Positions 1-64,000 are shown, numbered from the stretch's first letter. The stretch is DNA of 64,000 nucleotides from Clostridia bacterium (GCA_017469465.1 JAFUGH010000018.1:31149-95148), one strand, 5' to 3'. The notes: generated from the letters alone by a model not told the origin. Numbers and translations: made by a program.

Positions 1-71
1 AATCGTAACTTATTATATTGATCTACCTCTCCGTAACCTACTAAAAATTTTTGTTTATAATGATACTCCAT
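1..71 (-). CDS. 5' end of an unidentified CDS that runs off the window (MEYHYKQKFLVGYGEVDQYNKLR...)
   Basis: ATG at 71 with AAAGGA about 9 nt upstream. The frame is open to the window edge. Too short to assign a function. Confidence 0.3.
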   Translation of the reverse strand, partial: MEYHYKQKFLVGYGEVDQYNKLR

Positions 72-96
72 CTGCATTTTCCTTTCTCTGCTACAA

Positions 97-453
97 CTAT
101 TCGTGAATAATCTTAGGGCCTAACCTTTTTCCACCAATAACATGATAATGTAAATGATGAACCGTTTGTCCCCCATCTTCACCATAATTTGTTATTACTC
201 GAAAACCGTTCTCTTGAGCATCAATTTTTTTATTTTTTGCAACATTTTGAATCATCTTATGAATTTCATTAATATATACCATGTTCTCATCATTTACTTC
301 CATAATATTTGCAATATGTTTTTTAGGTACTATCAAAACATGTACGGGTGCAACCGGATAAGCATCTTCAAAAGCGATTACGTATTCATTTTCATTAACA
401 ACTTTCGCTGGGATTTCATGTTTAATAATTTTACAAAAAATACATTCTTCCAT
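97..453 (-). CDS. HIT (histidine triad) family protein
   Basis: 118 aa. C-terminal HHLHYHVIGG histidine-triad motif and typical N-terminal CIFCKI. Confidence 0.9.
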   Translation of the reverse strand: MEECIFCKIIKHEIPAKVVNENEYVIAFEDAYPVAPVHVLIVPKKHIANIMEVNDENMVYINEIHKMIQNVAKNKKIDAQENGFRVITNYGEDGGQTVHHLHYHVIGGKRLGPKIIHE

Positions 454-485
454 CTTGAAATACCTCCATTCAAAAATTTAAAGTA

Positions 486-510
486 ATGGCGCACAATGTG
501 CGCCGTTATA
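486..510. repeat. Family-A palindromic unit (ATGGCGCACAATGTGCGCC)
   Basis: 17-nt palindrome at 488..504 with an AT flank, lying between the alaS stop and the HIT gene start. Confidence 0.8.
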
Positions 511-511
511 A

Positions 512-2272
512 CTATTTTTCAAGAATTGCTTTAATTCTTCTAATACCTGCTGCAACTCCTTCTTCTTTCACTATTTTAAAATGTCCCATATTTCCTGTTC
601 TTTCAACATGAGGCCCTCCGCATATTTCTTTACTAAAGTCACCGATTGTATATACTTTTACTTTATCTCCATATTTACTTGCAAATAGTCCCATTGCACC
701 AGAAGCCTTTGCATCATCATAAGACATTTCTTCACATGTAACCACCAAATCTCTTTGAATTTGTTCATTTACTATATCTTCTACTTGCTTTAATTGCTCA
801 GGTGTAACTTTTTGCGGATTTGCGAAGTCAAATCTCAATCTTTCTGCCGTAAGGTTTGATCCTTTTTGTGTTGCATGCTCTCCAAGAACAATTTGTAAAG
901 CCTTATGTAATAAGTGAGTAGCTGTATGATATGCTGTTGTTTGTTCACTATGGTCTGCCAAACCGCCTTTAAATTTAGCTTCTGAACCAGCTCTCGAAAG
1001 TTCCTGATGCTTTTTAAACAATTCTTGAAACTCTTCCATATTAATTTCCATGCTTGCTTCTCTAGCTAATTCAGCGGTCATTTCAGGAGGGAAACCAAAT
1101 GTATCATATAGTCTAAATACAACTTGTCCTTCTAATTTTGTTTTTCCTTCTTCTTTGGCTTTCTTCACATTTTTATCAAATTCTTTTTCACCATTTGCTA
1201 GTGTCTTCATAAATTTATTTTTTTCTTCGACAATTACATTAATAATTGTTTCTTTATTCGCTGAAATTTCAGGATACATTTCTTTTGTAATTTTTTCAAA
1301 TGTATCAAGTAAAGTAGTAACATTATCTGGATCAAATTCGATTTTTCTCATATGACGAATTACTCTTCTAAGTAATCTTCTTAACACATAACCTTGTTCT
1401 ACATTACTTGGTCTAACTCCATCAACAATCATAAACATTGATGTCCTTAAGTGATCCGAAATAATTCTCGCACTTTCCATGTTAAAATTGTTCGACAATT
1501 CTTTTATCTTAATGATTTCATCTGCGAATAGTTCCGTGTCATAAACACTGCTTTTTCCTTGAAGTAATCCAATTACTCTTTCTAATCCAAGTCCTGTATC
1601 TACATTTGGATGCTTTAGTGGTTCTAATGTTCCATCTTTCTTTTTGTTATATTGCATAAAAACATTATTCCAAATTTCTAAATATTTACCACAACTACAT
1701 GTAGGGTCACAATGCTCTGAACATTTTTCTTTTCCTGTATCATAAAAAATCTCAGTATCTGGTCCACATGGTCCTGTTTCACCAGCTGGTCCCCACCAAT
1801 TATGTTCTCTAGAGCAATAATAAATTCTTTCTTTTGGAATTCCCATTTCTTCCCAACGTTTTGCAGCCTCTTCATCCCTAGGAATTCCTTCCTCTCCTGC
1901 AAAAACTGTTACAGAAATTTTATTCATATCAAAACCTAATACATCTTTTAAAAATGTATAACTCATTTCAATTGATTCATGCTTAAAATAATCGCCCAGT
2001 GACCAGTTACCTAGCATTTCAAAAAAAGTTAAGTGACTGTTATCACCAACGGAATCAATATCTCCTGTTCTTACACATTTTTGATAATCAGTGAGTCTCT
2101 TACCTTGAGGATGTGGTTCACCTAACAAATAAGGTACTAATGGATGCATTCCAGCAGTTGTGAATAAAACTGTAGGATCATTTTCAGGCACTACTGGAGC
2201 ACTAGGTATTTCTTTATGTCCATGTTCTTTAAAAAATTCTATGTACTTTCTTCTTAGTTCATATGCTTTCAT
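512..2272 (-). CDS. alaS: Alanine--tRNA ligase, short form (catalytic and editing domains, no C-Ala domain)
   Basis: 586 aa. Class II AlaRS N-terminus (FTTAGMHP, FFEMLGNWSLGDYF). Editing-domain HxxxH (HTATHLLH) and CxxxH (CGGPHV) motifs lie near the C-terminus. Confidence 0.88.
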   Translation of the reverse strand: MKAYELRRKYIEFFKEHGHKEIPSAPVVPENDPTVLFTTAGMHPLVPYLLGEPHPQGKRLTDYQKCVRTGDIDSVGDNSHLTFFEMLGNWSLGDYFKHESIEMSYTFLKDVLGFDMNKISVTVFAGEEGIPRDEEAAKRWEEMGIPKERIYYCSREHNWWGPAGETGPCGPDTEIFYDTGKEKCSEHCDPTCSCGKYLEIWNNVFMQYNKKKDGTLEPLKHPNVDTGLGLERVIGLLQGKSSVYDTELFADEIIKIKELSNNFNMESARIISDHLRTSMFMIVDGVRPSNVEQGYVLRRLLRRVIRHMRKIEFDPDNVTTLLDTFEKITKEMYPEISANKETIINVIVEEKNKFMKTLANGEKEFDKNVKKAKEEGKTKLEGQVVFRLYDTFGFPPEMTAELAREASMEINMEEFQELFKKHQELSRAGSEAKFKGGLADHSEQTTAYHTATHLLHKALQIVLGEHATQKGSNLTAERLRFDFANPQKVTPEQLKQVEDIVNEQIQRDLVVTCEEMSYDDAKASGAMGLFASKYGDKVKVYTIGDFSKEICGGPHVERTGNMGHFKIVKEEGVAAGIRRIKAILEK

Positions 2273-2300
2273 ATTAATCCTCCCTTACAATAACGCAATT

Positions 2301-2329
2301 ATTATATACCTTAAAGTTTTATCCGTCAA
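2301..2329 (-). promoter_or_regulatory. Sigma-70-type promoter for alaS
   Basis: On the minus strand: TTGACG, 17-nt spacer, TATAAT, about 25 nt upstream of the alaS start and its GGGAGG RBS. Confidence 0.5.
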
Positions 2330-2342
2330 TTATGTAATTTCA

Positions 2343-2603
2343 TAAATTACAATTTGTCGGTTAGACCATTGAGGACGAAGACGGAGAATTTTGGCTTTTT
2401 CGACCAATAGGGACGTGGTTTTTTCGACCAATAGGGACGGAGGATTTTGGTTTTTTCTTTAAGTAACAAGATTCCAATTTTTGAAAGATGAAAAAACCAA
2501 AATCCTCCGTCCCTATTGGTCGAAAAAACCACGTCCCTATTGGTCGAAAATCCTTCGTCTCCGTCCCAAATGGCCCTCCAAGACCCAGACAAATTGTAAT
2601 TTA
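2343..2603. mobile_element. MITE-like 261-bp palindromic element with 16-bp terminal inverted repeats
   Basis: TIR TAAATTACAATTTGTC at 2343..2358 and its exact complement at 2588..2603. The inner arms have about 62 nt of perfect complementarity. Each arm carries two tandem TTTCGACCAATAGGGACG copies, around a ~33-nt loop. Confidence 0.6.
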
Positions 2604-2744
2604 CATCCAATTATACTTTTTGGCAAACTTTTTCGTCTTTTTAACAATTGTATTTTTTATATCAAAAATTTCGTCACTTGCCATTGTGCCAATAACTCCA
2701 CCTATTACAGCACCAAATATCATTCCTGTCATTAAATTTTTCAT
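2601..2744 (-). CDS. Small glycine-zipper membrane protein, 47 aa (MKNLMTGMIFGAVIGGVIGTMASDE...)
   Basis: ATG at 2744 with AGGAAG 9 nt upstream. Hydrophobic G-rich helix followed by a basic tail. Below the ORF-track size cutoff. Confidence 0.45.
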   Translation of the reverse strand: MKNLMTGMIFGAVIGGVIGTMASDEIFDIKNTIVKKTKKFAKKYNWM

Positions 2745-2792
2745 TTTTCATTCTTCCTTTCTTTTTTATGTTCTTTTATCGTCGTTACCATT

Positions 2793-3122
2793 TCATACAT
2801 TCCGAACCGACAGCAAGAAAAAGCCAAAATATCGTTTTAAGCTTTCTGGTTCAATAAATTTAGTTAAATACGCACCAAAACCACTTCCTATTACACTGGG
2901 AATAAATAATTTTTTTGCAATTTTCTTTTCAACATTTTGATTTTTGATGTGAATCAATACTGCAATAACAGCAGTAGGAATAAAAAAAACTAAATTTGTA
3001 GCTTGTGCAATATGTTGTGGCACTTCCATAAAGTTAACTAATACTAAGATTAAAATACTTCCTCCACCCATTCCAAGTCCTGTTATTATGCCTGAAATAA
3101 TACCAACTAAAATTAATTTCAT
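2793..3122 (-). CDS. Half-size TauE/SafE (TSUP) family membrane protein, second half
   Basis: Start moved to MKLILVG (ATG at 3122), 7 nt after the upstream TAA. GxGGG motif and 4 predicted TM helices. Confidence 0.7.
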   Translation of the reverse strand: MKLILVGIISGIITGLGMGGGSILILVLVNFMEVPQHIAQATNLVFFIPTAVIAVLIHIKNQNVEKKIAKKLFIPSVIGSGFGAYLTKFIEPESLKRYFGFFLLSVRNV

Positions 3123-3129
3123 ACTTATC

Positions 3130-3474
3130 TTACCCTTTAACAATCATTTTTATAGATGCAATAACTAAAAAAATGTCAAAAGTTATCGCAAGCCAAAATT
3201 TAGGAATTCTTTTCATTAATTTTGCGCCAATAAAACCTCCAATGCTTCCACCTATTACTACATTGACTATTATACTTAAATCAAAATAATTATAATTTGC
3301 ATAAAAAATAGAAGCAACTAATACAGCTGGGAATACTGTTATTAATGTTGTTCCACGAGCCTTATATTCATCTAATTTTAAAATACTTGTAAGCGCAGGA
3401 TGAATTAATAAACCACCGCCTGTTCCAAAAAATCCACTAATCAAACCTGCAAAAAGACCTATAACATATGCCAT
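3130..3474 (-). CDS. Half-size TauE/SafE (TSUP) family membrane protein, first half
   Basis: Start moved to MAYVIGL (ATG at 3474, TGGAG RBS). FFGTGGG motif and 4 TM helices. Confidence 0.7.
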   Translation of the reverse strand: MAYVIGLFAGLISGFFGTGGGLLIHPALTSILKLDEYKARGTTLITVFPAVLVASIFYANYNYFDLSIIVNVVIGGSIGGFIGAKLMKRIPKFWLAITFDIFLVIASIKMIVKG

Positions 3475-3576
3475 TGTTAACTCCAAAACAAATTTCAGAT
3501 AAATAGTTTTCAAATAACAAAAAAACTCTAATAATACTATTATCAGAGTTTTTTTCATTTTTATTCAAAATAAGTT

Positions 3577-4839
3577 TCATTTTTTCTTTTTCAATTGTTC
3601 TTCCGTTTCGTCAGGAACATAGTACTTAGTACCAAGCATCTTATCTGGCAAATATTGTTGCTCAACCTCATGATTTGGATAGTCATGTGGATATTTATAA
3701 CCAACGCCATATCCAAAATCTGACATTCCCTCTGCAGGTGCATTTCTAATATGCATTGGAATCGTTCCAGTATCTTTATTTTCAACATCTGACAATGCTT
3801 TATCTATTCCTAAATATGCAGCATTTGATTTAGGACTTCTCGCAACATAAGTTGCTGCATGTGCCAATAATATTCTTGCTTCAGGCATTCCGATTTGATG
3901 AATTCCTTGCATTGCTGCAACGGCAACAACTAAGGCATTGGAATTTGCCATACCAACATCCTCGGAAGCACAAATAACAATTCTTCTTGCCAAAAACATT
4001 GGATCTTCACCTGCATATAGTGCTCTAGCTAAATAAAACAAAACAGCATCCGGATCTCCTCCACGCATAGATTTGATAAATGCGCTAATGTTGTCATAGT
4101 GACTATCTCCATCTTTGTCAAATTGTGCTTTTTTCTTTTGAATACATTCACTTGCTATTTCTTGAGTGATCTCAATTTCTCCAATTGAATTCATGTCCGT
4201 AGTTAATGTCGCAATTTCTAGAGCATTTAATGCAACTCTTACGTCTCCACCTGATAACTCAGCAATATACTTTAAAACAGTATCGTTTACTTTAATATTA
4301 TACATTCCTAAGCCTTTTTCTTTATTTTCAATTGCATTTTTTAAAAGTTGAAAAATATGCTCATTTCCTAGTGGTTCTAATTTAAATACTGTTGAACGAG
4401 AAATTAAAGCCTTATTAACCGAAAAATACGGATTCTCAGTTGTGGCCCCAATTAAAATAACCGTACCGTCTTCTACATATGGCAAAAGAGCATCTTGTTG
4501 AAGTTTGTTAAACCTATGAATTTCATCTATGAATAAAACAACCTTTCCAGAGGGATTTAAAAGCAAATTTTTGGCATCTTCCACTGCACTTTTTATATCT
4601 GATACTCCTGCTGCCACTGCATTTAATTTTTGAAATTTATTTTTGGTAGAGTTGGCAATTACCCTAGCAAGTGACGTTTTTCCACACCCAGGTGGTCCCC
4701 ATAAAATAATGCTAGATAGCCTATCAGCCTTTATCAATCGATATAACATTTTGTCTTTTGATAATATATGTTCTTGCCCAACGTACTCTTCTATCGTCGT
4801 CGGACACATTCTATACGCTAATGGTACATTTTTTTCCAT
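3577..4839 (-). CDS. rarA: Replication-associated recombination protein A (AAA+ ATPase)
   Basis: 420 aa. Walker A GPPGCGKTS, Walker B FIDEIHRF, and the conserved MgsA C-terminal domain. Confidence 0.9.
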   Translation of the reverse strand: MEKNVPLAYRMCPTTIEEYVGQEHILSKDKMLYRLIKADRLSSIILWGPPGCGKTSLARVIANSTKNKFQKLNAVAAGVSDIKSAVEDAKNLLLNPSGKVVLFIDEIHRFNKLQQDALLPYVEDGTVILIGATTENPYFSVNKALISRSTVFKLEPLGNEHIFQLLKNAIENKEKGLGMYNIKVNDTVLKYIAELSGGDVRVALNALEIATLTTDMNSIGEIEITQEIASECIQKKKAQFDKDGDSHYDNISAFIKSMRGGDPDAVLFYLARALYAGEDPMFLARRIVICASEDVGMANSNALVVAVAAMQGIHQIGMPEARILLAHAATYVARSPKSNAAYLGIDKALSDVENKDTGTIPMHIRNAPAEGMSDFGYGVGYKYPHDYPNHEVEQQYLPDKMLGTKYYVPDETEEQLKKKK

Positions 4840-4870
4840 TTATCATTCTCCTTATTTTTTTGTACTAGCA

Positions 4871-4952
4871 AACTATGTTCACCATGGAGCAAGCTGGCTC
4901 CGATACATTCTTCATACTGATGCACTTCGTAGCTGCACACATTGTGCGCCAT
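4871..4952. repeat. Cluster of degenerate family-A units
   Basis: CTATGTTCACCAT, GGAGCAAGCTGGCTCC and CGTAGCTGCACACATTGTGCGCCAT, between the ruvA stop and the rarA start. Confidence 0.6.
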
Positions 4953-4957
4953 ATTCT

Positions 4958-5560
4958 TTACTTCTTTGAAAAATATAGCAACGCTCTTTTAATAATATCT
5001 TCCACTGACATATTGGATGAATCAAATGATGAGACTGCTTTTGTTGCTTCTTTTACAGGATATCCTAATACTTGAAGTGCGCTTACAGCTTCACTTGCAT
5101 TATCATCATTAGCAATTATTTCTGTAAATACAGGATCATTTGATGGAAGAGATTCATCTGTTTTCAATTTATCTTTCAATTCTAATATAATTCTTTGTGC
5201 AGACTTTGCGCCTATGCCAGGTAGTTTTGTCAATTCCTTCACATTATTAGTAATTACTGCTAGTGCAAAACTTGATGGCGTAATATTCGCAAGAATAGAA
5301 TTCGCAGATTTTGCTCCTACTCCACTCACACTAATTAATAATTCGAACATACGGAGTTCTTCCAAGCTATAAAAGCCATATAAACTAATATCATCTTCTC
5401 TTACATGATAATGTGTATAAACCTTTACTTGATCACCAATTTCTCCAAGTTTATTAATGGTTGTAATAGGTGCAAAAACTTTATAACCAATTCCTCCTGC
5501 TTCAATTACAACGTAGTCATTTCCCTTTATTTCCAAACTTCCTTTAATATATGCGTACAT
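4958..5560 (-). CDS. ruvA: Holliday junction branch migration protein RuvA
   Basis: 200 aa. MYAYIKG...GIGYKV N-terminus and two HhH motifs (GVGAKSA, GIGAKSAQRI). Confidence 0.9.
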   Translation of the reverse strand: MYAYIKGSLEIKGNDYVVIEAGGIGYKVFAPITTINKLGEIGDQVKVYTHYHVREDDISLYGFYSLEELRMFELLISVSGVGAKSANSILANITPSSFALAVITNNVKELTKLPGIGAKSAQRIILELKDKLKTDESLPSNDPVFTEIIANDDNASEAVSALQVLGYPVKEATKAVSSFDSSNMSVEDIIKRALLYFSKK

Positions 5561-5781
5561 ATCAAAACTCCTTTATTTAATTTGTATCTTTTTTCTACCC
5601 ATCATCTAGCATAATATAAACGAACGTTCTTGTCAATTATATCGCCAAAAACTTATTCCATTTTTTCATGATACGAGACTACATTTTTTCTTCACTTTTA
5701 ATTATTAAACTGTTACAATGTTGTTGTATGAATGAAAATTTGTGGAATAATAAAACTATTATAATGAGAGGAGTTTTTTAT

Positions 5782-6753
5782 ATGAAAATAGCTTTTTTTG
5801 AAATATCAAATATAGAAAAAGATAAATTTGAGAAGGCATTTCCGAAAGAGGAACTTCAATTTTTTGAAGAAACACTTCAAGATGTCGAAATTCAAAAATA
5901 TATTGAAAGTGATGCAATATGTGTATTTGTTCATTCTGAAGTTAATCAAGAGATACTAGGCAAAATGCCTAATTTAAAGCTAATTGCAACACGTTCTACC
6001 GGTACGGATCATATTAATCTAGATGCTTGTAAAGAAAGAAATATTGAAGTAAAAAATGTTCCATTATATGGAGAAAATACTGTTGCAGAGCATACTTTTG
6101 CATTGATGCTTTCACTATCTAGAAAAATTCATAAGTCGTATGTACGTTCCATCCAAGGAAAATTTACAACAGAAGGACTTCAAGGTTTTGATTTAAAAGA
6201 TAAAACACTTGGAATTATCGGTGGCGGAAGAATCGGTCTTCATGTTGCAAGAATAGCTAGAAGTTTTGGTATGCATGTGAGGGTTTATGATATTCATAAA
6301 GATACTTTTCTTGCAGAACTAATCAATTTTAAATATGTCTCTTTAGATGAATTGCTAGAAACATCTGACATTGTATCATTACATGTACCACTTAATAAAT
6401 ATACAGAACATATGATTAATACAGATTCTCTTATAAAATTTAAAGATGGTTCACTTCTAATTAATACTGCACGAGGAGGTTTAGTAGATACTCCTGCATT
6501 AATTGATGCTTTAAAAAATGGGAAGCTCGCAGGTGCAGGACTTGACGTAATTGAAGGAGAAGAATATTTGATTGAAGAAAATATTTTCAATTCTCCTGTT
6601 GAAAAAGCAGCCAAATTAATTGTTGAAAGTAAACAATTATTAGATAACGAAAATGTTGTTTTAACTCCTCACAATGCTTTTAATAGTGTGGAGGCAGTTA
6701 ATAGAATTATTGATACTTCCATTGATAATATTAAAACGTTCATCGAAAATTGA
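5782..6753 (+). CDS. D-isomer-specific 2-hydroxyacid dehydrogenase
   Basis: Start moved to MKIAFFE (ATG at 5782, GAGAGGAG RBS). NAD-binding GIIGGGRIGLHVARIA and the conserved LINTARG/HNAF motifs. Confidence 0.85.
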   Translation: MKIAFFEISNIEKDKFEKAFPKEELQFFEETLQDVEIQKYIESDAICVFVHSEVNQEILGKMPNLKLIATRSTGTDHINLDACKERNIEVKNVPLYGENTVAEHTFALMLSLSRKIHKSYVRSIQGKFTTEGLQGFDLKDKTLGIIGGGRIGLHVARIARSFGMHVRVYDIHKDTFLAELINFKYVSLDELLETSDIVSLHVPLNKYTEHMINTDSLIKFKDGSLLINTARGGLVDTPALIDALKNGKLAGAGLDVIEGEEYLIEENIFNSPVEKAAKLIVESKQLLDNENVVLTPHNAFNSVEAVNRIIDTSIDNIKTFIEN

Positions 6754-6770
6754 AAAAATTTCATTTACAC

Positions 6771-6872
6771 GCACAGTAGGGACGTCCATTAGTTGTGCAA
6801 CACGAAACATAATGTCTATATTTTACAAGTTATGTTGTCATGTTGCCCAACTAATGGACGTCCCCGCTGTGC
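6771..6872. repeat. Family-B inverted repeat (about 42-nt arms containing GGGACGTCC)
   Basis: GCACAGTAGGGACGTCCATTAGTTGTGCAACA... pairs with ...TGTTGCCCAACTAATGGACGTCCCCGCTGTGC. Lies between convergent genes. Confidence 0.75.
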
Positions 6873-6883
6873 ACAAATCATTT

Positions 6884-7765
6884 CTATTCTTCTATTTTTT
6901 CAGGTTCAGCATATTCTACATCAAAAGTTTCAACTGTCATTTTCTTAATTGTTGGTGGATTTTTGGGTCTTGTCATCTCGGTTGTCTCATTTAGATATTG
7001 ATAATATAAATCTATTGAATCAATTTCTCCGCCTTCTTTGATTAGTTTTTGAATATTTGCTGAATACTCTTTTCTCATCGTTTCAGAATTAACTATTCGA
7101 TATACGACATCCATTCCTTCTATTACTTTACCAAAGCCAGCATATTTACCGTCTAAGCTTAAATATGATTGGTCATTTGTTACGATAAAAAATTGTGAAC
7201 CAGCTGAATTAGGCTCATTTGCTCTCGCCATAGATATGACACCAATCTCATGTTTTAAATCATTTGAAAAACCATTTTCAGAAAACTCACCATATATTGA
7301 ATAGCCTGGTCCACCTGTGCCATCACCACTTGGATCTCCACCTTGTGCCATAAATTCAGGCATAACTCTATGGAATGTTAAACCATCATAAAAACCTTTA
7401 TTAATTAATGAAATAAAATTCTCCACCGTCGTTGGTGCAATTTGTGGATACAATTCTATCTTTACAATTTCTCCACTTGTCATTTCCATTGTTACAATAG
7501 GGTTTTGCTCAACATTACTGTATTTTTTTGAATTAACCATCTTCACTGTGTCCTCCCCACTTTTTTTAGCCATTATTTCTCCACTTTTTTTACTTATCGT
7601 ACTTAAGTCGACTATACCATTTTTTTGATTATTAGCATCTTTGGCAAAAACATACCAAATAGCTAATGCTGCAATTACACATAACACTACTATTGTTATT
7701 GCAATTTTTGTATTTTGCTCTTTCTTTTTTCTTTGCTCTTTTGCAGTTAAAGTTAATTTGCTCAT
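6884..7765 (-). CDS. Membrane-anchored cyclophilin-type peptidyl-prolyl isomerase
   Basis: Start moved to MSKLTL (ATG at 7765, GAGGAG RBS). One TM helix followed by a cyclophilin domain (FHRVMPEFMAQGGDP). Confidence 0.85.
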   Translation of the reverse strand: MSKLTLTAKEQRKKKEQNTKIAITIVVLCVIAALAIWYVFAKDANNQKNGIVDLSTISKKSGEIMAKKSGEDTVKMVNSKKYSNVEQNPIVTMEMTSGEIVKIELYPQIAPTTVENFISLINKGFYDGLTFHRVMPEFMAQGGDPSGDGTGGPGYSIYGEFSENGFSNDLKHEIGVISMARANEPNSAGSQFFIVTNDQSYLSLDGKYAGFGKVIEGMDVVYRIVNSETMRKEYSANIQKLIKEGGEIDSIDLYYQYLNETTEMTRPKNPPTIKKMTVETFDVEYAEPEKIEE

Positions 7766-7853
7766 AATCATACTCCTCACTTTTTTAACTATTGATAGTT
7801 TAGTGTATATTTTTTTACCTGTCAAGGGGTGAATGGAACAAAAGAGAAAATTA

Positions 7854-7975
7854 GAAAATCAAAGATTTTCAATTTTCTTACGTTGCCTTCGGCAACGTAA
7901 GAATGTGCTTTTGTTGTTTCATACGGAAAGTATAACTTTCCTATAAAATAAGAAAAAAGGAGCACTTCGTGCTCC
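7854..7975. repeat. String of four hairpins, including one family-A core
   Basis: GAAAATCAAAGATTTTC (7854..7870), CTTACGTTGCCTTCGGCAACGTAAG (7877..7901), GGAAAGTATAACTTTCC (7925..7941), GGAGCACTTCGTGCTCC (7959..7975). Confidence 0.75.
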
Positions 7976-8006
7976 ACTAAGAATCTTTTCATTCATCTCT
8001 TGCTTT

Positions 8007-8465
8007 TTATGAATTCTCATTTTTATTTACTTCTTTTAATAATTCTAATTGAGAAATTAAAAGAGCTTCCATTTTTGCTTTATATACATCAAATTGTTTT
8101 TTAGTGTCATCTAGTTGTAATCTCTTTTCTACAACTTGTTTATTGATTGTATCTACAGATTTTAGGGCATTTATTTCGGCTTCCTTTATAATATTATCTG
8201 CTTCCACCTTTGCACTTTGTTTTACACTTTCAGCCGTACCTTGTGCAACGACTAAAGCGTTTTGTAAAGTATCTTCGATTGATTTATAATGTTGAATTCC
8301 TTGATTCAAAACATCAATCTTATCTTTATATTCGATATTCTCTTTATAAAGTTTTTCATAATCCTTAAGCAAGTCATTCATGAATGCGCGTACTTCTTCT
8401 ACGCTATAGCCACTCATTAGCTGTTTGCTAAAGGTTTTATTTTCTATATCTAATGGAGTTAACAT
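8007..8465 (-). CDS. divIVA: DivIVA-domain cell division protein
   Basis: Start moved to MLTPLDI (ATG at 8465, GGGAGG RBS). MLTPLDIENKTFSK signature followed by coiled coil. Confidence 0.85.
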   Translation of the reverse strand: MLTPLDIENKTFSKQLMSGYSVEEVRAFMNDLLKDYEKLYKENIEYKDKIDVLNQGIQHYKSIEDTLQNALVVAQGTAESVKQSAKVEADNIIKEAEINALKSVDTINKQVVEKRLQLDDTKKQFDVYKAKMEALLISQLELLKEVNKNENS

Positions 8466-8490
8466 ATAAAAACCTCCCATCATTCAATTC

Positions 8491-8952
8491 TTATTTTATC
8501 CATGAAACAGAAAGTTTATTTTTAATATCTTCTTTCATAACTTCATTTGTTATTTCATAGTTATGTGGTGCCACTAAAAATATGGAATTTGAAATTTTTT
8601 GGATTGTACCATCTAAAGCGAACACTGCTCCTCCAACAAAATCCACAATTCTTCTAGCAACATCTTTATTCACATATTCTAAATTAAGAATAATTGATTT
8701 CTTTTCTTTTAAATGATCACATATCTCTTCTGATTGTTCAAATGTACTTGGTTGTGAAATGATAACTTGTACTTGTTGTAGTCCTGGCATTCCCACAACT
8801 TTACTATTCTTTTTATTAATTGCAGAAGATAGAAATCCTTTTTCTTCTACTGGAGTCTCTTGATTTTCTTCATCTTCATATCCATAATCATAATCAGTGT
8901 CTTCCGCTACGCCTAACATACTCCATACTTTGTTCATAAATTTGTTTCCCAT
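8491..8952 (-). CDS. sepF: Cell division protein SepF
   Basis: 153 aa. Conserved C-terminal SepF domain (IILNLEYV...ARRIVDFVGGAVFALDG) and position next to divIVA. Confidence 0.85.
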   Translation of the reverse strand: MGNKFMNKVWSMLGVAEDTDYDYGYEDEENQETPVEEKGFLSSAINKKNSKVVGMPGLQQVQVIISQPSTFEQSEEICDHLKEKKSIILNLEYVNKDVARRIVDFVGGAVFALDGTIQKISNSIFLVAPHNYEITNEVMKEDIKNKLSVSWIK

Positions 8953-9091
8953 TAAAATACCCTCCTAAATCATTTCTTTATCATTAGTATACTCACATTT
9001 TATACTAAACCCAAGTTACATTTCAATACAAAAACAATAATGTAATTGTAATTTAATCGTTTTGTAATATTTATGTAATATTGAATTAGTA

Positions 9092-10351
9092 TTATCCATC
9101 ATTATCGACAAGAACTTCGCTATATAATTTTAATGTGACAAAGTTTGCAATATCTTGTTCTGTAAATCCCATATCTAAATAATCTTGAGTGGTATAATTA
9201 TCTACAATTACATAGTTATCAAATTCCTTTACAATTTTAATATAGGCAGTTTCATCAAATCCAACTTTTTTTATTTTTACGCTATCTAATGTTGTAATGA
9301 CATCACCACTAACATTTGTAACAGGCTTTTTAGTAATTAAGCTTTTATGTAATTTTAAACCTTCATATGTCCACCAAACTACATCTAAATTTATTTTTCT
9401 ATATTTAGCAAGTTCTTCTATATTGGTTTCTATCTTCGCAAATATTAATCTTCCATCGCCTTCATCAGAAATATACTCAATTGTCGCAGGAATTAAATTA
9501 CTATCCACATTTTCAAATCTTAAATACAATCTATCATTTAAATTTGCTTCTTTACTTTCAGGAGAATCCATAAACATAGCAACATAGCATTCAAAATTAT
9601 TGATTATTTTTATTTTAGAAGTGTTACGTATAATAACTTGATTAGCATTTAACTGCAATGCATTAAGTTCAGCTGATGTCAAATTTGAAATATTATCTTT
9701 GGTTAATAAATTCTCATATCCATCTACCCTATATGATACAAGACCTGAAATTGGTGCTTTTAATTCTTTAGTAGAATCATTTATCTGTTTTTCATAACTA
9801 TTTCTCTCACTTATTAATTCCTTCAATTTTGAACCTACAGGACTTAATTCTCCCACAATTTGCGCTTTTTTTCTTATCGTATTATTTAGCTTAGCTTTAC
9901 TATCTTGCAAAGAATTGATATCATTATTATTTTGTATCGTATCATAAAGTTGTATCTGAATACTTGATTCAAGTGCTTTGGCATCCGGAGAATAAATTGT
10001 TTGTTGACTTGCCATTGCTTCCTCAATTTTCTTATCTAAGTCATTGATTCTTTCAACAAGTTGTCCCTCAGATTCAGAAACATACGTGGCGATTGTTCCA
10101 TTTTTACTCACTCGCGTTGAATCTTCTACTTTTGCTTGTGCAACACCAGTATATTCTGTTGTATCAACTATTTCTTCATTTCTAATGATATAGCCAGTTA
10201 CTTCTTCATATTTAGTAAGTTTTCCGTTTTTTACGATAGTAGTTTCAATCGGCTTTGAAAAAAGTTTTACAACATTAATAATCGTAGAAATAATAATAAT
10301 TAAAATTAACAATAACAAAATAAGCACTATATTACTTTTTTTCTTTGGCAT
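9092..10351 (-). CDS. Membrane-anchored coiled-coil protein, HlyD/membrane-fusion-like
   Basis: Start moved to MPKKKS (ATG at 10351, AGGAG RBS). N-terminal TM helix, long coiled coil, beta-rich C-terminus. Family assignment is tentative. Confidence 0.5.
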   Translation of the reverse strand: MPKKKSNIVLILLLLILIIIISTIINVVKLFSKPIETTIVKNGKLTKYEEVTGYIIRNEEIVDTTEYTGVAQAKVEDSTRVSKNGTIATYVSESEGQLVERINDLDKKIEEAMASQQTIYSPDAKALESSIQIQLYDTIQNNNDINSLQDSKAKLNNTIRKKAQIVGELSPVGSKLKELISERNSYEKQINDSTKELKAPISGLVSYRVDGYENLLTKDNISNLTSAELNALQLNANQVIIRNTSKIKIINNFECYVAMFMDSPESKEANLNDRLYLRFENVDSNLIPATIEYISDEGDGRLIFAKIETNIEELAKYRKINLDVVWWTYEGLKLHKSLITKKPVTNVSGDVITTLDSVKIKKVGFDETAYIKIVKEFDNYVIVDNYTTQDYLDMGFTEQDIANFVTLKLYSEVLVDNDG

Positions 10352-10392
10352 TTTTACTCCTTCTGGAAAATGAACAAAAAAGATTATCTTCT

Positions 10393-11310
10393 TTATTTGC
10401 ATTCCAAAGTATTAATAATTAAATTCACAGCCTCTTCTTTTTTTACCCATTTAATTCTTTCATCTCGTCTAAACCATGTTAACTGACGTTTAGCATAATG
10501 TCTAGTCTCAATTTTAAGCTTTTCCACCATTGCTTCATAACTCAAATTTCCATTTAAATAATCTATCACTTCTTTATAGCCAAGTCCTTGTATTGCTGTA
10601 TTCGATAATTGATATTTTTGTATTAAGTTTTTGACTTCATCAATTAAACCATTTTCAAGCATTAAATCAACTCTCTGATTTATTCTATTGTATAATTCTT
10701 CTCTTTCCCATTCAATTCCAAACATTTGATAATCGTACTTCACTTCTTGAATTGATTCTTTATCAATTTGCGTTTTTGTTTTTCCAGTAACTTTGTATAT
10801 TTCTAACGCTCTTATGACTCTTCTAACATTATTTTTATCTATTATTTGTGCAGCATCCGGATCAATTCTTTGAAGTTCATTAAATAAAGAATCAACCCCT
10901 TCTTTTTCACATCTCTCCTGTAGTTCTCTTATATATTCTTCATCATGATTAGTATCTATAAATTCAATACCATTTACCAATGTATTAATATATAAACCTG
11001 TTCCACCAACGATTATTGGAGTTTTATTTTTTTTCAATATTTCTTCAATAGCGTTTGTAGCTAGTTCTTTATATCTAGCGACATTAAATTGTTCATTTGG
11101 TGAAGCAACGTCTAACATATAATGTTTAATTCCATTTTGTTCTTCCATGCTAGGCTTTGCTGTTCCAATATCCATATATTTATATATTTGCATAGAATCA
11201 GCAGAAACGATTTCACCATTGATTTTTTTTGCTAATTCAATTGATACCGCAGTTTTTCCTGAAGCAGTTGGTCCCACAATTACCACAACTTTGGGTTTCA
11301 TTTCTTCCAT
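10393..11310 (-). CDS. miaA: tRNA dimethylallyltransferase
   Basis: 305 aa. P-loop GPTASGKT and conserved MiaA core (GGTGLY, QLTWFRR). Confidence 0.92.
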   Translation of the reverse strand: MEEMKPKVVVIVGPTASGKTAVSIELAKKINGEIVSADSMQIYKYMDIGTAKPSMEEQNGIKHYMLDVASPNEQFNVARYKELATNAIEEILKKNKTPIIVGGTGLYINTLVNGIEFIDTNHDEEYIRELQERCEKEGVDSLFNELQRIDPDAAQIIDKNNVRRVIRALEIYKVTGKTKTQIDKESIQEVKYDYQMFGIEWEREELYNRINQRVDLMLENGLIDEVKNLIQKYQLSNTAIQGLGYKEVIDYLNGNLSYEAMVEKLKIETRHYAKRQLTWFRRDERIKWVKKEEAVNLIINTLECK

Positions 11311-11340
11311 AATTTTTCTCCTCTGCTATTCGCAAAAGAA

Positions 11341-13302
11341 TTATCTCCTGCCAAATTTTTTTTCAATCTCATTTCTAGTAATTCTAATTGCTGTCGGTCT
11401 GCCGTGTGGACATGTAAATGGGCTTTCTAATTGAAGAAGTTCATCTAATAATGAACGAATTTCGCTCTCATCTAAATACATATTTCCTTTTACAGCAGCT
11501 TTGCAAGCAACTGTCGCAATAAACTTTTCTTCGATGTCTTGCTTATTTGTCCTATTAGTAATATCTAGTCCATCTAAAATATCCAAAAACAAATCTTTAG
11601 TGTTCATATCATAACATATAACAGGTACTCCATTTATTTTTATTGCATCTTCTCCAAATTCTTCTATATCAAATCCAGATTGTTCAAATAATCTCATATT
11701 ATTATGAACCATTCTCATATCTTTTTTAGATAGATTTAAAACATCTGGTAACAAAAGCATTTGAATTTCATTCCCGCCATCTTTATAAAAATTCTTTTTT
11801 ACCTTTTCATATAACACTCTTTCATGTGCTGCGTGTTGATCTAAAATATAAATGTCATCTTCTAGTTGTAAAATAATATAAGTATTAAATGCAACTCCTA
11901 AAATTTTATATTCTGGCAATTCTGCTTTTTCAATAAAATCTTGTTCATAAAATACAGGTGCCTTCTTTTCACTACTCGTTTCCGCAATACTTGGTATATC
12001 TTGGTCAATTTCTACATAATTTTGCATTACATGAGTTGCCGACTCGTTTTCAGTATTATATTTTGCAGATTCTTCATTAATCGAAACTGTATCAGTTATT
12101 GAGTTTGAGAAATTTGACAATGAATCTCCACTTTCATTCTTACTCAAATGATTCTCAAAATTAGCTGTAATAACATTGTCATCATTGCTTGTAACACTAG
12201 CAAAATGTGAAGCACTACCTTTAAAGATTTCAAACAATCCTTTTTTGGCAGGCGCAGCCACTGTGTTTTCTCTTGCTACCGGTCTATTATCAGCAGAAGA
12301 GTCAGCTATCAAATCATTACCAAGTAAAGCATTTCTTACTCCATGATAAACTGCTTTAAACACACTACTTTCGTCAGTAAATCTAACTTCTAATTTTGCA
12401 GGATGTACATTTACATCCACAAGTTCAGGATTAAGAGTTACATTCAAAACACAAAATCCAAATTTTCCTTGTGGTATTAAAGTTCTATAAGCTTCCTCGG
12501 TTGCAGCCGATAATGTTTTATCTTTAATATATCTATTATTTACGTAAAACATTTGATTAGCCCTATTGGATCTTGCAATTTCGGGCTTTCCTACTACTCC
12601 ACTTACTTTTATTCCCTCGTATTCAAAATTTACTTTAACTATATTTTGTGAAATATCCTTTCCAAATAAATTAAATACTACTGTTTGAATATCTCCATTT
12701 CCACTTGTTTGTAAAACTTGTTTCTTATTACTTAATAATTTAAAAGATATATTTGGATTTATCAATGCAATTCTCTCTAGTGCTGTTTCAATATATCCTG
12801 CCTCTGTATAATCTTTCTTGAGGAATTTATACCTAACTGGTGTATTGTAAAATAATTCTTTAACCGTAATCGTTGTTCCTTGAGGAGCCCCACATTCTTC
12901 TTTTAAAACAATATCTCCTCCCTCTACAATAATTCTTGTACCTATACTGCTATCGGCAGTTTTCGTCACTAATTCCACTTTGCCTACAGAAGCAATACTG
13001 GCTAATGCCTCACCTCTAAAACCCATAGTAGAAATTTTCATTAAGTCTTTACTACTACGAATTTTACTTGTAGCATGACGTTCAAATGCAATCTCAACAT
13101 CATCACTAGCAATTCCCTTTCCATTGTCGGTAATTCTAATTAAAGAAATTCCACCATTTTCTATTTCAACATTAATTTTGGTTGCTCCTGCATCAATAGA
13201 GTTTTCTATTAATTCCTTTACGACATTTGCAGGTCTTTCAATAACTTCTCCCGCTGCAATTTGATTAATAGTCAATTCATCCAATAAAACAATACTACCC
13301 AT
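11341..13302 (-). CDS. mutL: DNA mismatch repair protein MutL
   Basis: 653 aa. GHKL ATPase N-terminus (NQIAAGEVIERPANVVKELIENSIDAG) and C-terminal endonuclease/dimerisation domain. Confidence 0.93.
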   Translation of the reverse strand: MGSIVLLDELTINQIAAGEVIERPANVVKELIENSIDAGATKINVEIENGGISLIRITDNGKGIASDDVEIAFERHATSKIRSSKDLMKISTMGFRGEALASIASVGKVELVTKTADSSIGTRIIVEGGDIVLKEECGAPQGTTITVKELFYNTPVRYKFLKKDYTEAGYIETALERIALINPNISFKLLSNKKQVLQTSGNGDIQTVVFNLFGKDISQNIVKVNFEYEGIKVSGVVGKPEIARSNRANQMFYVNNRYIKDKTLSAATEEAYRTLIPQGKFGFCVLNVTLNPELVDVNVHPAKLEVRFTDESSVFKAVYHGVRNALLGNDLIADSSADNRPVARENTVAAPAKKGLFEIFKGSASHFASVTSNDDNVITANFENHLSKNESGDSLSNFSNSITDTVSINEESAKYNTENESATHVMQNYVEIDQDIPSIAETSSEKKAPVFYEQDFIEKAELPEYKILGVAFNTYIILQLEDDIYILDQHAAHERVLYEKVKKNFYKDGGNEIQMLLLPDVLNLSKKDMRMVHNNMRLFEQSGFDIEEFGEDAIKINGVPVICYDMNTKDLFLDILDGLDITNRTNKQDIEEKFIATVACKAAVKGNMYLDESEIRSLLDELLQLESPFTCPHGRPTAIRITRNEIEKKFGRR

Positions 13303-13321
13303 ACTTCATCCTCCTTATGAA

Positions 13322-14143
13322 CTATACTCTATCTATCACATCTTTTAATCTCAATAAATTATCATACACATTTTGCTTCATTTTGTCATCCACCTTGTCA
13401 TAAGATGGAAGAATCCTCTCCGTATTTACGTCATAAGGTCCATACTCCAAAGTCAAAACTCTAACATCCGAGCATTTTTCAAGTAGATAATTTAACATTT
13501 CATAATCCTCTTTTTTCATTTCAGAGTGATTAGCTCTGATTAATCCCTCATTATTTAATTCACAACCAGATAGATGAATTTCTCTCACTTTATCTAATGG
13601 AAGTGCATCGATATACTTTTGATAAGGAATATTTAATACTTCGGCAGCCGCTTTAGCATGCGCAATATCCAAAAGGAAATATACATTTGCCTTCTCAATA
13701 ACTTTACAAATAAATTCAGGATTTGCTAAAGAATTTCGTTCTTTATTTCCTATGTTAGCTGGTACATTTTCAAGCAAAATATCATAATCGCATATTTTTC
13801 TCACTTTAGATATGTTTTTCATTATCGTTTCGATCATATCTTCTTCGCTTTCTAGCTCTTCCTCATTATCTATATTAATGTGAAAAGAAATATGAGGGCA
13901 CCTACTTTTTTCATAATACTCTTTTTGTAGCTTCCAATTTCTATCATTTAAAAAACGTTTACTGGCAGCATTTGCCCCATGGCCAACAAGCCCATGAAAA
14001 ATAACTTTTTTATTTTTTGCACACCAATCAAATGGTGACAAATCACCATTAATACTATATAGTTTAAAGTAATCAATAAAGTCTATCTTTTCTTCTTCAA
14101 ACAATTCCTTAACTTCCGAAGTATAATTCACGCATAATTCCAT
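13322..14143 (-). CDS. DUF692-like (xylose-isomerase-like TIM barrel) protein
   Basis: Blocks ISFHI, ILLENV, FLLDIAH, VREIHLSGC and LTLEYGPYD parallel the UPF0276/DUF692 pattern. The ATG at 14143 is preferred over the TTG at 14170. Confidence 0.55.
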   Translation of the reverse strand: MELCVNYTSEVKELFEEEKIDFIDYFKLYSINGDLSPFDWCAKNKKVIFHGLVGHGANAASKRFLNDRNWKLQKEYYEKSRCPHISFHINIDNEEELESEEDMIETIMKNISKVRKICDYDILLENVPANIGNKERNSLANPEFICKVIEKANVYFLLDIAHAKAAAEVLNIPYQKYIDALPLDKVREIHLSGCELNNEGLIRANHSEMKKEDYEMLNYLLEKCSDVRVLTLEYGPYDVNTERILPSYDKVDDKMKQNVYDNLLRLKDVIDRV

Positions 14144-14171
14144 TTTCTTCACATCCTTCGTTTCTTTCAAC

Positions 14172-16745
14172 TTAAAGTTTGTTTTTCATCTTGACCAATG
14201 TATTAAGTGCATCAATTGGTGTCAATTCATTAACATCAATCTTTTCAAGTTCTGTTGCAATTTCACCTAATTTATAATTAAACATATCGACTTGAGCTAT
14301 GTCATTTCCTTTCTTGCTTTCCTTCATTTGTGCAACCGCATAACTTCCTTCTTTAAGTTCATTTAATATTTGATTTGCTCTATTAACAATTACATTAGGA
14401 ATCCCTGCTAGTTTTGCAACATAAATTCCATAACTTTCATCTGCACCACCGCGAACTATTTTTCTTAAGAATATTACATCTTCACCTTTTTCTTTCACAG
14501 CTATGCAATAATTTTTAACACCTGCAACTTTACTTTCAAGTTCTGTTAATTCATGATAATGAGTTGCGAATAAAGTTCTTGCTCCTATTTTATCAGTTTT
14601 TGCTATGTACTCAACAACCGACCATGCAATAGATAACCCATCATATGTTGAGGTACCTCTGCCTATTTCATCAAGGATTAGCAAACTTCTTTTGCTTGCA
14701 TTTAAAACTATATTAGAAACTTCATTCATTTCAACCATAAACGTAGATTGCCCTGTGGATAAATCATCTGAAGCTCCCACTCTAGTAAATATTCTATCTA
14801 CAATACCAATTTTAGCAAAGCTAGCTGGTACAAAACTTCCTATTTGCGCCATCAAAGTAATTAATGCTACTTGCCTCATATAAGTAGATTTACCAGCCAT
14901 ATTTGGACCAGTAATAATATTGATTCTATCTTCTCGTGTATTTAAAAAAGTATCATTCGGTACAAAGCTTCCCGCTGAAATTAATTTTTCAACAACAGGA
15001 TGTCTTCCATCCTTAATATTGATTTCATCCGTATTATCAATAATTGGCATGGTATATGAATTTTGATCTGCAACTTCAGCAAGTGAAGCAAGTGTATCTA
15101 AATCAGCAACAACACTACTACTTTTTTGTAGCCTTTCAATTTGTAAAGAAATATTCTCTCTTATCTTTGTAAATAAATCATATTCTAGATTTACAATCTT
15201 ATCTTGTGCGCCCAATATTGTATTTTCTATTTCTTTCAATTCTTCTGTGATGTATCTTTCACCATTCGTCAATGTTTGCTTTCTAATAAATCTATCTGGA
15301 ACTTGATTTATAAATGATTTGGAAACTTCAATATAATATCCGAATACTTTGTTATAACCAACTTTTAAAGTTCGAATTCCTGTTTGCTCACGCTCCTTGG
15401 ATTCTAATTCAATAATCCAGTTCTTGCCTTCCGTTGATGCAGTTCTCAATTTGTGAACTTCTTCATCAAAATCTGCTTTAATAATGCCTCCTTCCTTTAT
15501 TGAAATTGGAGGATCATCAACAATGGCTGCTTCTATAAGATTTGTAACATCTTCTAATAAATCCAATTTTTCATGCAAATTTTTTAACAATTTCGAATCA
15601 CAGTTTGATATAAGACTTTTCAGTGCAGGTAATTGCTTTAAGGAATTCTTTAAAGAAATCATATCTCTTGCATTAACATTACCATATGAAATTTTTCCTG
15701 CTAATCTCTCTATATCATAAACATTTTTTAAAGTATCAAAAACATCACTTCTTAAAATAACATTTTCTTTTAATTCTTTAACAGCTTCCAGTCTATCATT
15801 AATTTCATCTATATCCATCAATGGCTTTTCAATCCAACGTCTTAGGTTTCTGCCTCCCATTGATGTAGCGGTCTTATCTAACACCCAAAGTAAACTTCCT
15901 TTTTTATTCTTCTCCCTTAAAGTTTCTGTAAGCTCTAAATTTTTTCTTGCAATATTATCTAGAACCATATAATTCGAATACTCATAAACATCTACTTGAT
16001 TGATGTGTTTTAATTCAATTTTTTGTGTTTCCATAATGTAAGCAAATAATAATTTCGTTGCATCCTTTGCATAAGGTTTTTCTTCTAAATCAACATTTTG
16101 TGCTATATTAGGAATTTCCTCTTCATTATCTCGTACTGATATATACGTTTTTAATCTTTGTTTAATTTTCTCAATTTTAGTACTATCGCCATATAATTCG
16201 CTATTTACAACTATTTCAGCTGGTTCAAATCTGCCAAGTTCATTTAGAACATTAGAAAAATTAGATAAATTGATAAACTCTGTTGCATAGAATTCACCTG
16301 TTGAAACATCAGAAAAAGCTAGTCCGTAGTTCAAACCATTTGCATAAATGCTAGCTAAATAATTATTTCTATTTTCATCTAAAATATTAGATTCAATAAT
16401 TGTTCCTGGTGTAATTACTCTAATAACATCTCTTTTTACAATTCCTTTTGCTGTAGCCGGATCTTCCAATTGCTCACCTATAGCTACTTTATAACCTTTG
16501 CCTATTAATTTTGCTATGTAATTTTGCACACTATGATGTGGTACTCCACACATTGGTGCTCTTTCTTTTAAACCACAGTCCTTCCCTGTAAGAGTTATTT
16601 CAAGTTCACGAGATGCAATAATTGCATCATCAAAAAACATTTCATAAAAATCGCCTAATCTATAAAAAAGGATACAATCCTTATATTGATTTTTTACTTC
16701 CATATATTGCTTCATCATAGGTGTCAATTCTTCCAAATTTATCAC
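14172..16745 (-). CDS. mutS: DNA mismatch repair protein MutS
   Basis: 857 aa. Mismatch-binding N-terminus (TPMMKQY...FYRLGDFYE), Walker A GPNMAGKST, and DEIGRGTSTYDG. Confidence 0.95.
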   Translation of the reverse strand: MINLEELTPMMKQYMEVKNQYKDCILFYRLGDFYEMFFDDAIIASRELEITLTGKDCGLKERAPMCGVPHHSVQNYIAKLIGKGYKVAIGEQLEDPATAKGIVKRDVIRVITPGTIIESNILDENRNNYLASIYANGLNYGLAFSDVSTGEFYATEFINLSNFSNVLNELGRFEPAEIVVNSELYGDSTKIEKIKQRLKTYISVRDNEEEIPNIAQNVDLEEKPYAKDATKLLFAYIMETQKIELKHINQVDVYEYSNYMVLDNIARKNLELTETLREKNKKGSLLWVLDKTATSMGGRNLRRWIEKPLMDIDEINDRLEAVKELKENVILRSDVFDTLKNVYDIERLAGKISYGNVNARDMISLKNSLKQLPALKSLISNCDSKLLKNLHEKLDLLEDVTNLIEAAIVDDPPISIKEGGIIKADFDEEVHKLRTASTEGKNWIIELESKEREQTGIRTLKVGYNKVFGYYIEVSKSFINQVPDRFIRKQTLTNGERYITEELKEIENTILGAQDKIVNLEYDLFTKIRENISLQIERLQKSSSVVADLDTLASLAEVADQNSYTMPIIDNTDEINIKDGRHPVVEKLISAGSFVPNDTFLNTREDRINIITGPNMAGKSTYMRQVALITLMAQIGSFVPASFAKIGIVDRIFTRVGASDDLSTGQSTFMVEMNEVSNIVLNASKRSLLILDEIGRGTSTYDGLSIAWSVVEYIAKTDKIGARTLFATHYHELTELESKVAGVKNYCIAVKEKGEDVIFLRKIVRGGADESYGIYVAKLAGIPNVIVNRANQILNELKEGSYAVAQMKESKKGNDIAQVDMFNYKLGEIATELEKIDVNELTPIDALNTLVKMKNKL

Positions 16746-16868
16746 ATCCTTACTAATGCAAATTTTATCATTTTGCTAGGGAAAATGCAAGAAAAACTAC
16801 CTATGTAAATCGAGCAATTTTATATAAAGAATAGTAAAACAAAAAGACTATAGATTCAAATGAACTAT

Positions 16869-17051
16869 GAAATTTGCACAACGAGGACGTCCGGAATTGC
16901 TGAAAAAGTCTGCCAATGGGTGCCAATGGCATTGATTTTTTGTTTTATGGCGAACACTGTTCGCCACTACGATTGTGACTTTATCAATGCTTCTAGACGT
17001 CCATTAAATGTGAAATTCGCACAATGGGGACGTCCCCATTGTGCGAATTTC
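16869..17051. repeat. Composite repeat: family-B half-sites, one family-A unit and a perfect 40-nt palindrome
   Basis: GAAATTTGCACAACGAGGACGTCC (16869..), ATGGCGAACACTGTTCGCCACTACG (16947..16971), GAAATTCGCACAATGGGGAC|GTCCCCATTGTGCGAATTTC (17012..17051). Confidence 0.8.
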
Positions 17052-17081
17052 AGAACACCTTCTTTTTGAATAAACGAATAT

Positions 17082-18353
17082 TTATGCTTTCACTTTCTTT
17101 TTGCTATTTTCTTGCTTTGCGCTAGTATTGCTTTGTTTTGTTGATGTTTTTTTTCCTTCCAATGTACTACAATCAATCGTAACCATCTCTTTAGAAGAAC
17201 CAGTATAATAATTGGCTTTCGTTGTACCTTTTATGTTCCAGTCTGTTTTAAAAGTTCTTAGAATATTATTGGCAAATTCTTTAGGATCTTTCTCATTTCC
17301 TGTAACATTAATGCTAATCTCAGGACCTTTTATTTCAACTGTTGCATCAATATTTTCATTATTTTGTTCTGCCATATACCCTAATTTTCCGTCTTTTGCC
17401 TTTCTTATTTTTAATGCTTGGCTCCCTGTTGCGTAAAGAATCTTATTATCATACGAAGCATAAGTTCCTCTACCAGTACTACCATAATGTCCATCTTTAT
17501 CAGGATAATTTACTATTCTTGATCTAATTTTATGAGTTCTCGAGCTTTTAAAAGTTATTTCATCATTTTGTTCTATCCTAGCTTTTGGTTCATCATTTTT
17601 AAATAATATGACATCTCTTTCTATCTCAGTTAGTCCTAAATACTCTGTAAATTCATCATTTTCAGGCTTTATTTGTGCATCTTTAATATATCTAATCTCT
17701 TTTTCTTTCGTTTGTGTATAATTACCAAATGCTTTTAAATTTTCAGGTAATTCCTCATTATATTTTTGTCTATCTATTGTATATATAATTTTCGTTTCTA
17801 ACATCTCTTTTTTTACTTTATCTGGGGCAAAAGGATTTAAACTAATTCCACCCATCTCAAGTCTTTTTTTCATTTCATCTTCATTTAAAAATCTTTCAAC
17901 CGTCTTTCGCAAATATGACTTATTATCATCAAAGAAAATAATTTCCTTTAACCTTGGTTCTCTTTCTTTACTATTGTAGTCTTCCTCACTAGGATAATAC
18001 ATTCGTGTATGCTCTTTTATTTCGCCTTTTTCATTTTTATGTTTTATTGTTACTTCAACGGAAGCAATCACTTCCCATTTTGTTGGAACACTAATTTTTT
18101 TCACAATTGTTTCTAATATTTCTTTTGTTTCTAGTTCTTTTGCTGTAACTTCTTCTGTAATCAATCTTCCCATATTATCCATGTAACTGATACAATTTCC
18201 CTTAATCCTTGGGTTTGCCTTTGTACCATACTTTATTGCTGCAAATTTATCTTTAAAAAACCTAACAAAACGTGAGCCTTCATAAAGTACTAACTCCTCT
18301 GATGGTTGAATCGCTCTATCATATTCGCCAGACGGAATTGACCAAATATCCAA
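17082..18353 (-). CDS. Hypothetical protein, 423 aa, K/E-rich, no recognisable motif
   Basis: Long intact ORF with a TTG start 8 nt after a strong GAGGAGG RBS. No signal peptide or TM helix. Confidence 0.7.
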   Translation of the reverse strand: MDIWSIPSGEYDRAIQPSEELVLYEGSRFVRFFKDKFAAIKYGTKANPRIKGNCISYMDNMGRLITEEVTAKELETKEILETIVKKISVPTKWEVIASVEVTIKHKNEKGEIKEHTRMYYPSEEDYNSKEREPRLKEIIFFDDNKSYLRKTVERFLNEDEMKKRLEMGGISLNPFAPDKVKKEMLETKIIYTIDRQKYNEELPENLKAFGNYTQTKEKEIRYIKDAQIKPENDEFTEYLGLTEIERDVILFKNDEPKARIEQNDEITFKSSRTHKIRSRIVNYPDKDGHYGSTGRGTYASYDNKILYATGSQALKIRKAKDGKLGYMAEQNNENIDATVEIKGPEISINVTGNEKDPKEFANNILRTFKTDWNIKGTTKANYYTGSSKEMVTIDCSTLEGKKTSTKQSNTSAKQENSKKKVKA

Positions 18354-18493
18354 AACTTACGCCTCCTCTTTTGCATTCACTATAAAACAATTTTATCGTT
18401 TTGGACTTTGTAAGTCAATGAATATAAAATAATTCTTTCAGAAAAATTTTCCAGAAATTTAACTGAGAAGGATTCAATATAGGAATATTATAC

Positions 18494-18526
18494 AAAAAAA
18501 TCTACTGGTATATACTCCAGTAGATT
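18494..18526 (-). terminator. Intrinsic terminator after rplL
   Basis: 9-bp stem ATCTACTGG/CCAGTAGAT followed on the minus strand by a 7-nt U-run. Confidence 0.75.
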
Positions 18527-18544
18527 TTGATTTAAAAATAATTA

Positions 18545-18916
18545 TTATTGAAGTTCAACTTCTGCTCCAGCTTCTTTTAAGCTAGCTGCTAATTTTTCTG
18601 CATCTTCTTTAGCTACATTTTCTTTTACTGTTTTAGGAGCTCCATCAACTAAATCTTTAGCTTCTTTTAATCCTAAACCTGTAGCTTCTCTTACAACTTT
18701 AATAACAGCAATCTTATTTGCTCCAGCGCTCTTTAATACAACATTGAATTCTGTTTTTTCTTCAGCAGCTGCTGCTCCAGCTCCTGGTGCTGCTGCTACA
18801 ACTGCTGCTGCAGCTGCAGATACTCCAAATTTTTCTTCAATAGCTTTTACTAAATCAGCTAATTCTAATACTGAAAGTTTTTCAATTTCAGCAATAATAT
18901 TTTCGATTTTTTCCAT
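18545..18916 (-). CDS. rplL: 50S ribosomal protein L7/L12
   Basis: 123 aa. Ala-rich hinge and conserved C-terminal domain ([15 protein letters not shown]). Confidence 0.97.
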
Positions 18917-18991
18917 CTTAATTTCTCCTTTATTTTTTATTTCATGAATTTAAATGGTTTCATGATACCACAAACATTATCGTAATGCAAA

Positions 18992-19501
18992 CTAAGCTCC
19001 TGCTTCTTCTTTTTGTTGTCTTAATTGGTCTAAAACTACTGCAACATTTCTGATGTTTGCAAGTAAAGCTGTAGCAACTTGAGTAAGAAGCATTTCTCTT
19101 GAAGGAAGTTTAGCAAGTTTGATAATTTCTTCTGCTTCAATAACTTTACCATCCATGATTCCACCTTTGATTTTGTAGAAATCATTATCTTTTGCAAAGT
19201 TATATAAAATTTTAGCTGGTCCAACATAATCTTCATCACTGAAAATTATTGCTGTTGGTCCTTCTAACTTTTCAGAAATTTCTTCATAATCTGTTCCTTT
19301 TACTGCAAATCTTAATGTTGAGTTTTTGGCAACTAGGTATTCTGTGTTTTCGTCTTTTCTAAGCTCAGCTCTGATATTAGTAACATCAGTAACATTAATT
19401 CCCCTATAGTCAACTAAAACTACAAGTTTTGCTTTCGAAAATTTTTCTTTTAATGATTCAACATCACTTTGTTTTTTAGCTAGTACTTTTGCGTTTGGCA
19501 T
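18992..19501 (-). CDS. rplJ: 50S ribosomal protein L10
   Basis: 169 aa. Conserved L10 sequence and position upstream of rplL. Confidence 0.95.
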   Translation of the reverse strand: MPNAKVLAKKQSDVESLKEKFSKAKLVVLVDYRGINVTDVTNIRAELRKDENTEYLVAKNSTLRFAVKGTDYEEISEKLEGPTAIIFSDEDYVGPAKILYNFAKDNDFYKIKGGIMDGKVIEAEEIIKLAKLPSREMLLTQVATALLANIRNVAVVLDQLRQQKEEAGA

Positions 19502-19663
19502 AAATACACCTCCTTGTATAATAGTTTTATTTTTATTAGTTTAAAACAAAACTGACATCTCCACCGAAGCAGAAATGTCAGTTTATATCCGATCATTTAT
19601 CTACCTCGGTAGGAGCATTTTACACTTACTAAATAAGTGACCTACTGTCTCAGGTTATACTAT
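19502..19663 (-). promoter_or_regulatory. rplJ 5' leader with an attenuator-like hairpin (candidate L10 leader)
   Basis: 162-nt rplA-rplJ spacer. The minus-strand RNA has hairpin ACUGACAUUUCUGC UUCG GUGGAGAUGUCAGU followed by UUUUGUUUU. Position matches the Bacillota L10 leader. Confidence 0.55.
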
Positions 19664-20344
19664 TTACATTCTTATAGAAACACTTGGACTCATTGTACTA
19701 GAAACATAAATGCTTCTAATATATTGACCTTTTGCAGCAGCTGGTTTAGCTTTGATGATAGCATTTAACAATGCATCATAATTTTCTACTAATTTTTCTG
19801 CTCCAAAAGACATCTTGCCAATTGGACAATGTATGATATTGTTTTTGTCCAATCTATATTCAATCTTACCTGATTTGATATCAGCGACTGCTTTAGCAAC
19901 ATCCATTGTAACTGTTCCTGACTTTGGATTTGGCATTAATCCTTTAGGTCCTAAAACCTTACCAAGTCTACCAATAATACCCATCATATCTGGTGTAGCA
20001 ACGATTACATCATAGTCAAACCAGTTTTCTTTTTCTATTCTAGGAACTAACTCTTCTGCTCCTACAAAATCTGCTCCAGCATTTTCAGCTTCTTTAGCTT
20101 TATCTCCTTTGGCAAATACTAAAACTCTTTGTGTCTTACCAGTTCCATGAGGTAATACAATAACACCTCTAACTTGTTGATCAGCATGCTTTGAATCAAC
20201 ACCTAGTTTAAAATGAGCCTCAATAGTTTCATCGAACTTAGCTTTTGGCATTTTTTCGATTAATTCGAAAGCAGCTTTTGCTTCATAAGATTCACCTTTA
20301 TTGATAAGCTTTAAACTTTCTTGATATTTTTTTCCTCTTTTCAT
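19664..20344 (-). CDS. rplA: 50S ribosomal protein L1
   Basis: Start moved to MKRGKKY (ATG at 20344, AAGGAGG RBS). Conserved L1 sequence. Confidence 0.95.
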
Positions 20345-20396
20345 TTCTTTACCTCCTTTGGTTTTAACGAAATTCACTAAGAATTTCTCCCATTTT

Positions 20397-20431
20397 ATGG
20401 AGCATACTGTGCTCCTCTACAAACGTAGCAT
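20397..20431. repeat. Family-A unit plus a small CTAC/GTAG hairpin
   Basis: ATGGAGCATACTGTGCTCCTCTACAAACGTAGCAT in the rplK-rplA spacer. Confidence 0.8.
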
Positions 20432-20448
20432 ATCACATTATTGTGAAA

Positions 20449-20877
20449 CTAACCTTCTACAACAATACCCATTGAACGAGCTGTACCTTTAACCATGCTC
20501 ATTGCAGCCTCAAGGCTACCAGCATTAAGATCTTGCATCTTTTGTTTAGCAATCTCTTCAACTGTTGCACTTGTAACTTTAGCTACTTTATCTCTATTAG
20601 GTTTTGCAGAACCTTTTTCGATTTTAGCAGCTTTCATTAATAAGTCAGCAACTGGTGGTACTTTTGTTACGAATGTAAAAGACTTATCTTGATATACAGA
20701 AATAACAACTGGGATTGTCATACCAGGTTGATTAGCTGTTCTATCGTTAAACTCCTTTACGAATTGCATAATATTAACACCTGATGAACCAAGTGCTGGA
20801 CCAACTGGTGGAGCTGGTGTAGCTTTACCTGCTGGGATTTGCAATTTAATAATATTTGTAACTTTCTTCTCTGCCAT
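20449..20877 (-). CDS. rplK: 50S ribosomal protein L11
   Basis: 142 aa. [16 protein letters not shown] signature. Confidence 0.97.
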
Positions 20878-20898
20878 TTATTACACCTCCTATTTTTC

Positions 20899-20955
20899 AT
20901 GGCGAACACTGTTCGCCGCTACAACACATCATTCGTAGCGGAGCACAGTGTGCTC
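20899..20955. repeat. Family-A head-to-head doublet
   Basis: ATGGCGAACACTGTTCGCC-GCTAC-(11 nt)-GTAGC-GGAGCACAGTGTGCTCC, between nusG and the rplK RBS. Confidence 0.85.
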
Positions 20956-20963
20956 CAAAGTTT

Positions 20964-21503
20964 TTACATTTTTTGTATTTGTGAAAATTCTAGTTCTACA
21001 GGAGTTTCTCTTCCAAACATAGATACTAAAACTCTTACTTTCTCTTTCTCCATATTGATTTCTTCAACGACACCAATAAAACTTTCTAATGGACCAGCCA
21101 CAATTTTAACAGTGTCACCTACTTCATAATTAATATTAACAGGCATTTTTTCAAATCCCATGTTACGAATTTCTTCCGGAGTAAGTGGAACTGGTTTGCC
21201 TCCTGCTCCAACAAAGCCTGTAACACCCCTAACATTTCTAACGATGTACCAAGACTCTTCTGTTAAAATCATCTTAATTAATACATAACCAGGAAATACT
21301 TTTCGAAGTGTTGTTTTCTTCTTGTCATCTTTAATTTCGATTTGTTCCTCCATTGGTACAACAACTTCTTGAACAAGATGTTGTAACCCTCTATTATCTA
21401 CTGCCTTTTCTAAAGTATCTTTTACTTTATTTTCATAACCAGAGTAAGTATGTACAACATACCATTTAGCTGTTTCTGTAGTATTTGTATTATCTTGAGG
21501 CAA
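20964..21503 (-). CDS. nusG: Transcription termination/antitermination protein NusG
   Basis: 179 aa. TTG start 7 nt after AAGGAGG. NGN domain (WYVVHTYSGYENKV) and KOW motif. Confidence 0.93.
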   Translation of the reverse strand: MPQDNTNTTETAKWYVVHTYSGYENKVKDTLEKAVDNRGLQHLVQEVVVPMEEQIEIKDDKKKTTLRKVFPGYVLIKMILTEESWYIVRNVRGVTGFVGAGGKPVPLTPEEIRNMGFEKMPVNINYEVGDTVKIVAGPLESFIGVVEEINMEKEKVRVLVSMFGRETPVELEFSQIQKM

Positions 21504-21526
21504 TGTTATTCCTCCTTTTAATTTAA

Positions 21527-21892
21527 TTATTCTCCAGAAGTTTCCACAACTGGTTCTGACTCTTCCTCATTCACTATTGTCTCTTCTATAGGATTTTCAA
21601 CCGAAGTTTCTTCTCCAGAAGTTGTATTTCCATCTACTTTTTCTACTTCACCAGAGCTAATTACGACATTATTTATAACATCTTCATGACTTAAGCTTCT
21701 AATCCAAAGATTACTTAACCAGTTAAAAAACAAATTGAAAACTATAAGCACAAGAGAAACCATAATAACAAATGCTATTGTAGCAAAAGTACTTTTAACT
21801 GTTTGCTCTCCTGTAGGCCAAATAACTTTTTTTAATTCTAATTTCATGCCTTTCAAGAAGCCTTTTTTCTTGACATTTTTATCCTCAGCCAT
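21527..21892 (-). CDS. secE: Preprotein translocase subunit SecE with an acidic C-terminal extension
   Basis: MAEDKNV... with a single TM helix and the conserved ELKKVIWPT motif. About 60 extra E/S/T-rich residues. Position between rpmG and nusG. Confidence 0.85.
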   Translation of the reverse strand: MAEDKNVKKKGFLKGMKLELKKVIWPTGEQTVKSTFATIAFVIMVSLVLIVFNLFFNWLSNLWIRSLSHEDVINNVVISSGEVEKVDGNTTSGEETSVENPIEETIVNEEESEPVVETSGE

Positions 21893-21916
21893 ATTTTTCA
21901 CACCTTTACTATTATA

Positions 21917-22066
21917 TTATTTAGTTTCTTTGTGTACTGTATGCTTTCTACAGAATTTACAATATTTCGTTAATTCAATTCTGTCTGGATCATTTTTCTT
22001 GTTCTTTTTTGTATCATAATTTCTTTGTTTGCATTCTGTACATGCTAATGTAATTCTATCTCTCAT
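21917..22066 (-). CDS. rpmG: 50S ribosomal protein L33 (C+ zinc form), 49 aa
   Basis: Translated by hand: [59 protein letters not shown]. Below the ORF-track cutoff. Confidence 0.9.
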
Positions 22067-22149
22067 TTTCTACACCTCCGTAGGTTTTTCTTATCTGCCA
22101 CTAATTCTTTCAACTTAAAAAAAGAACCTTTTACGTGGTTCGCTAGCTA

Positions 22150-22178
22150 ATTCTACCATGTTTTCTATGTTTTGTCAA
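22150..22178 (-). promoter_or_regulatory. Sigma-70-type promoter for rpmG-secE-nusG
   Basis: On the minus strand: TTGACA, 17-nt spacer, TGgTAGAAT (extended -10). Confidence 0.6.
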
Positions 22179-22228
22179 CACTTTTTGCTAAAAAGTGCCT
22201 TGGGAAATAAGTACAAAATGTAAGGCGA

Positions 22229-23341
22229 CTATTTGCCGCCTACACACTCCTTATATATTTCTTCTGCATCATCCACCATTTTATCAATTGAATAATGCGC
22301 TTTCACAATATTTCTTCCATATTCTCCTAGCCTTTTTTTCTCTTCAAAACTCATATTATACACTTTCATAATAGCTTCAAAAAGCTTCTCTTCTGTTACG
22401 TCCTCACAGTCTCTACAACAAAAGTTCGTTGCAATTGCTTGTTCTTTTTTCTCTTTATCAAACACACCAATAAAGCCTTGAGCATATGCTTTATTTCCAG
22501 CCAAAATTATTGGCAATTCGCAAGACATAGCTTCTAATGCAGCTCTGCTCACTCCCACAAACAAATCCGAGCATTTTAATATCTCCGACACATCTGTCCT
22601 AAGTCCCGTCATGACAATGTCATGTTCTTTTCCTGCTAATAGTTTTACGTTTTTATAATTATCTCCATCTCCAACAATAATCAATTGAACATTACCACTT
22701 GTTTCTTTTTTTACTTTATCAAAAATTTTTATTAACATTTCTGCTATATTGGAAGATTCTTTATCCAATCTACTCACATGAATAATGTGAAATTTTTCAT
22801 TATCAATACCTAAGTTAGTTCTAATCTCATCACTATTTGTCTTGCAAAAAGTTGTTGTGTTTATGCCATTTACTGTAACCTTAATATTTTTCTCCTTTAC
22901 TTTGTAATCAGCCATAATCTCTTTTTTTATATCTTCACTAACTGCTAATGTTTTTTGCCCCCAATTGGTCAAAATCTTAAGAATAAAATTAACTCTATAT
23001 ATTCCATGAGATGTCGTCACAAATGGAATATGCATTTTTTTACAGGCCTTGGAAGCAATGAAGGCTGGAATTCTTGCATGTGCGTGTACAATATCTATTT
23101 GTTTTTCATTTATTACCTTTTCAATTAGCTTATACGATTTAAGCATATTCTTCGGATGTTTATCTTTTAACGGTGCAAAAATATGCGAAATTCCTATTTT
23201 TTCAAGCATTTCCGCATATCTTCCTCCTGCTGACATTACATACACATTGTGATTTCTTCTTTTCAATTCTCTTGCCAATTCAAAAATATGAGTTTCTGCC
23301 CCACCAATTTGCATTTCCATTGTAACCAAAAGAATGTTCAT
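22229..23341 (-). CDS. Glycosyltransferase family 4
   Basis: 370 aa. GT-B fold pattern (GGAETHIFELAREL N-terminus, C-terminal E-x7-E-like region SRAALEAMSCELP). Confidence 0.8.
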   Translation of the reverse strand: MNILLVTMEMQIGGAETHIFELARELKRRNHNVYVMSAGGRYAEMLEKIGISHIFAPLKDKHPKNMLKSYKLIEKVINEKQIDIVHAHARIPAFIASKACKKMHIPFVTTSHGIYRVNFILKILTNWGQKTLAVSEDIKKEIMADYKVKEKNIKVTVNGINTTTFCKTNSDEIRTNLGIDNEKFHIIHVSRLDKESSNIAEMLIKIFDKVKKETSGNVQLIIVGDGDNYKNVKLLAGKEHDIVMTGLRTDVSEILKCSDLFVGVSRAALEAMSCELPIILAGNKAYAQGFIGVFDKEKKEQAIATNFCCRDCEDVTEEKLFEAIMKVYNMSFEEKKRLGEYGRNIVKAHYSIDKMVDDAEEIYKECVGGK

Positions 23342-23344
23342 CTC

Positions 23345-23839
23345 TTATTCTCCCTCAGTATATTTTATGCTACCAATTTTTCCTAAAGTCGTAGTATAAA
23401 GTGTCTCAATATTTTTTTCGCTTCCAACTTTTAATTCTACACTTTTATTAGCAAAATAAGAACTATTGGTTGAAGAACCAGGTGTTTCAATTGTTAAAAT
23501 AATATCCTTTTTATATGGATTTTCCGCTATAATAGTTTTTCCATTTGATAGACTTCTTATAATTTGAGCGTTTCTTGATTCTACATTTACGATCTTTCCA
23601 ATATTAATGTCTGTCAAACTATCAAAAACACTATCACCAGATTGAAATGCAGATAAACTATAACTTCTAACATTTCCTATAACAACAGTATACGTTATTT
23701 TCCCTGAAGAATTAGACTCTACCGCTTTATTGAATGTTCTAAATTTTGAAACTCCAGCAATAATCATAACGAGTATTAATATAATAATAAGAGCATCAAA
23801 TAAATTAATTTTACCAAATAATTTTCCGTCTTTTATCAT
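23345..23839 (-). CDS. DUF4330-like membrane-anchored protein
   Basis: 164 aa. N-terminal GKINLFDALIIILIL anchor followed by a beta-rich domain. Resembles the C-terminus of the upstream gene product. Confidence 0.6.
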   Translation of the reverse strand: MIKDGKLFGKINLFDALIIILILVMIIAGVSKFRTFNKAVESNSSGKITYTVVIGNVRSYSLSAFQSGDSVFDSLTDINIGKIVNVESRNAQIIRSLSNGKTIIAENPYKKDIILTIETPGSSTNSSYFANKSVELKVGSEKNIETLYTTTLGKIGSIKYTEGE

Positions 23840-23847
23840 TTCTTCAC

Positions 23848-25437
23848 CTATCTTTCAATTGAAACTATATAGCCAGTTCCTGCATATCCTTTTCCTTTAA
23901 TAAAAGCTTCCTTACCCACTTTAACAATATAATCACCAACAAAAATATTTTGATCAGTATAATAAGCATCAGCTTCTACTGTAAGTAAAATGTCAATATA
24001 ATCTTCACGTGGTAATTCGGTTAGCTCATATGTTCCATTCGTTAAATTAAGTTCAGATCTTTCGGAAGAAAGTATCTCTTTTTTGGATACAATTCCAATT
24101 GGATAATTCTTAATACTATCATATAAAACTGTTCCCTCTGCAATCATATCATATGTTTCAGGAAAAGATTCATTCGTTCTAACCTGATACACAATTTTCG
24201 TTGTATTTCTTGGTGCTATAACTGTTTCTTTTTTATTGATATAGCTATATCCAAACACACATGCAACAATAACCACTAATATTATTACTGCATCAAGCAC
24301 ATTTATTTTCTTTATTCTTGGTTCTGATGCCATTTCTTCATAAATCCTTTCAATATTTTTGGTGTATATGTCTACTGTAAATTTTTCCTCATATATCTCT
24401 ACACACCTTTTATGCATATATTTTTTTAAATCATCATTTGTCAATATTCTTATAATGCTATCAGCTGTATCTCTCGGAGATTTAATTGGAACTAAATAAC
24501 CATTTTCGCCATTTTTTATTACTCCTGGATTTCCACCGTAATCTGTAACAACAGCTGGAATACCAATACTCATGCCTTCTAGCAAAGCAAGACTCGTTGC
24601 TTCTGTTCCGTAAGAACAATTTACTTGAACATCAAATATATTGATATAATCTTGCACATTTTCGATAAATCCTGTAAAAATAATACTTTTTTCAATGCCT
24701 AATCTTTTTACCTTTTCTTTTAATTGTTCTTCAATGCTACCAGTTCCAAGAATTAAAAATTTAGCTTTAATCTTTTTCTCATCCAAAATCAACTTTGCTG
24801 CATCAATAAAAAACTCATGTCCCTTAATCGGTTCAAGTCTTGCTAATATTCCCACCACATATTCATCATCTTTTATTCCGAGTTTGTGTTTTAATTGAAG
24901 TTTTGATTCTTCACTTGTTTCTGCAATTCTTTGAACACCATTTAATATAACATCTATTTTTTCATCTGAAACTCCACTATCTATCAAATTTTCTTTTGCT
25001 GCTTCAGCAACAGCAATTATTCTATCAGATAACGTTTCATTTACAAATTTATAAAAAAACCTACCAACAATACTTTTTGTCCAACCGCTTAATGGAAAAA
25101 CAGAATGCCTCGTATATACTACTTTGCAGTCCTTCACAAATCTTGCTGCAAGTCTAGCCGTAAAAGAAGAATGCGTATGTACAATATCCGGAGCTTCCTC
25201 TCTTAAAACTTTAATCAAAGGCCATAAAGCTTTGATATCCCACGACTTATCCTTGATTCCATCTAATTCAATTATTTTAACGCCAGTATCTTTAAGTTTT
25301 TCAACAAGCTTACTACCTCTTGGCAAAACAATTGTTATTTCAAATTTATTTTTATCGAAATTGCTACATAAATTAATCAAACATTTCCCTGCTCCACCAA
25401 TATTAGTGTCACTAACTACATTAACAATTTTGATCAT
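23848..25437 (-). CDS. Glycosyltransferase family 4 fused to a TM helix and a DUF4330-like C-terminal domain
   Basis: 529 aa. GT4 core (GGAGKCLINL..., EATSLALLEGMSIGIPAV), then INVLDAVIILVVIVACV and a beta-rich tail. Confidence 0.75.
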   Translation of the reverse strand: MIKIVNVVSDTNIGGAGKCLINLCSNFDKNKFEITIVLPRGSKLVEKLKDTGVKIIELDGIKDKSWDIKALWPLIKVLREEAPDIVHTHSSFTARLAARFVKDCKVVYTRHSVFPLSGWTKSIVGRFFYKFVNETLSDRIIAVAEAAKENLIDSGVSDEKIDVILNGVQRIAETSEESKLQLKHKLGIKDDEYVVGILARLEPIKGHEFFIDAAKLILDEKKIKAKFLILGTGSIEEQLKEKVKRLGIEKSIIFTGFIENVQDYINIFDVQVNCSYGTEATSLALLEGMSIGIPAVVTDYGGNPGVIKNGENGYLVPIKSPRDTADSIIRILTNDDLKKYMHKRCVEIYEEKFTVDIYTKNIERIYEEMASEPRIKKINVLDAVIILVVIVACVFGYSYINKKETVIAPRNTTKIVYQVRTNESFPETYDMIAEGTVLYDSIKNYPIGIVSKKEILSSERSELNLTNGTYELTELPREDYIDILLTVEADAYYTDQNIFVGDYIVKVGKEAFIKGKGYAGTGYIVSIER

Positions 25438-26845
25438 TTTCTTTCTCCTTCAAATTAATTTTGGATGCCGTAACTGTTAATCCTACAATCACCCAAAATA
25501 TTAAAACTACTCTATAGTTATACCATGTGTGGTCTGTCATACTTTGAAGCAAAAATCCCATCATTCCTGTCATAAGACCTCCTAGTATAATATCTTTCTT
25601 TGCCTTCATACTAATGATTGCCATTTTAAAATAGTTATACATTACACCAATCATAACTGCAAACCCAACAATTCCAAATTCAACAATCAGTTGCAAATAT
25701 AAATTATGAGAATGTGGAGCTTTAATATTGTTATATGAATATAATGGATAGATTGTATTAAAACTTGTAATTCCCATTCCTACACCGGAAATCCAATAAT
25801 CTTTAAGCATGGACAATGTTCCCATCCATATATACACACGATAGGATGTTGAAGTGTCCTCCATATTTCCAATGCTAGTAAATCTACTAATGATGGTATC
25901 TGGCAATATGAATGGTGATAATAGAAGAAGTAAAATACCTAAAAATATAAATCTTTTATCAATGATCAATGCAAGTATTGCAATTGAAAAAATAATGCCA
26001 AGCCAACATCCTCTTGAAAAGGTTAAAATAAGTGCTAATCCCATAATTCCAAGTGTAACCAATAAAAATAATTTTTTCTTCCAACCTTTTTCCGTCCAAA
26101 ACAATGAAACTGTAAATGGAATTATTAATAATAGATATTCCCCATAAACATTAGGATTTTCTAACGTTGAATAGACTCTCATTTTAATATCTTCAAACAT
26201 ATCTGAATCAAGCCATGCTTGAGAATACACATCGCCAAAAGCATATTGATATATACCATAAATAGCAGTAAATGTTCCGATTACTAGCATAACATATAAA
26301 ATTGTTTTTATTTGTTTACGTGTTGTAATTACATTAATTACTACAAAATAAAACATCACAAACGCAATCATAAGCATTGCTATTTTAATGCTTTCTGCCA
26401 TAGAAATTGAAATCAACGACGAAATAGCTATGACAATTGCAAAAGCGAATACCCAACTATTAATTCTATATCGTTTAAATTTAAAATCTTCATCTATACT
26501 CGCCATTAAAAGAAGTGATAACATAGATGCAATAGCCAAAACTAGCACCATCATTGTCGGAATTACCGGTGCTAATGCAATTGTTATCGTAGCCCAAATC
26601 AACGGTTTGGCAAAAATACTATTTTCAAATATTTTATCAAACTTTAACTTCCTAGCAATAATTCTAAGCCACTTTAATAGCCAATCTAACACTTTAACAA
26701 TAGTTGAAGATTCTATATTTTCGCGTTTAAATTTATCAGTCAAAAACGCCTGTACCAATATACTTTTATCTATTAGTTTTGTAAAGTAGCTTTTTAAAAA
26801 AGCTAGTATTTTATATATAAAACTTTGTTTTAAAATTTTCTCCAT
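25421..26845 (-). CDS. O-antigen ligase/polymerase (Wzy_C) family membrane protein
   Basis: 474 aa, polytopic. Characteristic FSRGCWLG loop region. Confidence 0.75.
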   Translation of the reverse strand: MEKILKQSFIYKILAFLKSYFTKLIDKSILVQAFLTDKFKRENIESSTIVKVLDWLLKWLRIIARKLKFDKIFENSIFAKPLIWATITIALAPVIPTMMVLVLAIASMLSLLLMASIDEDFKFKRYRINSWVFAFAIVIAISSLISISMAESIKIAMLMIAFVMFYFVVINVITTRKQIKTILYVMLVIGTFTAIYGIYQYAFGDVYSQAWLDSDMFEDIKMRVYSTLENPNVYGEYLLLIIPFTVSLFWTEKGWKKKLFLLVTLGIMGLALILTFSRGCWLGIIFSIAILALIIDKRFIFLGILLLLLSPFILPDTIISRFTSIGNMEDTSTSYRVYIWMGTLSMLKDYWISGVGMGITSFNTIYPLYSYNNIKAPHSHNLYLQLIVEFGIVGFAVMIGVMYNYFKMAIISMKAKKDIILGGLMTGMMGFLLQSMTDHTWYNYRVVLIFWVIVGLTVTASKINLKEKENDQNC

Positions 26846-26975
26846 TTCAACCTTATCTTCCTTAAAAACTTTATATCATTATATATCCAAATAAGAGTTT
26901 TTACAACTACTTAAATTATTTTTCTCATTTCTCTCAATTAGCAAATTAATAAATTCATTCTAGTTTAATAACATA

Positions 26976-27037
26976 ATGGAGCACGTTGTGCTCCTCTACA
27001 AATGATTCTTCCAGTAGAGAAGTACAGCGTACTCCAT
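26976..27037. repeat. Family-A head-to-head doublet
   Basis: ATGGAGCACGTTGTGCTCC-TCTAC-(14 nt)-GTAGA-GAAGTACAGCGTACTCC-AT. Confidence 0.8.
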
Positions 27038-27043
27038 AAATCA

Positions 27044-28039
27044 TTAATTATTCTTTGCAAAATTCCATGAATCTTTGCACATATCATCTAAAGTCTTAGT
27101 TGCAGACCAATTTAAAACTTCTCTTGCCTTGCCCGCATCCGCATAACATTCTGCAACATCCCCGTCTCGCCTTTCAGCAATTCTATATGGTACCTTGATG
27201 TTGTTCACTCTAGAAAACGTATTGACAATATCCAAAACAGAGTAGCCTACTCCTGTTCCTAAATTAAATATTTCTACTCCTCTATGCTTTTCAGCATATT
27301 CTATGGCATCTACATGACCTTTTGCTAAATCAACAACATGGATATAGTCTCTAACGCCCGTACCATCTTTCGTAGGATAATCATTGCCAAACACATTAAG
27401 TTCAGGTAAAACTCCTTTTGCGACCTTTGTAATGTATGGCATTAAGTTATTCGGAATTCCATTTGGATCTTCTCCAATCAATCCACTCTCATGTGCACCA
27501 ATTGGATTAAAATACCTTAGTAGAACAACCGAAAACTTTGGATTAGCTCTCGTAACATCCGTTAATATTTGTTCATTCATTAGCTTGGTCCATCCGTATG
27601 GATTAGTGCATGACGTAGGCATACCTTCTTTTAAAGGCAACTTCTTTGGTATTCCGTAGACTGTCGCAGAAGAACTAAAAACCAAATTATTGACATCATA
27701 TTTTTTCATTGCTTCTACTATATTTAAGGTTGAATCTATATTATTCTTATAATATTCAATTGGCATTGTACATGATTCCCCAACTGCTTTTAAACCTGCG
27801 AAATGAATTACAGCATCAAAATGACATTCTTCAAACAATTTAAGTGTATCATTTTGATTGGTAAAATCAATTTCATGAAATTCAATTTTTTGCCCCACTA
27901 TTTGATTTATTTTTTCTAGTACATCTGGTTTGCTATTTGAAAAATTATCTCCAATTACAATTTCATGCCCTGCTTTTTTTAGTTCTATCGCCGTGTGCGA
28001 GCCAATATATCCAGCTCCACCTGTTAATAAAATTTTCAT
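27044..28039 (-). CDS. galE: UDP-glucose 4-epimerase
   Basis: 331 aa. GGAGYIGSH Rossmann motif and YxxxK (YGWTK). Confidence 0.92.
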   Translation of the reverse strand: MKILLTGGAGYIGSHTAIELKKAGHEIVIGDNFSNSKPDVLEKINQIVGQKIEFHEIDFTNQNDTLKLFEECHFDAVIHFAGLKAVGESCTMPIEYYKNNIDSTLNIVEAMKKYDVNNLVFSSSATVYGIPKKLPLKEGMPTSCTNPYGWTKLMNEQILTDVTRANPKFSVVLLRYFNPIGAHESGLIGEDPNGIPNNLMPYITKVAKGVLPELNVFGNDYPTKDGTGVRDYIHVVDLAKGHVDAIEYAEKHRGVEIFNLGTGVGYSVLDIVNTFSRVNNIKVPYRIAERRDGDVAECYADAGKAREVLNWSATKTLDDMCKDSWNFAKNN

Positions 28040-28060
28040 AACAAAACCTCCACAAAATCA

Positions 28061-29005
28061 TTATCTTTCTAAAAGTGGAAATTGTTGAAGCATATCCATT
28101 TTATATCTACCAGTTGCAGGATCTTGCCTAAATGTAATAAGTGTTTTATCCATTTCAGGTTCTAATTGCCTTAAATCTGTTGAATAATATACTTCAATTC
28201 CTTTCATTTCAGCATTAATTCTTTTGAACGCTTTAAAAATTTCAACGATATGTTCATCATCTTCACCAATGATAATTAATTGTGGCTTCTTATCAAATCC
28301 ACAATCTTTCGCTTGGAAATTTGCATAAAATTCTTCATATAATTTTATTTTTTCCATGAATTTTTCTTCCCATCCAGCATTTCTTCTGACAACCTCAAAT
28401 ACCACATCAACTTTGATATCGTCCTTTACAAGTACTACTTGACCTCCCGTTGCTTGAAATTTTATGTTTTGACGTTTTGCAAAAAGAGTAGGTTTTAAAA
28501 CAAATCCTCTAAAAGCTTTTACCTTTTGCATATATGCAATAATAGTTTGATTTCCAGCAAGTCTTCTCTTTAACATGTAAACTGGTTTCGTATTATCCGT
28601 TGGTTGCCATACAGTCTTAATATCTCTTGTATTTAATAAATATTTTCCGACTTTATCTAAGCAATAAACTCTATAAATTCCCTTACCTTCGTCACTTGAA
28701 AAATAATATCTTGTAATAATTTTACTTTTAATCATATCTTCCAATTTTTTATTAAGTTTATCCTGCGATTTTATTTCAATGCCCTTGTGTGTTAACATTT
28801 GAAATATTTGTCTAGATGTAATAAACTCAAAATCATTAATAATTTCCAAAATTTGAAAATGTAATTCATTGATATAGCCTTTATCAATCTTAAAAACTAC
28901 CTGATTGATTGAAGCATATCCATCCTTTCCATCAAAAACTTTGATTTCATTTTCCCTCATCGCAAATGGCGATTTAGGAGCTTTAATAGCATTATCTTCT
29001 ACCAT
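28061..29005 (-). CDS. Replication-relaxation (Replic_Relax)-like winged-helix protein
   Basis: Start moved to MVEDNAIK (ATG at 29005, GGAGG RBS). FQILEIINDFEFITSRQIFQML and RVYCLDKVGKYLL resemble the family pattern. Assignment is tentative. Confidence 0.45.
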   Translation of the reverse strand: MVEDNAIKAPKSPFAMRENEIKVFDGKDGYASINQVVFKIDKGYINELHFQILEIINDFEFITSRQIFQMLTHKGIEIKSQDKLNKKLEDMIKSKIITRYYFSSDEGKGIYRVYCLDKVGKYLLNTRDIKTVWQPTDNTKPVYMLKRRLAGNQTIIAYMQKVKAFRGFVLKPTLFAKRQNIKFQATGGQVVLVKDDIKVDVVFEVVRRNAGWEEKFMEKIKLYEEFYANFQAKDCGFDKKPQLIIIGEDDEHIVEIFKAFKRINAEMKGIEVYYSTDLRQLEPEMDKTLITFRQDPATGRYKMDMLQQFPLLER

Positions 29006-29023
29006 CTTATTTTCCTCCATTCA

Positions 29024-29530
29024 TTAATCTAGAATTACTAGTTTAATTTTTTTAGTTTCAGGTGATATCTTTTTCACTAGTACTTTTACAACATCACCAT
29101 ATGAAACTGATAGCTTTTTATCTTCTGCCAAACCAACTAGATTTGGCTTAAGCTCAATAAATACGCCAAACTTTTCACGATTTCTCACAATTCCTTTTAC
29201 AATTGTTTTTTCTTCTAAGCCTTTTACGTTCTCTTCCCACGTACCAAGTAAATCCTTATAGCTAAGTGATATTCTACCAGTATCTTTGTCATAACTTTTT
29301 ACTTTTGTTACAATAATATCACCAATTTTCAACATATCTGCAGGAGATTTAATTCTACATATGGAAATATCCTCGATATGTAAAAGTCCAACTATACCTT
29401 TTTGAAGCTCAATAAAAGCACCATAAGGCTGTATATTCTTTACTTTTCCCTTTACAAGCATACCCTTATGAAGTTGCTCGTAAAATCTTTTATTTTGCTC
29501 TTTTATCTCTTGTTTTATTTCGCTCGGCAT
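29024..29530 (-). CDS. Protein with two S1 RNA-binding domains
   Basis: 168 aa. Two S1 OB-folds (GMLVKGKVKNIQPYGAFIEL, IVKGIVRNREKFGVFIEL). Confidence 0.8.
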   Translation of the reverse strand: MPSEIKQEIKEQNKRFYEQLHKGMLVKGKVKNIQPYGAFIELQKGIVGLLHIEDISICRIKSPADMLKIGDIIVTKVKSYDKDTGRISLSYKDLLGTWEENVKGLEEKTIVKGIVRNREKFGVFIELKPNLVGLAEDKKLSVSYGDVVKVLVKKISPETKKIKLVILD

Positions 29531-29653
29531 GTATTTTATAATACCTCCTCATTCAACGTCCTAGTAACTTCTTTGTTACCTTATTATAGTATAACAAATA
29601 TTTGCCACTCTTACAACACCATAATTTCAAAAAAATCTTAAAGAAAAAGCATC

Positions 29654-29690
29654 AAAAAAGGACAACCATTTCAATACGAATGTTGTCCTT
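29654..29690 (-). terminator. Intrinsic terminator after rplQ
   Basis: Stem AAGGACAAC/GTTGTCCTT followed on the minus strand by UUUUUUGAUGCUUUUU. Confidence 0.75.
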
Positions 29691-29704
29691 CTTGTTTATT
29701 ATTA

Positions 29705-30229
29705 TTAAACTAATTGTAAGATAACAGCTTCAGCTGCATCTCCTCTTCTTTGTCCTAATTTTAAAATTCTAGTATATCCACCTTTTCTATCAGCGTACTT
29801 AGGAGCTATTTCATCAAATAATTTTGAAGGTAAATCAATGTTATTACCATTTTCATCTTTTACTTTGTTTAAGCCATTCATGATTTTTCTTCTAGCTGCA
29901 AGTCTTGATGGATTATCCTTTTTAACTTCAACTGTTTTTTCTTCTCTTACAACTTTATAGAATTCTTTACCATTCTTACTTGTTGCTTTTTCAGTAACTT
30001 TAGTTCCATTTTCATTTACTTTAGCTACAGAAATTTTCTTTTCAACAGTCTCGTAGTTATCTTTTTCTTTGATAGCTAAAGAAATCATGCTGTCAACTAA
30101 GCTTTTTACTTCTTTAGCTTTCGCTTCAGTCGTTTCAATTTGACCATGCAAAATAACACTTGTTGTCAAATTCTTAAGCATAGCCATTCTATGATCAGCA
30201 GTTCTTCCTAACTTTCTATTTTCTGCCAC
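29705..30229 (-). CDS. rplQ: 50S ribosomal protein L17 (long form with an internal insertion)
   Basis: 174 aa. Conserved ends (LGRTADHRMAML, GGYTRILKLGQRRGDAAE) flank a roughly 50-aa K/E-rich insert. Confidence 0.93.
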   Translation of the reverse strand: MAENRKLGRTADHRMAMLKNLTTSVILHGQIETTEAKAKEVKSLVDSMISLAIKEKDNYETVEKKISVAKVNENGTKVTEKATSKNGKEFYKVVREEKTVEVKKDNPSRLAARRKIMNGLNKVKDENGNNIDLPSKLFDEIAPKYADRKGGYTRILKLGQRRGDAAEAVILQLV

Positions 30230-30256
30230 TTTTATTTCACCCTTCCTAAATAATTT

Positions 30257-31204
30257 CTAATCTTCGCTAGGAGCAAAATCTAATCCTAAAGAATGTAATT
30301 TATTAGTAACTTCTTCAAGTGATTTTCTACCTAGATTTCTAACTTTCATCATCTCTTCTTCGGTCTTATTCGTTAAATCTTCTACATTAACAATTCCCGC
30401 TCTCTTTAAGCAGTTGTATGATCTAACACTTAAATCTAATTCTTCAATAGTTGTTTCTAAAACTTTCTCTTTCTTTGATTCTTCTTTTTCTATCATCACT
30501 TCTGTATTCTTAGTAGCTTCCGATAAATCAATAAATAGAGCTAAATGTTCATTCATAACTTTTGCTGCTAAACTTAAAGCATCATCTGGAGTAAGACTTC
30601 CGTCTGTCCATAACTCAATTGTTAGTTTATCATAATCAGTAATTTGTCCAACCCTAGTATTCTCAACATAGAAATTTACTTTTTTTACTGGAGTATAAAT
30701 AGAATCTATTGCAATAACTCCTAATGGTTGATTTTGCTTTTTATTTTTTACAGATGGATTATAACCTCTACCTCTATCAGCAGTAAGTTCCATATGTAGA
30801 CTTCCACCCTTAGCAATTGTTGCAATATGTAAATCAGGATTTAGTACTTCTACATTAGCATCTCCAACGATATCTGCAGCAGTAACTTCTCCCTCTTTAT
30901 CGACATCAATTCTTAATGATTTCTCTTCGTTATCAAAAATCTTAAGTCTAACTTGTTTAAGATTTAAGATAATTTCAACAACGTCTTCAACAATTCCTGG
31001 AATAGTCGTGAATTCGTGTTGAACGCCATCAACTTTCATACTAGTTATCGCAGCACCTGGCAATGATGATAATAATATTCTACGTAGCGAATTGCCTAAT
31101 GTAATACCATAACCTCTTTCCAATGGTTCACATACAAATTTTGCGTACATGTTATCATTGTCTAGTTTTAAACACTCGATTCTTGGCTTTTCGAATTCTA
31201 TCAT
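30257..31204 (-). CDS. rpoA: DNA-directed RNA polymerase subunit alpha
   Basis: 315 aa. NTD ([18 protein letters not shown]) and CTD ([16 protein letters not shown]). Confidence 0.97.
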
Positions 31205-31225
31205 TCTTTAACCTCCCTAATTTTT

Positions 31226-31250
31226 GAGAAGTGACAAGTGAGTGATGAGA
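31226..31250. repeat. Heptad-periodic GTGAG-type tract
   Basis: GAGAA GTGACAA GTGAGTG ATGAGAT on the plus strand. Shares AAGTGAGTGATGAGA with the complement of 53707..53732. Confidence 0.6.
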
Positions 31251-31328
31251 TATGAAAACTCAAACTCAATTTTCTACTTCTATCCTAATTTGTTTTCTTT
31301 TCTAACTTCTACTTTTAGTTTTCAATTT

Positions 31329-31958
31329 CTATTTAGAGTATAACTCAACAATCAAATGCTCTTGAACGTTCAAGTCAATTTCATCTCTAGAAGGAAGAGC
31401 AACTACTTTACCACTTCTATCTGAAAGATTTGATTCAAGCCATGTTGGAACTGGTCTACCATTTTCAGTTGCTTCAATGATTGATTTGAAATTTTCAGCA
31501 TTTTTACTTGCTTCTTTAACAGCAATGACATCTCCAACTTTTGTTAAATATGATGGGATATCAACCTTGTGTCCATTTACTGTGAAATGACCATGTCTAA
31601 CTAATTGTCTAGCTTGTGCTCTTGATGTTGCTAAACCTAGTCTATAAACTATATTATCAAGTCTGCTTTCCAAGATTTGAAGTAATTTCAAACCTGTAAT
31701 TTCTTTAGATCTTGCAGCTTCTTCGAAATATTTTCTAAATTGTGATTCTAAAACACCATAAAATGCTTTAGCTTTTTGTTTTTCTCTTAATTGCATACCA
31801 TATTCAGATTGTTTCTTTCTCTTTTGACCATGTTGTCCAGGGCCATAAGCTCTTCTTGTTATAGCACATTTATCAGTATAACATCTTGAACCTTTAAGAA
31901 ACAATTTTTCGCCTTCTCTACGGCAAACACGGCATGACTCATCTATATATCTTGCCAT
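31329..31958 (-). CDS. rpsD: 30S ribosomal protein S4
   Basis: 209 aa. N-terminal Cys cluster and S4 domain. Confidence 0.96.
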
Positions 31959-31987
31959 TTATTTATTCATTCCTTTCTTAATCAAAA

Positions 31988-32386
31988 TTAAACTCTTCTT
32001 CTCTTAGGTGGTCTACAACCATTGTGAGGAATTGGAGTAACATCTTTAATCATACTGATTTCAAGACCTGCTGTTTGAAGTGCACGAATGGCAGCTTCTC
32101 TACCTGCACCTGGTCCTTTAACATAAACTTCAACTGTTTTTAAACCATGTTCCATTGCTGCTTTAGCCGCTGTTTCAGCTGCTGATTGCGAAGCAAATGG
32201 TGTGCTTTTTCTTGAACCTTTAAAACCAAGTCCACCTGAACTTGCCCAAGAAATTGCATTACCTTGAACATCTGTAATTGTAACAATCGTATTATTGAAA
32301 CTAGAGTGAATATGAGCTTGACCTTTTTCAATATTTTTACGCTCTCTTCTCTTTCTAGTTGTAACTTTTTTAACTTGTTTAGCCAT
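31988..32386 (-). CDS. rpsK: 30S ribosomal protein S11
   Basis: 132 aa, conserved S11 sequence. Confidence 0.97.
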
Positions 32387-32402
32387 TATTATTCACCCTC
32401 CT

Positions 32403-32771
32403 TTACTTCTTCTTATTAGCTACTAGCTTCCTTGGGCCTTTTCTTGTTCTAGCATTTGTTTTTGTTCTTTGACCTCTAACTGGTAAGCCTTTTCTATGTC
32501 TTAAGCCTCTGTAACAACCTATTTCCATTAATCTTTTAATGTTTAAAGCTGTTTCTCTTCTTAAGTCGCCTTCTACTTTGTAACCTTTATCTATTACTTC
32601 TCTTATTTTTATAACTTCGTCTTCCGTTAAATCTTTTACTCTAGTGTCTGGATTAACTCCAGCTTCTGCTAAAATTTTGTTTGAACTAGTTCTTCCAATA
32701 CCATAGACATAAGTTAGTCCTATTTCAACTCTCTTTTCTCTAGGTATATCAACTCCTGCTATACGAGCCAT
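32403..32771 (-). CDS. rpsM: 30S ribosomal protein S13
   Basis: 122 aa. [10 protein letters not shown] signature. Confidence 0.97.
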
Positions 32772-32802
32772 TTAAAAAATACACCTCCATTTATTAGTAC
32801 GC

Positions 32803-32842
32803 TAGAAATTAGAGGCTAGCTATTTATAAACTCTAATCTCTA
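32803..32842. repeat. Hairpin built from TAGA heptads
   Basis: TAGAAATTAGAG (32803..32814) pairs with CTCTAATCTCTA (32831..32842), 11/12 complementary. Same word family as 43710..43819. Confidence 0.65.
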
Positions 32843-32956
32843 TATTCTGCTTTGCTAGAAAATTGGTGACGCAACTTTCTAGATATATATAAACACATTG
32901 AAGAAACTCTTTCGACAGAGCAGCCGCACTCCAATATGTTTTATACAAAATAATCT

Positions 32957-33017
32957 CGTAGCTGAGCACAACGTGCTCCATAACACTTTTCTATGGCGCA
33001 CAGTGTGCGCCGCTACG
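32957..33017. repeat. Family-A tail-to-tail doublet
   Basis: CGTAGC-TGAGCACAACGTGCTCC-AT-(11 nt)-AT-GGCGCACAGTGTGCGCC-GCTACG, 9 nt from the rpmJ stop. Confidence 0.85.
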
Positions 33018-33026
33018 CATGATAAA

Positions 33027-33140
33027 TTAGCCTTGACGTTGTTTATGCTTAGGGTTTTCGCATATAACTCTTACTACGCCTTTTCTTTTGATAACTTTGC
33101 ATTTGTCGCAAATCTTCTTCGCTGATGGTCTTACTTTCAC
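33027..33140 (-). CDS. rpmJ: 50S ribosomal protein L36 (C+ form), 37 aa
   Basis: Translated by hand: (GTG)[48 protein letters not shown] 7 nt upstream. Confidence 0.9.
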
Positions 33141-33199
33141 TTTCTTTCCCTCCTTAAAATTACCAGTTTTTATATAATCCTCTTTCGAGGTTGCCGCGC

Positions 33200-33418
33200 T
33201 TATTTAGCTCTCCAAATAATACGTCCTCTATTTAAATCATATGGTGATAATTCAAGTTTTACTTTATCTCCTGGCAAAATTCTAATGAAATTCATTCTTA
33301 GCTTTCCAGAAATATGAGCATGCAATTTATGTCCATTTTCTAATTCCACTATAAATTCTGCATTAGGCAAAGCCTCGGTAACAGTACCGTCTACTTCAAT
33401 AATATCTTCTTTAGACAT
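33200..33418 (-). CDS. infA: Translation initiation factor IF-1
   Basis: 72 aa, conserved S1-like fold sequence. Confidence 0.97.
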
Positions 33419-33540
33419 CTTTTACCTCCACTATATATATATGGCTTTTTCCATTTCATGAGTCAACAAGCCATTTTCTAACTCATTTATTATACAAACA
33501 TTTTATAAAAAAGTCAACTAATAAACATAAAAAATTTGCA

Positions 33541-33579
33541 AAAAAAATACCGCCAAGCATTTTGGGCGGTATTTTTTTT
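33541..33579 (-). terminator. Bidirectional intrinsic terminator after the 348-aa ORF
   Basis: Stem ATACCGCC/GGCGGTAT flanked by a 7-nt A-run and an 8-nt T-run. Confidence 0.8.
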
Positions 33580-33603
33580 GCAACAATTTTTTATTTCTGC
33601 ATA

Positions 33604-34650
33604 TTATCCAAAAAATTCAGGTAATTCTTGTGATTGTGAAATATCCTCTTTATCTTTTTGTTTTTCCTGCTCTTTCGCTTTCATCTTTTCATGTTCTGAC
33701 TGAGTAAAGTAACGAATGGTATCAGGAGTTTCGAAGACATAAAGGTCAGCTTCATCGAAAATCTCTTTGTTATTGGTACTTTTGGCTTTATCTAATATTC
33801 GATTAGAAATCCATACTGCTTTTTCTTTCTTTTCTTTATCCTGTTCTCTTACCACAGACACTCCAATACCATGTTTTAATGTTTTTGTAATATAGGCGAA
33901 TTCTTCATATTTAGCAAGAACTTCTTCTCCATTCATCCCAAGTTGTTCTATTCTCTGCTTCTCAGTATCATTTTCTATAGCCCTCGTTTGTTCCTCCACT
34001 ACTTCTTTAGCTTCTTCTATTTCTCGTCTAAGATCTTCAAATTGGTAATAAAAGCCATCATTCATATTCATTGCTCTTTGTCTATATTTATTAACAATAC
34101 TAGCCACCATTTCCGATAGTCCTGTATCTTTCATACTTTTTTCAATTTTTTCAACGGCATCATATAAATCTTCTTCTACATTTCTCATAAATGCAGAAGT
34201 CTCTTCATAAGAAAAACTGCTCTTATTTTTTATTTCTGACACAATATTTTGTTTGTCTTCTTTACTATCTCCATATTCCAATTGTGAATCATCAATTTGT
34301 TGTTCCATTATTCTAGTTTGTCTTTCTCTCGTATCGTATCTTTCCCTTGAATCTCTTTCATAACGATTTAGTCTTTCTAATACTGCTTCTCTAATTCCCT
34401 CTACTCTTTTTGTTCCAACAATTTGGGCTAATTTGTCAAAGAAGTATTCGCTTTCAATTCCTGTAATGCCATTTCTTAATTCTTCTAGCATTTTTCCTTC
34501 CAGTGTTTGTTCATATTGGGAATCAGGTTCCATGTCATATATTTCTTCCATATTGATAATTCCACTAATATCTACTCCCATAGTTGAAAACGTAGAAAGT
34601 TGTTTTGCCTTTTCAGAAAAGCTTTTTTTACTCAAAAAAATCACCCTCAT
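33604..34650 (-). CDS. Hypothetical acidic coiled-coil protein, 348 aa
   Basis: Long intact ORF, E/K/R-rich. The start is uncertain: ATG at 34650 has no RBS, while TTG at 34635 follows GAGGG. Confidence 0.6.
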   Translation of the reverse strand: MRVIFLSKKSFSEKAKQLSTFSTMGVDISGIINMEEIYDMEPDSQYEQTLEGKMLEELRNGITGIESEYFFDKLAQIVGTKRVEGIREAVLERLNRYERDSRERYDTRERQTRIMEQQIDDSQLEYGDSKEDKQNIVSEIKNKSSFSYEETSAFMRNVEEDLYDAVEKIEKSMKDTGLSEMVASIVNKYRQRAMNMNDGFYYQFEDLRREIEEAKEVVEEQTRAIENDTEKQRIEQLGMNGEEVLAKYEEFAYITKTLKHGIGVSVVREQDKEKKEKAVWISNRILDKAKSTNNKEIFDEADLYVFETPDTIRYFTQSEHEKMKAKEQEKQKDKEDISQSQELPEFFG

Positions 34651-34700
34651 TTGTATAAATTTATATATTTCTTTAAATCATGCACAAAAAGGAAAAACTA

Positions 34701-35465
34701 CTAATCCAACTTTGTTAGAATTTCTGCCCCGGTTTCTGTTATAACAATTGTATTTTCATAATGTGCCGACAATCCACCATCCGCTGTTACTATCGTCCAT
34801 CCATCATCTAGTTCATCCACATGATAAGTACCTTCGTTTATCATGGGTTCTACAGCAATTGTCATACCAGCTTCTAATCGTGGTCCTCTGCCAGGCTTAC
34901 CATAGTTAGGTACTCCTGGATCTTCATGCATTTCTGTACCTATTCCATGCCCTTGAAATTCTCTAACAACTGAAAAGCCATTACGTTCAACACATTCTTG
35001 AATTGCACTAGATATATCCGATATTCTATTACCTGGTTTTGCTTTTTTTAATCCAGCATAAAAACTTTCTTCTGCTACTCTCACTAATTTTTCAGCAACT
35101 TTGCTTCCATTACCAACCACATAGCATCTCGTTGCATCTCCAAAGTATCCGTTTTTATCGCAAACCAAATCAACACATACAATATCTCCATCTTGTAGTT
35201 TTCTAGAACTTGGTATTCCATGAATTACCTCATCATTTACTGATATGCAACTTGCTGCTGGAAATGGGTTTCTTGAGCCCTTTGGATATCCTTTACAAGA
35301 TGGATTAGCTCCATTATCTTTAAATACTTTTTCAACTATATCATCTAGTTCTTTTGTTGTAACACCAACTCTAATTGCTTTAGAAACTTCTTCGTGAGCT
35401 AGCGCAACAATCCTTGAAGCTTCGCGCATTTTTTCAATTTCTTTTTTTGATTTTATTGTAATCAT
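34701..35465 (-). CDS. map: Type I methionine aminopeptidase
   Basis: 254 aa, with conserved metal-ligand blocks. Confidence 0.95.
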   Translation of the reverse strand: MITIKSKKEIEKMREASRIVALAHEEVSKAIRVGVTTKELDDIVEKVFKDNGANPSCKGYPKGSRNPFPAASCISVNDEVIHGIPSSRKLQDGDIVCVDLVCDKNGYFGDATRCYVVGNGSKVAEKLVRVAEESFYAGLKKAKPGNRISDISSAIQECVERNGFSVVREFQGHGIGTEMHEDPGVPNYGKPGRGPRLEAGMTIAVEPMINEGTYHVDELDDGWTIVTADGGLSAHYENTIVITETGAEILTKLD

Positions 35466-35510
35466 AATTTCATCTCTTTCTTTTTTAGATGCACTCTACT
35501 ATGTACGCCA

Positions 35511-36161
35511 TTACAATACTGCTTTTACAAGTGCTACTGTATCTTCAAACTTTTCTTGTCCAATAACAGTTGCTAAAATTCCCTTTTCCGTATAATACTT
35601 AATAAGTGGCTCTGTTTGTTCGTGATAAACATGAAGTCTATTCCTTACAGTTTCCTCATTGTCATCTTTTCTAGTAAATAATTTGCTTCCACATTTATCG
35701 CATACTCCATCAACTTTTGGAGGATTGTAAACCAAATGATAAATCTCTTTGCATTCTGGATTTTCACATGTTCTTCTATTAATTGCTCTTACCATTATTT
35801 CTTCATCTGGAACATGCAAGTTAATTACTTTATCTATGCTTATTCCTTTCTCATTTAAGTATTCATCAAGTGCTTCTGCTTGTGAAAGTGTTCTTGGAAA
35901 GCCATCTAATAAAAATCCTCTTTCCTTACAATCATTTTCTTCTAATCTATTTTTTAATAAATCAATTACCAATTCATCTGGAACTAATTCACCTTTGTCA
36001 ATAAAACTTTTTGCCTTAATACCAAGCTTGGTCTCCTCTGCTATATTTTTTCTTAAAATATCACCTGTTGAAATGTGTGGAACATTGTAATCTTCCTTAA
36101 TCCATTTGCATTGTGAACCTTTACCGCTTCCTGGTGCTCCAAGTATTATTAATCTTATCAT
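35511..36161 (-). CDS. adk: Adenylate kinase (zinc-lid form)
   Basis: 216 aa. P-loop GAPGSGKGSQ and a lid with CxxC...CxxC. Confidence 0.96.
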   Translation of the reverse strand: MIRLIILGAPGSGKGSQCKWIKEDYNVPHISTGDILRKNIAEETKLGIKAKSFIDKGELVPDELVIDLLKNRLEENDCKERGFLLDGFPRTLSQAEALDEYLNEKGISIDKVINLHVPDEEIMVRAINRRTCENPECKEIYHLVYNPPKVDGVCDKCGSKLFTRKDDNEETVRNRLHVYHEQTEPLIKYYTEKGILATVIGQEKFEDTVALVKAVL

Positions 36162-36199
36162 AATTTACCTCCCATATTTCCTTTTTTTCTACTGCTTTA

Positions 36200-36228
36200 T
36201 TATACCAATTTTACCGTAATATTGCAAT
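36200..36228 (-). promoter_or_regulatory. Sigma-70-type promoter for adk-map
   Basis: On the minus strand: TTGCAA, 17-nt spacer, TGgTATAAT (extended -10), immediately downstream of a terminator. Confidence 0.6.
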
Positions 36229-36230
36229 AA

Positions 36231-36270
36231 AAAAAATGGAAATCTAGCAATCAAAGATTGCTGATTTCCA
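36231..36270 (-). terminator. Intrinsic terminator ending the secY-to-222-aa-ORF transcript
   Basis: Stem GGAAATC(T)AGCAATC aaa GATTGCTGATTTCC followed on the minus strand by an 8-nt U-run. Confidence 0.7.
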
Positions 36271-36274
36271 TATG

Positions 36275-36401
36275 TGAAGCTTTGCTTCACTGTTTAATGA
36301 TATTTTTCTTGAATAATAGGAAAGAATTTATGTAATAATTTTTGCTTGTATCGCTTGCTACTCGCAAGCTACAAACAAAAATTTCTATAACTTTCCTATT
36401 G
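36275..36401. repeat. Hairpin string related to 7877..7944
   Basis: GTGAAGCTTTGCTTCAC, then a long imperfect hairpin from AATAGGAAAG to CTTTCCTATT. Shares TATAACTTTCCTAT with 7931..7944. Confidence 0.6.
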
Positions 36402-36462
36402 TATAAAAAAGTAAGCTACACTTCGTTTTTCTCTTTCATAAAAATGTCATGCTCTTCATGAA

Positions 36463-37131
36463 TTATTTAATTGCATATTTATCATAAATCAACTTTGCTC
36501 TATTAAGTACATCTCCAATAAACTCTTCTTTTACATCAATATTTTCTTCATATGCCTCTACCACACTGATACCTGCTCCATTATTAAAATAATATTTACA
36601 TGAGCCACCAACAGTTGTTGAAACACTTTCATATAAAATTAAATTTCCATTTTCATCGTAATAATAAACCATGTTTTCAATAAAGTCTGTATCTGGAATT
36701 ATCTCAATAAAATTTGGTTTTACATTAATGGTAACGGATAGTTCATTGATTTTAAAATATTTCATAAAATCTTTTGCTAAATCACTAACCAAATCTATCG
36801 AAAGATTTTCACGGAAATTATTGATTTCTGCTTCCCCACTGACTATCATCTGAACTTGTTCGTCTATTTTTTTGATTTTCTCTTCTTTTGAAACGAATGA
36901 TCCATTATCCCCCGAGTCTTCTTTTAAAGATTCATTTTGTTCTCCTGATTTTATATCTATTATTTCTCCAATAATCTCGCCGGAATTTTCTTCTATCATT
37001 ACTTCACTAGCTACATCATTATCTAATGTCTCATCCTCTACTTTTGTTCCATTCATTAGTAAAAAACCACATGTAAAACCAATTACTGCAACCACTAAAA
37101 TTGTTATAATAAGTTTCATAAAAGATTTCAT
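36463..37131 (-). CDS. Hypothetical membrane-anchored protein, 222 aa
   Basis: N-terminal TM helix, acidic linker and a beta-rich C-terminal domain. Its AGGAG RBS overlaps the end of the upstream ORF. Confidence 0.7.
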   Translation of the reverse strand: MKSFMKLIITILVVAVIGFTCGFLLMNGTKVEDETLDNDVASEVMIEENSGEIIGEIIDIKSGEQNESLKEDSGDNGSFVSKEEKIKKIDEQVQMIVSGEAEINNFRENLSIDLVSDLAKDFMKYFKINELSVTINVKPNFIEIIPDTDFIENMVYYYDENGNLILYESVSTTVGGSCKYYFNNGAGISVVEAYEENIDVKEEFIGDVLNRAKLIYDKYAIK

Positions 37132-37143
37132 AAAAATCAGCTC

Positions 37144-37629
37144 CTATTTCTTTATAAATATTTTTTTAATTTTAAGCCATAATCTGAAAATGAAAGATTT
37201 TTCTTTAACTTTAACTGGCAAATTTACTGCTTCCTTCTTTGAAATATCATTTAGATTGTTTGGGGTAACATTATTTCTTTGCGGTACTTCTGAAAAATTA
37301 TCTGATTCATTTCCATTTGATTTAAAAATATGATACTTTTCTTGAAATCGCCTTTCATTTTCCGTCAATGTCTGCATAACTCTATTTTTTTCTTCTTCTG
37401 ATTGGCACCAATAATTCATTTTCAGAATCGCAAGTATGACACGTGTTTCATATACAACATTTTGATCCTTGATAGACCTATTAGGATTAATCTTTACCTC
37501 ATAATTATCTAATCTAGCGTCATAAAACATACGTCTAAATTTAAGTGGCACTTTCTCCACATATTCTTTTGGTAAATATTTTAAAATTTCATCAACTTCT
37601 GTACATGCTCTTCGCATCACTTTTGTCAT
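37144..37629 (-). CDS. Hypothetical protein, 161 aa
   Basis: ATG with a GGAGG RBS. Conserved-looking N-terminal half (EILKYLPKEYVEKVP...YW) and a basic amphipathic C-terminus. Confidence 0.7.
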   Translation of the reverse strand: MTKVMRRACTEVDEILKYLPKEYVEKVPLKFRRMFYDARLDNYEVKINPNRSIKDQNVVYETRVILAILKMNYWCQSEEEKNRVMQTLTENERRFQEKYHIFKSNGNESDNFSEVPQRNNVTPNNLNDISKKEAVNLPVKVKEKSFIFRLWLKIKKIFIKK

Positions 37630-37666
37630 TTGTATACCTCCATATATTTCACTATATTATTTTTCA

Positions 37667-38887
37667 CTAGAATGCCAAGTGTTTTGTCAGCCATTCAATT
37701 CTTGCTTGTCGTAATTTTTCATTAATTTTTTGCGTAGATAAATTTTCAAGATTAATTGTATTTCCATTGACTTCTTCAAGCATTTGCCTTCCAAGTTTAT
37801 GAAACTCAATTTTTTTATTTCTAATTTTATCACAATTTGCAATTATTTCCAAGCCTTCTAGCCCTAATATTGTTTTAGCATTTTTTACAATAAAATCTAC
37901 CTTTTTAGCAACTCTAATTTCATCAAACATACCTGCTTTCATATGTTCATTAGAGGATGTTAGTCCAACTTTTTCATATTTTCTAGGCATTTTTAATCTT
38001 TTGCAAAAAGCTTTAATATAAGTATCGCCCTGCTTTTCATGCTGAAAATGATGCGGAAGCATCTCTTTGGGAGTTGCAATCTTTCCAAAATCGTGTACTA
38101 AAGCAGAAAATCGAATTAATTCATCATTACTTTCTAGCGCACATCTATCTACTACTTCCATAGTGTGGTTATAAACATCCCCTTCTGGTTGATACTTTAA
38201 TGGTTGGGAAATTCCAATCATTTCAAATATTTCTTTAAAATGTATATCTAAGCAATTGCACTGTCTTAAAACCTTAAAAAAAATAGAGGGAGTCTTTGAA
38301 AGTAATGCTTTTCTAAATTCTATAAAAACTCTTTCAGCAGATAAACTGGATAATTCGTTTTTTAAAGAGCTCATTAATGAGAGTGTTCCATCATCAACCT
38401 CAAAATTTAGTTGTGCAGCGAAACGAGCAACTCTATATACCCTTAACGGATCTTCTATAAATGCTTCACTAGTTGCACGAAGAATTCTATTTTTAATATC
38501 TTCCTTTCCACAAAAAGGATCTATTTCTTCACCTGTTAAAACATCTATCGCAATGCTATTAACCGTGATATCTCTTCTAATTAAATCATCTTCAATCCTT
38601 AGGGATTTATCCGTTTCAACAATAAATCCATTATGTCCTTCTCTTATTTTTCTTTCTTTCCTTGCAAGAGCAATTTCTATTCCTTCTACATCAAAAACAG
38701 GGAAATCTTTTCCGCGCAAAAAAGCGCAAGGGAATAAACTTCTAAACTCATTTTCAGATATTCCTGTTATACAATAATCATAATCTTTTGGTTCTATCCC
38801 TAAAATAATATCTCTTACTGCTCCTCCCACTAAGTACATTCGACCTTTATGTTTTGCAATCAAATTTGCAATTTCTTTCACATCCAT
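37667..38887 (-). CDS. cca: CCA-adding tRNA nucleotidyltransferase with HD domain
   Basis: 406 aa. Head motifs GGAVRD and RRDITVNS, then an HD-type region (HDFGK). Confidence 0.8.
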   Translation of the reverse strand: MDVKEIANLIAKHKGRMYLVGGAVRDIILGIEPKDYDYCITGISENEFRSLFPCAFLRGKDFPVFDVEGIEIALARKERKIREGHNGFIVETDKSLRIEDDLIRRDITVNSIAIDVLTGEEIDPFCGKEDIKNRILRATSEAFIEDPLRVYRVARFAAQLNFEVDDGTLSLMSSLKNELSSLSAERVFIEFRKALLSKTPSIFFKVLRQCNCLDIHFKEIFEMIGISQPLKYQPEGDVYNHTMEVVDRCALESNDELIRFSALVHDFGKIATPKEMLPHHFQHEKQGDTYIKAFCKRLKMPRKYEKVGLTSSNEHMKAGMFDEIRVAKKVDFIVKNAKTILGLEGLEIIANCDKIRNKKIEFHKLGRQMLEEVNGNTINLENLSTQKINEKLRQARIEWLTKHLAF

Positions 38888-38924
38888 TGAAATTCACACT
38901 CTTTCACTATGATATCCCTAGTGT

Positions 38925-40196
38925 TTATATTCTTCTATTCATTCCTGGCAATAATTCTTCCTCTTTTTCCTCTACTACTTCCTCTTCTATTCCATTCTCC
39001 AATGCGTCTCTTAATTGCAATGTCACACTTGCAATTTCTGCATTTTTTCTCATTGTATCATCTATCATTTCATTATTATCAATGCTACTAGTAAGAACAT
39101 TTTTTCCAGTGGTATTATCATCATGCACTGTTTCGTCATCACGTATTTCTCCTGTTAATTGTTCTTCAAATTCATCTGATATATCTTCTATTAGCTGTTG
39201 AGAAGAATCAGAAATTATCTCATTATTTTCCTCTCCTATTTGTTCTTCATTTGATTCCTGTATTATTTCTTCCGCTACATCTTGTATTGGATCATATGGC
39301 ACACCAGCCTCATTCTCTTCATTCAATTCCTCATTAGTCATAGCATCTTGTGCTTTTTCATGAGCAGTCTCAAGCTTTTCTACTATACCACTTATTTCTT
39401 CTTCTTTTAGCATTCCTTTTTCAGCTAATTGTAAAGCTTCTTTTGCAGTAACTACTATGGTTGTATTTTTAGAAAATTCAGATGACACATGTTTCTTTAT
39501 CGCATCAATATCTTTCTGCTTTGTATCACTTTGTTTTTCATCAACTTCAGCCACTTCATTTTCAGCATTAGGTATTGTATCTTCCTCATTTTGAAACAAT
39601 ACATAAGCCTGATCCAAATCTAATTCCGTTGGCAAATCATTTTCGTACTTGACTATTACTTTTTGAAATTCTTCTTTCGAATTTCTTAATTTATACCAAT
39701 CATCCGGTTTATACTGAAAAAAATCTTCTGCAAGTCCTGGACTTTTTACTATCGTCACGGAGTCAGATATTTTTTCCATAAATTCTTCTCTTGTCATTTC
39801 TTTGCCTGCCATTGAACTTCTACTTCCATCATACGGAAGAACCACCACACCTGAAACTACTTCCCAATTATTAAACGTTTTCATTTCTCCATTTACAGTA
39901 TTCATTTCCTCAGACAAATCACTTTGACTATCTACTTTTTGTTGAGCAAGTTCTTCTTCTTGTTTTTTCCTCTCCTCTTCATTTTCTTGAGCTTGTTCAA
40001 AATCGGCACCCGAATTTTGAGCTGTTTCAATAAGCATCTCTTCTAACGCTTGCTCTAATTCTTCTTTTTCATCTTCTAGTTTTGCAATGCTAGCAAAATC
40101 AACAAATCCATCATTCGCTTGCCTTAATAATTCTATTTCTTTATCAATATTTTTAATTTTATCCTCAATTTCTTCTCTTGAGGTTGCTCTATCCAT
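38925..40196 (-). CDS. Hypothetical highly acidic protein, 423 aa
   Basis: Start moved to the ATG at 40196 (AAGGAGG RBS). Very E/D-rich with a short central non-acidic segment. No motif recognised. Confidence 0.65.
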   Translation of the reverse strand: MDRATSREEIEDKIKNIDKEIELLRQANDGFVDFASIAKLEDEKEELEQALEEMLIETAQNSGADFEQAQENEEERKKQEEELAQQKVDSQSDLSEEMNTVNGEMKTFNNWEVVSGVVVLPYDGSRSSMAGKEMTREEFMEKISDSVTIVKSPGLAEDFFQYKPDDWYKLRNSKEEFQKVIVKYENDLPTELDLDQAYVLFQNEEDTIPNAENEVAEVDEKQSDTKQKDIDAIKKHVSSEFSKNTTIVVTAKEALQLAEKGMLKEEEISGIVEKLETAHEKAQDAMTNEELNEENEAGVPYDPIQDVAEEIIQESNEEQIGEENNEIISDSSQQLIEDISDEFEEQLTGEIRDDETVHDDNTTGKNVLTSSIDNNEMIDDTMRKNAEIASVTLQLRDALENGIEEEVVEEKEEELLPGMNRRI

Positions 40197-40296
40197 CACC
40201 CTTTTCCTCCTTTGTTTTCTATATTTTTTATTATATCATTTTGCGTTTTTTAGAGCAATAAAAAAACACCCTATTTAAAATAGAGTGTTTTTTATA

Positions 40297-41628
40297 TTAA
40301 TCTAAAAATCCTTTATAATGTCTTGTTAACATCTGAGATTCAAGTTGTTTAATAGATTCAAGCGCTACACCAACCACAATTAGGATTGCTGTTCCTCCAA
40401 AAGAAATCTTTAAGCCAGCAAATGATGTAAGTATTGGTAGTACTGCAATAATTGCTAGGAATATTGCACCAAACAATGTAATATTATTTAAAATTGAATC
40501 CAAATACTCTTTCGTAGGCTTTCCAGCTCTAACACCTGGAATGAAGCCACCACTTTTTCTAAGATTTTCAGATACTTCATACGTATTGAATGCCATTGCA
40601 ACTGTATAGAAGAATGTGAATGCTACTATCAATGCAAGATAAATTACTATATGAATTAATCCAAATGTCCACATTTCACTAGCTGCTGCACTTGACCAAT
40701 CAATCGATGTAAATGCAAATACTTTATATAATCCAGCCCAAAAACCTGTGCCATTAGCAATATCACTATTTATTAATTGCATAATCATAGCAGGGAATTG
40801 CATAAATGACATTGCAAAGATTACTGGCATAACACTAGCCATGTTAAGTTTCATTGGAATATATGTGCTTTGTCCACCATACATCTTTCTGCCAACAACT
40901 CTCTTTGCATATTGAACACTTACTCTTCTTTCTGCTTCAGTTACCCATACAACACCAGCAACTAGTATAATTGCTCCAATTACAACTGCTATTGCTGTAA
41001 TTAAGCCACCAACACTAAATGCACCATCAACAATAATCAAGCTCCATAAATATCTAACTGTTGAAGGTAATCCTGAAACGATACCTGCAAAAATTAGAAG
41101 CGAAATACCATTGCCTATTCCTCTGCTTGAAATTTGTTCACCAATCCACATTAAAAGTGAAGAACCTGCAGTTAATGATAAAATAAATAAGAATGATGAC
41201 CAACCGCTTGATAAGAAAACTCCTTGTCCTCTATATGTCAAATATAGAGCAAATGCTTCAACTGCAGCAAGTATTACTGCTGTGTATCTTGTATATGCAG
41301 ATATTTTCTTTCTACCATTTTCACCATCTTTAGAAATGTTTTCTAAAGCAGGTATTGCAAATGTTAATAGTTGTATAATAATTGATGCTGTAATATATGG
41401 ACTAATTGACATAGCAAATATTGATAAATTTGAAAATGCTCCACCAGTAATGATGTTAACCGTAGATATTAAACTATTAGTACTTGTAATTTGACTAAGT
41501 AAAGTAGCATCTACACCAGGTGCTGTGATGAATGCACCAAATCTAAATATTGCTAAAAGTAATAGTGTGTATAGGATCTTTTTCCTCAATTCAGGAACTC
41601 TCCAAGCGTTTACAAATGTTTTAAACAC
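40297..41628 (-). CDS. secY: Preprotein translocase subunit SecY
   Basis: 443 aa, 10 TM helices, conserved SecY blocks. Confidence 0.97.
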   Translation of the reverse strand: MFKTFVNAWRVPELRKKILYTLLLLAIFRFGAFITAPGVDATLLSQITSTNSLISTVNIITGGAFSNLSIFAMSISPYITASIIIQLLTFAIPALENISKDGENGRKKISAYTRYTAVILAAVEAFALYLTYRGQGVFLSSGWSSFLFILSLTAGSSLLMWIGEQISSRGIGNGISLLIFAGIVSGLPSTVRYLWSLIIVDGAFSVGGLITAIAVVIGAIILVAGVVWVTEAERRVSVQYAKRVVGRKMYGGQSTYIPMKLNMASVMPVIFAMSFMQFPAMIMQLINSDIANGTGFWAGLYKVFAFTSIDWSSAAASEMWTFGLIHIVIYLALIVAFTFFYTVAMAFNTYEVSENLRKSGGFIPGVRAGKPTKEYLDSILNNITLFGAIFLAIIAVLPILTSFAGLKISFGGTAILIVVGVALESIKQLESQMLTRHYKGFLD

Positions 41629-41629
41629 T

Positions 41630-42070
41630 CTAAATCACCTCTACCTTTCCGCCATTAGCTAGAATTTTAGCCTCAGCGCTTTTCGTTACTCTTGCAGCTT
41701 TAACAGTTAGTTTTTTAGTTAATTCACCGTTACCTAAAACTACTATACCATCGTTAACTTTTCTAATTACACCTGCTTCAAGTAAGCTTTGAGCTGTTAC
41801 TTCTGTGCCATTATCAAGACCTTCAAGCATTGCTAATGTTACTTCTGTATACTCTTTTGCATTTATATTTTTAAATCCTCTCTTAGGAATTCTTCTGAAT
41901 AAAGGCATTTGACCACCTTCAAAACCAGGTCTTACACCACCGCCTGATCTTGCATTTTGTCCTTTATGACCTTTACCAGCTGTTTTTCCAAGTCCAGATC
42001 CAACGCCTCTTCCAATTCTCTTTCTAGATGTTCTAGAACCAACTGCTGGTTTTAACTCATCAAGTTTCAT
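41630..42070 (-). CDS. rplO: 50S ribosomal protein L15
   Basis: Start moved to MKLDELKP (ATG at 42070, GGGAGGTG RBS). Confidence 0.95.
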
Positions 42071-42108
42071 TATATATTGCACCTCCCTTATTTGGTTTAA
42101 TAATCATA

Positions 42109-42600
42109 TTATAAAATTTCAGAAACTTTTTTGCCTCTTAAATTTGCTACTTGTTCAACAGTTTTTAAACCTTGTAAAGCTTTAATTGTAGCATAAACAG
42201 CATTTCTTGGATTGTTTGAGCCAAGATTTTTCGTTCTGATGTTTTTGTAACCAGCAAGTTCTAGTACTGGTCTAACGCTACCTCCTGAAATTAATCCAGT
42301 ACCTTCAGCAGCTGGTTTTAATAATACTTTACCAGCGCCATAGTGACCGATAATTTCGTGTGGAATTGTTGTGTCAACGATAGCAACTTCTATTAAGTTC
42401 TTTTTTGCATCATCAATTGCTTTTTTGATTGCATCTGGAACTTCAGCAGCTTTACCGTTACCAACACCAACATGACCTTGTTCGTCGCCAACAACAACTA
42501 GAGCGCTGAATCTAAAAGTTCTACCACCTTTAACAACTTTAGCAACTCTATTAATTGTAACAACTTTCTCTTTAAGATCTAGTGTTTGTGCATCTATCAT
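42109..42600 (-). CDS. rpsE: 30S ribosomal protein S5
   Basis: Start moved to MIDAQTL (ATG at 42600, AAGGAG RBS). Confidence 0.95.
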
Positions 42601-42623
42601 TTTATTTGCTCCTTTCAAAAATT

Positions 42624-42983
42624 TTAAAATTCTAATCCAGCGCTTCTTGCAGCTTCTGCTAAAGCTTTTACTTTTCCGTGATATATGTAGCCACCTCTAT
42701 CAAAAACAACTGTTTTAATGCCTGCTTTGATAGCTCTCTTAGCAACTAAATCACCAACCTCTTTAGCAGCTTCAATGTTACTTGCTTTTGTTTTTACTTC
42801 TTTATCTAACGTAGAAGCAGCAACTAAAGTTTTTGCAGCAACATCATCTATGATTTGGGCATAAATACCTTTATTACTTCTAAAAACGCATAGTCTTGGG
42901 CATTCTGCACTGCCACTAATTTTAGTACGAACTCTTTTATGTCTAATTTCTCTTCCAACACTTCTAGGTTCTTTTTTAATCAT
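42624..42983 (-). CDS. rplR: 50S ribosomal protein L18
   Basis: Start moved to MIKKEPR (ATG at 42983, AAGGAG RBS). Confidence 0.95.
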
Positions 42984-43041
42984 TGTAACTATTCTCCTTT
43001 CCAACTGAAAGTTTCCGACTCTCAATTACTTTTTTGCATGA

Positions 43042-43137
43042 AGAACTGTGTATTCACCGCTACGGCTGTTTCATGCGTAGCGGAGCACAGTGTGCTCCAA
43101 TTCAATTTTCTCATAGTGAACGATGTTCTCCGCTATG
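43042..43137. repeat. Three family-A units (one intact, two degenerate)
   Basis: GAACTGTGTATTCACC-GCTACG-(11 nt)-CGTAGC-GGAGCACAGTGTGCTCC-AA...AT-AGTGAACGATGTTCTCC-GCTATG. Fills the rplF-rplR spacer. Confidence 0.8.
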
Positions 43138-43139
43138 AA

Positions 43140-43676
43140 TTATTTCTTACCTAATTTTCCTTCTTTTCTAATGATTCTCTCACCAACATATTTAATACCT
43201 TTACCTTTATATGGTTCTGGAGGTCTTACTTTTCTAATTTCAGCAGCTAATTGTCCAACTGCTTCTTTATCAGGTCCAGTTACAATAATACTGTTTTGAG
43301 AAGGAGCTTCGATTTTTGTTTCGCCTCTATCTTCAAACTCAACTGTATGAGAAAATCCCATATTCATTACTAGTTTATTTCCTTGTTTTTGTACTCTATA
43401 ACCAACACCATTAACTTCAAGTTCTTTCTTAAAGCCCTCTGTAACACCAATAACCATGTTGTTAACCAAAGTTCTTGTTAAACCTTGAAGAGCATCATCA
43501 TTTTCATCATGCTTTTCAATTGTAATAGTACCAGCATCTTGATTAACTTTCATAGCATTGTGAAGTTTTCTTGTTAAAGTTCCTTTAGGTCCTTTTACCG
43601 TAATAACGTTTTCGTCATCTACTTTTACTTCTACACCAGCTGGAATAGTTATAGGTTTCTTTCCTATTCTTGACAT
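43140..43676 (-). CDS. rplF: 50S ribosomal protein L6
   Basis: 178 aa, conserved L6 sequence. Confidence 0.97.
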   Translation of the reverse strand: MSRIGKKPITIPAGVEVKVDDENVITVKGPKGTLTRKLHNAMKVNQDAGTITIEKHDENDDALQGLTRTLVNNMVIGVTEGFKKELEVNGVGYRVQKQGNKLVMNMGFSHTVEFEDRGETKIEAPSQNSIIVTGPDKEAVGQLAAEIRKVRPPEPYKGKGIKYVGERIIRKEGKLGKK

Positions 43677-43709
43677 TTTATTTCTCCTTTCTTATCAGAA
43701 TCTCTTTGT

Positions 43710-43819
43710 TTAGAAATTAGAAGTTAGAGATTAGAGCTCTCTTTTTCCAATTTCGTAATTTCATTTTATTTTGAGGTACTAAAGGTCTAATCTCTAACCT
43801 CTATCGTCTAATTTCTAGA
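43710..43819. repeat. Long hairpin whose arms are 7-nt-periodic TTAGAnn repeats
   Basis: TTAGAAA TTAGAAG TTAGAGA TTAGAGC (43710..43737) lies opposite the complement of TAGAAAT TAGACGA TAGAGGT TAGAGAT TAGACC (43784..43820). Confidence 0.8.
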
Positions 43820-44215
43820 CTACCAAACAAAAGCTAATACCTCTCCACCAATGCCTTCTTGTCTTGCTTTCTTATCTATCATAATTCCCTTTGATGTAGA
43901 AATTAATGCTATTCCAAGTCCACCAAGAACTTTTGGTAACTCGTCTTTTGTAGCATAAACTCTAAGACCTGGTTTACTAATTCTCTTTAATCCTGCAATA
44001 ACTTTTTGTTTATTTACATATTTTAAAGAAATTCTAATTGTTCCTTGAACACCATCTTCTATTTCTTCATAACCTTTGATATATCCTTCTTCGAACAAAA
44101 TTTCAGCAATTGATTTCTTTAATTTTGAAGCTGGTACATCAACTGTTTCATGTCTTTGTGCATTTGCATTTCTAATTCTTGTAAGCATATCTGCTATTGG
44201 ATCAGTAATGTTCAT
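43820..44215 (-). CDS. rpsH: 30S ribosomal protein S8
   Basis: 131 aa, conserved S8 sequence. Confidence 0.97.
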
Positions 44216-44247
44216 TTACTTTACTCCTTTCGTTCTAGATTTGAATA

Positions 44248-44339
44248 AACTACGAATTGATATATACAATGTTCGTAGGTGAGCACATTGTGCTCCATCA
44301 TGTTTTATTTTGCTGTGGAGCACACTGTGCTCCGCTACA
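44248..44339. repeat. Family-A tail-to-tail doublet plus a CTACGAA/TTCGTAG hairpin
   Basis: CGTAGG-TGAGCACATTGTGCTCC-AT-(18 nt)-GGAGCACACTGTGCTCC-GCTACA. Confidence 0.85.
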
Positions 44340-44352
44340 ATTTTTGGTTCAA

Positions 44353-44538
44353 TTACCAACTTGCTTTTTTAACACCTGGTATTTGGCCTTTATGAGCTAA
44401 CTCCCTGAAACAAATTCTGCAAATTCCAAACTTACGAATGTATGCATGTGGTCTTCCGCAGATTTTGCATCTGTTATAATATCTTGTTGCATATTTTGGA
44501 GTCAATTTTTGTTTTGCTATCATTGATTTCTTTGCCAT
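44353..44538 (-). CDS. rpsN: 30S ribosomal protein S14 type Z (zinc form)
   Basis: 61 aa. CxxC...CxxC (CKICGRP...CRICFRE). Confidence 0.96.
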
Positions 44539-44550
44539 GATTTTCCTCCT

Positions 44551-45090
44551 TTACTTTGAAAATGGCATGCCAAGAAGTTCTAATAGTGCTTTTGCTTCTT
44601 CGTCTGTCTTAGCTGTTGTAACAAATATAATATCCATACCTCTGATTTTATCAATTTTATCATATTCAATCTCAGGGAATATTAATTGTTCTTTCACACC
44701 CATAGAATAATTTCCTCTTCCATCAAAAGAATTTGGAGATAATCCTCTAAAATCTCTTACTCTTGGAAGTGCAACATTAAATAATCTTTCAGCAAAATCA
44801 TACATCTTAGTTGATCTTAATGTTACTTTGCAACCAATTTCCATACCTTCTCTAATTTTGAAACCAGCGATTGATTTCTTAGCTTTTGTAGGAACAACTT
44901 TTTGTCCTGTGATGATTTCCAAATCTCTCATAGCATTTTCTAAAGCTTTTGCATTATCTTTTACATCACTTACACCCATGTTAATAACGATTTTTTCAAG
45001 CTTTGGAACTTGCATTACTGATTTATAATTGAATTTTTTCATCATACTTGGAACAACTTCATTTTTATATAATTCTCTTAAATTTGACAT
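44551..45090 (-). CDS. rplE: 50S ribosomal protein L5
   Basis: 179 aa, conserved L5 sequence. Confidence 0.97.
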
Positions 45091-45108
45091 TTATGATTAC
45101 CTCCTTTC

Positions 45109-45429
45109 CTATTTAATTTCCTCTCCACATTTGCTACAAACTCTAACTTTTGTACCATCTTTCTTTATTTGAACTTTCGTTCTAACACCTTTACCACATT
45201 TTGAGCAGAATACATTTGCTTTGCAAGCATTGATTGCAACCTCAGCTTTTACAATTCCGCCTGCTTCTCCAGCTCTTTTAGGTTTAGTGTGTTTTGTTCT
45301 AACATTTACACCTTCTACAACTACTTTTGAATCTTTTGGTAATACTTGAAGAACTTTACCCTTTTTACCTTTATCGGCACCAGAGTTAATCATTACTGTA
45401 TCACCTTTTTTGATGTGTAGATTATTCAT
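45109..45429 (-). CDS. rplX: 50S ribosomal protein L24 with a C-terminal CxxC...CxxC
   Basis: 106 aa. KOW motif (IKKGDTVMINSGADKGKKGKV) and a C-terminal CSKCGK...CSKCGE. Confidence 0.95.
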   Translation of the reverse strand: MNNLHIKKGDTVMINSGADKGKKGKVLQVLPKDSKVVVEGVNVRTKHTKPKRAGEAGGIVKAEVAINACKANVFCSKCGKGVRTKVQIKKDGTKVRVCSKCGEEIK

Positions 45430-45484
45430 TTATTTTACACCTACCTTTTCTCTTTTCTATATAACAAGAATATTTATCATATTC

Positions 45485-45853
45485 TTATAAAACTTCTGGA
45501 GCCAAAGAGACGATTTTCATGTACTCTTTATCTCTTAATTCTCTCGCAACAGGTCCAAATATACGAGTACCTCTTGGAGTTTTGTCTTCCTTTATAATAA
45601 CGGCTGCATTTTCATCAAATCTGATATGTGATCCATCAGGTCTATGAATACCTTTTTTACTTCTAACGATAACAGCCTTAACAACGTCACCTTTTTTTAC
45701 CATACCTGCAGGAGCAGCGCTTTTAACAGAGGCAACGATAACATCACCAATGTTGGCAAATTTTCTATAAGAACCACCAAGGCATCTGATACACATTAAC
45801 TCTTTAGCACCTGTATTGTCGGCAACTTTTAATATTGTTTGTTGTTGTATCAT
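45485..45853 (-). CDS. rplN: 50S ribosomal protein L14
   Basis: Start moved to MIQQQTIL (ATG at 45853, AAGGAG RBS). Confidence 0.97.
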
Positions 45854-45937
45854 TTTAGTTTCTCCTTTCAATTGAGAAGCAAGAATAGCATCATATTCAC
45901 TATCTCATTACACTACTCAATAAATTTTTTATTTTCT

Positions 45938-45961
45938 ATGGAGCACGCTGTGCTCCGCTAC
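45938..45961. repeat. Single family-A unit
   Basis: ATGGAGCACGCTGTGCTCCGCTAC. Confidence 0.85.
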
Positions 45962-45989
45962 ATTATTTGTTAAGCAAAATTCTTTAACA

Positions 45990-46188
45990 CAATTAAAACT
46001 TTATTTCCACGAACGCATCAAAAATGGTGCATTGCAATATCGTTCTTGCATTCCTAAAAGCGAAGCAAAATCGTTAGATTGCGGAATTTTGGATTGGCTG
46101 AGGCGCGGAGGCGTACATAGGTACGTTGAGCACCGAAGCCATGACAAACATTTCGCAAGATGATGATTTTCATTCGCTTCCCAAAACA
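45990..46188 (-). other. GC-rich, hairpin-rich non-coding insert between rpsQ and rplN (possible structured RNA or decayed element)
   Basis: 13-bp interrupted stem 46058..46072 / 46165..46179 encloses the CGTAC-ATAG-GTACG hairpin (46112..46125) and GAGGCGCGGAGGCG. Composition differs from the flanks. Confidence 0.4.
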
Positions 46189-46446
46189 TTATTTTGCTTT
46201 CTCAACGATACTTTCCACTCTCCATCTCTTATCCTTCGATAGAGGTCTCGTCTCCATAACTCTAACTGTATCGCCAATTCCACATTCATTGTTTTCGTCA
46301 TGTGCTTTAACTTTTAAAGTTCTTTTCATCATTTTACCATACAATGGATGTTTTACTCTTGTTTCAACAGCAACAACTACTGTCTTGTCCATTTTGTCAC
46401 TTATTACTTTTCCAGTTCTTGTTTTTCTAAGTGCTCTTTCTGACAT
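46189..46446 (-). CDS. rpsQ: 30S ribosomal protein S17
   Basis: 85 aa, conserved S17 sequence. Confidence 0.97.
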
Positions 46447-46491
46447 TTTCCTTTTCTCCTTTCTTCAGGAATCAATTAATTCTTGTATTGA

Positions 46492-46608
46492 TGGAGCACA
46501 TTGTCCCGTGTATGCTGACACCATAATCGGCACAGCCTCAACGGTCTCATATATGCTCCGCTACGAAGCCACTTTACTATTTCGTAGCGTCGAACAGTGT
46601 TCACCATC
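46492..46608. repeat. Family-A head-to-head doublet whose first palindrome is split by about 50 nt
   Basis: ATGGAGCACATTGT[~50 nt]TGCTCC-GCTACG-(17 nt)-CGTAGC-GTCGAACAGTGTTCACC-AT. Confidence 0.75.
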
Positions 46609-46614
46609 ATTTTT

Positions 46615-46821
46615 TTATTCAGCTGAAGCTTCAGCAATTTCTCTTTCTCTTAAGATTGTTTTAATTTTTGCGATGTCTCTTTTTGTATTTCTGATTTTCA
46701 TCGGATTATCTAGTCCATTTGTAGCTAATTGAAATCTTAATTTAAATAATTCAGATTTTAATTCGCTTAATTCTTTTTCTAAATCCGATGAAGACTTTTC
46801 TCTAATTTCTTTAACCTTCAT
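46615..46821 (-). CDS. rpmC: 50S ribosomal protein L29
   Basis: Start moved to [10 protein letters not shown] (68 aa). The longer ORF-track version overlaps rplP. Confidence 0.93.
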
Positions 46822-47251
46822 CGTCTTCACCACCTTCGTTATTAGTAGCAGCAATGAATTTAACTTTAATTGGAAGTTTATGACTTGCAAGTCTGAATGC
46901 TTCTCTAGCAATTTCTTCTGTAACGCCTTCCATTTCAAATAAAACTCTACCTGGTTTAACAACTGCTACATAGTATTCTACACTACCTTTTCCGCTACCC
47001 ATACGAGTTTCAGCAGGCTTTTTAGTGATTGGCTTGTCTGGGAATATTTTAATCCAAACTTTACCACCTCTTTTAATGAAACGAGTCATGGCAATTCTGG
47101 CTGCTTCAATTTGATTTGAAGTAATCCAACCAGCTTCTAATGCTTGAAGTCCATATTGTCCATATGTGATTTCAGTTCCTCTTGTAGCCTTACCTCTATT
47201 TCTACCTTTTTGCATTTTTCTAAATTTAGTTCTTTTTGGCATTAATGGCAT
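46811..47251 (-). CDS. rplP: 50S ribosomal protein L16
   Basis: 146 aa, conserved L16 sequence. Confidence 0.97.
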
Positions 47252-47907
47252 TATTTTCTACCTCCTTCTACGTTTTTAGTAGGAAGTACCTCACCTTTAT
47301 AAATCCAAACCTTAATACCGATTTTTCCATATGTTGTATCTGCTTCTGCAAATCCATAATCAATATCAGCTCTTAATGTTTGTAGTGGAATTGTACCCTC
47401 TCTATAAAATTCGCTTCTAGCGATTTCAGCTCCACCAAGTCTACCTGAGCAAGCTGTTTTAATACCTTTAGCTCCAGCTTTCATTGCTTTAGCCATACAT
47501 TGTTTCATTGCTTTTCTATAAGAAATTCTTCTTTCCAATTGAGAAGCAATGTTTTCTGCAACTAATTGTGCATCAATATCAGTATTCTTAACTTCTGTAA
47601 TATTAATGTTTACGTCTTTTTTAATTTTCTTAGCAAGATCAGCTCTTACTTTATTAATGTTTTCACCATTTTTTCCAAGTGCAATACCTGGTTTTGCAGT
47701 GTTAACATTTACTCTAATCATATTTGCTTTTCTTTCAATTTCAATTCTTGAAATTCCAGCAACATATAATTTGTTTTTAATAAATTCTCTTATTTTATAA
47801 TCTTCAACTAGATTATCAGCAAAATCTTTTTTGCTTGCATACCATCTAGAATCCCAATCTTTAATAATACCAACTCTTAATCCATGAGGATCCATTTTTT
47901 GTCCCAT
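47251..47907 (-). CDS. rpsC: 30S ribosomal protein S3
   Basis: 218 aa, KH and S3-C domains. Confidence 0.97.
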
Positions 47908-47927
47908 TTTTTACTTCCTCCTTTCTC

Positions 47928-48263
47928 TTATTCTCTTTCTTTTAATACAACTTCAATGTGTGAAGTTCTTTTTCTAATTCTATTCGCTCTACCTTGTGTA
48001 GCAGCTCTTATTCTCTTCATTGTTGGACCTTGATTTGCATAAATTTCAGCAACATATAATTTGCTTCTATCCATGCTAAAATTGTTTTCAGCATTAGCAA
48101 TTGCTGATTTTAAAACTTTTTCAACAAGTGGAGATGCTGCTTTAGGTGTAAATTTTAATATAGCTAGTGCCTCTTGAACATCTTTGCCTCTAATTAAATC
48201 GATAACAATTTTAACTTTCATGGCTGATATTCTAGCATATTTATAACTCGCTCTTGCTTCCAT
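47928..48263 (-). CDS. rplV: 50S ribosomal protein L22
   Basis: 111 aa, conserved L22 sequence. Confidence 0.97.
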
Positions 48264-48293
48264 GTCGCGATTCTCCTTCCATCTTCATTAATT

Positions 48294-48572
48294 TTATTTC
48301 TTTTTCGTTGTTTTATCTCCAGCGTGACCTTTAAAAGTTCTTGTTGGAGCAAATTCACCTAATTTATGACCTATCATTTCGTCAGATATATATATTGGAA
48401 CATGTTTTCTTCCATCATGTACCGCGATTGTATGTCCAACCATTTGAGGGAATATTGTAGAAGCTCTTGACCAAGTTTTTAAAACATCTTTTTTATTCTC
48501 TTCGTTCATTTTTTCTATTCTAGCAAGTAATTTAGCATCTACATATGGACCTTTTTTAATTGATCTAGCCAT
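48294..48572 (-). CDS. rpsS: 30S ribosomal protein S19
   Basis: 92 aa, conserved S19 sequence. Confidence 0.97.
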
Positions 48573-48588
48573 TTAACTTTTCCTCCTT

Positions 48589-49422
48589 CTATTTAGAATT
48601 TCTTCTCTTAACGATAAACTTGTTACTAGCTTTTTTCTTATTTCTAGTCTTATATCCAAGAGCTGGTTTACCCCAAGGAGTAACAGGTCCTGGTCTACCA
48701 ACTGGTGATTTACCTTCACCACCACCATGAGGGTGATCATTAGGATTCATTACAGAACCTCTAACTTCTGGTCTATGACCTAACCATCTGCTCTTACCTG
48801 CTTTACCAAGTTTAATGTTTTCATGATCAGAGTTACCTACTTCACCAATAACAGCTCTGCAGTTAACACTTACAAGTCTCATTTCTCCAGAAGGAAGTCT
48901 TACGTGAGCGTATTTATCCTCTCTAGCCATAAGTTGAGCACTATTACCAGCACTTCTTACCATTTGAGCACCTTTACCAGGTTTTAATTCAATACAGTAA
49001 ATTAATGTACCAACAGGAATATTGCTAATTGGTAAGCAGTTACCTGGTTTAATATCGGCATTTGGTCCTGACATAACTTTGTCATTAACTTTTAGTCCTT
49101 TAGGTGCTATTATATATGCTTTTTCTCCATCTTCATATTGAAGTAAAGCAATATTTGCACTTCTATTTGGATCATATTCAATAGCAACAACTGTTGCTGG
49201 AACATCATCTTTTCTTCTTTTAAAATCTATAATTCTATATTTTCTTCTAGATCCACCACCTTGATGTCTAACTGTGATTCTACCATATGAATTTCTACCT
49301 GCATGTTTCTTTAAACTTGTTGTCAATGATCTTTCAGGTTTGTTTTTTGTAATTTCTTCAAAAGTAGATACAGACATATTTCTTCTTGATGGTGTGGTTG
49401 GTTGATATTGTTTAATACCCAT
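48589..49422 (-). CDS. rplB: 50S ribosomal protein L2
   Basis: 277 aa, conserved L2 sequence. Confidence 0.97.
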
Positions 49423-49517
49423 TTTTATTATCTCCTTTTAATTTATTTTGTTTTTGGCTAACTTTGCAGATTCTTGTTATTGGGTTGTATAACAATCATC
49501 TCTACATTTTAGCTTAA

Positions 49518-49569
49518 TTCGTAGTAGCGAACTGTGTTCGCCAAGGAGCACATAGTGCTCCTCTACGAA
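49518..49569. repeat. Family-A tail-to-tail doublet, abutting
   Basis: TTCGTAG-TAGCGAACTGTGTTCGCC-AA-GGAGCACATAGTGCTCC-TCTACGAA. The outer heads are complementary. Confidence 0.85.
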
Positions 49570-49581
49570 TAAATTCGCTTC

Positions 49582-49929
49582 TTAAGCACCAAACTCCTCG
49601 ATAGAAGTCTTATATTTTTTCGCAGAAATTGTCTTTTCTTTTCCGCCTTTTTCTAAATATTTCATATCAGAAGGATTTGTATCTATTGTAACAATAGCTT
49701 TTTTCCAATCTGATGTCGTTCCACTATGAACACCTTGTCTCTTTGGTTTTCCTTTCACATTGATAGTTGAAACATTTACAACTTTAACGCCGAATAGTTT
49801 TTCAACTGCATTTCTAATATCAATTTTAGTAGCTTTTTTAGCAACTTTGAATGTGTACTTTCCTTCGTTCATAGCATAATTACTTTTTTCAGTAATGATA
49901 GGTTTGATTATGATATCTTCAGCAACCAT
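49582..49929 (-). CDS. rplW: 50S ribosomal protein L23
   Basis: 115 aa. Conserved L23 core with a short C-terminal extension. Confidence 0.95.
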   Translation of the reverse strand: MVAEDIIIKPIITEKSNYAMNEGKYTFKVAKKATKIDIRNAVEKLFGVKVVNVSTINVKGKPKRQGVHSGTTSDWKKAIVTIDTNPSDMKYLEKGGKEKTISAKKYKTSIEEFGA

Positions 49930-50549
49930 TATGCGTACACCTCCTCAATTTTAGCTACAGCATCTTTAGTTACAACTAATGTGTCATATTTTAAGATGTC
50001 ATAAGTATTAATTGTATTTACTAAAGCAGTTTTAACATTTGGAATGTTTCTAGCTGAAGCTTCAACATTTATATTTTTATCTGAAATAACAACTAGAGCT
50101 TTTGAAACTTTAATATTTTCTAGAACTTTAGCCATATTTTTGGTTTTAATTTCATCAAAGTTTAATGAATCTAAAACAACAATGCTGTTTTCATTAACTT
50201 TTGATGTTAAAGCAGATTTAAGAGCAAGTCTCTTAACTTTCTTATTTAATGTATATTTGAATGATCTTGGTTTTGGTCCTAATGCTATACCACCTTTAAT
50301 CCATTGTGGAGCTCTAATGCTACCTTGTCTAGCACGACCTGTACCTTTTTGTTTCCAAGGTTTCTTTCCGCCGCCTCTAACTTCGCTACGAGTTTTAGTA
50401 GATGCAGTACCTTGTCTTTGATTAGCTAAATAATTAAGAACTACATCATGCATAACACTTTCATTTACTTCAACAGCAAAAATGCTATCTGCAAGTTCTA
50501 TATCGCCAACCTTTTTACCTTCCATGTTTAATAATTCAACTTTAGGCAT
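49929..50549 (-). CDS. rplD: 50S ribosomal protein L4
   Basis: 206 aa. [19 protein letters not shown]. Confidence 0.97.
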
Positions 50550-50567
50550 TTACTTTTCCTCCTTCCA

Positions 50568-51218
50568 TTATTTAGCGCTCTTAGCTACAGCAGTTCTAGC
50601 AGCATCTTTAATTCTTACTAAAGATTTCTTATATCCTGGAACAGAACCTTTAATTAAGATAACGTTCTTATCCATATCAACTTTCACTACTTGTAGGTTT
50701 TGAACTGTAATAGTTTCTTTACCTGTTTGTCCTGGTAATTTCTTACCTGGGAATACTCTTCCTGGAGAAGATGTAGGTCCCATAGAACCTGGTCTTCTAT
50801 GATACATACTACCATGTCCTTTTGGTCCAATGTGTTGACCATGTCTCTTAATAACACCTTGGAAACCTTTTCCTTTAGAAGTTCCTTGAACATCAACTAA
50901 TTCTCCAGCTTCAAAAATATCAGCTTTAATTTCATCTCCAACATTATAAGAATCAATATTATCAATTCTTAACTCTTTAATATATTTTTTGTAAGCAATT
51001 CCTGCTTTATCAAATATACCTTTCATTGGTTTATTTACATGTTTTTCTTTTACTTCTCCTGTAGCAACTTGGATTGCATTGTATCCATCTGTTTCAACTG
51101 TTTTCTTTGCGATAACAACGCAAGGCTCAACTTCTACAACTGTAACTGGAATAACTAAACCGTTTTCATCAAAAATTTGTGTCATTCCTAATTTTTTACC
51201 GTAAATTCCTTTTTTCAT
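50568..51218 (-). CDS. rplC: 50S ribosomal protein L3
   Basis: Start moved to [14 protein letters not shown] (ATG at 51218, AAGGAGGT RBS). Confidence 0.97.
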
Positions 51219-51253
51219 TTTTAAAATACCTCCTTGGTTATTGGTTCTTTTTT

Positions 51254-51413
51254 GTAGCAACGAACATACATGATACTGTTTGAATAAGAGTGAAATACAG
51301 TATCAACATACACAGTAACGTTCGCCATGTTATGCTCCCTTTAAGAACATGACCTCAATTCCTATACTGCTATTTTAGAAAATCATCTATGGTAAACACT
51401 GTTCACCATTACG
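51254..51413. repeat. Two family-A units, the first with an expanded loop
   Basis: GTAGC-AACGAAC[~54 nt containing hairpin GATACTGT/ACAGTATC]GTTCGCC-AT (51254..51328), and ATGGTAAACACTGTTCACCATTACG (51389..51413). Confidence 0.75.
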
Positions 51414-51457
51414 ATTGTTTCAAATCGTTATCGTATCATACATATATTGTATAGACA

Positions 51458-51802
51458 TTATTCATCGATTTTCATTTCAGCTTCAACACCAGCAGGTAAT
51501 TCAACTTTCATAAGAGCTTCTGCTGTTTTAGCTGTAGGATAAAGAATGTCAATAACTCTCTTATGTGTTCTTAATTCAAATTGTTCTCTTGAATCTTTGT
51601 ACTTATGTGGTGATCTAATAACTGTTACGACTTCTTTTCTTGTAGGTAGTGGAATTGGACCTGAAACGCTTGCACCCGTACGTTTAGCCGTATCTACTAT
51701 TTTTTGAGCAGACTGATCTAAGATCGCATGATCGAAAGCTTTTAGTCTAATTCTAATTCTTTCCTTTCCTACTTCTGTTGTTGTTTTCTTTGCTTTTGGC
51801 AT
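51458..51802 (-). CDS. rpsJ: 30S ribosomal protein S10
   Basis: 114 aa. Conserved S10 core after a short basic N-terminal extension. Confidence 0.96.
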
Positions 51803-52021
51803 TTGGTTTCCCTCCTAAATATTAAATATTTGTGCCGACAAAGCATACACGCACCCGGGTGTTTCATTTTTACCCTTAATTAAACCCAAGCGTAACGCCT
51901 GGGGAAAGTGCATTTTCTTACCCTTGTCGCCCGATTTGAAATCAGACATACTCCGCAAGAGTTCCCTGCCACTGTGGGCAGCCACATCTTGCATCAACGC
52001 ATAATCACATCGTTCATTATT
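51803..52021 (-). promoter_or_regulatory. About 220-nt GC-rich structured 5' leader of the S10 operon (class unknown)
   Basis: Lies between a near-consensus promoter and the rpsJ RBS. Several hairpins can be drawn by hand, including GCAAGA/UCUUGC around CUGCC-N6-GGCAG, CCAGGCG-UUA-CGCUUGG, and two similar AAGGGUAA..AAAUG..CAC..CCC modules. Confidence 0.5.
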
Positions 52022-52028
52022 ATACACG

Positions 52029-52057
52029 CCTTTTCCGTAAGATGCAAGAGTTTTTTT
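52029..52057 (-). promoter_or_regulatory. Sigma-70-type promoter of the S10 operon
   Basis: On the minus strand: TTGCAT, 17-nt spacer, TATAAT, 16 nt downstream of the rpe stop. Confidence 0.65.
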
Positions 52058-52072
52058 GAATATTTTTTATTT

Positions 52073-52774
52073 TTATGTAAAATATTTCATTTCTTCTATT
52101 ACATGCTTTCTATCTTCTGATTTAAAAATGGAAGTACCTGCTACAATTACGTTAGCACCAGTGGCCTTTACTTCTTTAATATTCTTTAAATTAATACCAC
52201 CATCCACTTCAATATCCAACTTTGGTTCTAGTCGTTTAAGCTCTTTTACTTTTTTTAAACAATCTTCAATCATTACTTGTCCTCCAAAGCCTGGTTCTAC
52301 CGTCATTACTAAGACCATATCAAGGCTTGAAAAAAATGGAAGAAGGTCTTTTATTGGTGTATTTGGTTTTATCGCTATACTCGCCTTCATTCCGTATTGA
52401 TGTAGCCTATCTATCAGTTGATGGGCAGTATTTGTTGTTACTGCTTCAATATGAAATGAAATAATATCACTAGAATGCTGATGCGTATCATGTAGCTTTG
52501 CAATGTCAGGAATATTATGCAATAACATGTATTTTGAAAAAATTTCATCTATCCATTCTTTAGGATTATCTACCATTAAGTGTGTATCAATTGGTAAATT
52601 TGTTGCTTTTTTTGCCTTTTGATACATTTCAAGACCTTTGGTTTCATTTGCAACGAATTTTCCATCCATAATATCCACATGTATCAAATCTGCTCCAGCG
52701 TCTACTACGCTTTTGATTTCTTGTTCTAAATTTTCAAAACTAGCTGCTAAAATGGAAGGGGCAATCTTTACCAT
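52073..52774 (-). CDS. rpe: Ribulose-phosphate 3-epimerase
   Basis: 233 aa. HVDIMDG and MTVEPGFGGQ motifs. Confidence 0.92.
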   Translation of the reverse strand: MVKIAPSILAASFENLEQEIKSVVDAGADLIHVDIMDGKFVANETKGLEMYQKAKKATNLPIDTHLMVDNPKEWIDEIFSKYMLLHNIPDIAKLHDTHQHSSDIISFHIEAVTTNTAHQLIDRLHQYGMKASIAIKPNTPIKDLLPFFSSLDMVLVMTVEPGFGGQVMIEDCLKKVKELKRLEPKLDIEVDGGINLKNIKEVKATGANVIVAGTSIFKSEDRKHVIEEMKYFT

Positions 52775-53622
52775 TTCTTTTCCTCCTTCAATTTTTTATA
52801 TAGCATACAATATCTTTCATATCTGCCTTTATCTATTTTTTTTCTTTCAACTGCTTTCTTTATTCCACAGTTTGCTTCTTTTATATGTGTACAGCTTCTA
52901 AATTCACATTTAGATAGCTCTGGAGCAAATTCAATAAAATATTCATCTAAATCTTTATATGATATTCCTTGAACTTCATAAGAAGAAAAACCAGGTGTAT
53001 CTGCAATAAAAGTATCTGGCGCAATTTCAAAAAGTTCAACATATTTAGTAGTATGCCTACCTTTCAAAGTTTTTTCTGATATTTCTCCCTCTTCTGAAAT
53101 TACTTGCTTAAAAATATTATTTGTAAGAGCAGACTTTCCAACGCCAGAGTTTCCTGTAAAAGCCGTAATTTTCCCTTTAAGTAAAACGGCTAATTTATCA
53201 ATTCCCAATCCATTTTTTGCATCTGTTGTTATCACTTGATATCCTATTTTTTCATATGTATCTATAATTTCATTACAATCATCATTTAAGTCAATTTTGT
53301 TTAAGCAAATAAGGATGTCTACTCCATTTTTCTCAGCCATAACTAATTGCTTATCTAAAAGTGTAAAATCTGGTTTAGGATTTTCTGTTGCCATCACCAT
53401 AATAATCTGATCAACGTTAGCAATAGGTGGTCGAATAAACTCATTTTTTCTTGGAAAAATTTTGTCTATTGACCATTCCTCATTTAGATTAACCAAATCT
53501 CCAACCAATGGTTTTAATTTTAAAAACTTAATATTGCCTTTTGCTAGACATTTGAATACCTTTCCATCTTCGGTTTTTACTTTATATAAATTGGGTTCTA
53601 CTTTCAAAACTCTTCCTAACAT
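52768..53622 (-). CDS. rsgA: Ribosome small-subunit-dependent GTPase A
   Basis: 284 aa. Circularly permuted GTPase (NKIDL, GNSGVGKS) and a C-terminal zinc cluster. Confidence 0.92.
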   Translation of the reverse strand: MLGRVLKVEPNLYKVKTEDGKVFKCLAKGNIKFLKLKPLVGDLVNLNEEWSIDKIFPRKNEFIRPPIANVDQIIMVMATENPKPDFTLLDKQLVMAEKNGVDILICLNKIDLNDDCNEIIDTYEKIGYQVITTDAKNGLGIDKLAVLLKGKITAFTGNSGVGKSALTNNIFKQVISEEGEISEKTLKGRHTTKYVELFEIAPDTFIADTPGFSSYEVQGISYKDLDEYFIEFAPELSKCEFRSCTHIKEANCGIKKAVERKKIDKGRYERYCMLYKKLKEEKKW

Positions 53623-53706
53623 TATTTCTCCTCTTCTTATTTTATAGAAAAATGAGTGATAAAAAGTTTTTTATATAATAGAAGTCACTTTGCTCTTCCA
53701 TATAGT

Positions 53707-53732
53707 CTCACTTCTCATCACTCACTTCTCAC
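53707..53732. repeat. Heptad-periodic GAG tract in the pknB-rsgA spacer
   Basis: The minus-strand RNA reads GUGAGAA GUGAGUG AUGAGAA GUGAGAC, which is four GAG triplets with a 7-nt period. Confidence 0.65.
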
Positions 53733-53735
53733 TTT

Positions 53736-55718
53736 TTATTTTAATACTTGCTCCGAATCTAATTTACCATCAATGTATAATTTTAAATATGCACCTGGTG
53801 CATCTGTGACGTATACGCCAATTGTACCATCATTTCTTGTATGCTTGCCTTCATATTCCACTCTTGTTCCTAAAGCAACACTTTCCAATGTAACTTTTAC
53901 ATCAAATTCTTCTCTTTGACCTTTATTTGATAAATTAATATTAATTAATCTTTGCCCTTCATGAGCGTTATTGCTTCCAGTATTTTCAGCTTTATTTGGT
54001 GTATTATCTTCCTTTTCTTCTGGCAATTTATTAACCACAATTACAACTGTTGACAATTCTGAAAGAAGTTCATCTGCATTTGGATTTTGACTAATAACGA
54101 TTCCATCTTGTTTATCAGGATCATTTACTGTTGTAACTTCCGGTAACAATTTTGAGTCTGTAATTTTTTTAGAAGCCTTAGCTTCTGTTTCGCCTATAAC
54201 ATTTGGAACATATATTAACCCTGTTTGAGCGCCTTTACTAATATAAACTGTCACAATAGAACCAGCTGCAACTTCTGTATTTACAGATGGTGTTTGTTCA
54301 ATGATATCTCCTGAAGGTATATCTTTACTATATTTATACTCAGCTTTATACACTAATCCTCTTTGCTCTATTTCTATTTTAGCAACATCTGCAGTAGAGC
54401 TTGTTACATCAGGAACTAAAATAGACTTATTGCCTTTACTTACAGTAACTTGAACTGTTGCACCTTCTTTTAACTCACGACCATCTTTTGGTGATTGACT
54501 TTCAATGTAACCTGAAGGATATTTTTCACTTTCAACAGTTGCTGTAATTTCCATGACAAGTTTATTAGATTCTAAAACTTTTTTTGCCTCTTCTTGTTCC
54601 ATTCCTTCAACTAATGGAACTTTTATTGAAGGTGTTCCACCAAAAATATCTCCTATCACATAATTTCCTAACATAAAAGCAACAACAAATAGAATTATAA
54701 TAAAGATTAACATTAATATCAGTTTTACAACTGCTTGTTTTTTCGTTATTCCCTTTTTCATTTCATTTTCCTCTTTTTCATTAACTTTTTTCTTAGGATT
54801 GCCATCTTTTTTATCTAATCCAACAATAGGTATCTTTTGTGTAGGAAATTCCCCTTCCCTTCTAATTGTAACTACAGCATTTGGAATATCACTAGGGCTT
54901 TTTAATATTTTTTCCAAATCGCTATACATTTCATGTGCCGTTTGATATCTATTGGAGATATCCTTAGACATTGCCTTCATAATGATATCATTAACGCCTA
55001 TTGGAAGTTCTTGATTTAATTCTATTGGTTCAATAGGTTCTTCTTGAATATGCTTCAATGCAACGGAAACAGGTGTATCAGCATCAAACGGAAGCGAGCC
55101 AGTAACCATTTCATAAAGCACAACACCCAACGAATATATATCAGATCTTGCATCTGTATAGCCACCTCTAGCATGCTCAGGTGAAAAATAATGCACACTG
55201 CCTACGGTATTTCCCATAACATTAATGGTAGAATTTGAAACTGCTTTTGCAATTCCAAAATCAGTTACCTTAGCGATATTATCTTTAGTAATGATAATAT
55301 TATGCGGTTTTATATCTCTATGTACAATGTGATTTGCATGAGCTTTACTTAATCCTGCTGCAATTTGTGAGGCAATATTCACAGCCTCTCTCCATGGTAA
55401 TTTTCCATTTTCTTTTATTACTTCTTTTAATGTTTTACCTTCAATTAGCTCCATTACAATATAATGAAAGTTTTCTTCATTTCCAACATCATATACAGAA
55501 ACAATATTGGAATGTGAAAGACTAGCAGCAGCTTGTGCCTCCACTTGAAATCTTTTTATAAATTCTGTGTCATTTGCAAATTCATCTTTTAAAATTTTTA
55601 CTGCTACATATCTATTTAATATTTTGTCCTTAGCTTTATATACCGTTGCCATTCCGCCAACGCCTATCTCTTCTAAAATTTCATATCTATTGCCAAGTAC
55701 TTTTCCCTTTAACTCCAT
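53736..55718 (-). CDS. prkC: Ser/Thr protein kinase with extracellular PASTA repeats
   Basis: 660 aa. Hanks kinase motifs (HRDIKPHN, DFG), a TM helix and PASTA repeats. Confidence 0.93.
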   Translation of the reverse strand: MELKGKVLGNRYEILEEIGVGGMATVYKAKDKILNRYVAVKILKDEFANDTEFIKRFQVEAQAAASLSHSNIVSVYDVGNEENFHYIVMELIEGKTLKEVIKENGKLPWREAVNIASQIAAGLSKAHANHIVHRDIKPHNIIITKDNIAKVTDFGIAKAVSNSTINVMGNTVGSVHYFSPEHARGGYTDARSDIYSLGVVLYEMVTGSLPFDADTPVSVALKHIQEEPIEPIELNQELPIGVNDIIMKAMSKDISNRYQTAHEMYSDLEKILKSPSDIPNAVVTIRREGEFPTQKIPIVGLDKKDGNPKKKVNEKEENEMKKGITKKQAVVKLILMLIFIIILFVVAFMLGNYVIGDIFGGTPSIKVPLVEGMEQEEAKKVLESNKLVMEITATVESEKYPSGYIESQSPKDGRELKEGATVQVTVSKGNKSILVPDVTSSTADVAKIEIEQRGLVYKAEYKYSKDIPSGDIIEQTPSVNTEVAAGSIVTVYISKGAQTGLIYVPNVIGETEAKASKKITDSKLLPEVTTVNDPDKQDGIVISQNPNADELLSELSTVVIVVNKLPEEKEDNTPNKAENTGSNNAHEGQRLININLSNKGQREEFDVKVTLESVALGTRVEYEGKHTRNDGTIGVYVTDAPGAYLKLYIDGKLDSEQVLK

Positions 55719-55733
55719 TTTTCAGCCTCCTGA

Positions 55734-56477
55734 TTAATCTTTAGAAATTAAAATTACACTAACATTATCATAACCGCCATTCTCGTTAGCCATATCAATT
55801 AATTTCTTACAAGTGTTACTTAAATCGTTCTTTCCATTAACAATAGTATCATAAATTTCATTTGTAGAAACCATATTTGTTAAGCCATCTGTACACATAA
55901 GAAGTATATCATCCTTGATAAATCCTTTTACTAAAATATCCGGTTCCAACTTTCTTTCACATCCAACCACTTTCATCAATATATTTTTCTGTGGATGATT
56001 TTCAGCTTCTTCTCTAGTAATTGTCCCTTGATCCAATAAAGCTTGGACATACGAATGGTCTTTTGTTAGTTGTCTAATGATATTTTTTCTGATTCTATAT
56101 ATTCGGCTATCGCCAACATGACCAATATATACTCTATTTCGATACAAAATTGCAAGTACAATTGTTGTTCCCATTCCTTTATATTCTTTTTGATTTAAAG
56201 ATTTATTATAGATAAACTTATTCGCTGCTAATATAGCTTGATAAATTAAATTTTCAATTGTGTAATCATCAAAATTAATATTTTCTACATTAGCATCTAT
56301 GTAATCCTTTATTACCTCCACTGCTGCGGTACTTGCAACTTCTCCTCCATTTACTCCGCCCATACCATCAGCAATAATAAAGTATTTTAGTTCATTTTTT
56401 ACTGTCGGTAAATAAATTCTATCTTGATTTTCCTTTCGTGATTTTCCAATATCACTTATACCATAAAATCTCATCAT
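55734..56477 (-). CDS. prpC: PP2C-family Ser/Thr phosphatase
   Basis: 247 aa. DIGKSRKENQD, ADGMGG and CTDGL motifs. Confidence 0.92.
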   Translation of the reverse strand: MMRFYGISDIGKSRKENQDRIYLPTVKNELKYFIIADGMGGVNGGEVASTAAVEVIKDYIDANVENINFDDYTIENLIYQAILAANKFIYNKSLNQKEYKGMGTTIVLAILYRNRVYIGHVGDSRIYRIRKNIIRQLTKDHSYVQALLDQGTITREEAENHPQKNILMKVVGCERKLEPDILVKGFIKDDILLMCTDGLTNMVSTNEIYDTIVNGKNDLSNTCKKLIDMANENGGYDNVSVILISKD

Positions 56478-56616
56478 TTATCCCCTCCTGTCGTACTAAT
56501 TCTATACTATTATATAATTAAATATACTACGTGTCCACAATTTTTATTCTAATTTAATTATGTTCTTGTCACTTATAATTTACTTTACTTGTAGCCTCTG
56601 ATAGAAACTTATGAAA

Positions 56617-57642
56617 TTATTCAGACTGTTTTTGATCACGCACTAGTTGCCCACATGCAGCACTAATATCAGATCCAAGCTCTCTTCTGACAGTAGCAAC
56701 TATTCCTCTATCGTTTAAAGTATCTCTAAATGCCAAAATTTTTTCTGTACTGCTTTTTTCATATTTGCCACCTTTAATCTTATTAACAGGAATCAAATTT
56801 ACATGGCAAAGCATACCTTTTAGTAGACGTGATAAATGTATTGCATCTTCACGACTATCATTTACACCGTCAACTAATGCATATTCAAAAGTTATTCTTC
56901 TATTTGTTTTGGCAATGTATTGTTTACAAGCTTCCAGTACTTCTTCAATATTGTACACTTTATTGATAGGCATCATATCTGTTCTAACATTATCGTGACT
57001 ACTATGAAGAGAAATACATAAATTACATTGAATATTTTCATCTGCAAGCATCTTAATTTTAGGAACTATTCCACAAGTTGATAAGCTAATATGTCTCGCT
57101 CCTATATTTAATCCTTTAGGATCATTAATCAATCTGATTGCTTTAATGACATTATCATAATTATCTAAAGGCTCACCAATTCCCATAAAAACGATATTAG
57201 AAACAACTTCACCAGATTCTTTTTGAACTTTTAAAATTTGTCCAACAATTTCTCCAGGCGTCATATTTCTTACAAAACCAATTTTTGCAGAAGCACAAAA
57301 ATTACACCCCATCTTACAACCAATTTGATTAGAAATACATGCAGTATATCCATATTTATACTTCATCAATACGCTCTCAATCGCATGTCCATCATTTAAC
57401 TGAAATAAATACTTTATGGTACCATCTTTCGATTTTTGAAAATTTATTAAAGTTAGTTGATTTAATATAAAATTATCTTTTAGTTTATTGATTAATTCTT
57501 TCGAGATGTCTGTCATTTCGTCAAAAGATTCTATCCCTTTGTAAAGCCACGCATAAATTTGTTTTGCACGGAATTTCTTTTCTCCCATTTTTAATAATAA
57601 TTCTTCTAATTCTTCATAATATAAGTCACGAATATTAATCAT
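56617..57642 (-). CDS. rlmN: 23S rRNA/tRNA adenine-C2 methyltransferase RlmN (radical SAM)
   Basis: 341 aa. CxxxCxxC (CKMGCNFC) and a conserved C-terminal Cys. Confidence 0.93.
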   Translation of the reverse strand: MINIRDLYYEELEELLLKMGEKKFRAKQIYAWLYKGIESFDEMTDISKELINKLKDNFILNQLTLINFQKSKDGTIKYLFQLNDGHAIESVLMKYKYGYTACISNQIGCKMGCNFCASAKIGFVRNMTPGEIVGQILKVQKESGEVVSNIVFMGIGEPLDNYDNVIKAIRLINDPKGLNIGARHISLSTCGIVPKIKMLADENIQCNLCISLHSSHDNVRTDMMPINKVYNIEEVLEACKQYIAKTNRRITFEYALVDGVNDSREDAIHLSRLLKGMLCHVNLIPVNKIKGGKYEKSSTEKILAFRDTLNDRGIVATVRRELGSDISAACGQLVRDQKQSE

Positions 57643-57658
57643 ACTCTCATTCCTTTAA

Positions 57659-58951
57659 CTAATCTATATTTTCTCCAGCTCTTTCTAGAACAGCAATATA
57701 AAAACCATCTGTATTATTTACATTAGGAAATAACTTAATTTCTTCTATTAATTTAAAATCTGAATGACACTTCAAAAAGTTTTCAATTTGAATATGATTT
57801 TCCCTTTGGAAAATCGTGCATGTACTATAAACTAGTTTTCCACCTTTTTTTAAATATTGGCAACAAGTATTCAGAATGTTACTTTGAATTGTGGATAATT
57901 CGTCTATATCTTCTGGTTTTCTTGTCCATTTTATGTCAGGCTTTTTACGTATTACGCCAATTCCTGTACAAGGAACATCTAATAATATTTTATCATATTG
58001 ATTGTCCAATTCACTGTTATAAAGCGTTGCATCATTACATTTCGCACGAATAACGTTAATTCCAAGCTTTTCTGCAACATTCTCCACAAGTTTTACTCTA
58101 TGTTCATGAATATCCCATGCGTCAATTTCTCCTTTGTTATTCATAAGTGCTGCCAAATATGTGGTTTTACCTCCAGGGCTACTGCATGCATCCAAGATTT
58201 TTTCACCAGGTTTTGGGTTCAATTTTAAACAAGCCATTTGTGCAGCCTCATCTTGTACGACAAATAAGCCATTGGAAAAATCATTCATTTTTTTCACTTT
58301 AATACTATGTGGTAAATTTCCTGGTTCACATTCATATCCTTTCAATTTAAGAAGTTGGATTAACTCTTCCCTTGATGTTCTAATAAGATTTGCTCTAAGT
58401 GTTATTGGTGATTTCATATTATTCGCACTTAAAAGTTCTGTCAAAAATTTTTTATCGTACTCTTTCAATAATTCGTCAACTAACCATAATGGATGTGAAG
58501 TGGCTATAGAAATAATTTCATCTTCTAAAACTGGTTTATCTGAAATATAATCCATTAATTTTTCTAATTCATTTTTTTCTATTTTTCTAAGTATTGCATT
58601 GGTAAATTTGCTTGAAGCTTCATGTCCATATTTTTTAGCCAACTTCACGCTTTCATTAACTGCTGCACTTTCCGGAATCCTATCTAAAAAAACAATTTGA
58701 TATATTCCAATTCGAATAATATTTAAAATCCATGGTGAAATTTTTTTAACCCTTATTTTAGAATATCTCTTAATAATCTCGTCTAAAGTAATCTTCCAAG
58801 TTAATACTCCATAAACAAGTTCTGACGCTAAACTTTTGTCAATGTCATCAATTTCATTTTTATGAAATTCTTTATCTATTTCAATATTTGAATACCCTTC
58901 ACCATTTTCAATTTTGTACAATACATTAATGGCTAATTCTCTAGCAGTCAT
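57659..58951 (-). CDS. rsmB: 16S rRNA m5C967 methyltransferase RsmB
   Basis: Start moved to MTARELAINV (ATG at 58951, AAGGAG RBS). NusB-like N-terminus and a SAM MTase with DAC/PCTG and TCT motifs. Confidence 0.9.
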   Translation of the reverse strand: MTARELAINVLYKIENGEGYSNIEIDKEFHKNEIDDIDKSLASELVYGVLTWKITLDEIIKRYSKIRVKKISPWILNIIRIGIYQIVFLDRIPESAAVNESVKLAKKYGHEASSKFTNAILRKIEKNELEKLMDYISDKPVLEDEIISIATSHPLWLVDELLKEYDKKFLTELLSANNMKSPITLRANLIRTSREELIQLLKLKGYECEPGNLPHSIKVKKMNDFSNGLFVVQDEAAQMACLKLNPKPGEKILDACSSPGGKTTYLAALMNNKGEIDAWDIHEHRVKLVENVAEKLGINVIRAKCNDATLYNSELDNQYDKILLDVPCTGIGVIRKKPDIKWTRKPEDIDELSTIQSNILNTCCQYLKKGGKLVYSTCTIFQRENHIQIENFLKCHSDFKLIEEIKLFPNVNNTDGFYIAVLERAGENID

Positions 58952-58984
58952 ATAGTCTCCTTTCACAAAATTTCCAAAATAGGA

Positions 58985-59088
58985 AAGCGCACAAATAGGG
59001 ACAACCATTTTTGTGCACTTTCTTCAAAAGATTTTTCATAATTATTACTCGGAAGTGCACAAAAATGGTTGTCCCTATTTGTGCGCTT
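58985..59088. repeat. Family-B-like inverted repeat with near-perfect 36-nt arms
   Basis: AAGCGCACAAATAGGGACAACCATTTTTGTGCACTT pairs with AAGTGCACAAAAATGGTTGTCCCTATTTGTGCGCTT around a ~30-nt loop. Confidence 0.8.
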
Positions 59089-59090
59089 GA

Positions 59091-61304
59091 TTACATATCT
59101 TTTGGTCTTTGTTCTTTTAAATTAAAATAGTATAAAATTGCATCAACAATTCTTTCACAAGCTTTACCATCTCCATATGGATTCGTTGCTCTACTCATTT
59201 TGTTGTACTCGTCTTTATCATTAAGAAGTTTATTAGCTTCTTCTATTATTTTTTCTTTATTAGTCCCAACAACTTTAACAGTACCAGCATAAACAGCTTC
59301 TGGTCTTTCTGTTTCACTTCTTAAAACTAAAACTGGTTTTCCAAGTGATGGTGCTTCTTCTTGAATTCCTCCTGAATCGGTAAGTACCATATAAGATTTA
59401 TTTATTAAGTTATGCGTCGTAATAACATCCAACGGTTCTATTAAATGAACATTTGGTACATTTCCTAATATTTCTCTCGCAACTTCTTGAACAGCAGGAT
59501 TTAAATGTACCGGATACACAACTTCAACATTTGAATTTTTAGTTGCAATTTCTCTTACTGCATTACAAATGTTTCTCAAAGGTTCTCCTAAATTTTCACG
59601 CCTATGAGCAGTCATAAAAATTACTTTTTTACTAAAATCTATTTTTGATAAAATAGCATGTTCAAATTGATAGTTTTTCTTTACTGTTGTGCTTAATGCA
59701 TCAATAACCGTATTACCCGTAATGTATATTACATCCTCTGGAACTAATTCTTTTAATAAATTATCTTTATTATTTTGAGTTGGTGCAAAATACAAATCTG
59801 CTATTTGTGTTACTAATTTTCTATTCATCTCTTCTGGATAAGGCGAATACTTATCATAAGTTCTAAGTCCTGCTTCCACATGTCCTACTTTTACTTTACA
59901 ATAAAATGCAGCTAGTGAAGCAACAAATGTAGTTGTCGTGTCTCCATGAACTAGTATCATATCTGGCTTTTCATATTCAATTACTCCATATAATCCCTCT
60001 AATACACTTGAGGAAATATGCGTAAGCGTTTGTCTATTTCTCATAATGTCTAAATCATAATCAGGGATTACATCAAAAGCCTCCAACACTTGATCAAGCA
60101 TTTGCCTATGTTGTGCTGTTACGCATACAATTGTATCAATATCCGCATTTTGTTTTAATTTCAAAACTAAAGGACACATTTTGATAGCCTCTGGTCTTGT
60201 ACCAAAAACTGTCATAATTTTAATTTTTGCTCCTTCCTTAGGGAGCCTTATTTTTTGTACCTTTAAATTTTTCTTTTTCTTATCTACAATCTCTTTTGAG
60301 CCAATTACCGAAAGTACAGCCAATATCAGCAATAGTGCAACAGCTTTCCAAATATCACTTTCAATAACTACTACCGCATATATTCCAAGTATTGCCGTCA
60401 CTGCATATAATATAATAACAACTTGTTTTTGCGTTAAACCTGCATCCATTAATTTATGATGTAAATGTCCTCTATCTGCTTGCATAATAGGTTTGTGATT
60501 AATTATTCTTCTGAAAATTGCAAACAACGTATCAAAAATTGGTAGTCCCAAAATAATAACAGGTAAAACCACCGTCATAAAAGTATATGTTTTAGCCATG
60601 CCAAGCATAGATATTGTTGCAAGTGTGTATCCTAAGAAATTAGAGCCATTATCGCCCATAAAAGTTTTAGCTGGGTTAAAATTGTATGGTAAGAACCCAA
60701 TCAAGCCACCAAGCAATGCTGCTGTAAGTATATATACAGAAGGAGTGGCTCCATTAATGATAAATATTACTAACATAGATAAAGTAGAAATTGCTGATAC
60801 CCCTGTTGCTAGTCCATCCAATCCATCAATCAGGTTAAATGCGTTCGTCACACCTATTATCCAGCCAAAAGTGATTATGATTGATAAAATGTCGTTTAAT
60901 CCATACATGCTCAAAAAAGGAATATTGAAATAAAAAATCCTCACACCACTAAGAATAACACATATTGCAGCAATTGCTTGACCAACTAACTTCATCCATG
61001 GCTTTAATTCAAAAGCATCATCCAAAAATCCTGTCGCAGCGACAATTCCTGCTCCTATAAAAAATCCAAACAAATTGATATCACTACCAATATTGCACGT
61101 TAAGAAAATAAACAAGCTGGACAATAAAAAAGCCATAATAAAAGCTAGTCCACCAATTCTAGGCATTGGCTTTGCTTGAATTTTTCTTGAATCATTCGGA
61201 ATATCCATGATTCCAACTTTTTGTGCTAATTTAATTGTTAAAGGTGTGAATACTGCAGCACTAATTACTGCAAGTAAAAATGCTATAATCATATTTAATA
61301 CCAT
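59091..61304 (-). CDS. Fusion of a WecA/TagO-type polyprenyl-phosphate GlcNAc-1-P transferase and UDP-GlcNAc 2-epimerase
   Basis: 737 aa. N-terminal polytopic MraY/WecA domain (NLIDGLDGLATG). C-terminal epimerase (VFGTRPEAIKM, HVEAGLRT, DSGGIQEEAP). Confidence 0.85.
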   Translation of the reverse strand: MVLNMIIAFLLAVISAAVFTPLTIKLAQKVGIMDIPNDSRKIQAKPMPRIGGLAFIMAFLLSSLFIFLTCNIGSDINLFGFFIGAGIVAATGFLDDAFELKPWMKLVGQAIAAICVILSGVRIFYFNIPFLSMYGLNDILSIIITFGWIIGVTNAFNLIDGLDGLATGVSAISTLSMLVIFIINGATPSVYILTAALLGGLIGFLPYNFNPAKTFMGDNGSNFLGYTLATISMLGMAKTYTFMTVVLPVIILGLPIFDTLFAIFRRIINHKPIMQADRGHLHHKLMDAGLTQKQVVIILYAVTAILGIYAVVVIESDIWKAVALLLILAVLSVIGSKEIVDKKKKNLKVQKIRLPKEGAKIKIMTVFGTRPEAIKMCPLVLKLKQNADIDTIVCVTAQHRQMLDQVLEAFDVIPDYDLDIMRNRQTLTHISSSVLEGLYGVIEYEKPDMILVHGDTTTTFVASLAAFYCKVKVGHVEAGLRTYDKYSPYPEEMNRKLVTQIADLYFAPTQNNKDNLLKELVPEDVIYITGNTVIDALSTTVKKNYQFEHAILSKIDFSKKVIFMTAHRRENLGEPLRNICNAVREIATKNSNVEVVYPVHLNPAVQEVAREILGNVPNVHLIEPLDVITTHNLINKSYMVLTDSGGIQEEAPSLGKPVLVLRSETERPEAVYAGTVKVVGTNKEKIIEEANKLLNDKDEYNKMSRATNPYGDGKACERIVDAILYYFNLKEQRPKDM

Positions 61305-61314
61305 ATCTATCTCC

Positions 61315-61746
61315 TTACTTCATGATTTCTTCAATCATATTTACTCTTTTTTCATGTCTACCGCCAGCAAATTGAGCTTCCATCCAATTATGGATAATAT
61401 TCACTGCCTCATCTAGTGTTAGCATATCTGCTGGAAGCGAAATCATATTGGCATTATTGTGCTCTTTACAAAGTTTTCCAACTTTTTCATTATAACAAAG
61501 TGCACATCTAATCCCTCTTACTTTATTTGCAACGATGCTCATTCCAACACCTGTTCTACATATCAGAATCCCACAATCAACTTTTTTTTCTGCAACATCC
61601 TTCGCAACGTTATAAGCAATTTTAGGATAATCAACACTATCAGTTGAAAATGTCCCATAGTCTTTAAAATCATATTTGTTCTTTAATTCATTCTTAATCT
61701 TTTCTTTTAATTCAAAACCGCCATGATCTGCTCCTATAGCAATCAT
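61315..61746 (-). CDS. rpiB: Ribose-5-phosphate isomerase B
   Basis: 143 aa. IAIGADHGGFELK and CRTGVGMS motifs. Confidence 0.92.
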   Translation of the reverse strand: MIAIGADHGGFELKEKIKNELKNKYDFKDYGTFSTDSVDYPKIAYNVAKDVAEKKVDCGILICRTGVGMSIVANKVRGIRCALCYNEKVGKLCKEHNNANMISLPADMLTLDEAVNIIHNWMEAQFAGGRHEKRVNMIEEIMK

Positions 61747-61892
61747 AAAATCCCTCCAAACTCTTACTTCCCTAATTATACAACAAAATTATTTTTTTTC
61801 AATAGCTATTGACGTAATATCTTGCAATTTGAAGCAATATTTGTTAACATTTGAATATAAGTGTTAATCATTTGAGAGGAATTGAGAAAAAT

Positions 61893-62615
61893 ATGGAAAA
61901 AATTGATATTTTAGGCGTTACATTCGATAATGTTTCAATGCAGGAAGCTGTCGATGTTTGCGAAGGTTTTTTAAAACAGGAAAAGGGAAATTTAGTTGTA
62001 ACTCCAAATCCTGAAATTGTTATGAAAGCAAAAGATGATGAAGAATTTAAAAAAGTTATCAATTCAGCTGAATTAGTAATTCCTGATGGAATAGGAATTA
62101 TTAAAGCAGGAAAGATTTTAAAAACACCTTTAAAGGAAAGGGTTGCGGGCTACGATTTAATTTGTAACTTGTTAGAAAAACATAGTGATGGTTCAGCAAC
62201 ATTTTATTTTTGGGGAAGCAAACCGGGTTATGCAGAGGAAGCAAAAGAAAAAGTGGAAGCAAAATATCCCAATATTAAAATATTAGGCACTCATACTGGC
62301 TATTTTAAGTCAGAAGAAGAAACTCAAATTGTAGAAGAAATTAGACAACTAAAGCCAGATATCTTACTCGTTGGAATAGGATTTCCAAGGCAAGAAAAAA
62401 TGATTCAAAAATATAAAAATGCAGGATTTTTCAAGGTTGGAATTGGATGTGGCGGAAGTATTGATGTTCTAGCTGGTGAAGTGAAAAGAGCTCCAAAAAT
62501 ATTTATAAAATTACATTTAGAATGGTTTTATAGGTTACTTAAGGAGCCTACTAGATTCAAAAGGATGCTAGTTTTGCCAAAATTCATGCAAGAAGTTAAA
62601 AAAATTGCAAGATAA
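61893..62615 (+). CDS. tagA: WecB/TagA/CpsF-family glycosyltransferase (ManNAc transferase-like)
   Basis: Start moved to MEKIDILG (ATG at 61893). Conserved GIGFPRQEKM block. Confidence 0.8.
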   Translation: MEKIDILGVTFDNVSMQEAVDVCEGFLKQEKGNLVVTPNPEIVMKAKDDEEFKKVINSAELVIPDGIGIIKAGKILKTPLKERVAGYDLICNLLEKHSDGSATFYFWGSKPGYAEEAKEKVEAKYPNIKILGTHTGYFKSEEETQIVEEIRQLKPDILLVGIGFPRQEKMIQKYKNAGFFKVGIGCGGSIDVLAGEVKRAPKIFIKLHLEWFYRLLKEPTRFKRMLVLPKFMQEVKKIAR

Positions 62616-62664
62616 TTTCTTATTCCCATTTAAATGAATCATTAGCTAAACATTCCAAATTATG

Positions 62665-62693
62665 TTGACTTTACATAACTTAAATGGTATAAT
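62665..62693 (+). promoter_or_regulatory. Sigma-70-type promoter
   Basis: TTGACT, 17-nt spacer, TGgTATAAT, 37 nt upstream of the ORF at 62730. Confidence 0.6.
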
Positions 62694-62729
62694 AAAAACT
62701 GTCGGTAAAATAAAAAATTTAGGAGGATT

Positions 62730-63653
62730 ATGATGAAAAAAATAATAAAAACATTACTTTTACTTACAGTTATCACTACTACATTTTTAGGCTCTGTAAA
62801 AGCCACCACTTATTTTGTTACAGGGGAAGGTGTTCGTGTACGCTCTTCCGCAGAAAATAGAGAAGACAACATTATTGGTAGATTAGCTTATGGAACTCAG
62901 ATAGATGTTGTGAATACAAATGGTAGCTGGTATTTAATAAAATATGGAAACGGATATGGCTATGTCACAAGAACATTTATTAATACAAGAGAAAATGTTA
63001 TCTCAACAAAAACAATTGCTACAACGAAGAAAAATGCAACTCTTAAAAAGAGTAGCTCTTCTTCTTCAAAAACAATTTGCAAAATACCTAAAAATTCTGC
63101 TGTTAAAGTAATTAATAAAGCATCTAGTTGGTCATATGTTCAATATAACGGTGAAAAAGGATATGTCAAAAATAGCTATTTAAAATATTTTGTTAATAAT
63201 AATGAAACCTGCTTGGGTTGCTACACAATTTCATATTGTTTCAGTAATAGTTCTCGCAGTAACAATATCACCAAAGCTGCAAATAAATTAAATAATTATG
63301 TATTAAAACCTGGTCAAACCTTTTCATTTTTAAGCGTAGTTGGAACTAGTGGATACGCAAATGCTCCTGAATTTACCAAGAATAAAAAAGTCTTAGGTGG
63401 CGGTATTTCACAAGTTTCTACTTCGTTGTATCAATGCATACGTGATGCACAAAGAAATTCATGTTTTATTAATGTAAAAAATCAAGAAAGATATGGTTCT
63501 AAAACTCCATATGCAAAACTTGGTGAAGAAGCAATGATAGACTTAAAAGCAAGAAAAGACTTGACTTTTACAAACAATAATCATTATTCTATCAAAATCT
63601 ATTCCTATGTAAGTGGAAATAGTGTTTCATTTGTAATTGCGGCAATGAAATAG
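62730..63653 (+). CDS. Secreted protein with two SH3b domains and a VanW domain
   Basis: 307 aa. Signal peptide, two SH3_3-like repeats (GVRVRSS..., SWSYVQYNGEKGYV), and a VanW-like C-terminus (LKPGQTFSF...GGGISQVSTSLY). Confidence 0.75.
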   Translation: MMKKIIKTLLLLTVITTTFLGSVKATTYFVTGEGVRVRSSAENREDNIIGRLAYGTQIDVVNTNGSWYLIKYGNGYGYVTRTFINTRENVISTKTIATTKKNATLKKSSSSSSKTICKIPKNSAVKVINKASSWSYVQYNGEKGYVKNSYLKYFVNNNETCLGCYTISYCFSNSSRSNNITKAANKLNNYVLKPGQTFSFLSVVGTSGYANAPEFTKNKKVLGGGISQVSTSLYQCIRDAQRNSCFINVKNQERYGSKTPYAKLGEEAMIDLKARKDLTFTNNNHYSIKIYSYVSGNSVSFVIAAMK

Positions 63654-63671
63654 AGATGCTATTAGAAATTT

Positions 63672-63733
63672 AGTTGCTCTCCTAATTGAAATAAGTATTT
63701 TTCTTATTTCAGTTTGAAGAGCAACTATTTTTT
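63672..63733 (+). terminator. Intrinsic terminator
   Basis: Outer stem AGTTGCTCT/AGAGCAACT with inner hairpin GAAATAAG/CTTATTTC, followed by a 6-nt T-run. Confidence 0.7.
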
Positions 63734-63753
63734 ATGCATTTTTCTATATTATG

Positions 63754-63782
63754 TTGACTATTTTGTCATATTATGTTAAAAT
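63754..63782 (+). promoter_or_regulatory. Sigma-70-type promoter
   Basis: TTGACT, 17-nt spacer, TAAAAT, upstream of the ORF at 63822. Confidence 0.5.
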
Positions 63783-63821
63783 AATAATGTTAACATATTC
63801 TTTTTTTAGGAGGATTTTCAA

Positions 63822-64000
63822 ATGAAAAAAATGGCTAAGATTCTGCTCGTAACTATTGTTCTTCTCTCCGTTTTGGTTACCTCTGCCAGTGCTAGCACGT
63901 ACTATGTGACCGGCGATGGTGTTCGCGTCCGGAGCGAACCGAAAAATGCCGATAATATCATCGGCAAATTGAAGTATGGTCAAAAGGTTGAAGTAACTGC
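63822..64000 (+). CDS. 5' part of a second secreted SH3b-domain protein, paralogous to 62730..63653
   Basis: AGGAGG RBS. Translated by hand: MKKMAKILLVTIVLLSVLVTSASASTYYVTGDGVRVRSEPKNADNIIGKLKYGQKVEV. Runs off the window. Confidence 0.7.
   Translation, partial: MKKMAKILLVTIVLLSVLVTSASASTYYVTGDGVRVRSEPKNADNIIGKLKYGQKVEVT

Follow-up and report, generated by a model that had tools for sequence, protein, structure and literature searches.

A family of GTAG-headed REP/BIME-type hairpin repeats in a Clostridia genome, probably spread by a RAYT transposase

The stretch of Clostridia DNA analysed here (64 kb in length, hereafter the window) raises the question of what its short palindromes with a 5' GTAG are, and of how they came to be scattered among its genes. 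A first-pass annotation, made from the sequence alone, had described a dense family of at least 14 loci and about 22 units. We counted 21 units at 14 loci in the window, a count that takes in a REP-like stem with a T-run but without the GTAG head (7959-7975), and the family is real. When up to two mismatches are allowed, GTAGNGGMGMACANTGTKCKCC is matched 19 times in the window, against a mean of 0 in 100 dinucleotide shuffles; the 17-nt core alone, with up to three mismatches, is found at 19 sites, against 0.47 expected.

The repeats are of the REP/BIME type: short hairpins headed by GTAG, built on the plan (Y)GTAG, one base, a 17-nt palindrome and A(T/A). Every unit bears a single head at a distance of 1 nt from the stem, and GTAG is always preceded by C or T. 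The GTAG head is present in 15 units, is followed by C, A or T, and goes with the tail AT; degenerate units have GTAAT or ATAGC instead. As read from the sequence, there are three stem variants (GGAGCAC, GGCGAAC and GGCGCAC) in which both arms covary, which agrees with the earlier claim that the arms change together. The 17-nt core gives a G+C-rich stem of 7-8 bp with a loop of 1-3 nt. Folding energies lie between -9 and -13 kcal/mol for single units (z -2.6 to -4.8) and between -27 and -36 kcal/mol for doublets. The same range, -27 to -36 kcal/mol, holds for the tail-to-tail doublets of intact units (n=3), which form long or paired hairpins, while the doublet at 43077-43136, with its degenerate partner, has a weaker fold (-16.3 kcal/mol).

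The inverted doublets comprise four tail-to-tail and three head-to-head pairs (Table 1). The two single units, three tail-to-tail doublets and three head-to-head doublets named in the first-pass annotation were all recovered in the arrangements it gave, except that the left unit of the head-to-head doublet at 46493-46605 is not intact. To these we add, or confirm within the annotated range, three singles (starting at 4929, 20399 and 51391), the "double-foot" unit starting at 483, and the fourth tail-to-tail doublet, starting at 43077.

Table 1. Repeat loci of the window, with their surroundings and their state in other contigs (contigs carry three-digit handles).
Position	Strand	Element	Context and folding	Other contigs
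483..509	.	single, degenerate heads on both sides ("double-foot"), GTAAT-GGCGCACAATGTGCGCC-GTTAT	2 nt past alaS stop codon	none in alaS-HIT spacer of relative L132, nor in relatives L126 and L128
4929..4950	+	single, GTAGC-TGCACACATTGTGCGCC-AT	7 nt past stop, RuvA-like gene at 4958-5560	
7959..7975	-	REP-like stem GGAGCAC/GTGCTCC, no GTAG head, then TTTTTT on gene strand; probably a true intrinsic terminator, membership of the REP family doubtful		
16949..16970	-	single, GTAGT-GGCGAACAGTGTTCGCC-AT	upstream of mutS; -13.2 kcal/mol	
20399..20420	-	single, GTAGA-GGAGCACAGTATGCTCC-AT	L11-L1 spacer	
20901..20956	.	head-to-head doublet, units 20901-20922 (-) and 20935-20956 (+)	NusG-L11 spacer, 7 nt past stop codon	
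26978..27035	.	head-to-head doublet, 26978-26999 (-) and degenerate 27014-27035 (+)	-31.3 kcal/mol, z -6.8	
32958..33016	.	tail-to-tail doublet, REPIN form	L36-S13 spacer, 10 nt past stop codon; -32.0 kcal/mol	not in L124
43077..43136	.	tail-to-tail doublet, second unit degenerate	L6-L18 spacer, 3 nt past stop codon	present in same-strain contig L121, not in L124
44275..44338	.	tail-to-tail doublet	S14-S8 spacer; -36.2 kcal/mol, z -9.2	not in L124
45940..45961	-	single	S17-L14 spacer	not in L124
46493..46605	.	head-to-head doublet; right unit 46584-46605 (+) intact, left unit 46493-46564 (-) with stem halves ~55 nt apart	L29-S17 spacer	not in L134, L135; L124 alignment covers only 3' part
49521..49566	.	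tail-to-tail doublet, 2-nt spacer between units	L23-L2 spacer; -27.0 kcal/mol	not in L133, L124; both have a different MITE-like insert there
51391..51412	-	single, degenerate, GTAAT-GGTGAACAGTGTTTACC-AT	S10-L3 spacer	not in L133; L124 has a different ~70-nt insert at same point

If the hairpins were fixed sites, they should recur at the same positions in relatives, and the first-pass annotation had named this as a result that would count against mobility. The spacers of seven related contigs (L124, L126, L128, L132, L133, L134/L135 and L136), which are 72-94.5% identical to the window in DNA, were aligned one by one. These contigs contain no REP unit, orthologous spacers included. Since the orthologous spacers of the relatives lack the repeats, the REPs are not conserved terminators. 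Most likely they arrived or expanded after the split from the nearest sampled relatives, although loss in those lineages could also account for the absence. As a separate observation, small repeat families appear to cause assembly joins: in L134, S17 and L2 are directly fused where a copy of a separate MITE-like repeat lies.

The repeat family is not peculiar to the source genome but is widespread in Clostridia and their relatives, many of them from gut or rumen. A genome scan with the exact pattern returned at least 119 loci, in Oscillospiraceae, Ruminococcus, Clostridium argentinense, Geosporobacter, Bulleidia and others, and the same 22-mer was found in genomes of 25% to 66% G+C. In several of these other genomes the repeat and a RAYT gene occur together (L005, L034, L098, L137 and L140). 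Genes of the form HUH...Y contain the repeat in L005, L034 and L098, while L137, a contig of 31% G+C, carries a RAYT with two internal REPs and, on the same contig, extragenic REPs with the same head. In C. argentinense (L033), a doublet of the window type (GTAGC...AT) has a decayed RAYT fragment as its spacer.

The proteins associated with the repeat show MPNHIH...YI..NP, the HUH and catalytic Y motifs of a Y1 fold akin to that of E. coli TnpAREP (4ER8), which is also their sole PDB match (E 6e-10). The Pfam model Y1_Tnp (PF01797) matches the L005 protein with E 1e-5 (25.9 bits against a cutoff of 23) and the L034 protein below threshold (E 0.0086, 16.6 bits). By a wide margin, their best NCBIfam family is NF047646, the REP-associated tyrosine transposase, at 56.7-68.8 bits, which is below the curated cutoff of 80 bits; judging by these profile scores, we treat them as a putative divergent RAYT clade and not as NF047646 equivalogs. 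The RAYT family associated with the repeat comprises at least 7,977 clusters, and its genes, some already annotated RayT, are abundant in Clostridia and relatives. The remark that REP elements are best known from Proteobacteria is correct for the literature but not for the sequence databases. Furthermore, the RAYT genes carry their own REP hairpin in frame as an inverted pair, with the HUH motif between the two copies, whose positions are conserved in 213 of 228 RAYT proteins.

We therefore consider it likely that the repeats of the window are REP/BIME elements of the GTAG super-family, spread by RAYT. Their anatomy, the presence of the repeat inside RAYT genes of other genomes and its absence from relatives all bear out the REP/REPIN reading of the first-pass annotation. 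Of the features that characterize REP, BIME and REPIN elements, we find a short imperfect palindrome (20-40 nt by definition), a one-sided head (by definition GT[AG]G, 0-2 nt 5' of the stem), an extragenic site, inverted doublets and presence/absence polymorphism, and the anatomy of the units agrees with how GTAG REPs and REPINs are defined in the literature (PMC3733652, PMC6006769, PMC8266576).

The hairpins would not move on their own. A RAYT (TnpAREP, HUH/Y1), which we infer to be present now or to have been present formerly in the source genome, would recognise the single-stranded hairpin with its 5' GTAG 'guide' and, by cutting and rejoining beside the hairpin, would disperse both single units and inverted doublets (REPINs) into intergenic regions. 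The RAYT clade to which the window family would belong is very common among Clostridia-like Bacillota. The repeats would settle where hairpins are tolerated, which is to say in co-directional spacers, mostly right after stop codons, and even in the ribosomal-protein operon. Once inserted, they would be transcribed within polycistronic mRNAs and, in a probable secondary role, would influence mRNA decay or the translation termination of the upstream gene through their stable RNA hairpins. Of the isolated units, 21 of 29 at other loci and five of six in the window, the strands of the latter being read by eye, have GTAG on the G-rich strand, which is the lagging-strand template; this bias, weak and seen in small numbers, agrees with what a single-strand HUH enzyme would produce.

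The first-pass annotation had found no Y1 transposase in the window, and tblastn with four RAYT queries likewise returned no RAYT/Y1 gene in the 64 kb. The units could then be a decaying relic, in which a RAYT once spread the repeats, the genome has since lost it, and the hairpins persist as neutral or mildly useful sequences. The degeneracy of several units (27014-27035, 43115-43136, 51391-51412 and the split 46493-46564) fits such a history, as does a published model in which REPINs decay after RAYT loss (bioRxiv 10.1101/2021.07.10.451892). We nevertheless regard it as unlikely, given that 8 of the 19 cores found in the window scan match the consensus without a mismatch, that the nearest relatives are devoid of units, a sign of recent gain, and that a single-copy gene is expected to be missing from a sample of only 64 kb. 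As for the identity of a cognate enzyme, the internal REPs have G after GTAG in all 221 sampled RAYTs in which the upstream motif was found, and their tail, in the DNA examined, is CG or CA, not the AT of the window units. Because heads and tails differ in this way, the enzyme of the window units, if present, may be a RAYT variant outside those sampled.

The placement of the loci is not random. All 14 are non-coding, as had been claimed, although the non-coding fraction of the window is only about 9.5% (chance P ~5e-15). All lie in spacers between co-directional genes, eight of them within the ribosomal-protein operon, and 9 of 13 start no more than 15 nt past the upstream stop codon (2.8 expected, P 9.5e-5). 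Such sites in transcribed spacers, mostly right past stop codons, would also suit RNA or transcription signals maintained by selection on the host, whether terminators, attenuators or RNase processing sites, that are alike through shared function; the hairpins are stable, and the related stem at 7959-7975, with its T-run, looks like a real terminator. However, the gene-strand tails of the units are A-rich and not T-rich, only 504-488 and 51409-51389 being weakly flagged there as terminator-like, and units stand inside the ribosomal-protein operon. Termination needs neither a GTAG head nor inverted doublets, the orthologous spacers are without units in relatives up to 94.5% identical, and the same 22-mer recurs across the whole G+C range given above. 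We thus hold host signals to be a very improbable explanation. Tried as intrinsic terminators, the units were rejected on the T-run, the sole clear hairpin with a T-run being the headless one.

It is equally improbable that the units are miniature derivatives moved by another single-strand transposase (IS200/IS605 TnpA or IStron-type), or double-stranded palindromic protein-binding sites: the elements are hairpin-based, IS200-type enzymes are common in Clostridia (PMC6006769) and L040 has an IS200-like gene with an HTH tail, but the repeat lies within or beside RAYT-type and not IS200-type genes, the IS200 NCBIfam model reaches only E 0.009 on their proteins, and the compensatory changes preserve pairing rather than the sequence that a double-stranded operator would require.

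Read as REP/BIME elements, the window units share with the REP, BIME and REPIN elements of Proteobacteria (E. coli REP Y/Z with TnpAREP; the REPINs and RAYTs of Pseudomonas and Stenotrophomonas) a short hairpin, rich in G+C, with a 5' GTAG at its foot, several stem subfamilies per genome, strictly extragenic sites, singles together with both inverted doublet types, and an associated HUH/Y1 enzyme akin to 4ER8. In size and shape, the REP of S. maltophilia (23 nt, 8-bp perfect stem, 3-nt loop; PMC8266576) is nearly identical to the window unit. Unlike the Proteobacterial REPs, the window units are hosted by a low-G+C, Clostridia-like member of the Bacillota, have one base between GTAG and the stem and a conserved A(T/A) tail, and occur inside a ribosomal-protein operon; Firmicutes are not among the taxa listed by Di Nocera 2013. 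The family is also missing in close relatives, whereas REPIN-RAYT systems have been described as long-lived and vertically inherited (bioRxiv 10.1101/2021.07.10.451892).

TnpAREP subclass 2.4 (Quentin et al. 2018, PMC6006769), which is RAYT group 4 of Bertels et al. 2017 and is scattered over many phyla, has insertions 'generally between HuH and Y' that are 'highly variable'. By description the Clostridial RAYTs resemble this subclass, but they differ from it in their two internal copies, which are inverted, stand on either side of HUH and have conserved positions. IS200/IS605 elements and their miniature derivatives share the HUH/Y1 chemistry, the subterminal hairpins with a 5' guide tetranucleotide and the single-stranded lagging-strand template (PMC6006769, PMC8266576). 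Unlike them, the window has no transposase between its hairpins, its units of 22-27 nt are not IS ends, and, of the two profile models, that for RAYT fits the associated proteins far better than that for IS200.

Elements of this kind are known, and the literature checked says very little about their distribution in Bacillota. Research on REP/REPIN-RAYT systems has been confined almost entirely to Proteobacteria and Cyanobacteria, and they are described as ancient, vertical residents. Here, one nearly invariant 22-nt REP extends across gut and rumen Bacillota and is linked to a RAYT clade of very large size. In the annotation of Clostridial metagenome-assembled genomes, hairpins such as GTAGC-GGAGCACAGTGTGCTCC-AT should be masked as repeats and not called terminators or small RNAs.

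We tentatively suggest, as a possibility, that the lineage gained its REP-RAYT system recently, probably horizontally, followed by a burst into the spacers of essential operons. The Clostridial RAYT, keeping its in-frame inverted REP pair round HUH, would be gene and substrate at once and possibly the master copy, and the L033 doublet would be a mobilised internal segment. A recent acquisition and burst, if true, conflicts with the view of REP-RAYT systems as slow, ancient and strictly vertical. A lineage with the REP beside relatives (at most 94.5% identical) without it provides a natural before-and-after comparison, which could address how fast REPs invade, which sites tolerate them and how they affect the expression of flanking genes.

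Allowing up to 2 mismatches, GTAGNGGMGMACANTGTKCKCC matches the window 19 times against 0 expected, and the 17-nt core likewise gives 19 matches at up to 3 mismatches, against 0.47 expected. Reading the loci in the window sequence, we counted 21 units at 14 loci, and every locus listed in the first-pass annotation was found to be present. Each unit carries a single head, (C/T)GTAG with one further base, followed by a stem of 7-8 bp whose arms covary (types GGAGCAC, GGCGAAC and GGCGCAC), a loop of 1-3 nt and a tail, A(T/A), that is often A-rich; the window-type unit can be written as GTAGC-GGAGCACAGTGTGCTCC-AT. The units are arranged as 6 singles, 3 head-to-head doublets, 4 tail-to-tail doublets and 1 headless terminator-like hairpin. 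Predicted fold energies are -9 to -13 kcal/mol for singles and -27 to -36 kcal/mol for doublets made of intact units. One left unit has its stem halves set apart; an insertion may have broken this REP, or it may have recombined with a native hairpin. On all criteria tested, the window elements agree with REP, BIME and REPIN elements.

All 14 loci lie in spacers between co-directional genes and overlap no ORF, with non-coding sequence amounting to ~9.5% of the window; the S10-spc-alpha operon holds 8 of them and the NusG-L11-L1 cluster 2. Under uniform placement inside each spacer, 2.8 of 13 loci would be expected to start 2-15 nt past the upstream gene's stop codon, while 9 are observed to do so (P 9.5e-5). 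Selection against insertions close to the leaders and ribosome-binding sites of downstream genes can account for this stop-proximal placement; alternatively, the placement could reflect a target preference. In E. coli, REPs no more than about 15 nt from a stop codon reportedly stall ribosomes and thereby reduce expression of the gene upstream. The hairpins are not intrinsic terminators on the sense strand, since the sequence that follows them on the gene strand is A-rich and not T-rich, the headless hairpin being the exception. An Rfam search of the window matched the L10 leader and the "S10-Clostridia" leader only, with no match at any REP.

The window has ~32% G+C and a strongly negative GC skew, and its minus strand carries nearly all of its genes. 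These include a short alaS, mutS, mutL, the NusG-L11-L1-L10 cluster, the S10-spc-alpha ribosomal-protein operon with secY, a PASTA kinase and rsmB. Given this gene content, the two leaders and the SLH-domain proteins encoded in relatives, we assign the host to Clostridia-like Bacillota. To date it has come from metagenomes only, the exact matches to window proteins being NCBI, ENA and Logan assemblies. The stretch of the ribosomal-protein operon between secY and adk includes ORFs without family match and a CCA-adding-enzyme-like gene, a gene content unlike that of the relative L124.

Proteins that cluster with those of the window led to seven related contigs. None of them (L133, L134/L135, L124, L132, L126, L128 and L136) contains the REP core, even with 3 mismatches allowed, and perfect GTAG-headed hairpins of any sequence number 0 in L124, L126, L128 and L132 versus 16 in the window. 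In spacer-by-spacer alignment of alaS-HIT, L36-S13, L6-L18, S14-S8, L29-S17, L23-L2 and S10-L3, the flanks align and the REP unit or doublet is seen in the window alone; the L6-L18 doublet is also present in L121, a contig of the same strain. The first-pass annotation had proposed REP/REPIN-like mobile elements and named identical hairpins at identical positions in distant relatives as part of the pattern that would speak against mobility. The units are instead missing from the orthologous spacers, contrary to the expectation for conserved terminators or processing sites. REP gain in the window's lineage is the more parsimonious reading of these alignments, compared with loss in every other lineage. 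A relict REP family native to the REP-free relatives, based on the motif ACACAGTAGTGT, was also considered and ruled out, as it has two copies only.

Other repeats were noted in the same sequences. Three long inverted repeats of the window form a second family, unrelated to the REPs, with an inter-arm gap of exactly 32 nt in each and a common TAGGGAC/GTCCCTA motif. There are also a MITE-like element of ~125 nt and, in the S10-L3 spacer, a hairpin element of ~60-70 nt that is absent in L133. In L134, L2 comes immediately after S17, an assembly join that copies of the MITE-like element apparently produced.

Coordinates of repeats, genes and related contigs (L-numbers, loci or contigs from other genomes or metagenomes)
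Feature	Sequence	Position or region	Remarks
Headless terminator-like hairpin	window	7959-7975	T-run present, GTAG head absent
Split left unit	window	46493-46564	stem halves ~55 nt apart; intervening stretch partly homologous to S17 leader of L124
Tail-to-tail doublet	window	32958-33016	one long predicted hairpin, REPIN-like
Tail-to-tail doublet	window	44275-44338	one long predicted hairpin, REPIN-like
Long inverted repeat	window	2397-2550	arms 61 nt, complementarity 100%, -129 kcal/mol (predicted)
Long inverted repeat	window	6771-6872	arms 35 nt, complementarity 89%, -62 kcal/mol (predicted)
Long inverted repeat	window	58985-59088	arms 36 nt, complementarity 100%, -67 kcal/mol (predicted)
MITE-like element	window	46057-46179	S17-L14
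MITE-like element	L124	1998-2121	L23-L2
MITE-like element	L133	about 2908-3075	L23-L2
Hairpin element	window	51262-51323	S10-L3
Hairpin element	L124	174-235	S10-L3; opposite orientation, different position
ORF, 424 aa	window	38925-40199	secY-adk; no Pfam match
ORF	window	36463-37629	secY-adk
ORF	window	46160-46732	overlaps two REP loci; no Pfam match
Tandem 64-65-nt units	L086	2781-3146	one REP in each; BIME-like cluster
RAYT locus	L137	10001-12512	ackA upstream, recG downstream
RAYT locus	L005	353-2880	RAYT directly upstream of thrS-like ORF, almost abutting
Internal inverted pair	L005	509-720	
Internal inverted pair	L137	10106-10299	
Internal inverted pair	L140	704-912	
Inverted doublet	L033	about 5870-6100	C. 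argentinense; window-type head and tail (GTAGC...AT)
Related contig	L133	S10-L2	94.5% nt identity to window
Related contigs	L134, L135	L2-S17	92-93% nt identity
Related contig	L124	whole r-protein operon, 21 kb	88-91% nt identity
Related contigs	L132, L126, L128	alaS region	L126 and L128 about 79-82% nt identity; AlaS protein 90-95% identical
Related contig	L136	mutS-RarA, 21 kb	72-77% nt identity

A scan of one genome per species found an exact match at no fewer than 119 loci. Among the matches listed are Oscillospiraceae, Ruminococcus flavefaciens, R. bromii, Lachnospiraceae, Clostridium argentinense, Geosporobacter and Bulleidia, with a few in Anaerolineaceae and Coriobacteriaceae, and the G+C of these listed loci ranges from 25% to 66%. 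Hence, the 22-mer is not peculiar to the window's genome. Units in other loci show no gene-direction bias (14 same versus 12 opposite). Regularly spaced matches in one locus, L086, are not a CRISPR, because the whole 64-65-nt unit repeats as a tandem REP cluster. Carriage by phage was examined as well and rejected: among 2.9 million viral contigs, 47 stretches have the repeat and none has a RAYT. One 20-kb contig classed as viral (IMGVR_UViG_3300047491_000652; L143 and L187; 32% G+C) bears 13 exact REPs on one strand, with RAYT absent, and is unrelated to the window by blastn.

Three of the exact-match loci (L005, L034 and L098) encode a 160-180-aa protein that shows MPNHIH...YI..NP motifs. 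Pfam Y1_Tnp scores L005 above its cutoff and L034 below threshold, and the top NCBIfam model for proteins of this type is NF047646, "REP-associated tyrosine transposase", at 57-69 bits, short of its curated cutoff of 80; the IS200 model reaches E 0.009 only. A 15-member profile of these RAYTs has a single match among solved structures, E. coli TnpAREP (4ER8, E 6e-10). The clade comprises 1,858 clusters at E <= 1e-5 with one query and at least 7,977 at E <= 1e-10 by profile, and its Ruminococcus members are in part already annotated as "REP element-mobilizing transposase RayT". The repeat is physically associated with RAYT genes in other Bacillota. In L137 (31% G+C), RAYT lies between ackA and recG, and its internal hairpin recurs extragenically on the same contig. 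In this contig and in L138 and L139, from three metagenomes in all, RAYT has ackA on its upstream side and almost abuts recG, which it directly precedes. Such a position beside a housekeeping gene is a stable chromosomal context and not IS-like. In the window itself, no RAYT was matched by tblastn using four RAYT or Y1 sequences, in line with the earlier statement that no transposase is encoded there. The contigs of three homologues chosen by low-G+C amino-acid composition (P0093, P0070 and P0110) were examined, and none came from the window-strain samples SRR12529337, SRR12529370, ERZ28019184 and ERZ28653759.

The repeat scan reached RAYT genes because the repeat lies in frame inside them. 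In the Clostridial RAYT clade, the cognate REP forms an inverted pair, one copy on either side of HUH: the peptides VGAxxxRP (before HUH) and GRxxxAPT (after HUH) are opposite-strand translations of one GTAGG-hairpin. Both are present in 213 of the 228 sampled proteins (P0022-P0249), and 135 of these 213 pairs are compatible with perfectly identical inverted copies, versus 13-20 for shuffled pairings. In P0110, the first copy is read in another frame, as GEQCSP; thus the constraint acts on DNA. For subclass 2.4, REP insertions within tnpAREP genes are on record (PMC6006769); an inverted pair conserved on both sides of HUH is somewhat more than that description covers. No sampled RAYT has a GTAGC-type head like that of the window: the internal REPs have G after GTAG and, in the DNA examined, a CG or CA tail, whereas window units have C, A or T and an AT tail. 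In the L033 doublet, the spacer, ~170 nt long, is a decayed copy of the stretch of RAYT that separates the two internal REPs, with HUH changed to PNYIC and the remainder of the gene missing. This suggests that REPIN-type copying can act on the intragenic pair too.

The association of the repeat with RAYT genes in other Bacillota, the anatomy, the doublets, the intergenic-only placement and the absence from relatives are established. By analogy with the biochemistry of TnpAREP from E. coli, Stenotrophomonas and Marinomonas (PMC8266576), RAYT would bind the folded hairpin and GTAG on single-stranded DNA, would cut at CT or CA adjoining the hairpin, and would join the strands. At the 3′ border of window units, the final C of the stem and the conserved A of the tail make a CA, which we would speculate is a possible cleavage site. 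Of the isolated units elsewhere, 21 of 29 have GTAG on the G-rich strand (lagging-strand template), as do 5 of 6 in the window, with strands read by eye; these small numbers are compatible with a single-strand mechanism.

The main survey of GTAG REPs covers Proteobacteria, Cyanobacteria, Chloroflexi and the PVC group and does not mention Firmicutes (PMC3733652). Bertels et al. name Clostridia for RAYT group 1 only (PMC5581495), which corresponds to a subclass without identified REP-like sequences (PMC6006769). The kind of element is already known, as is the RayT label on some Ruminococcus proteins in databases. Of specialist interest are a repeat that is near-identical among widely differing Bacillota, the RAYT clade's inverted REP pair in frame, and a single lineage that has apparently been invaded recently, its ribosomal-protein operon included.
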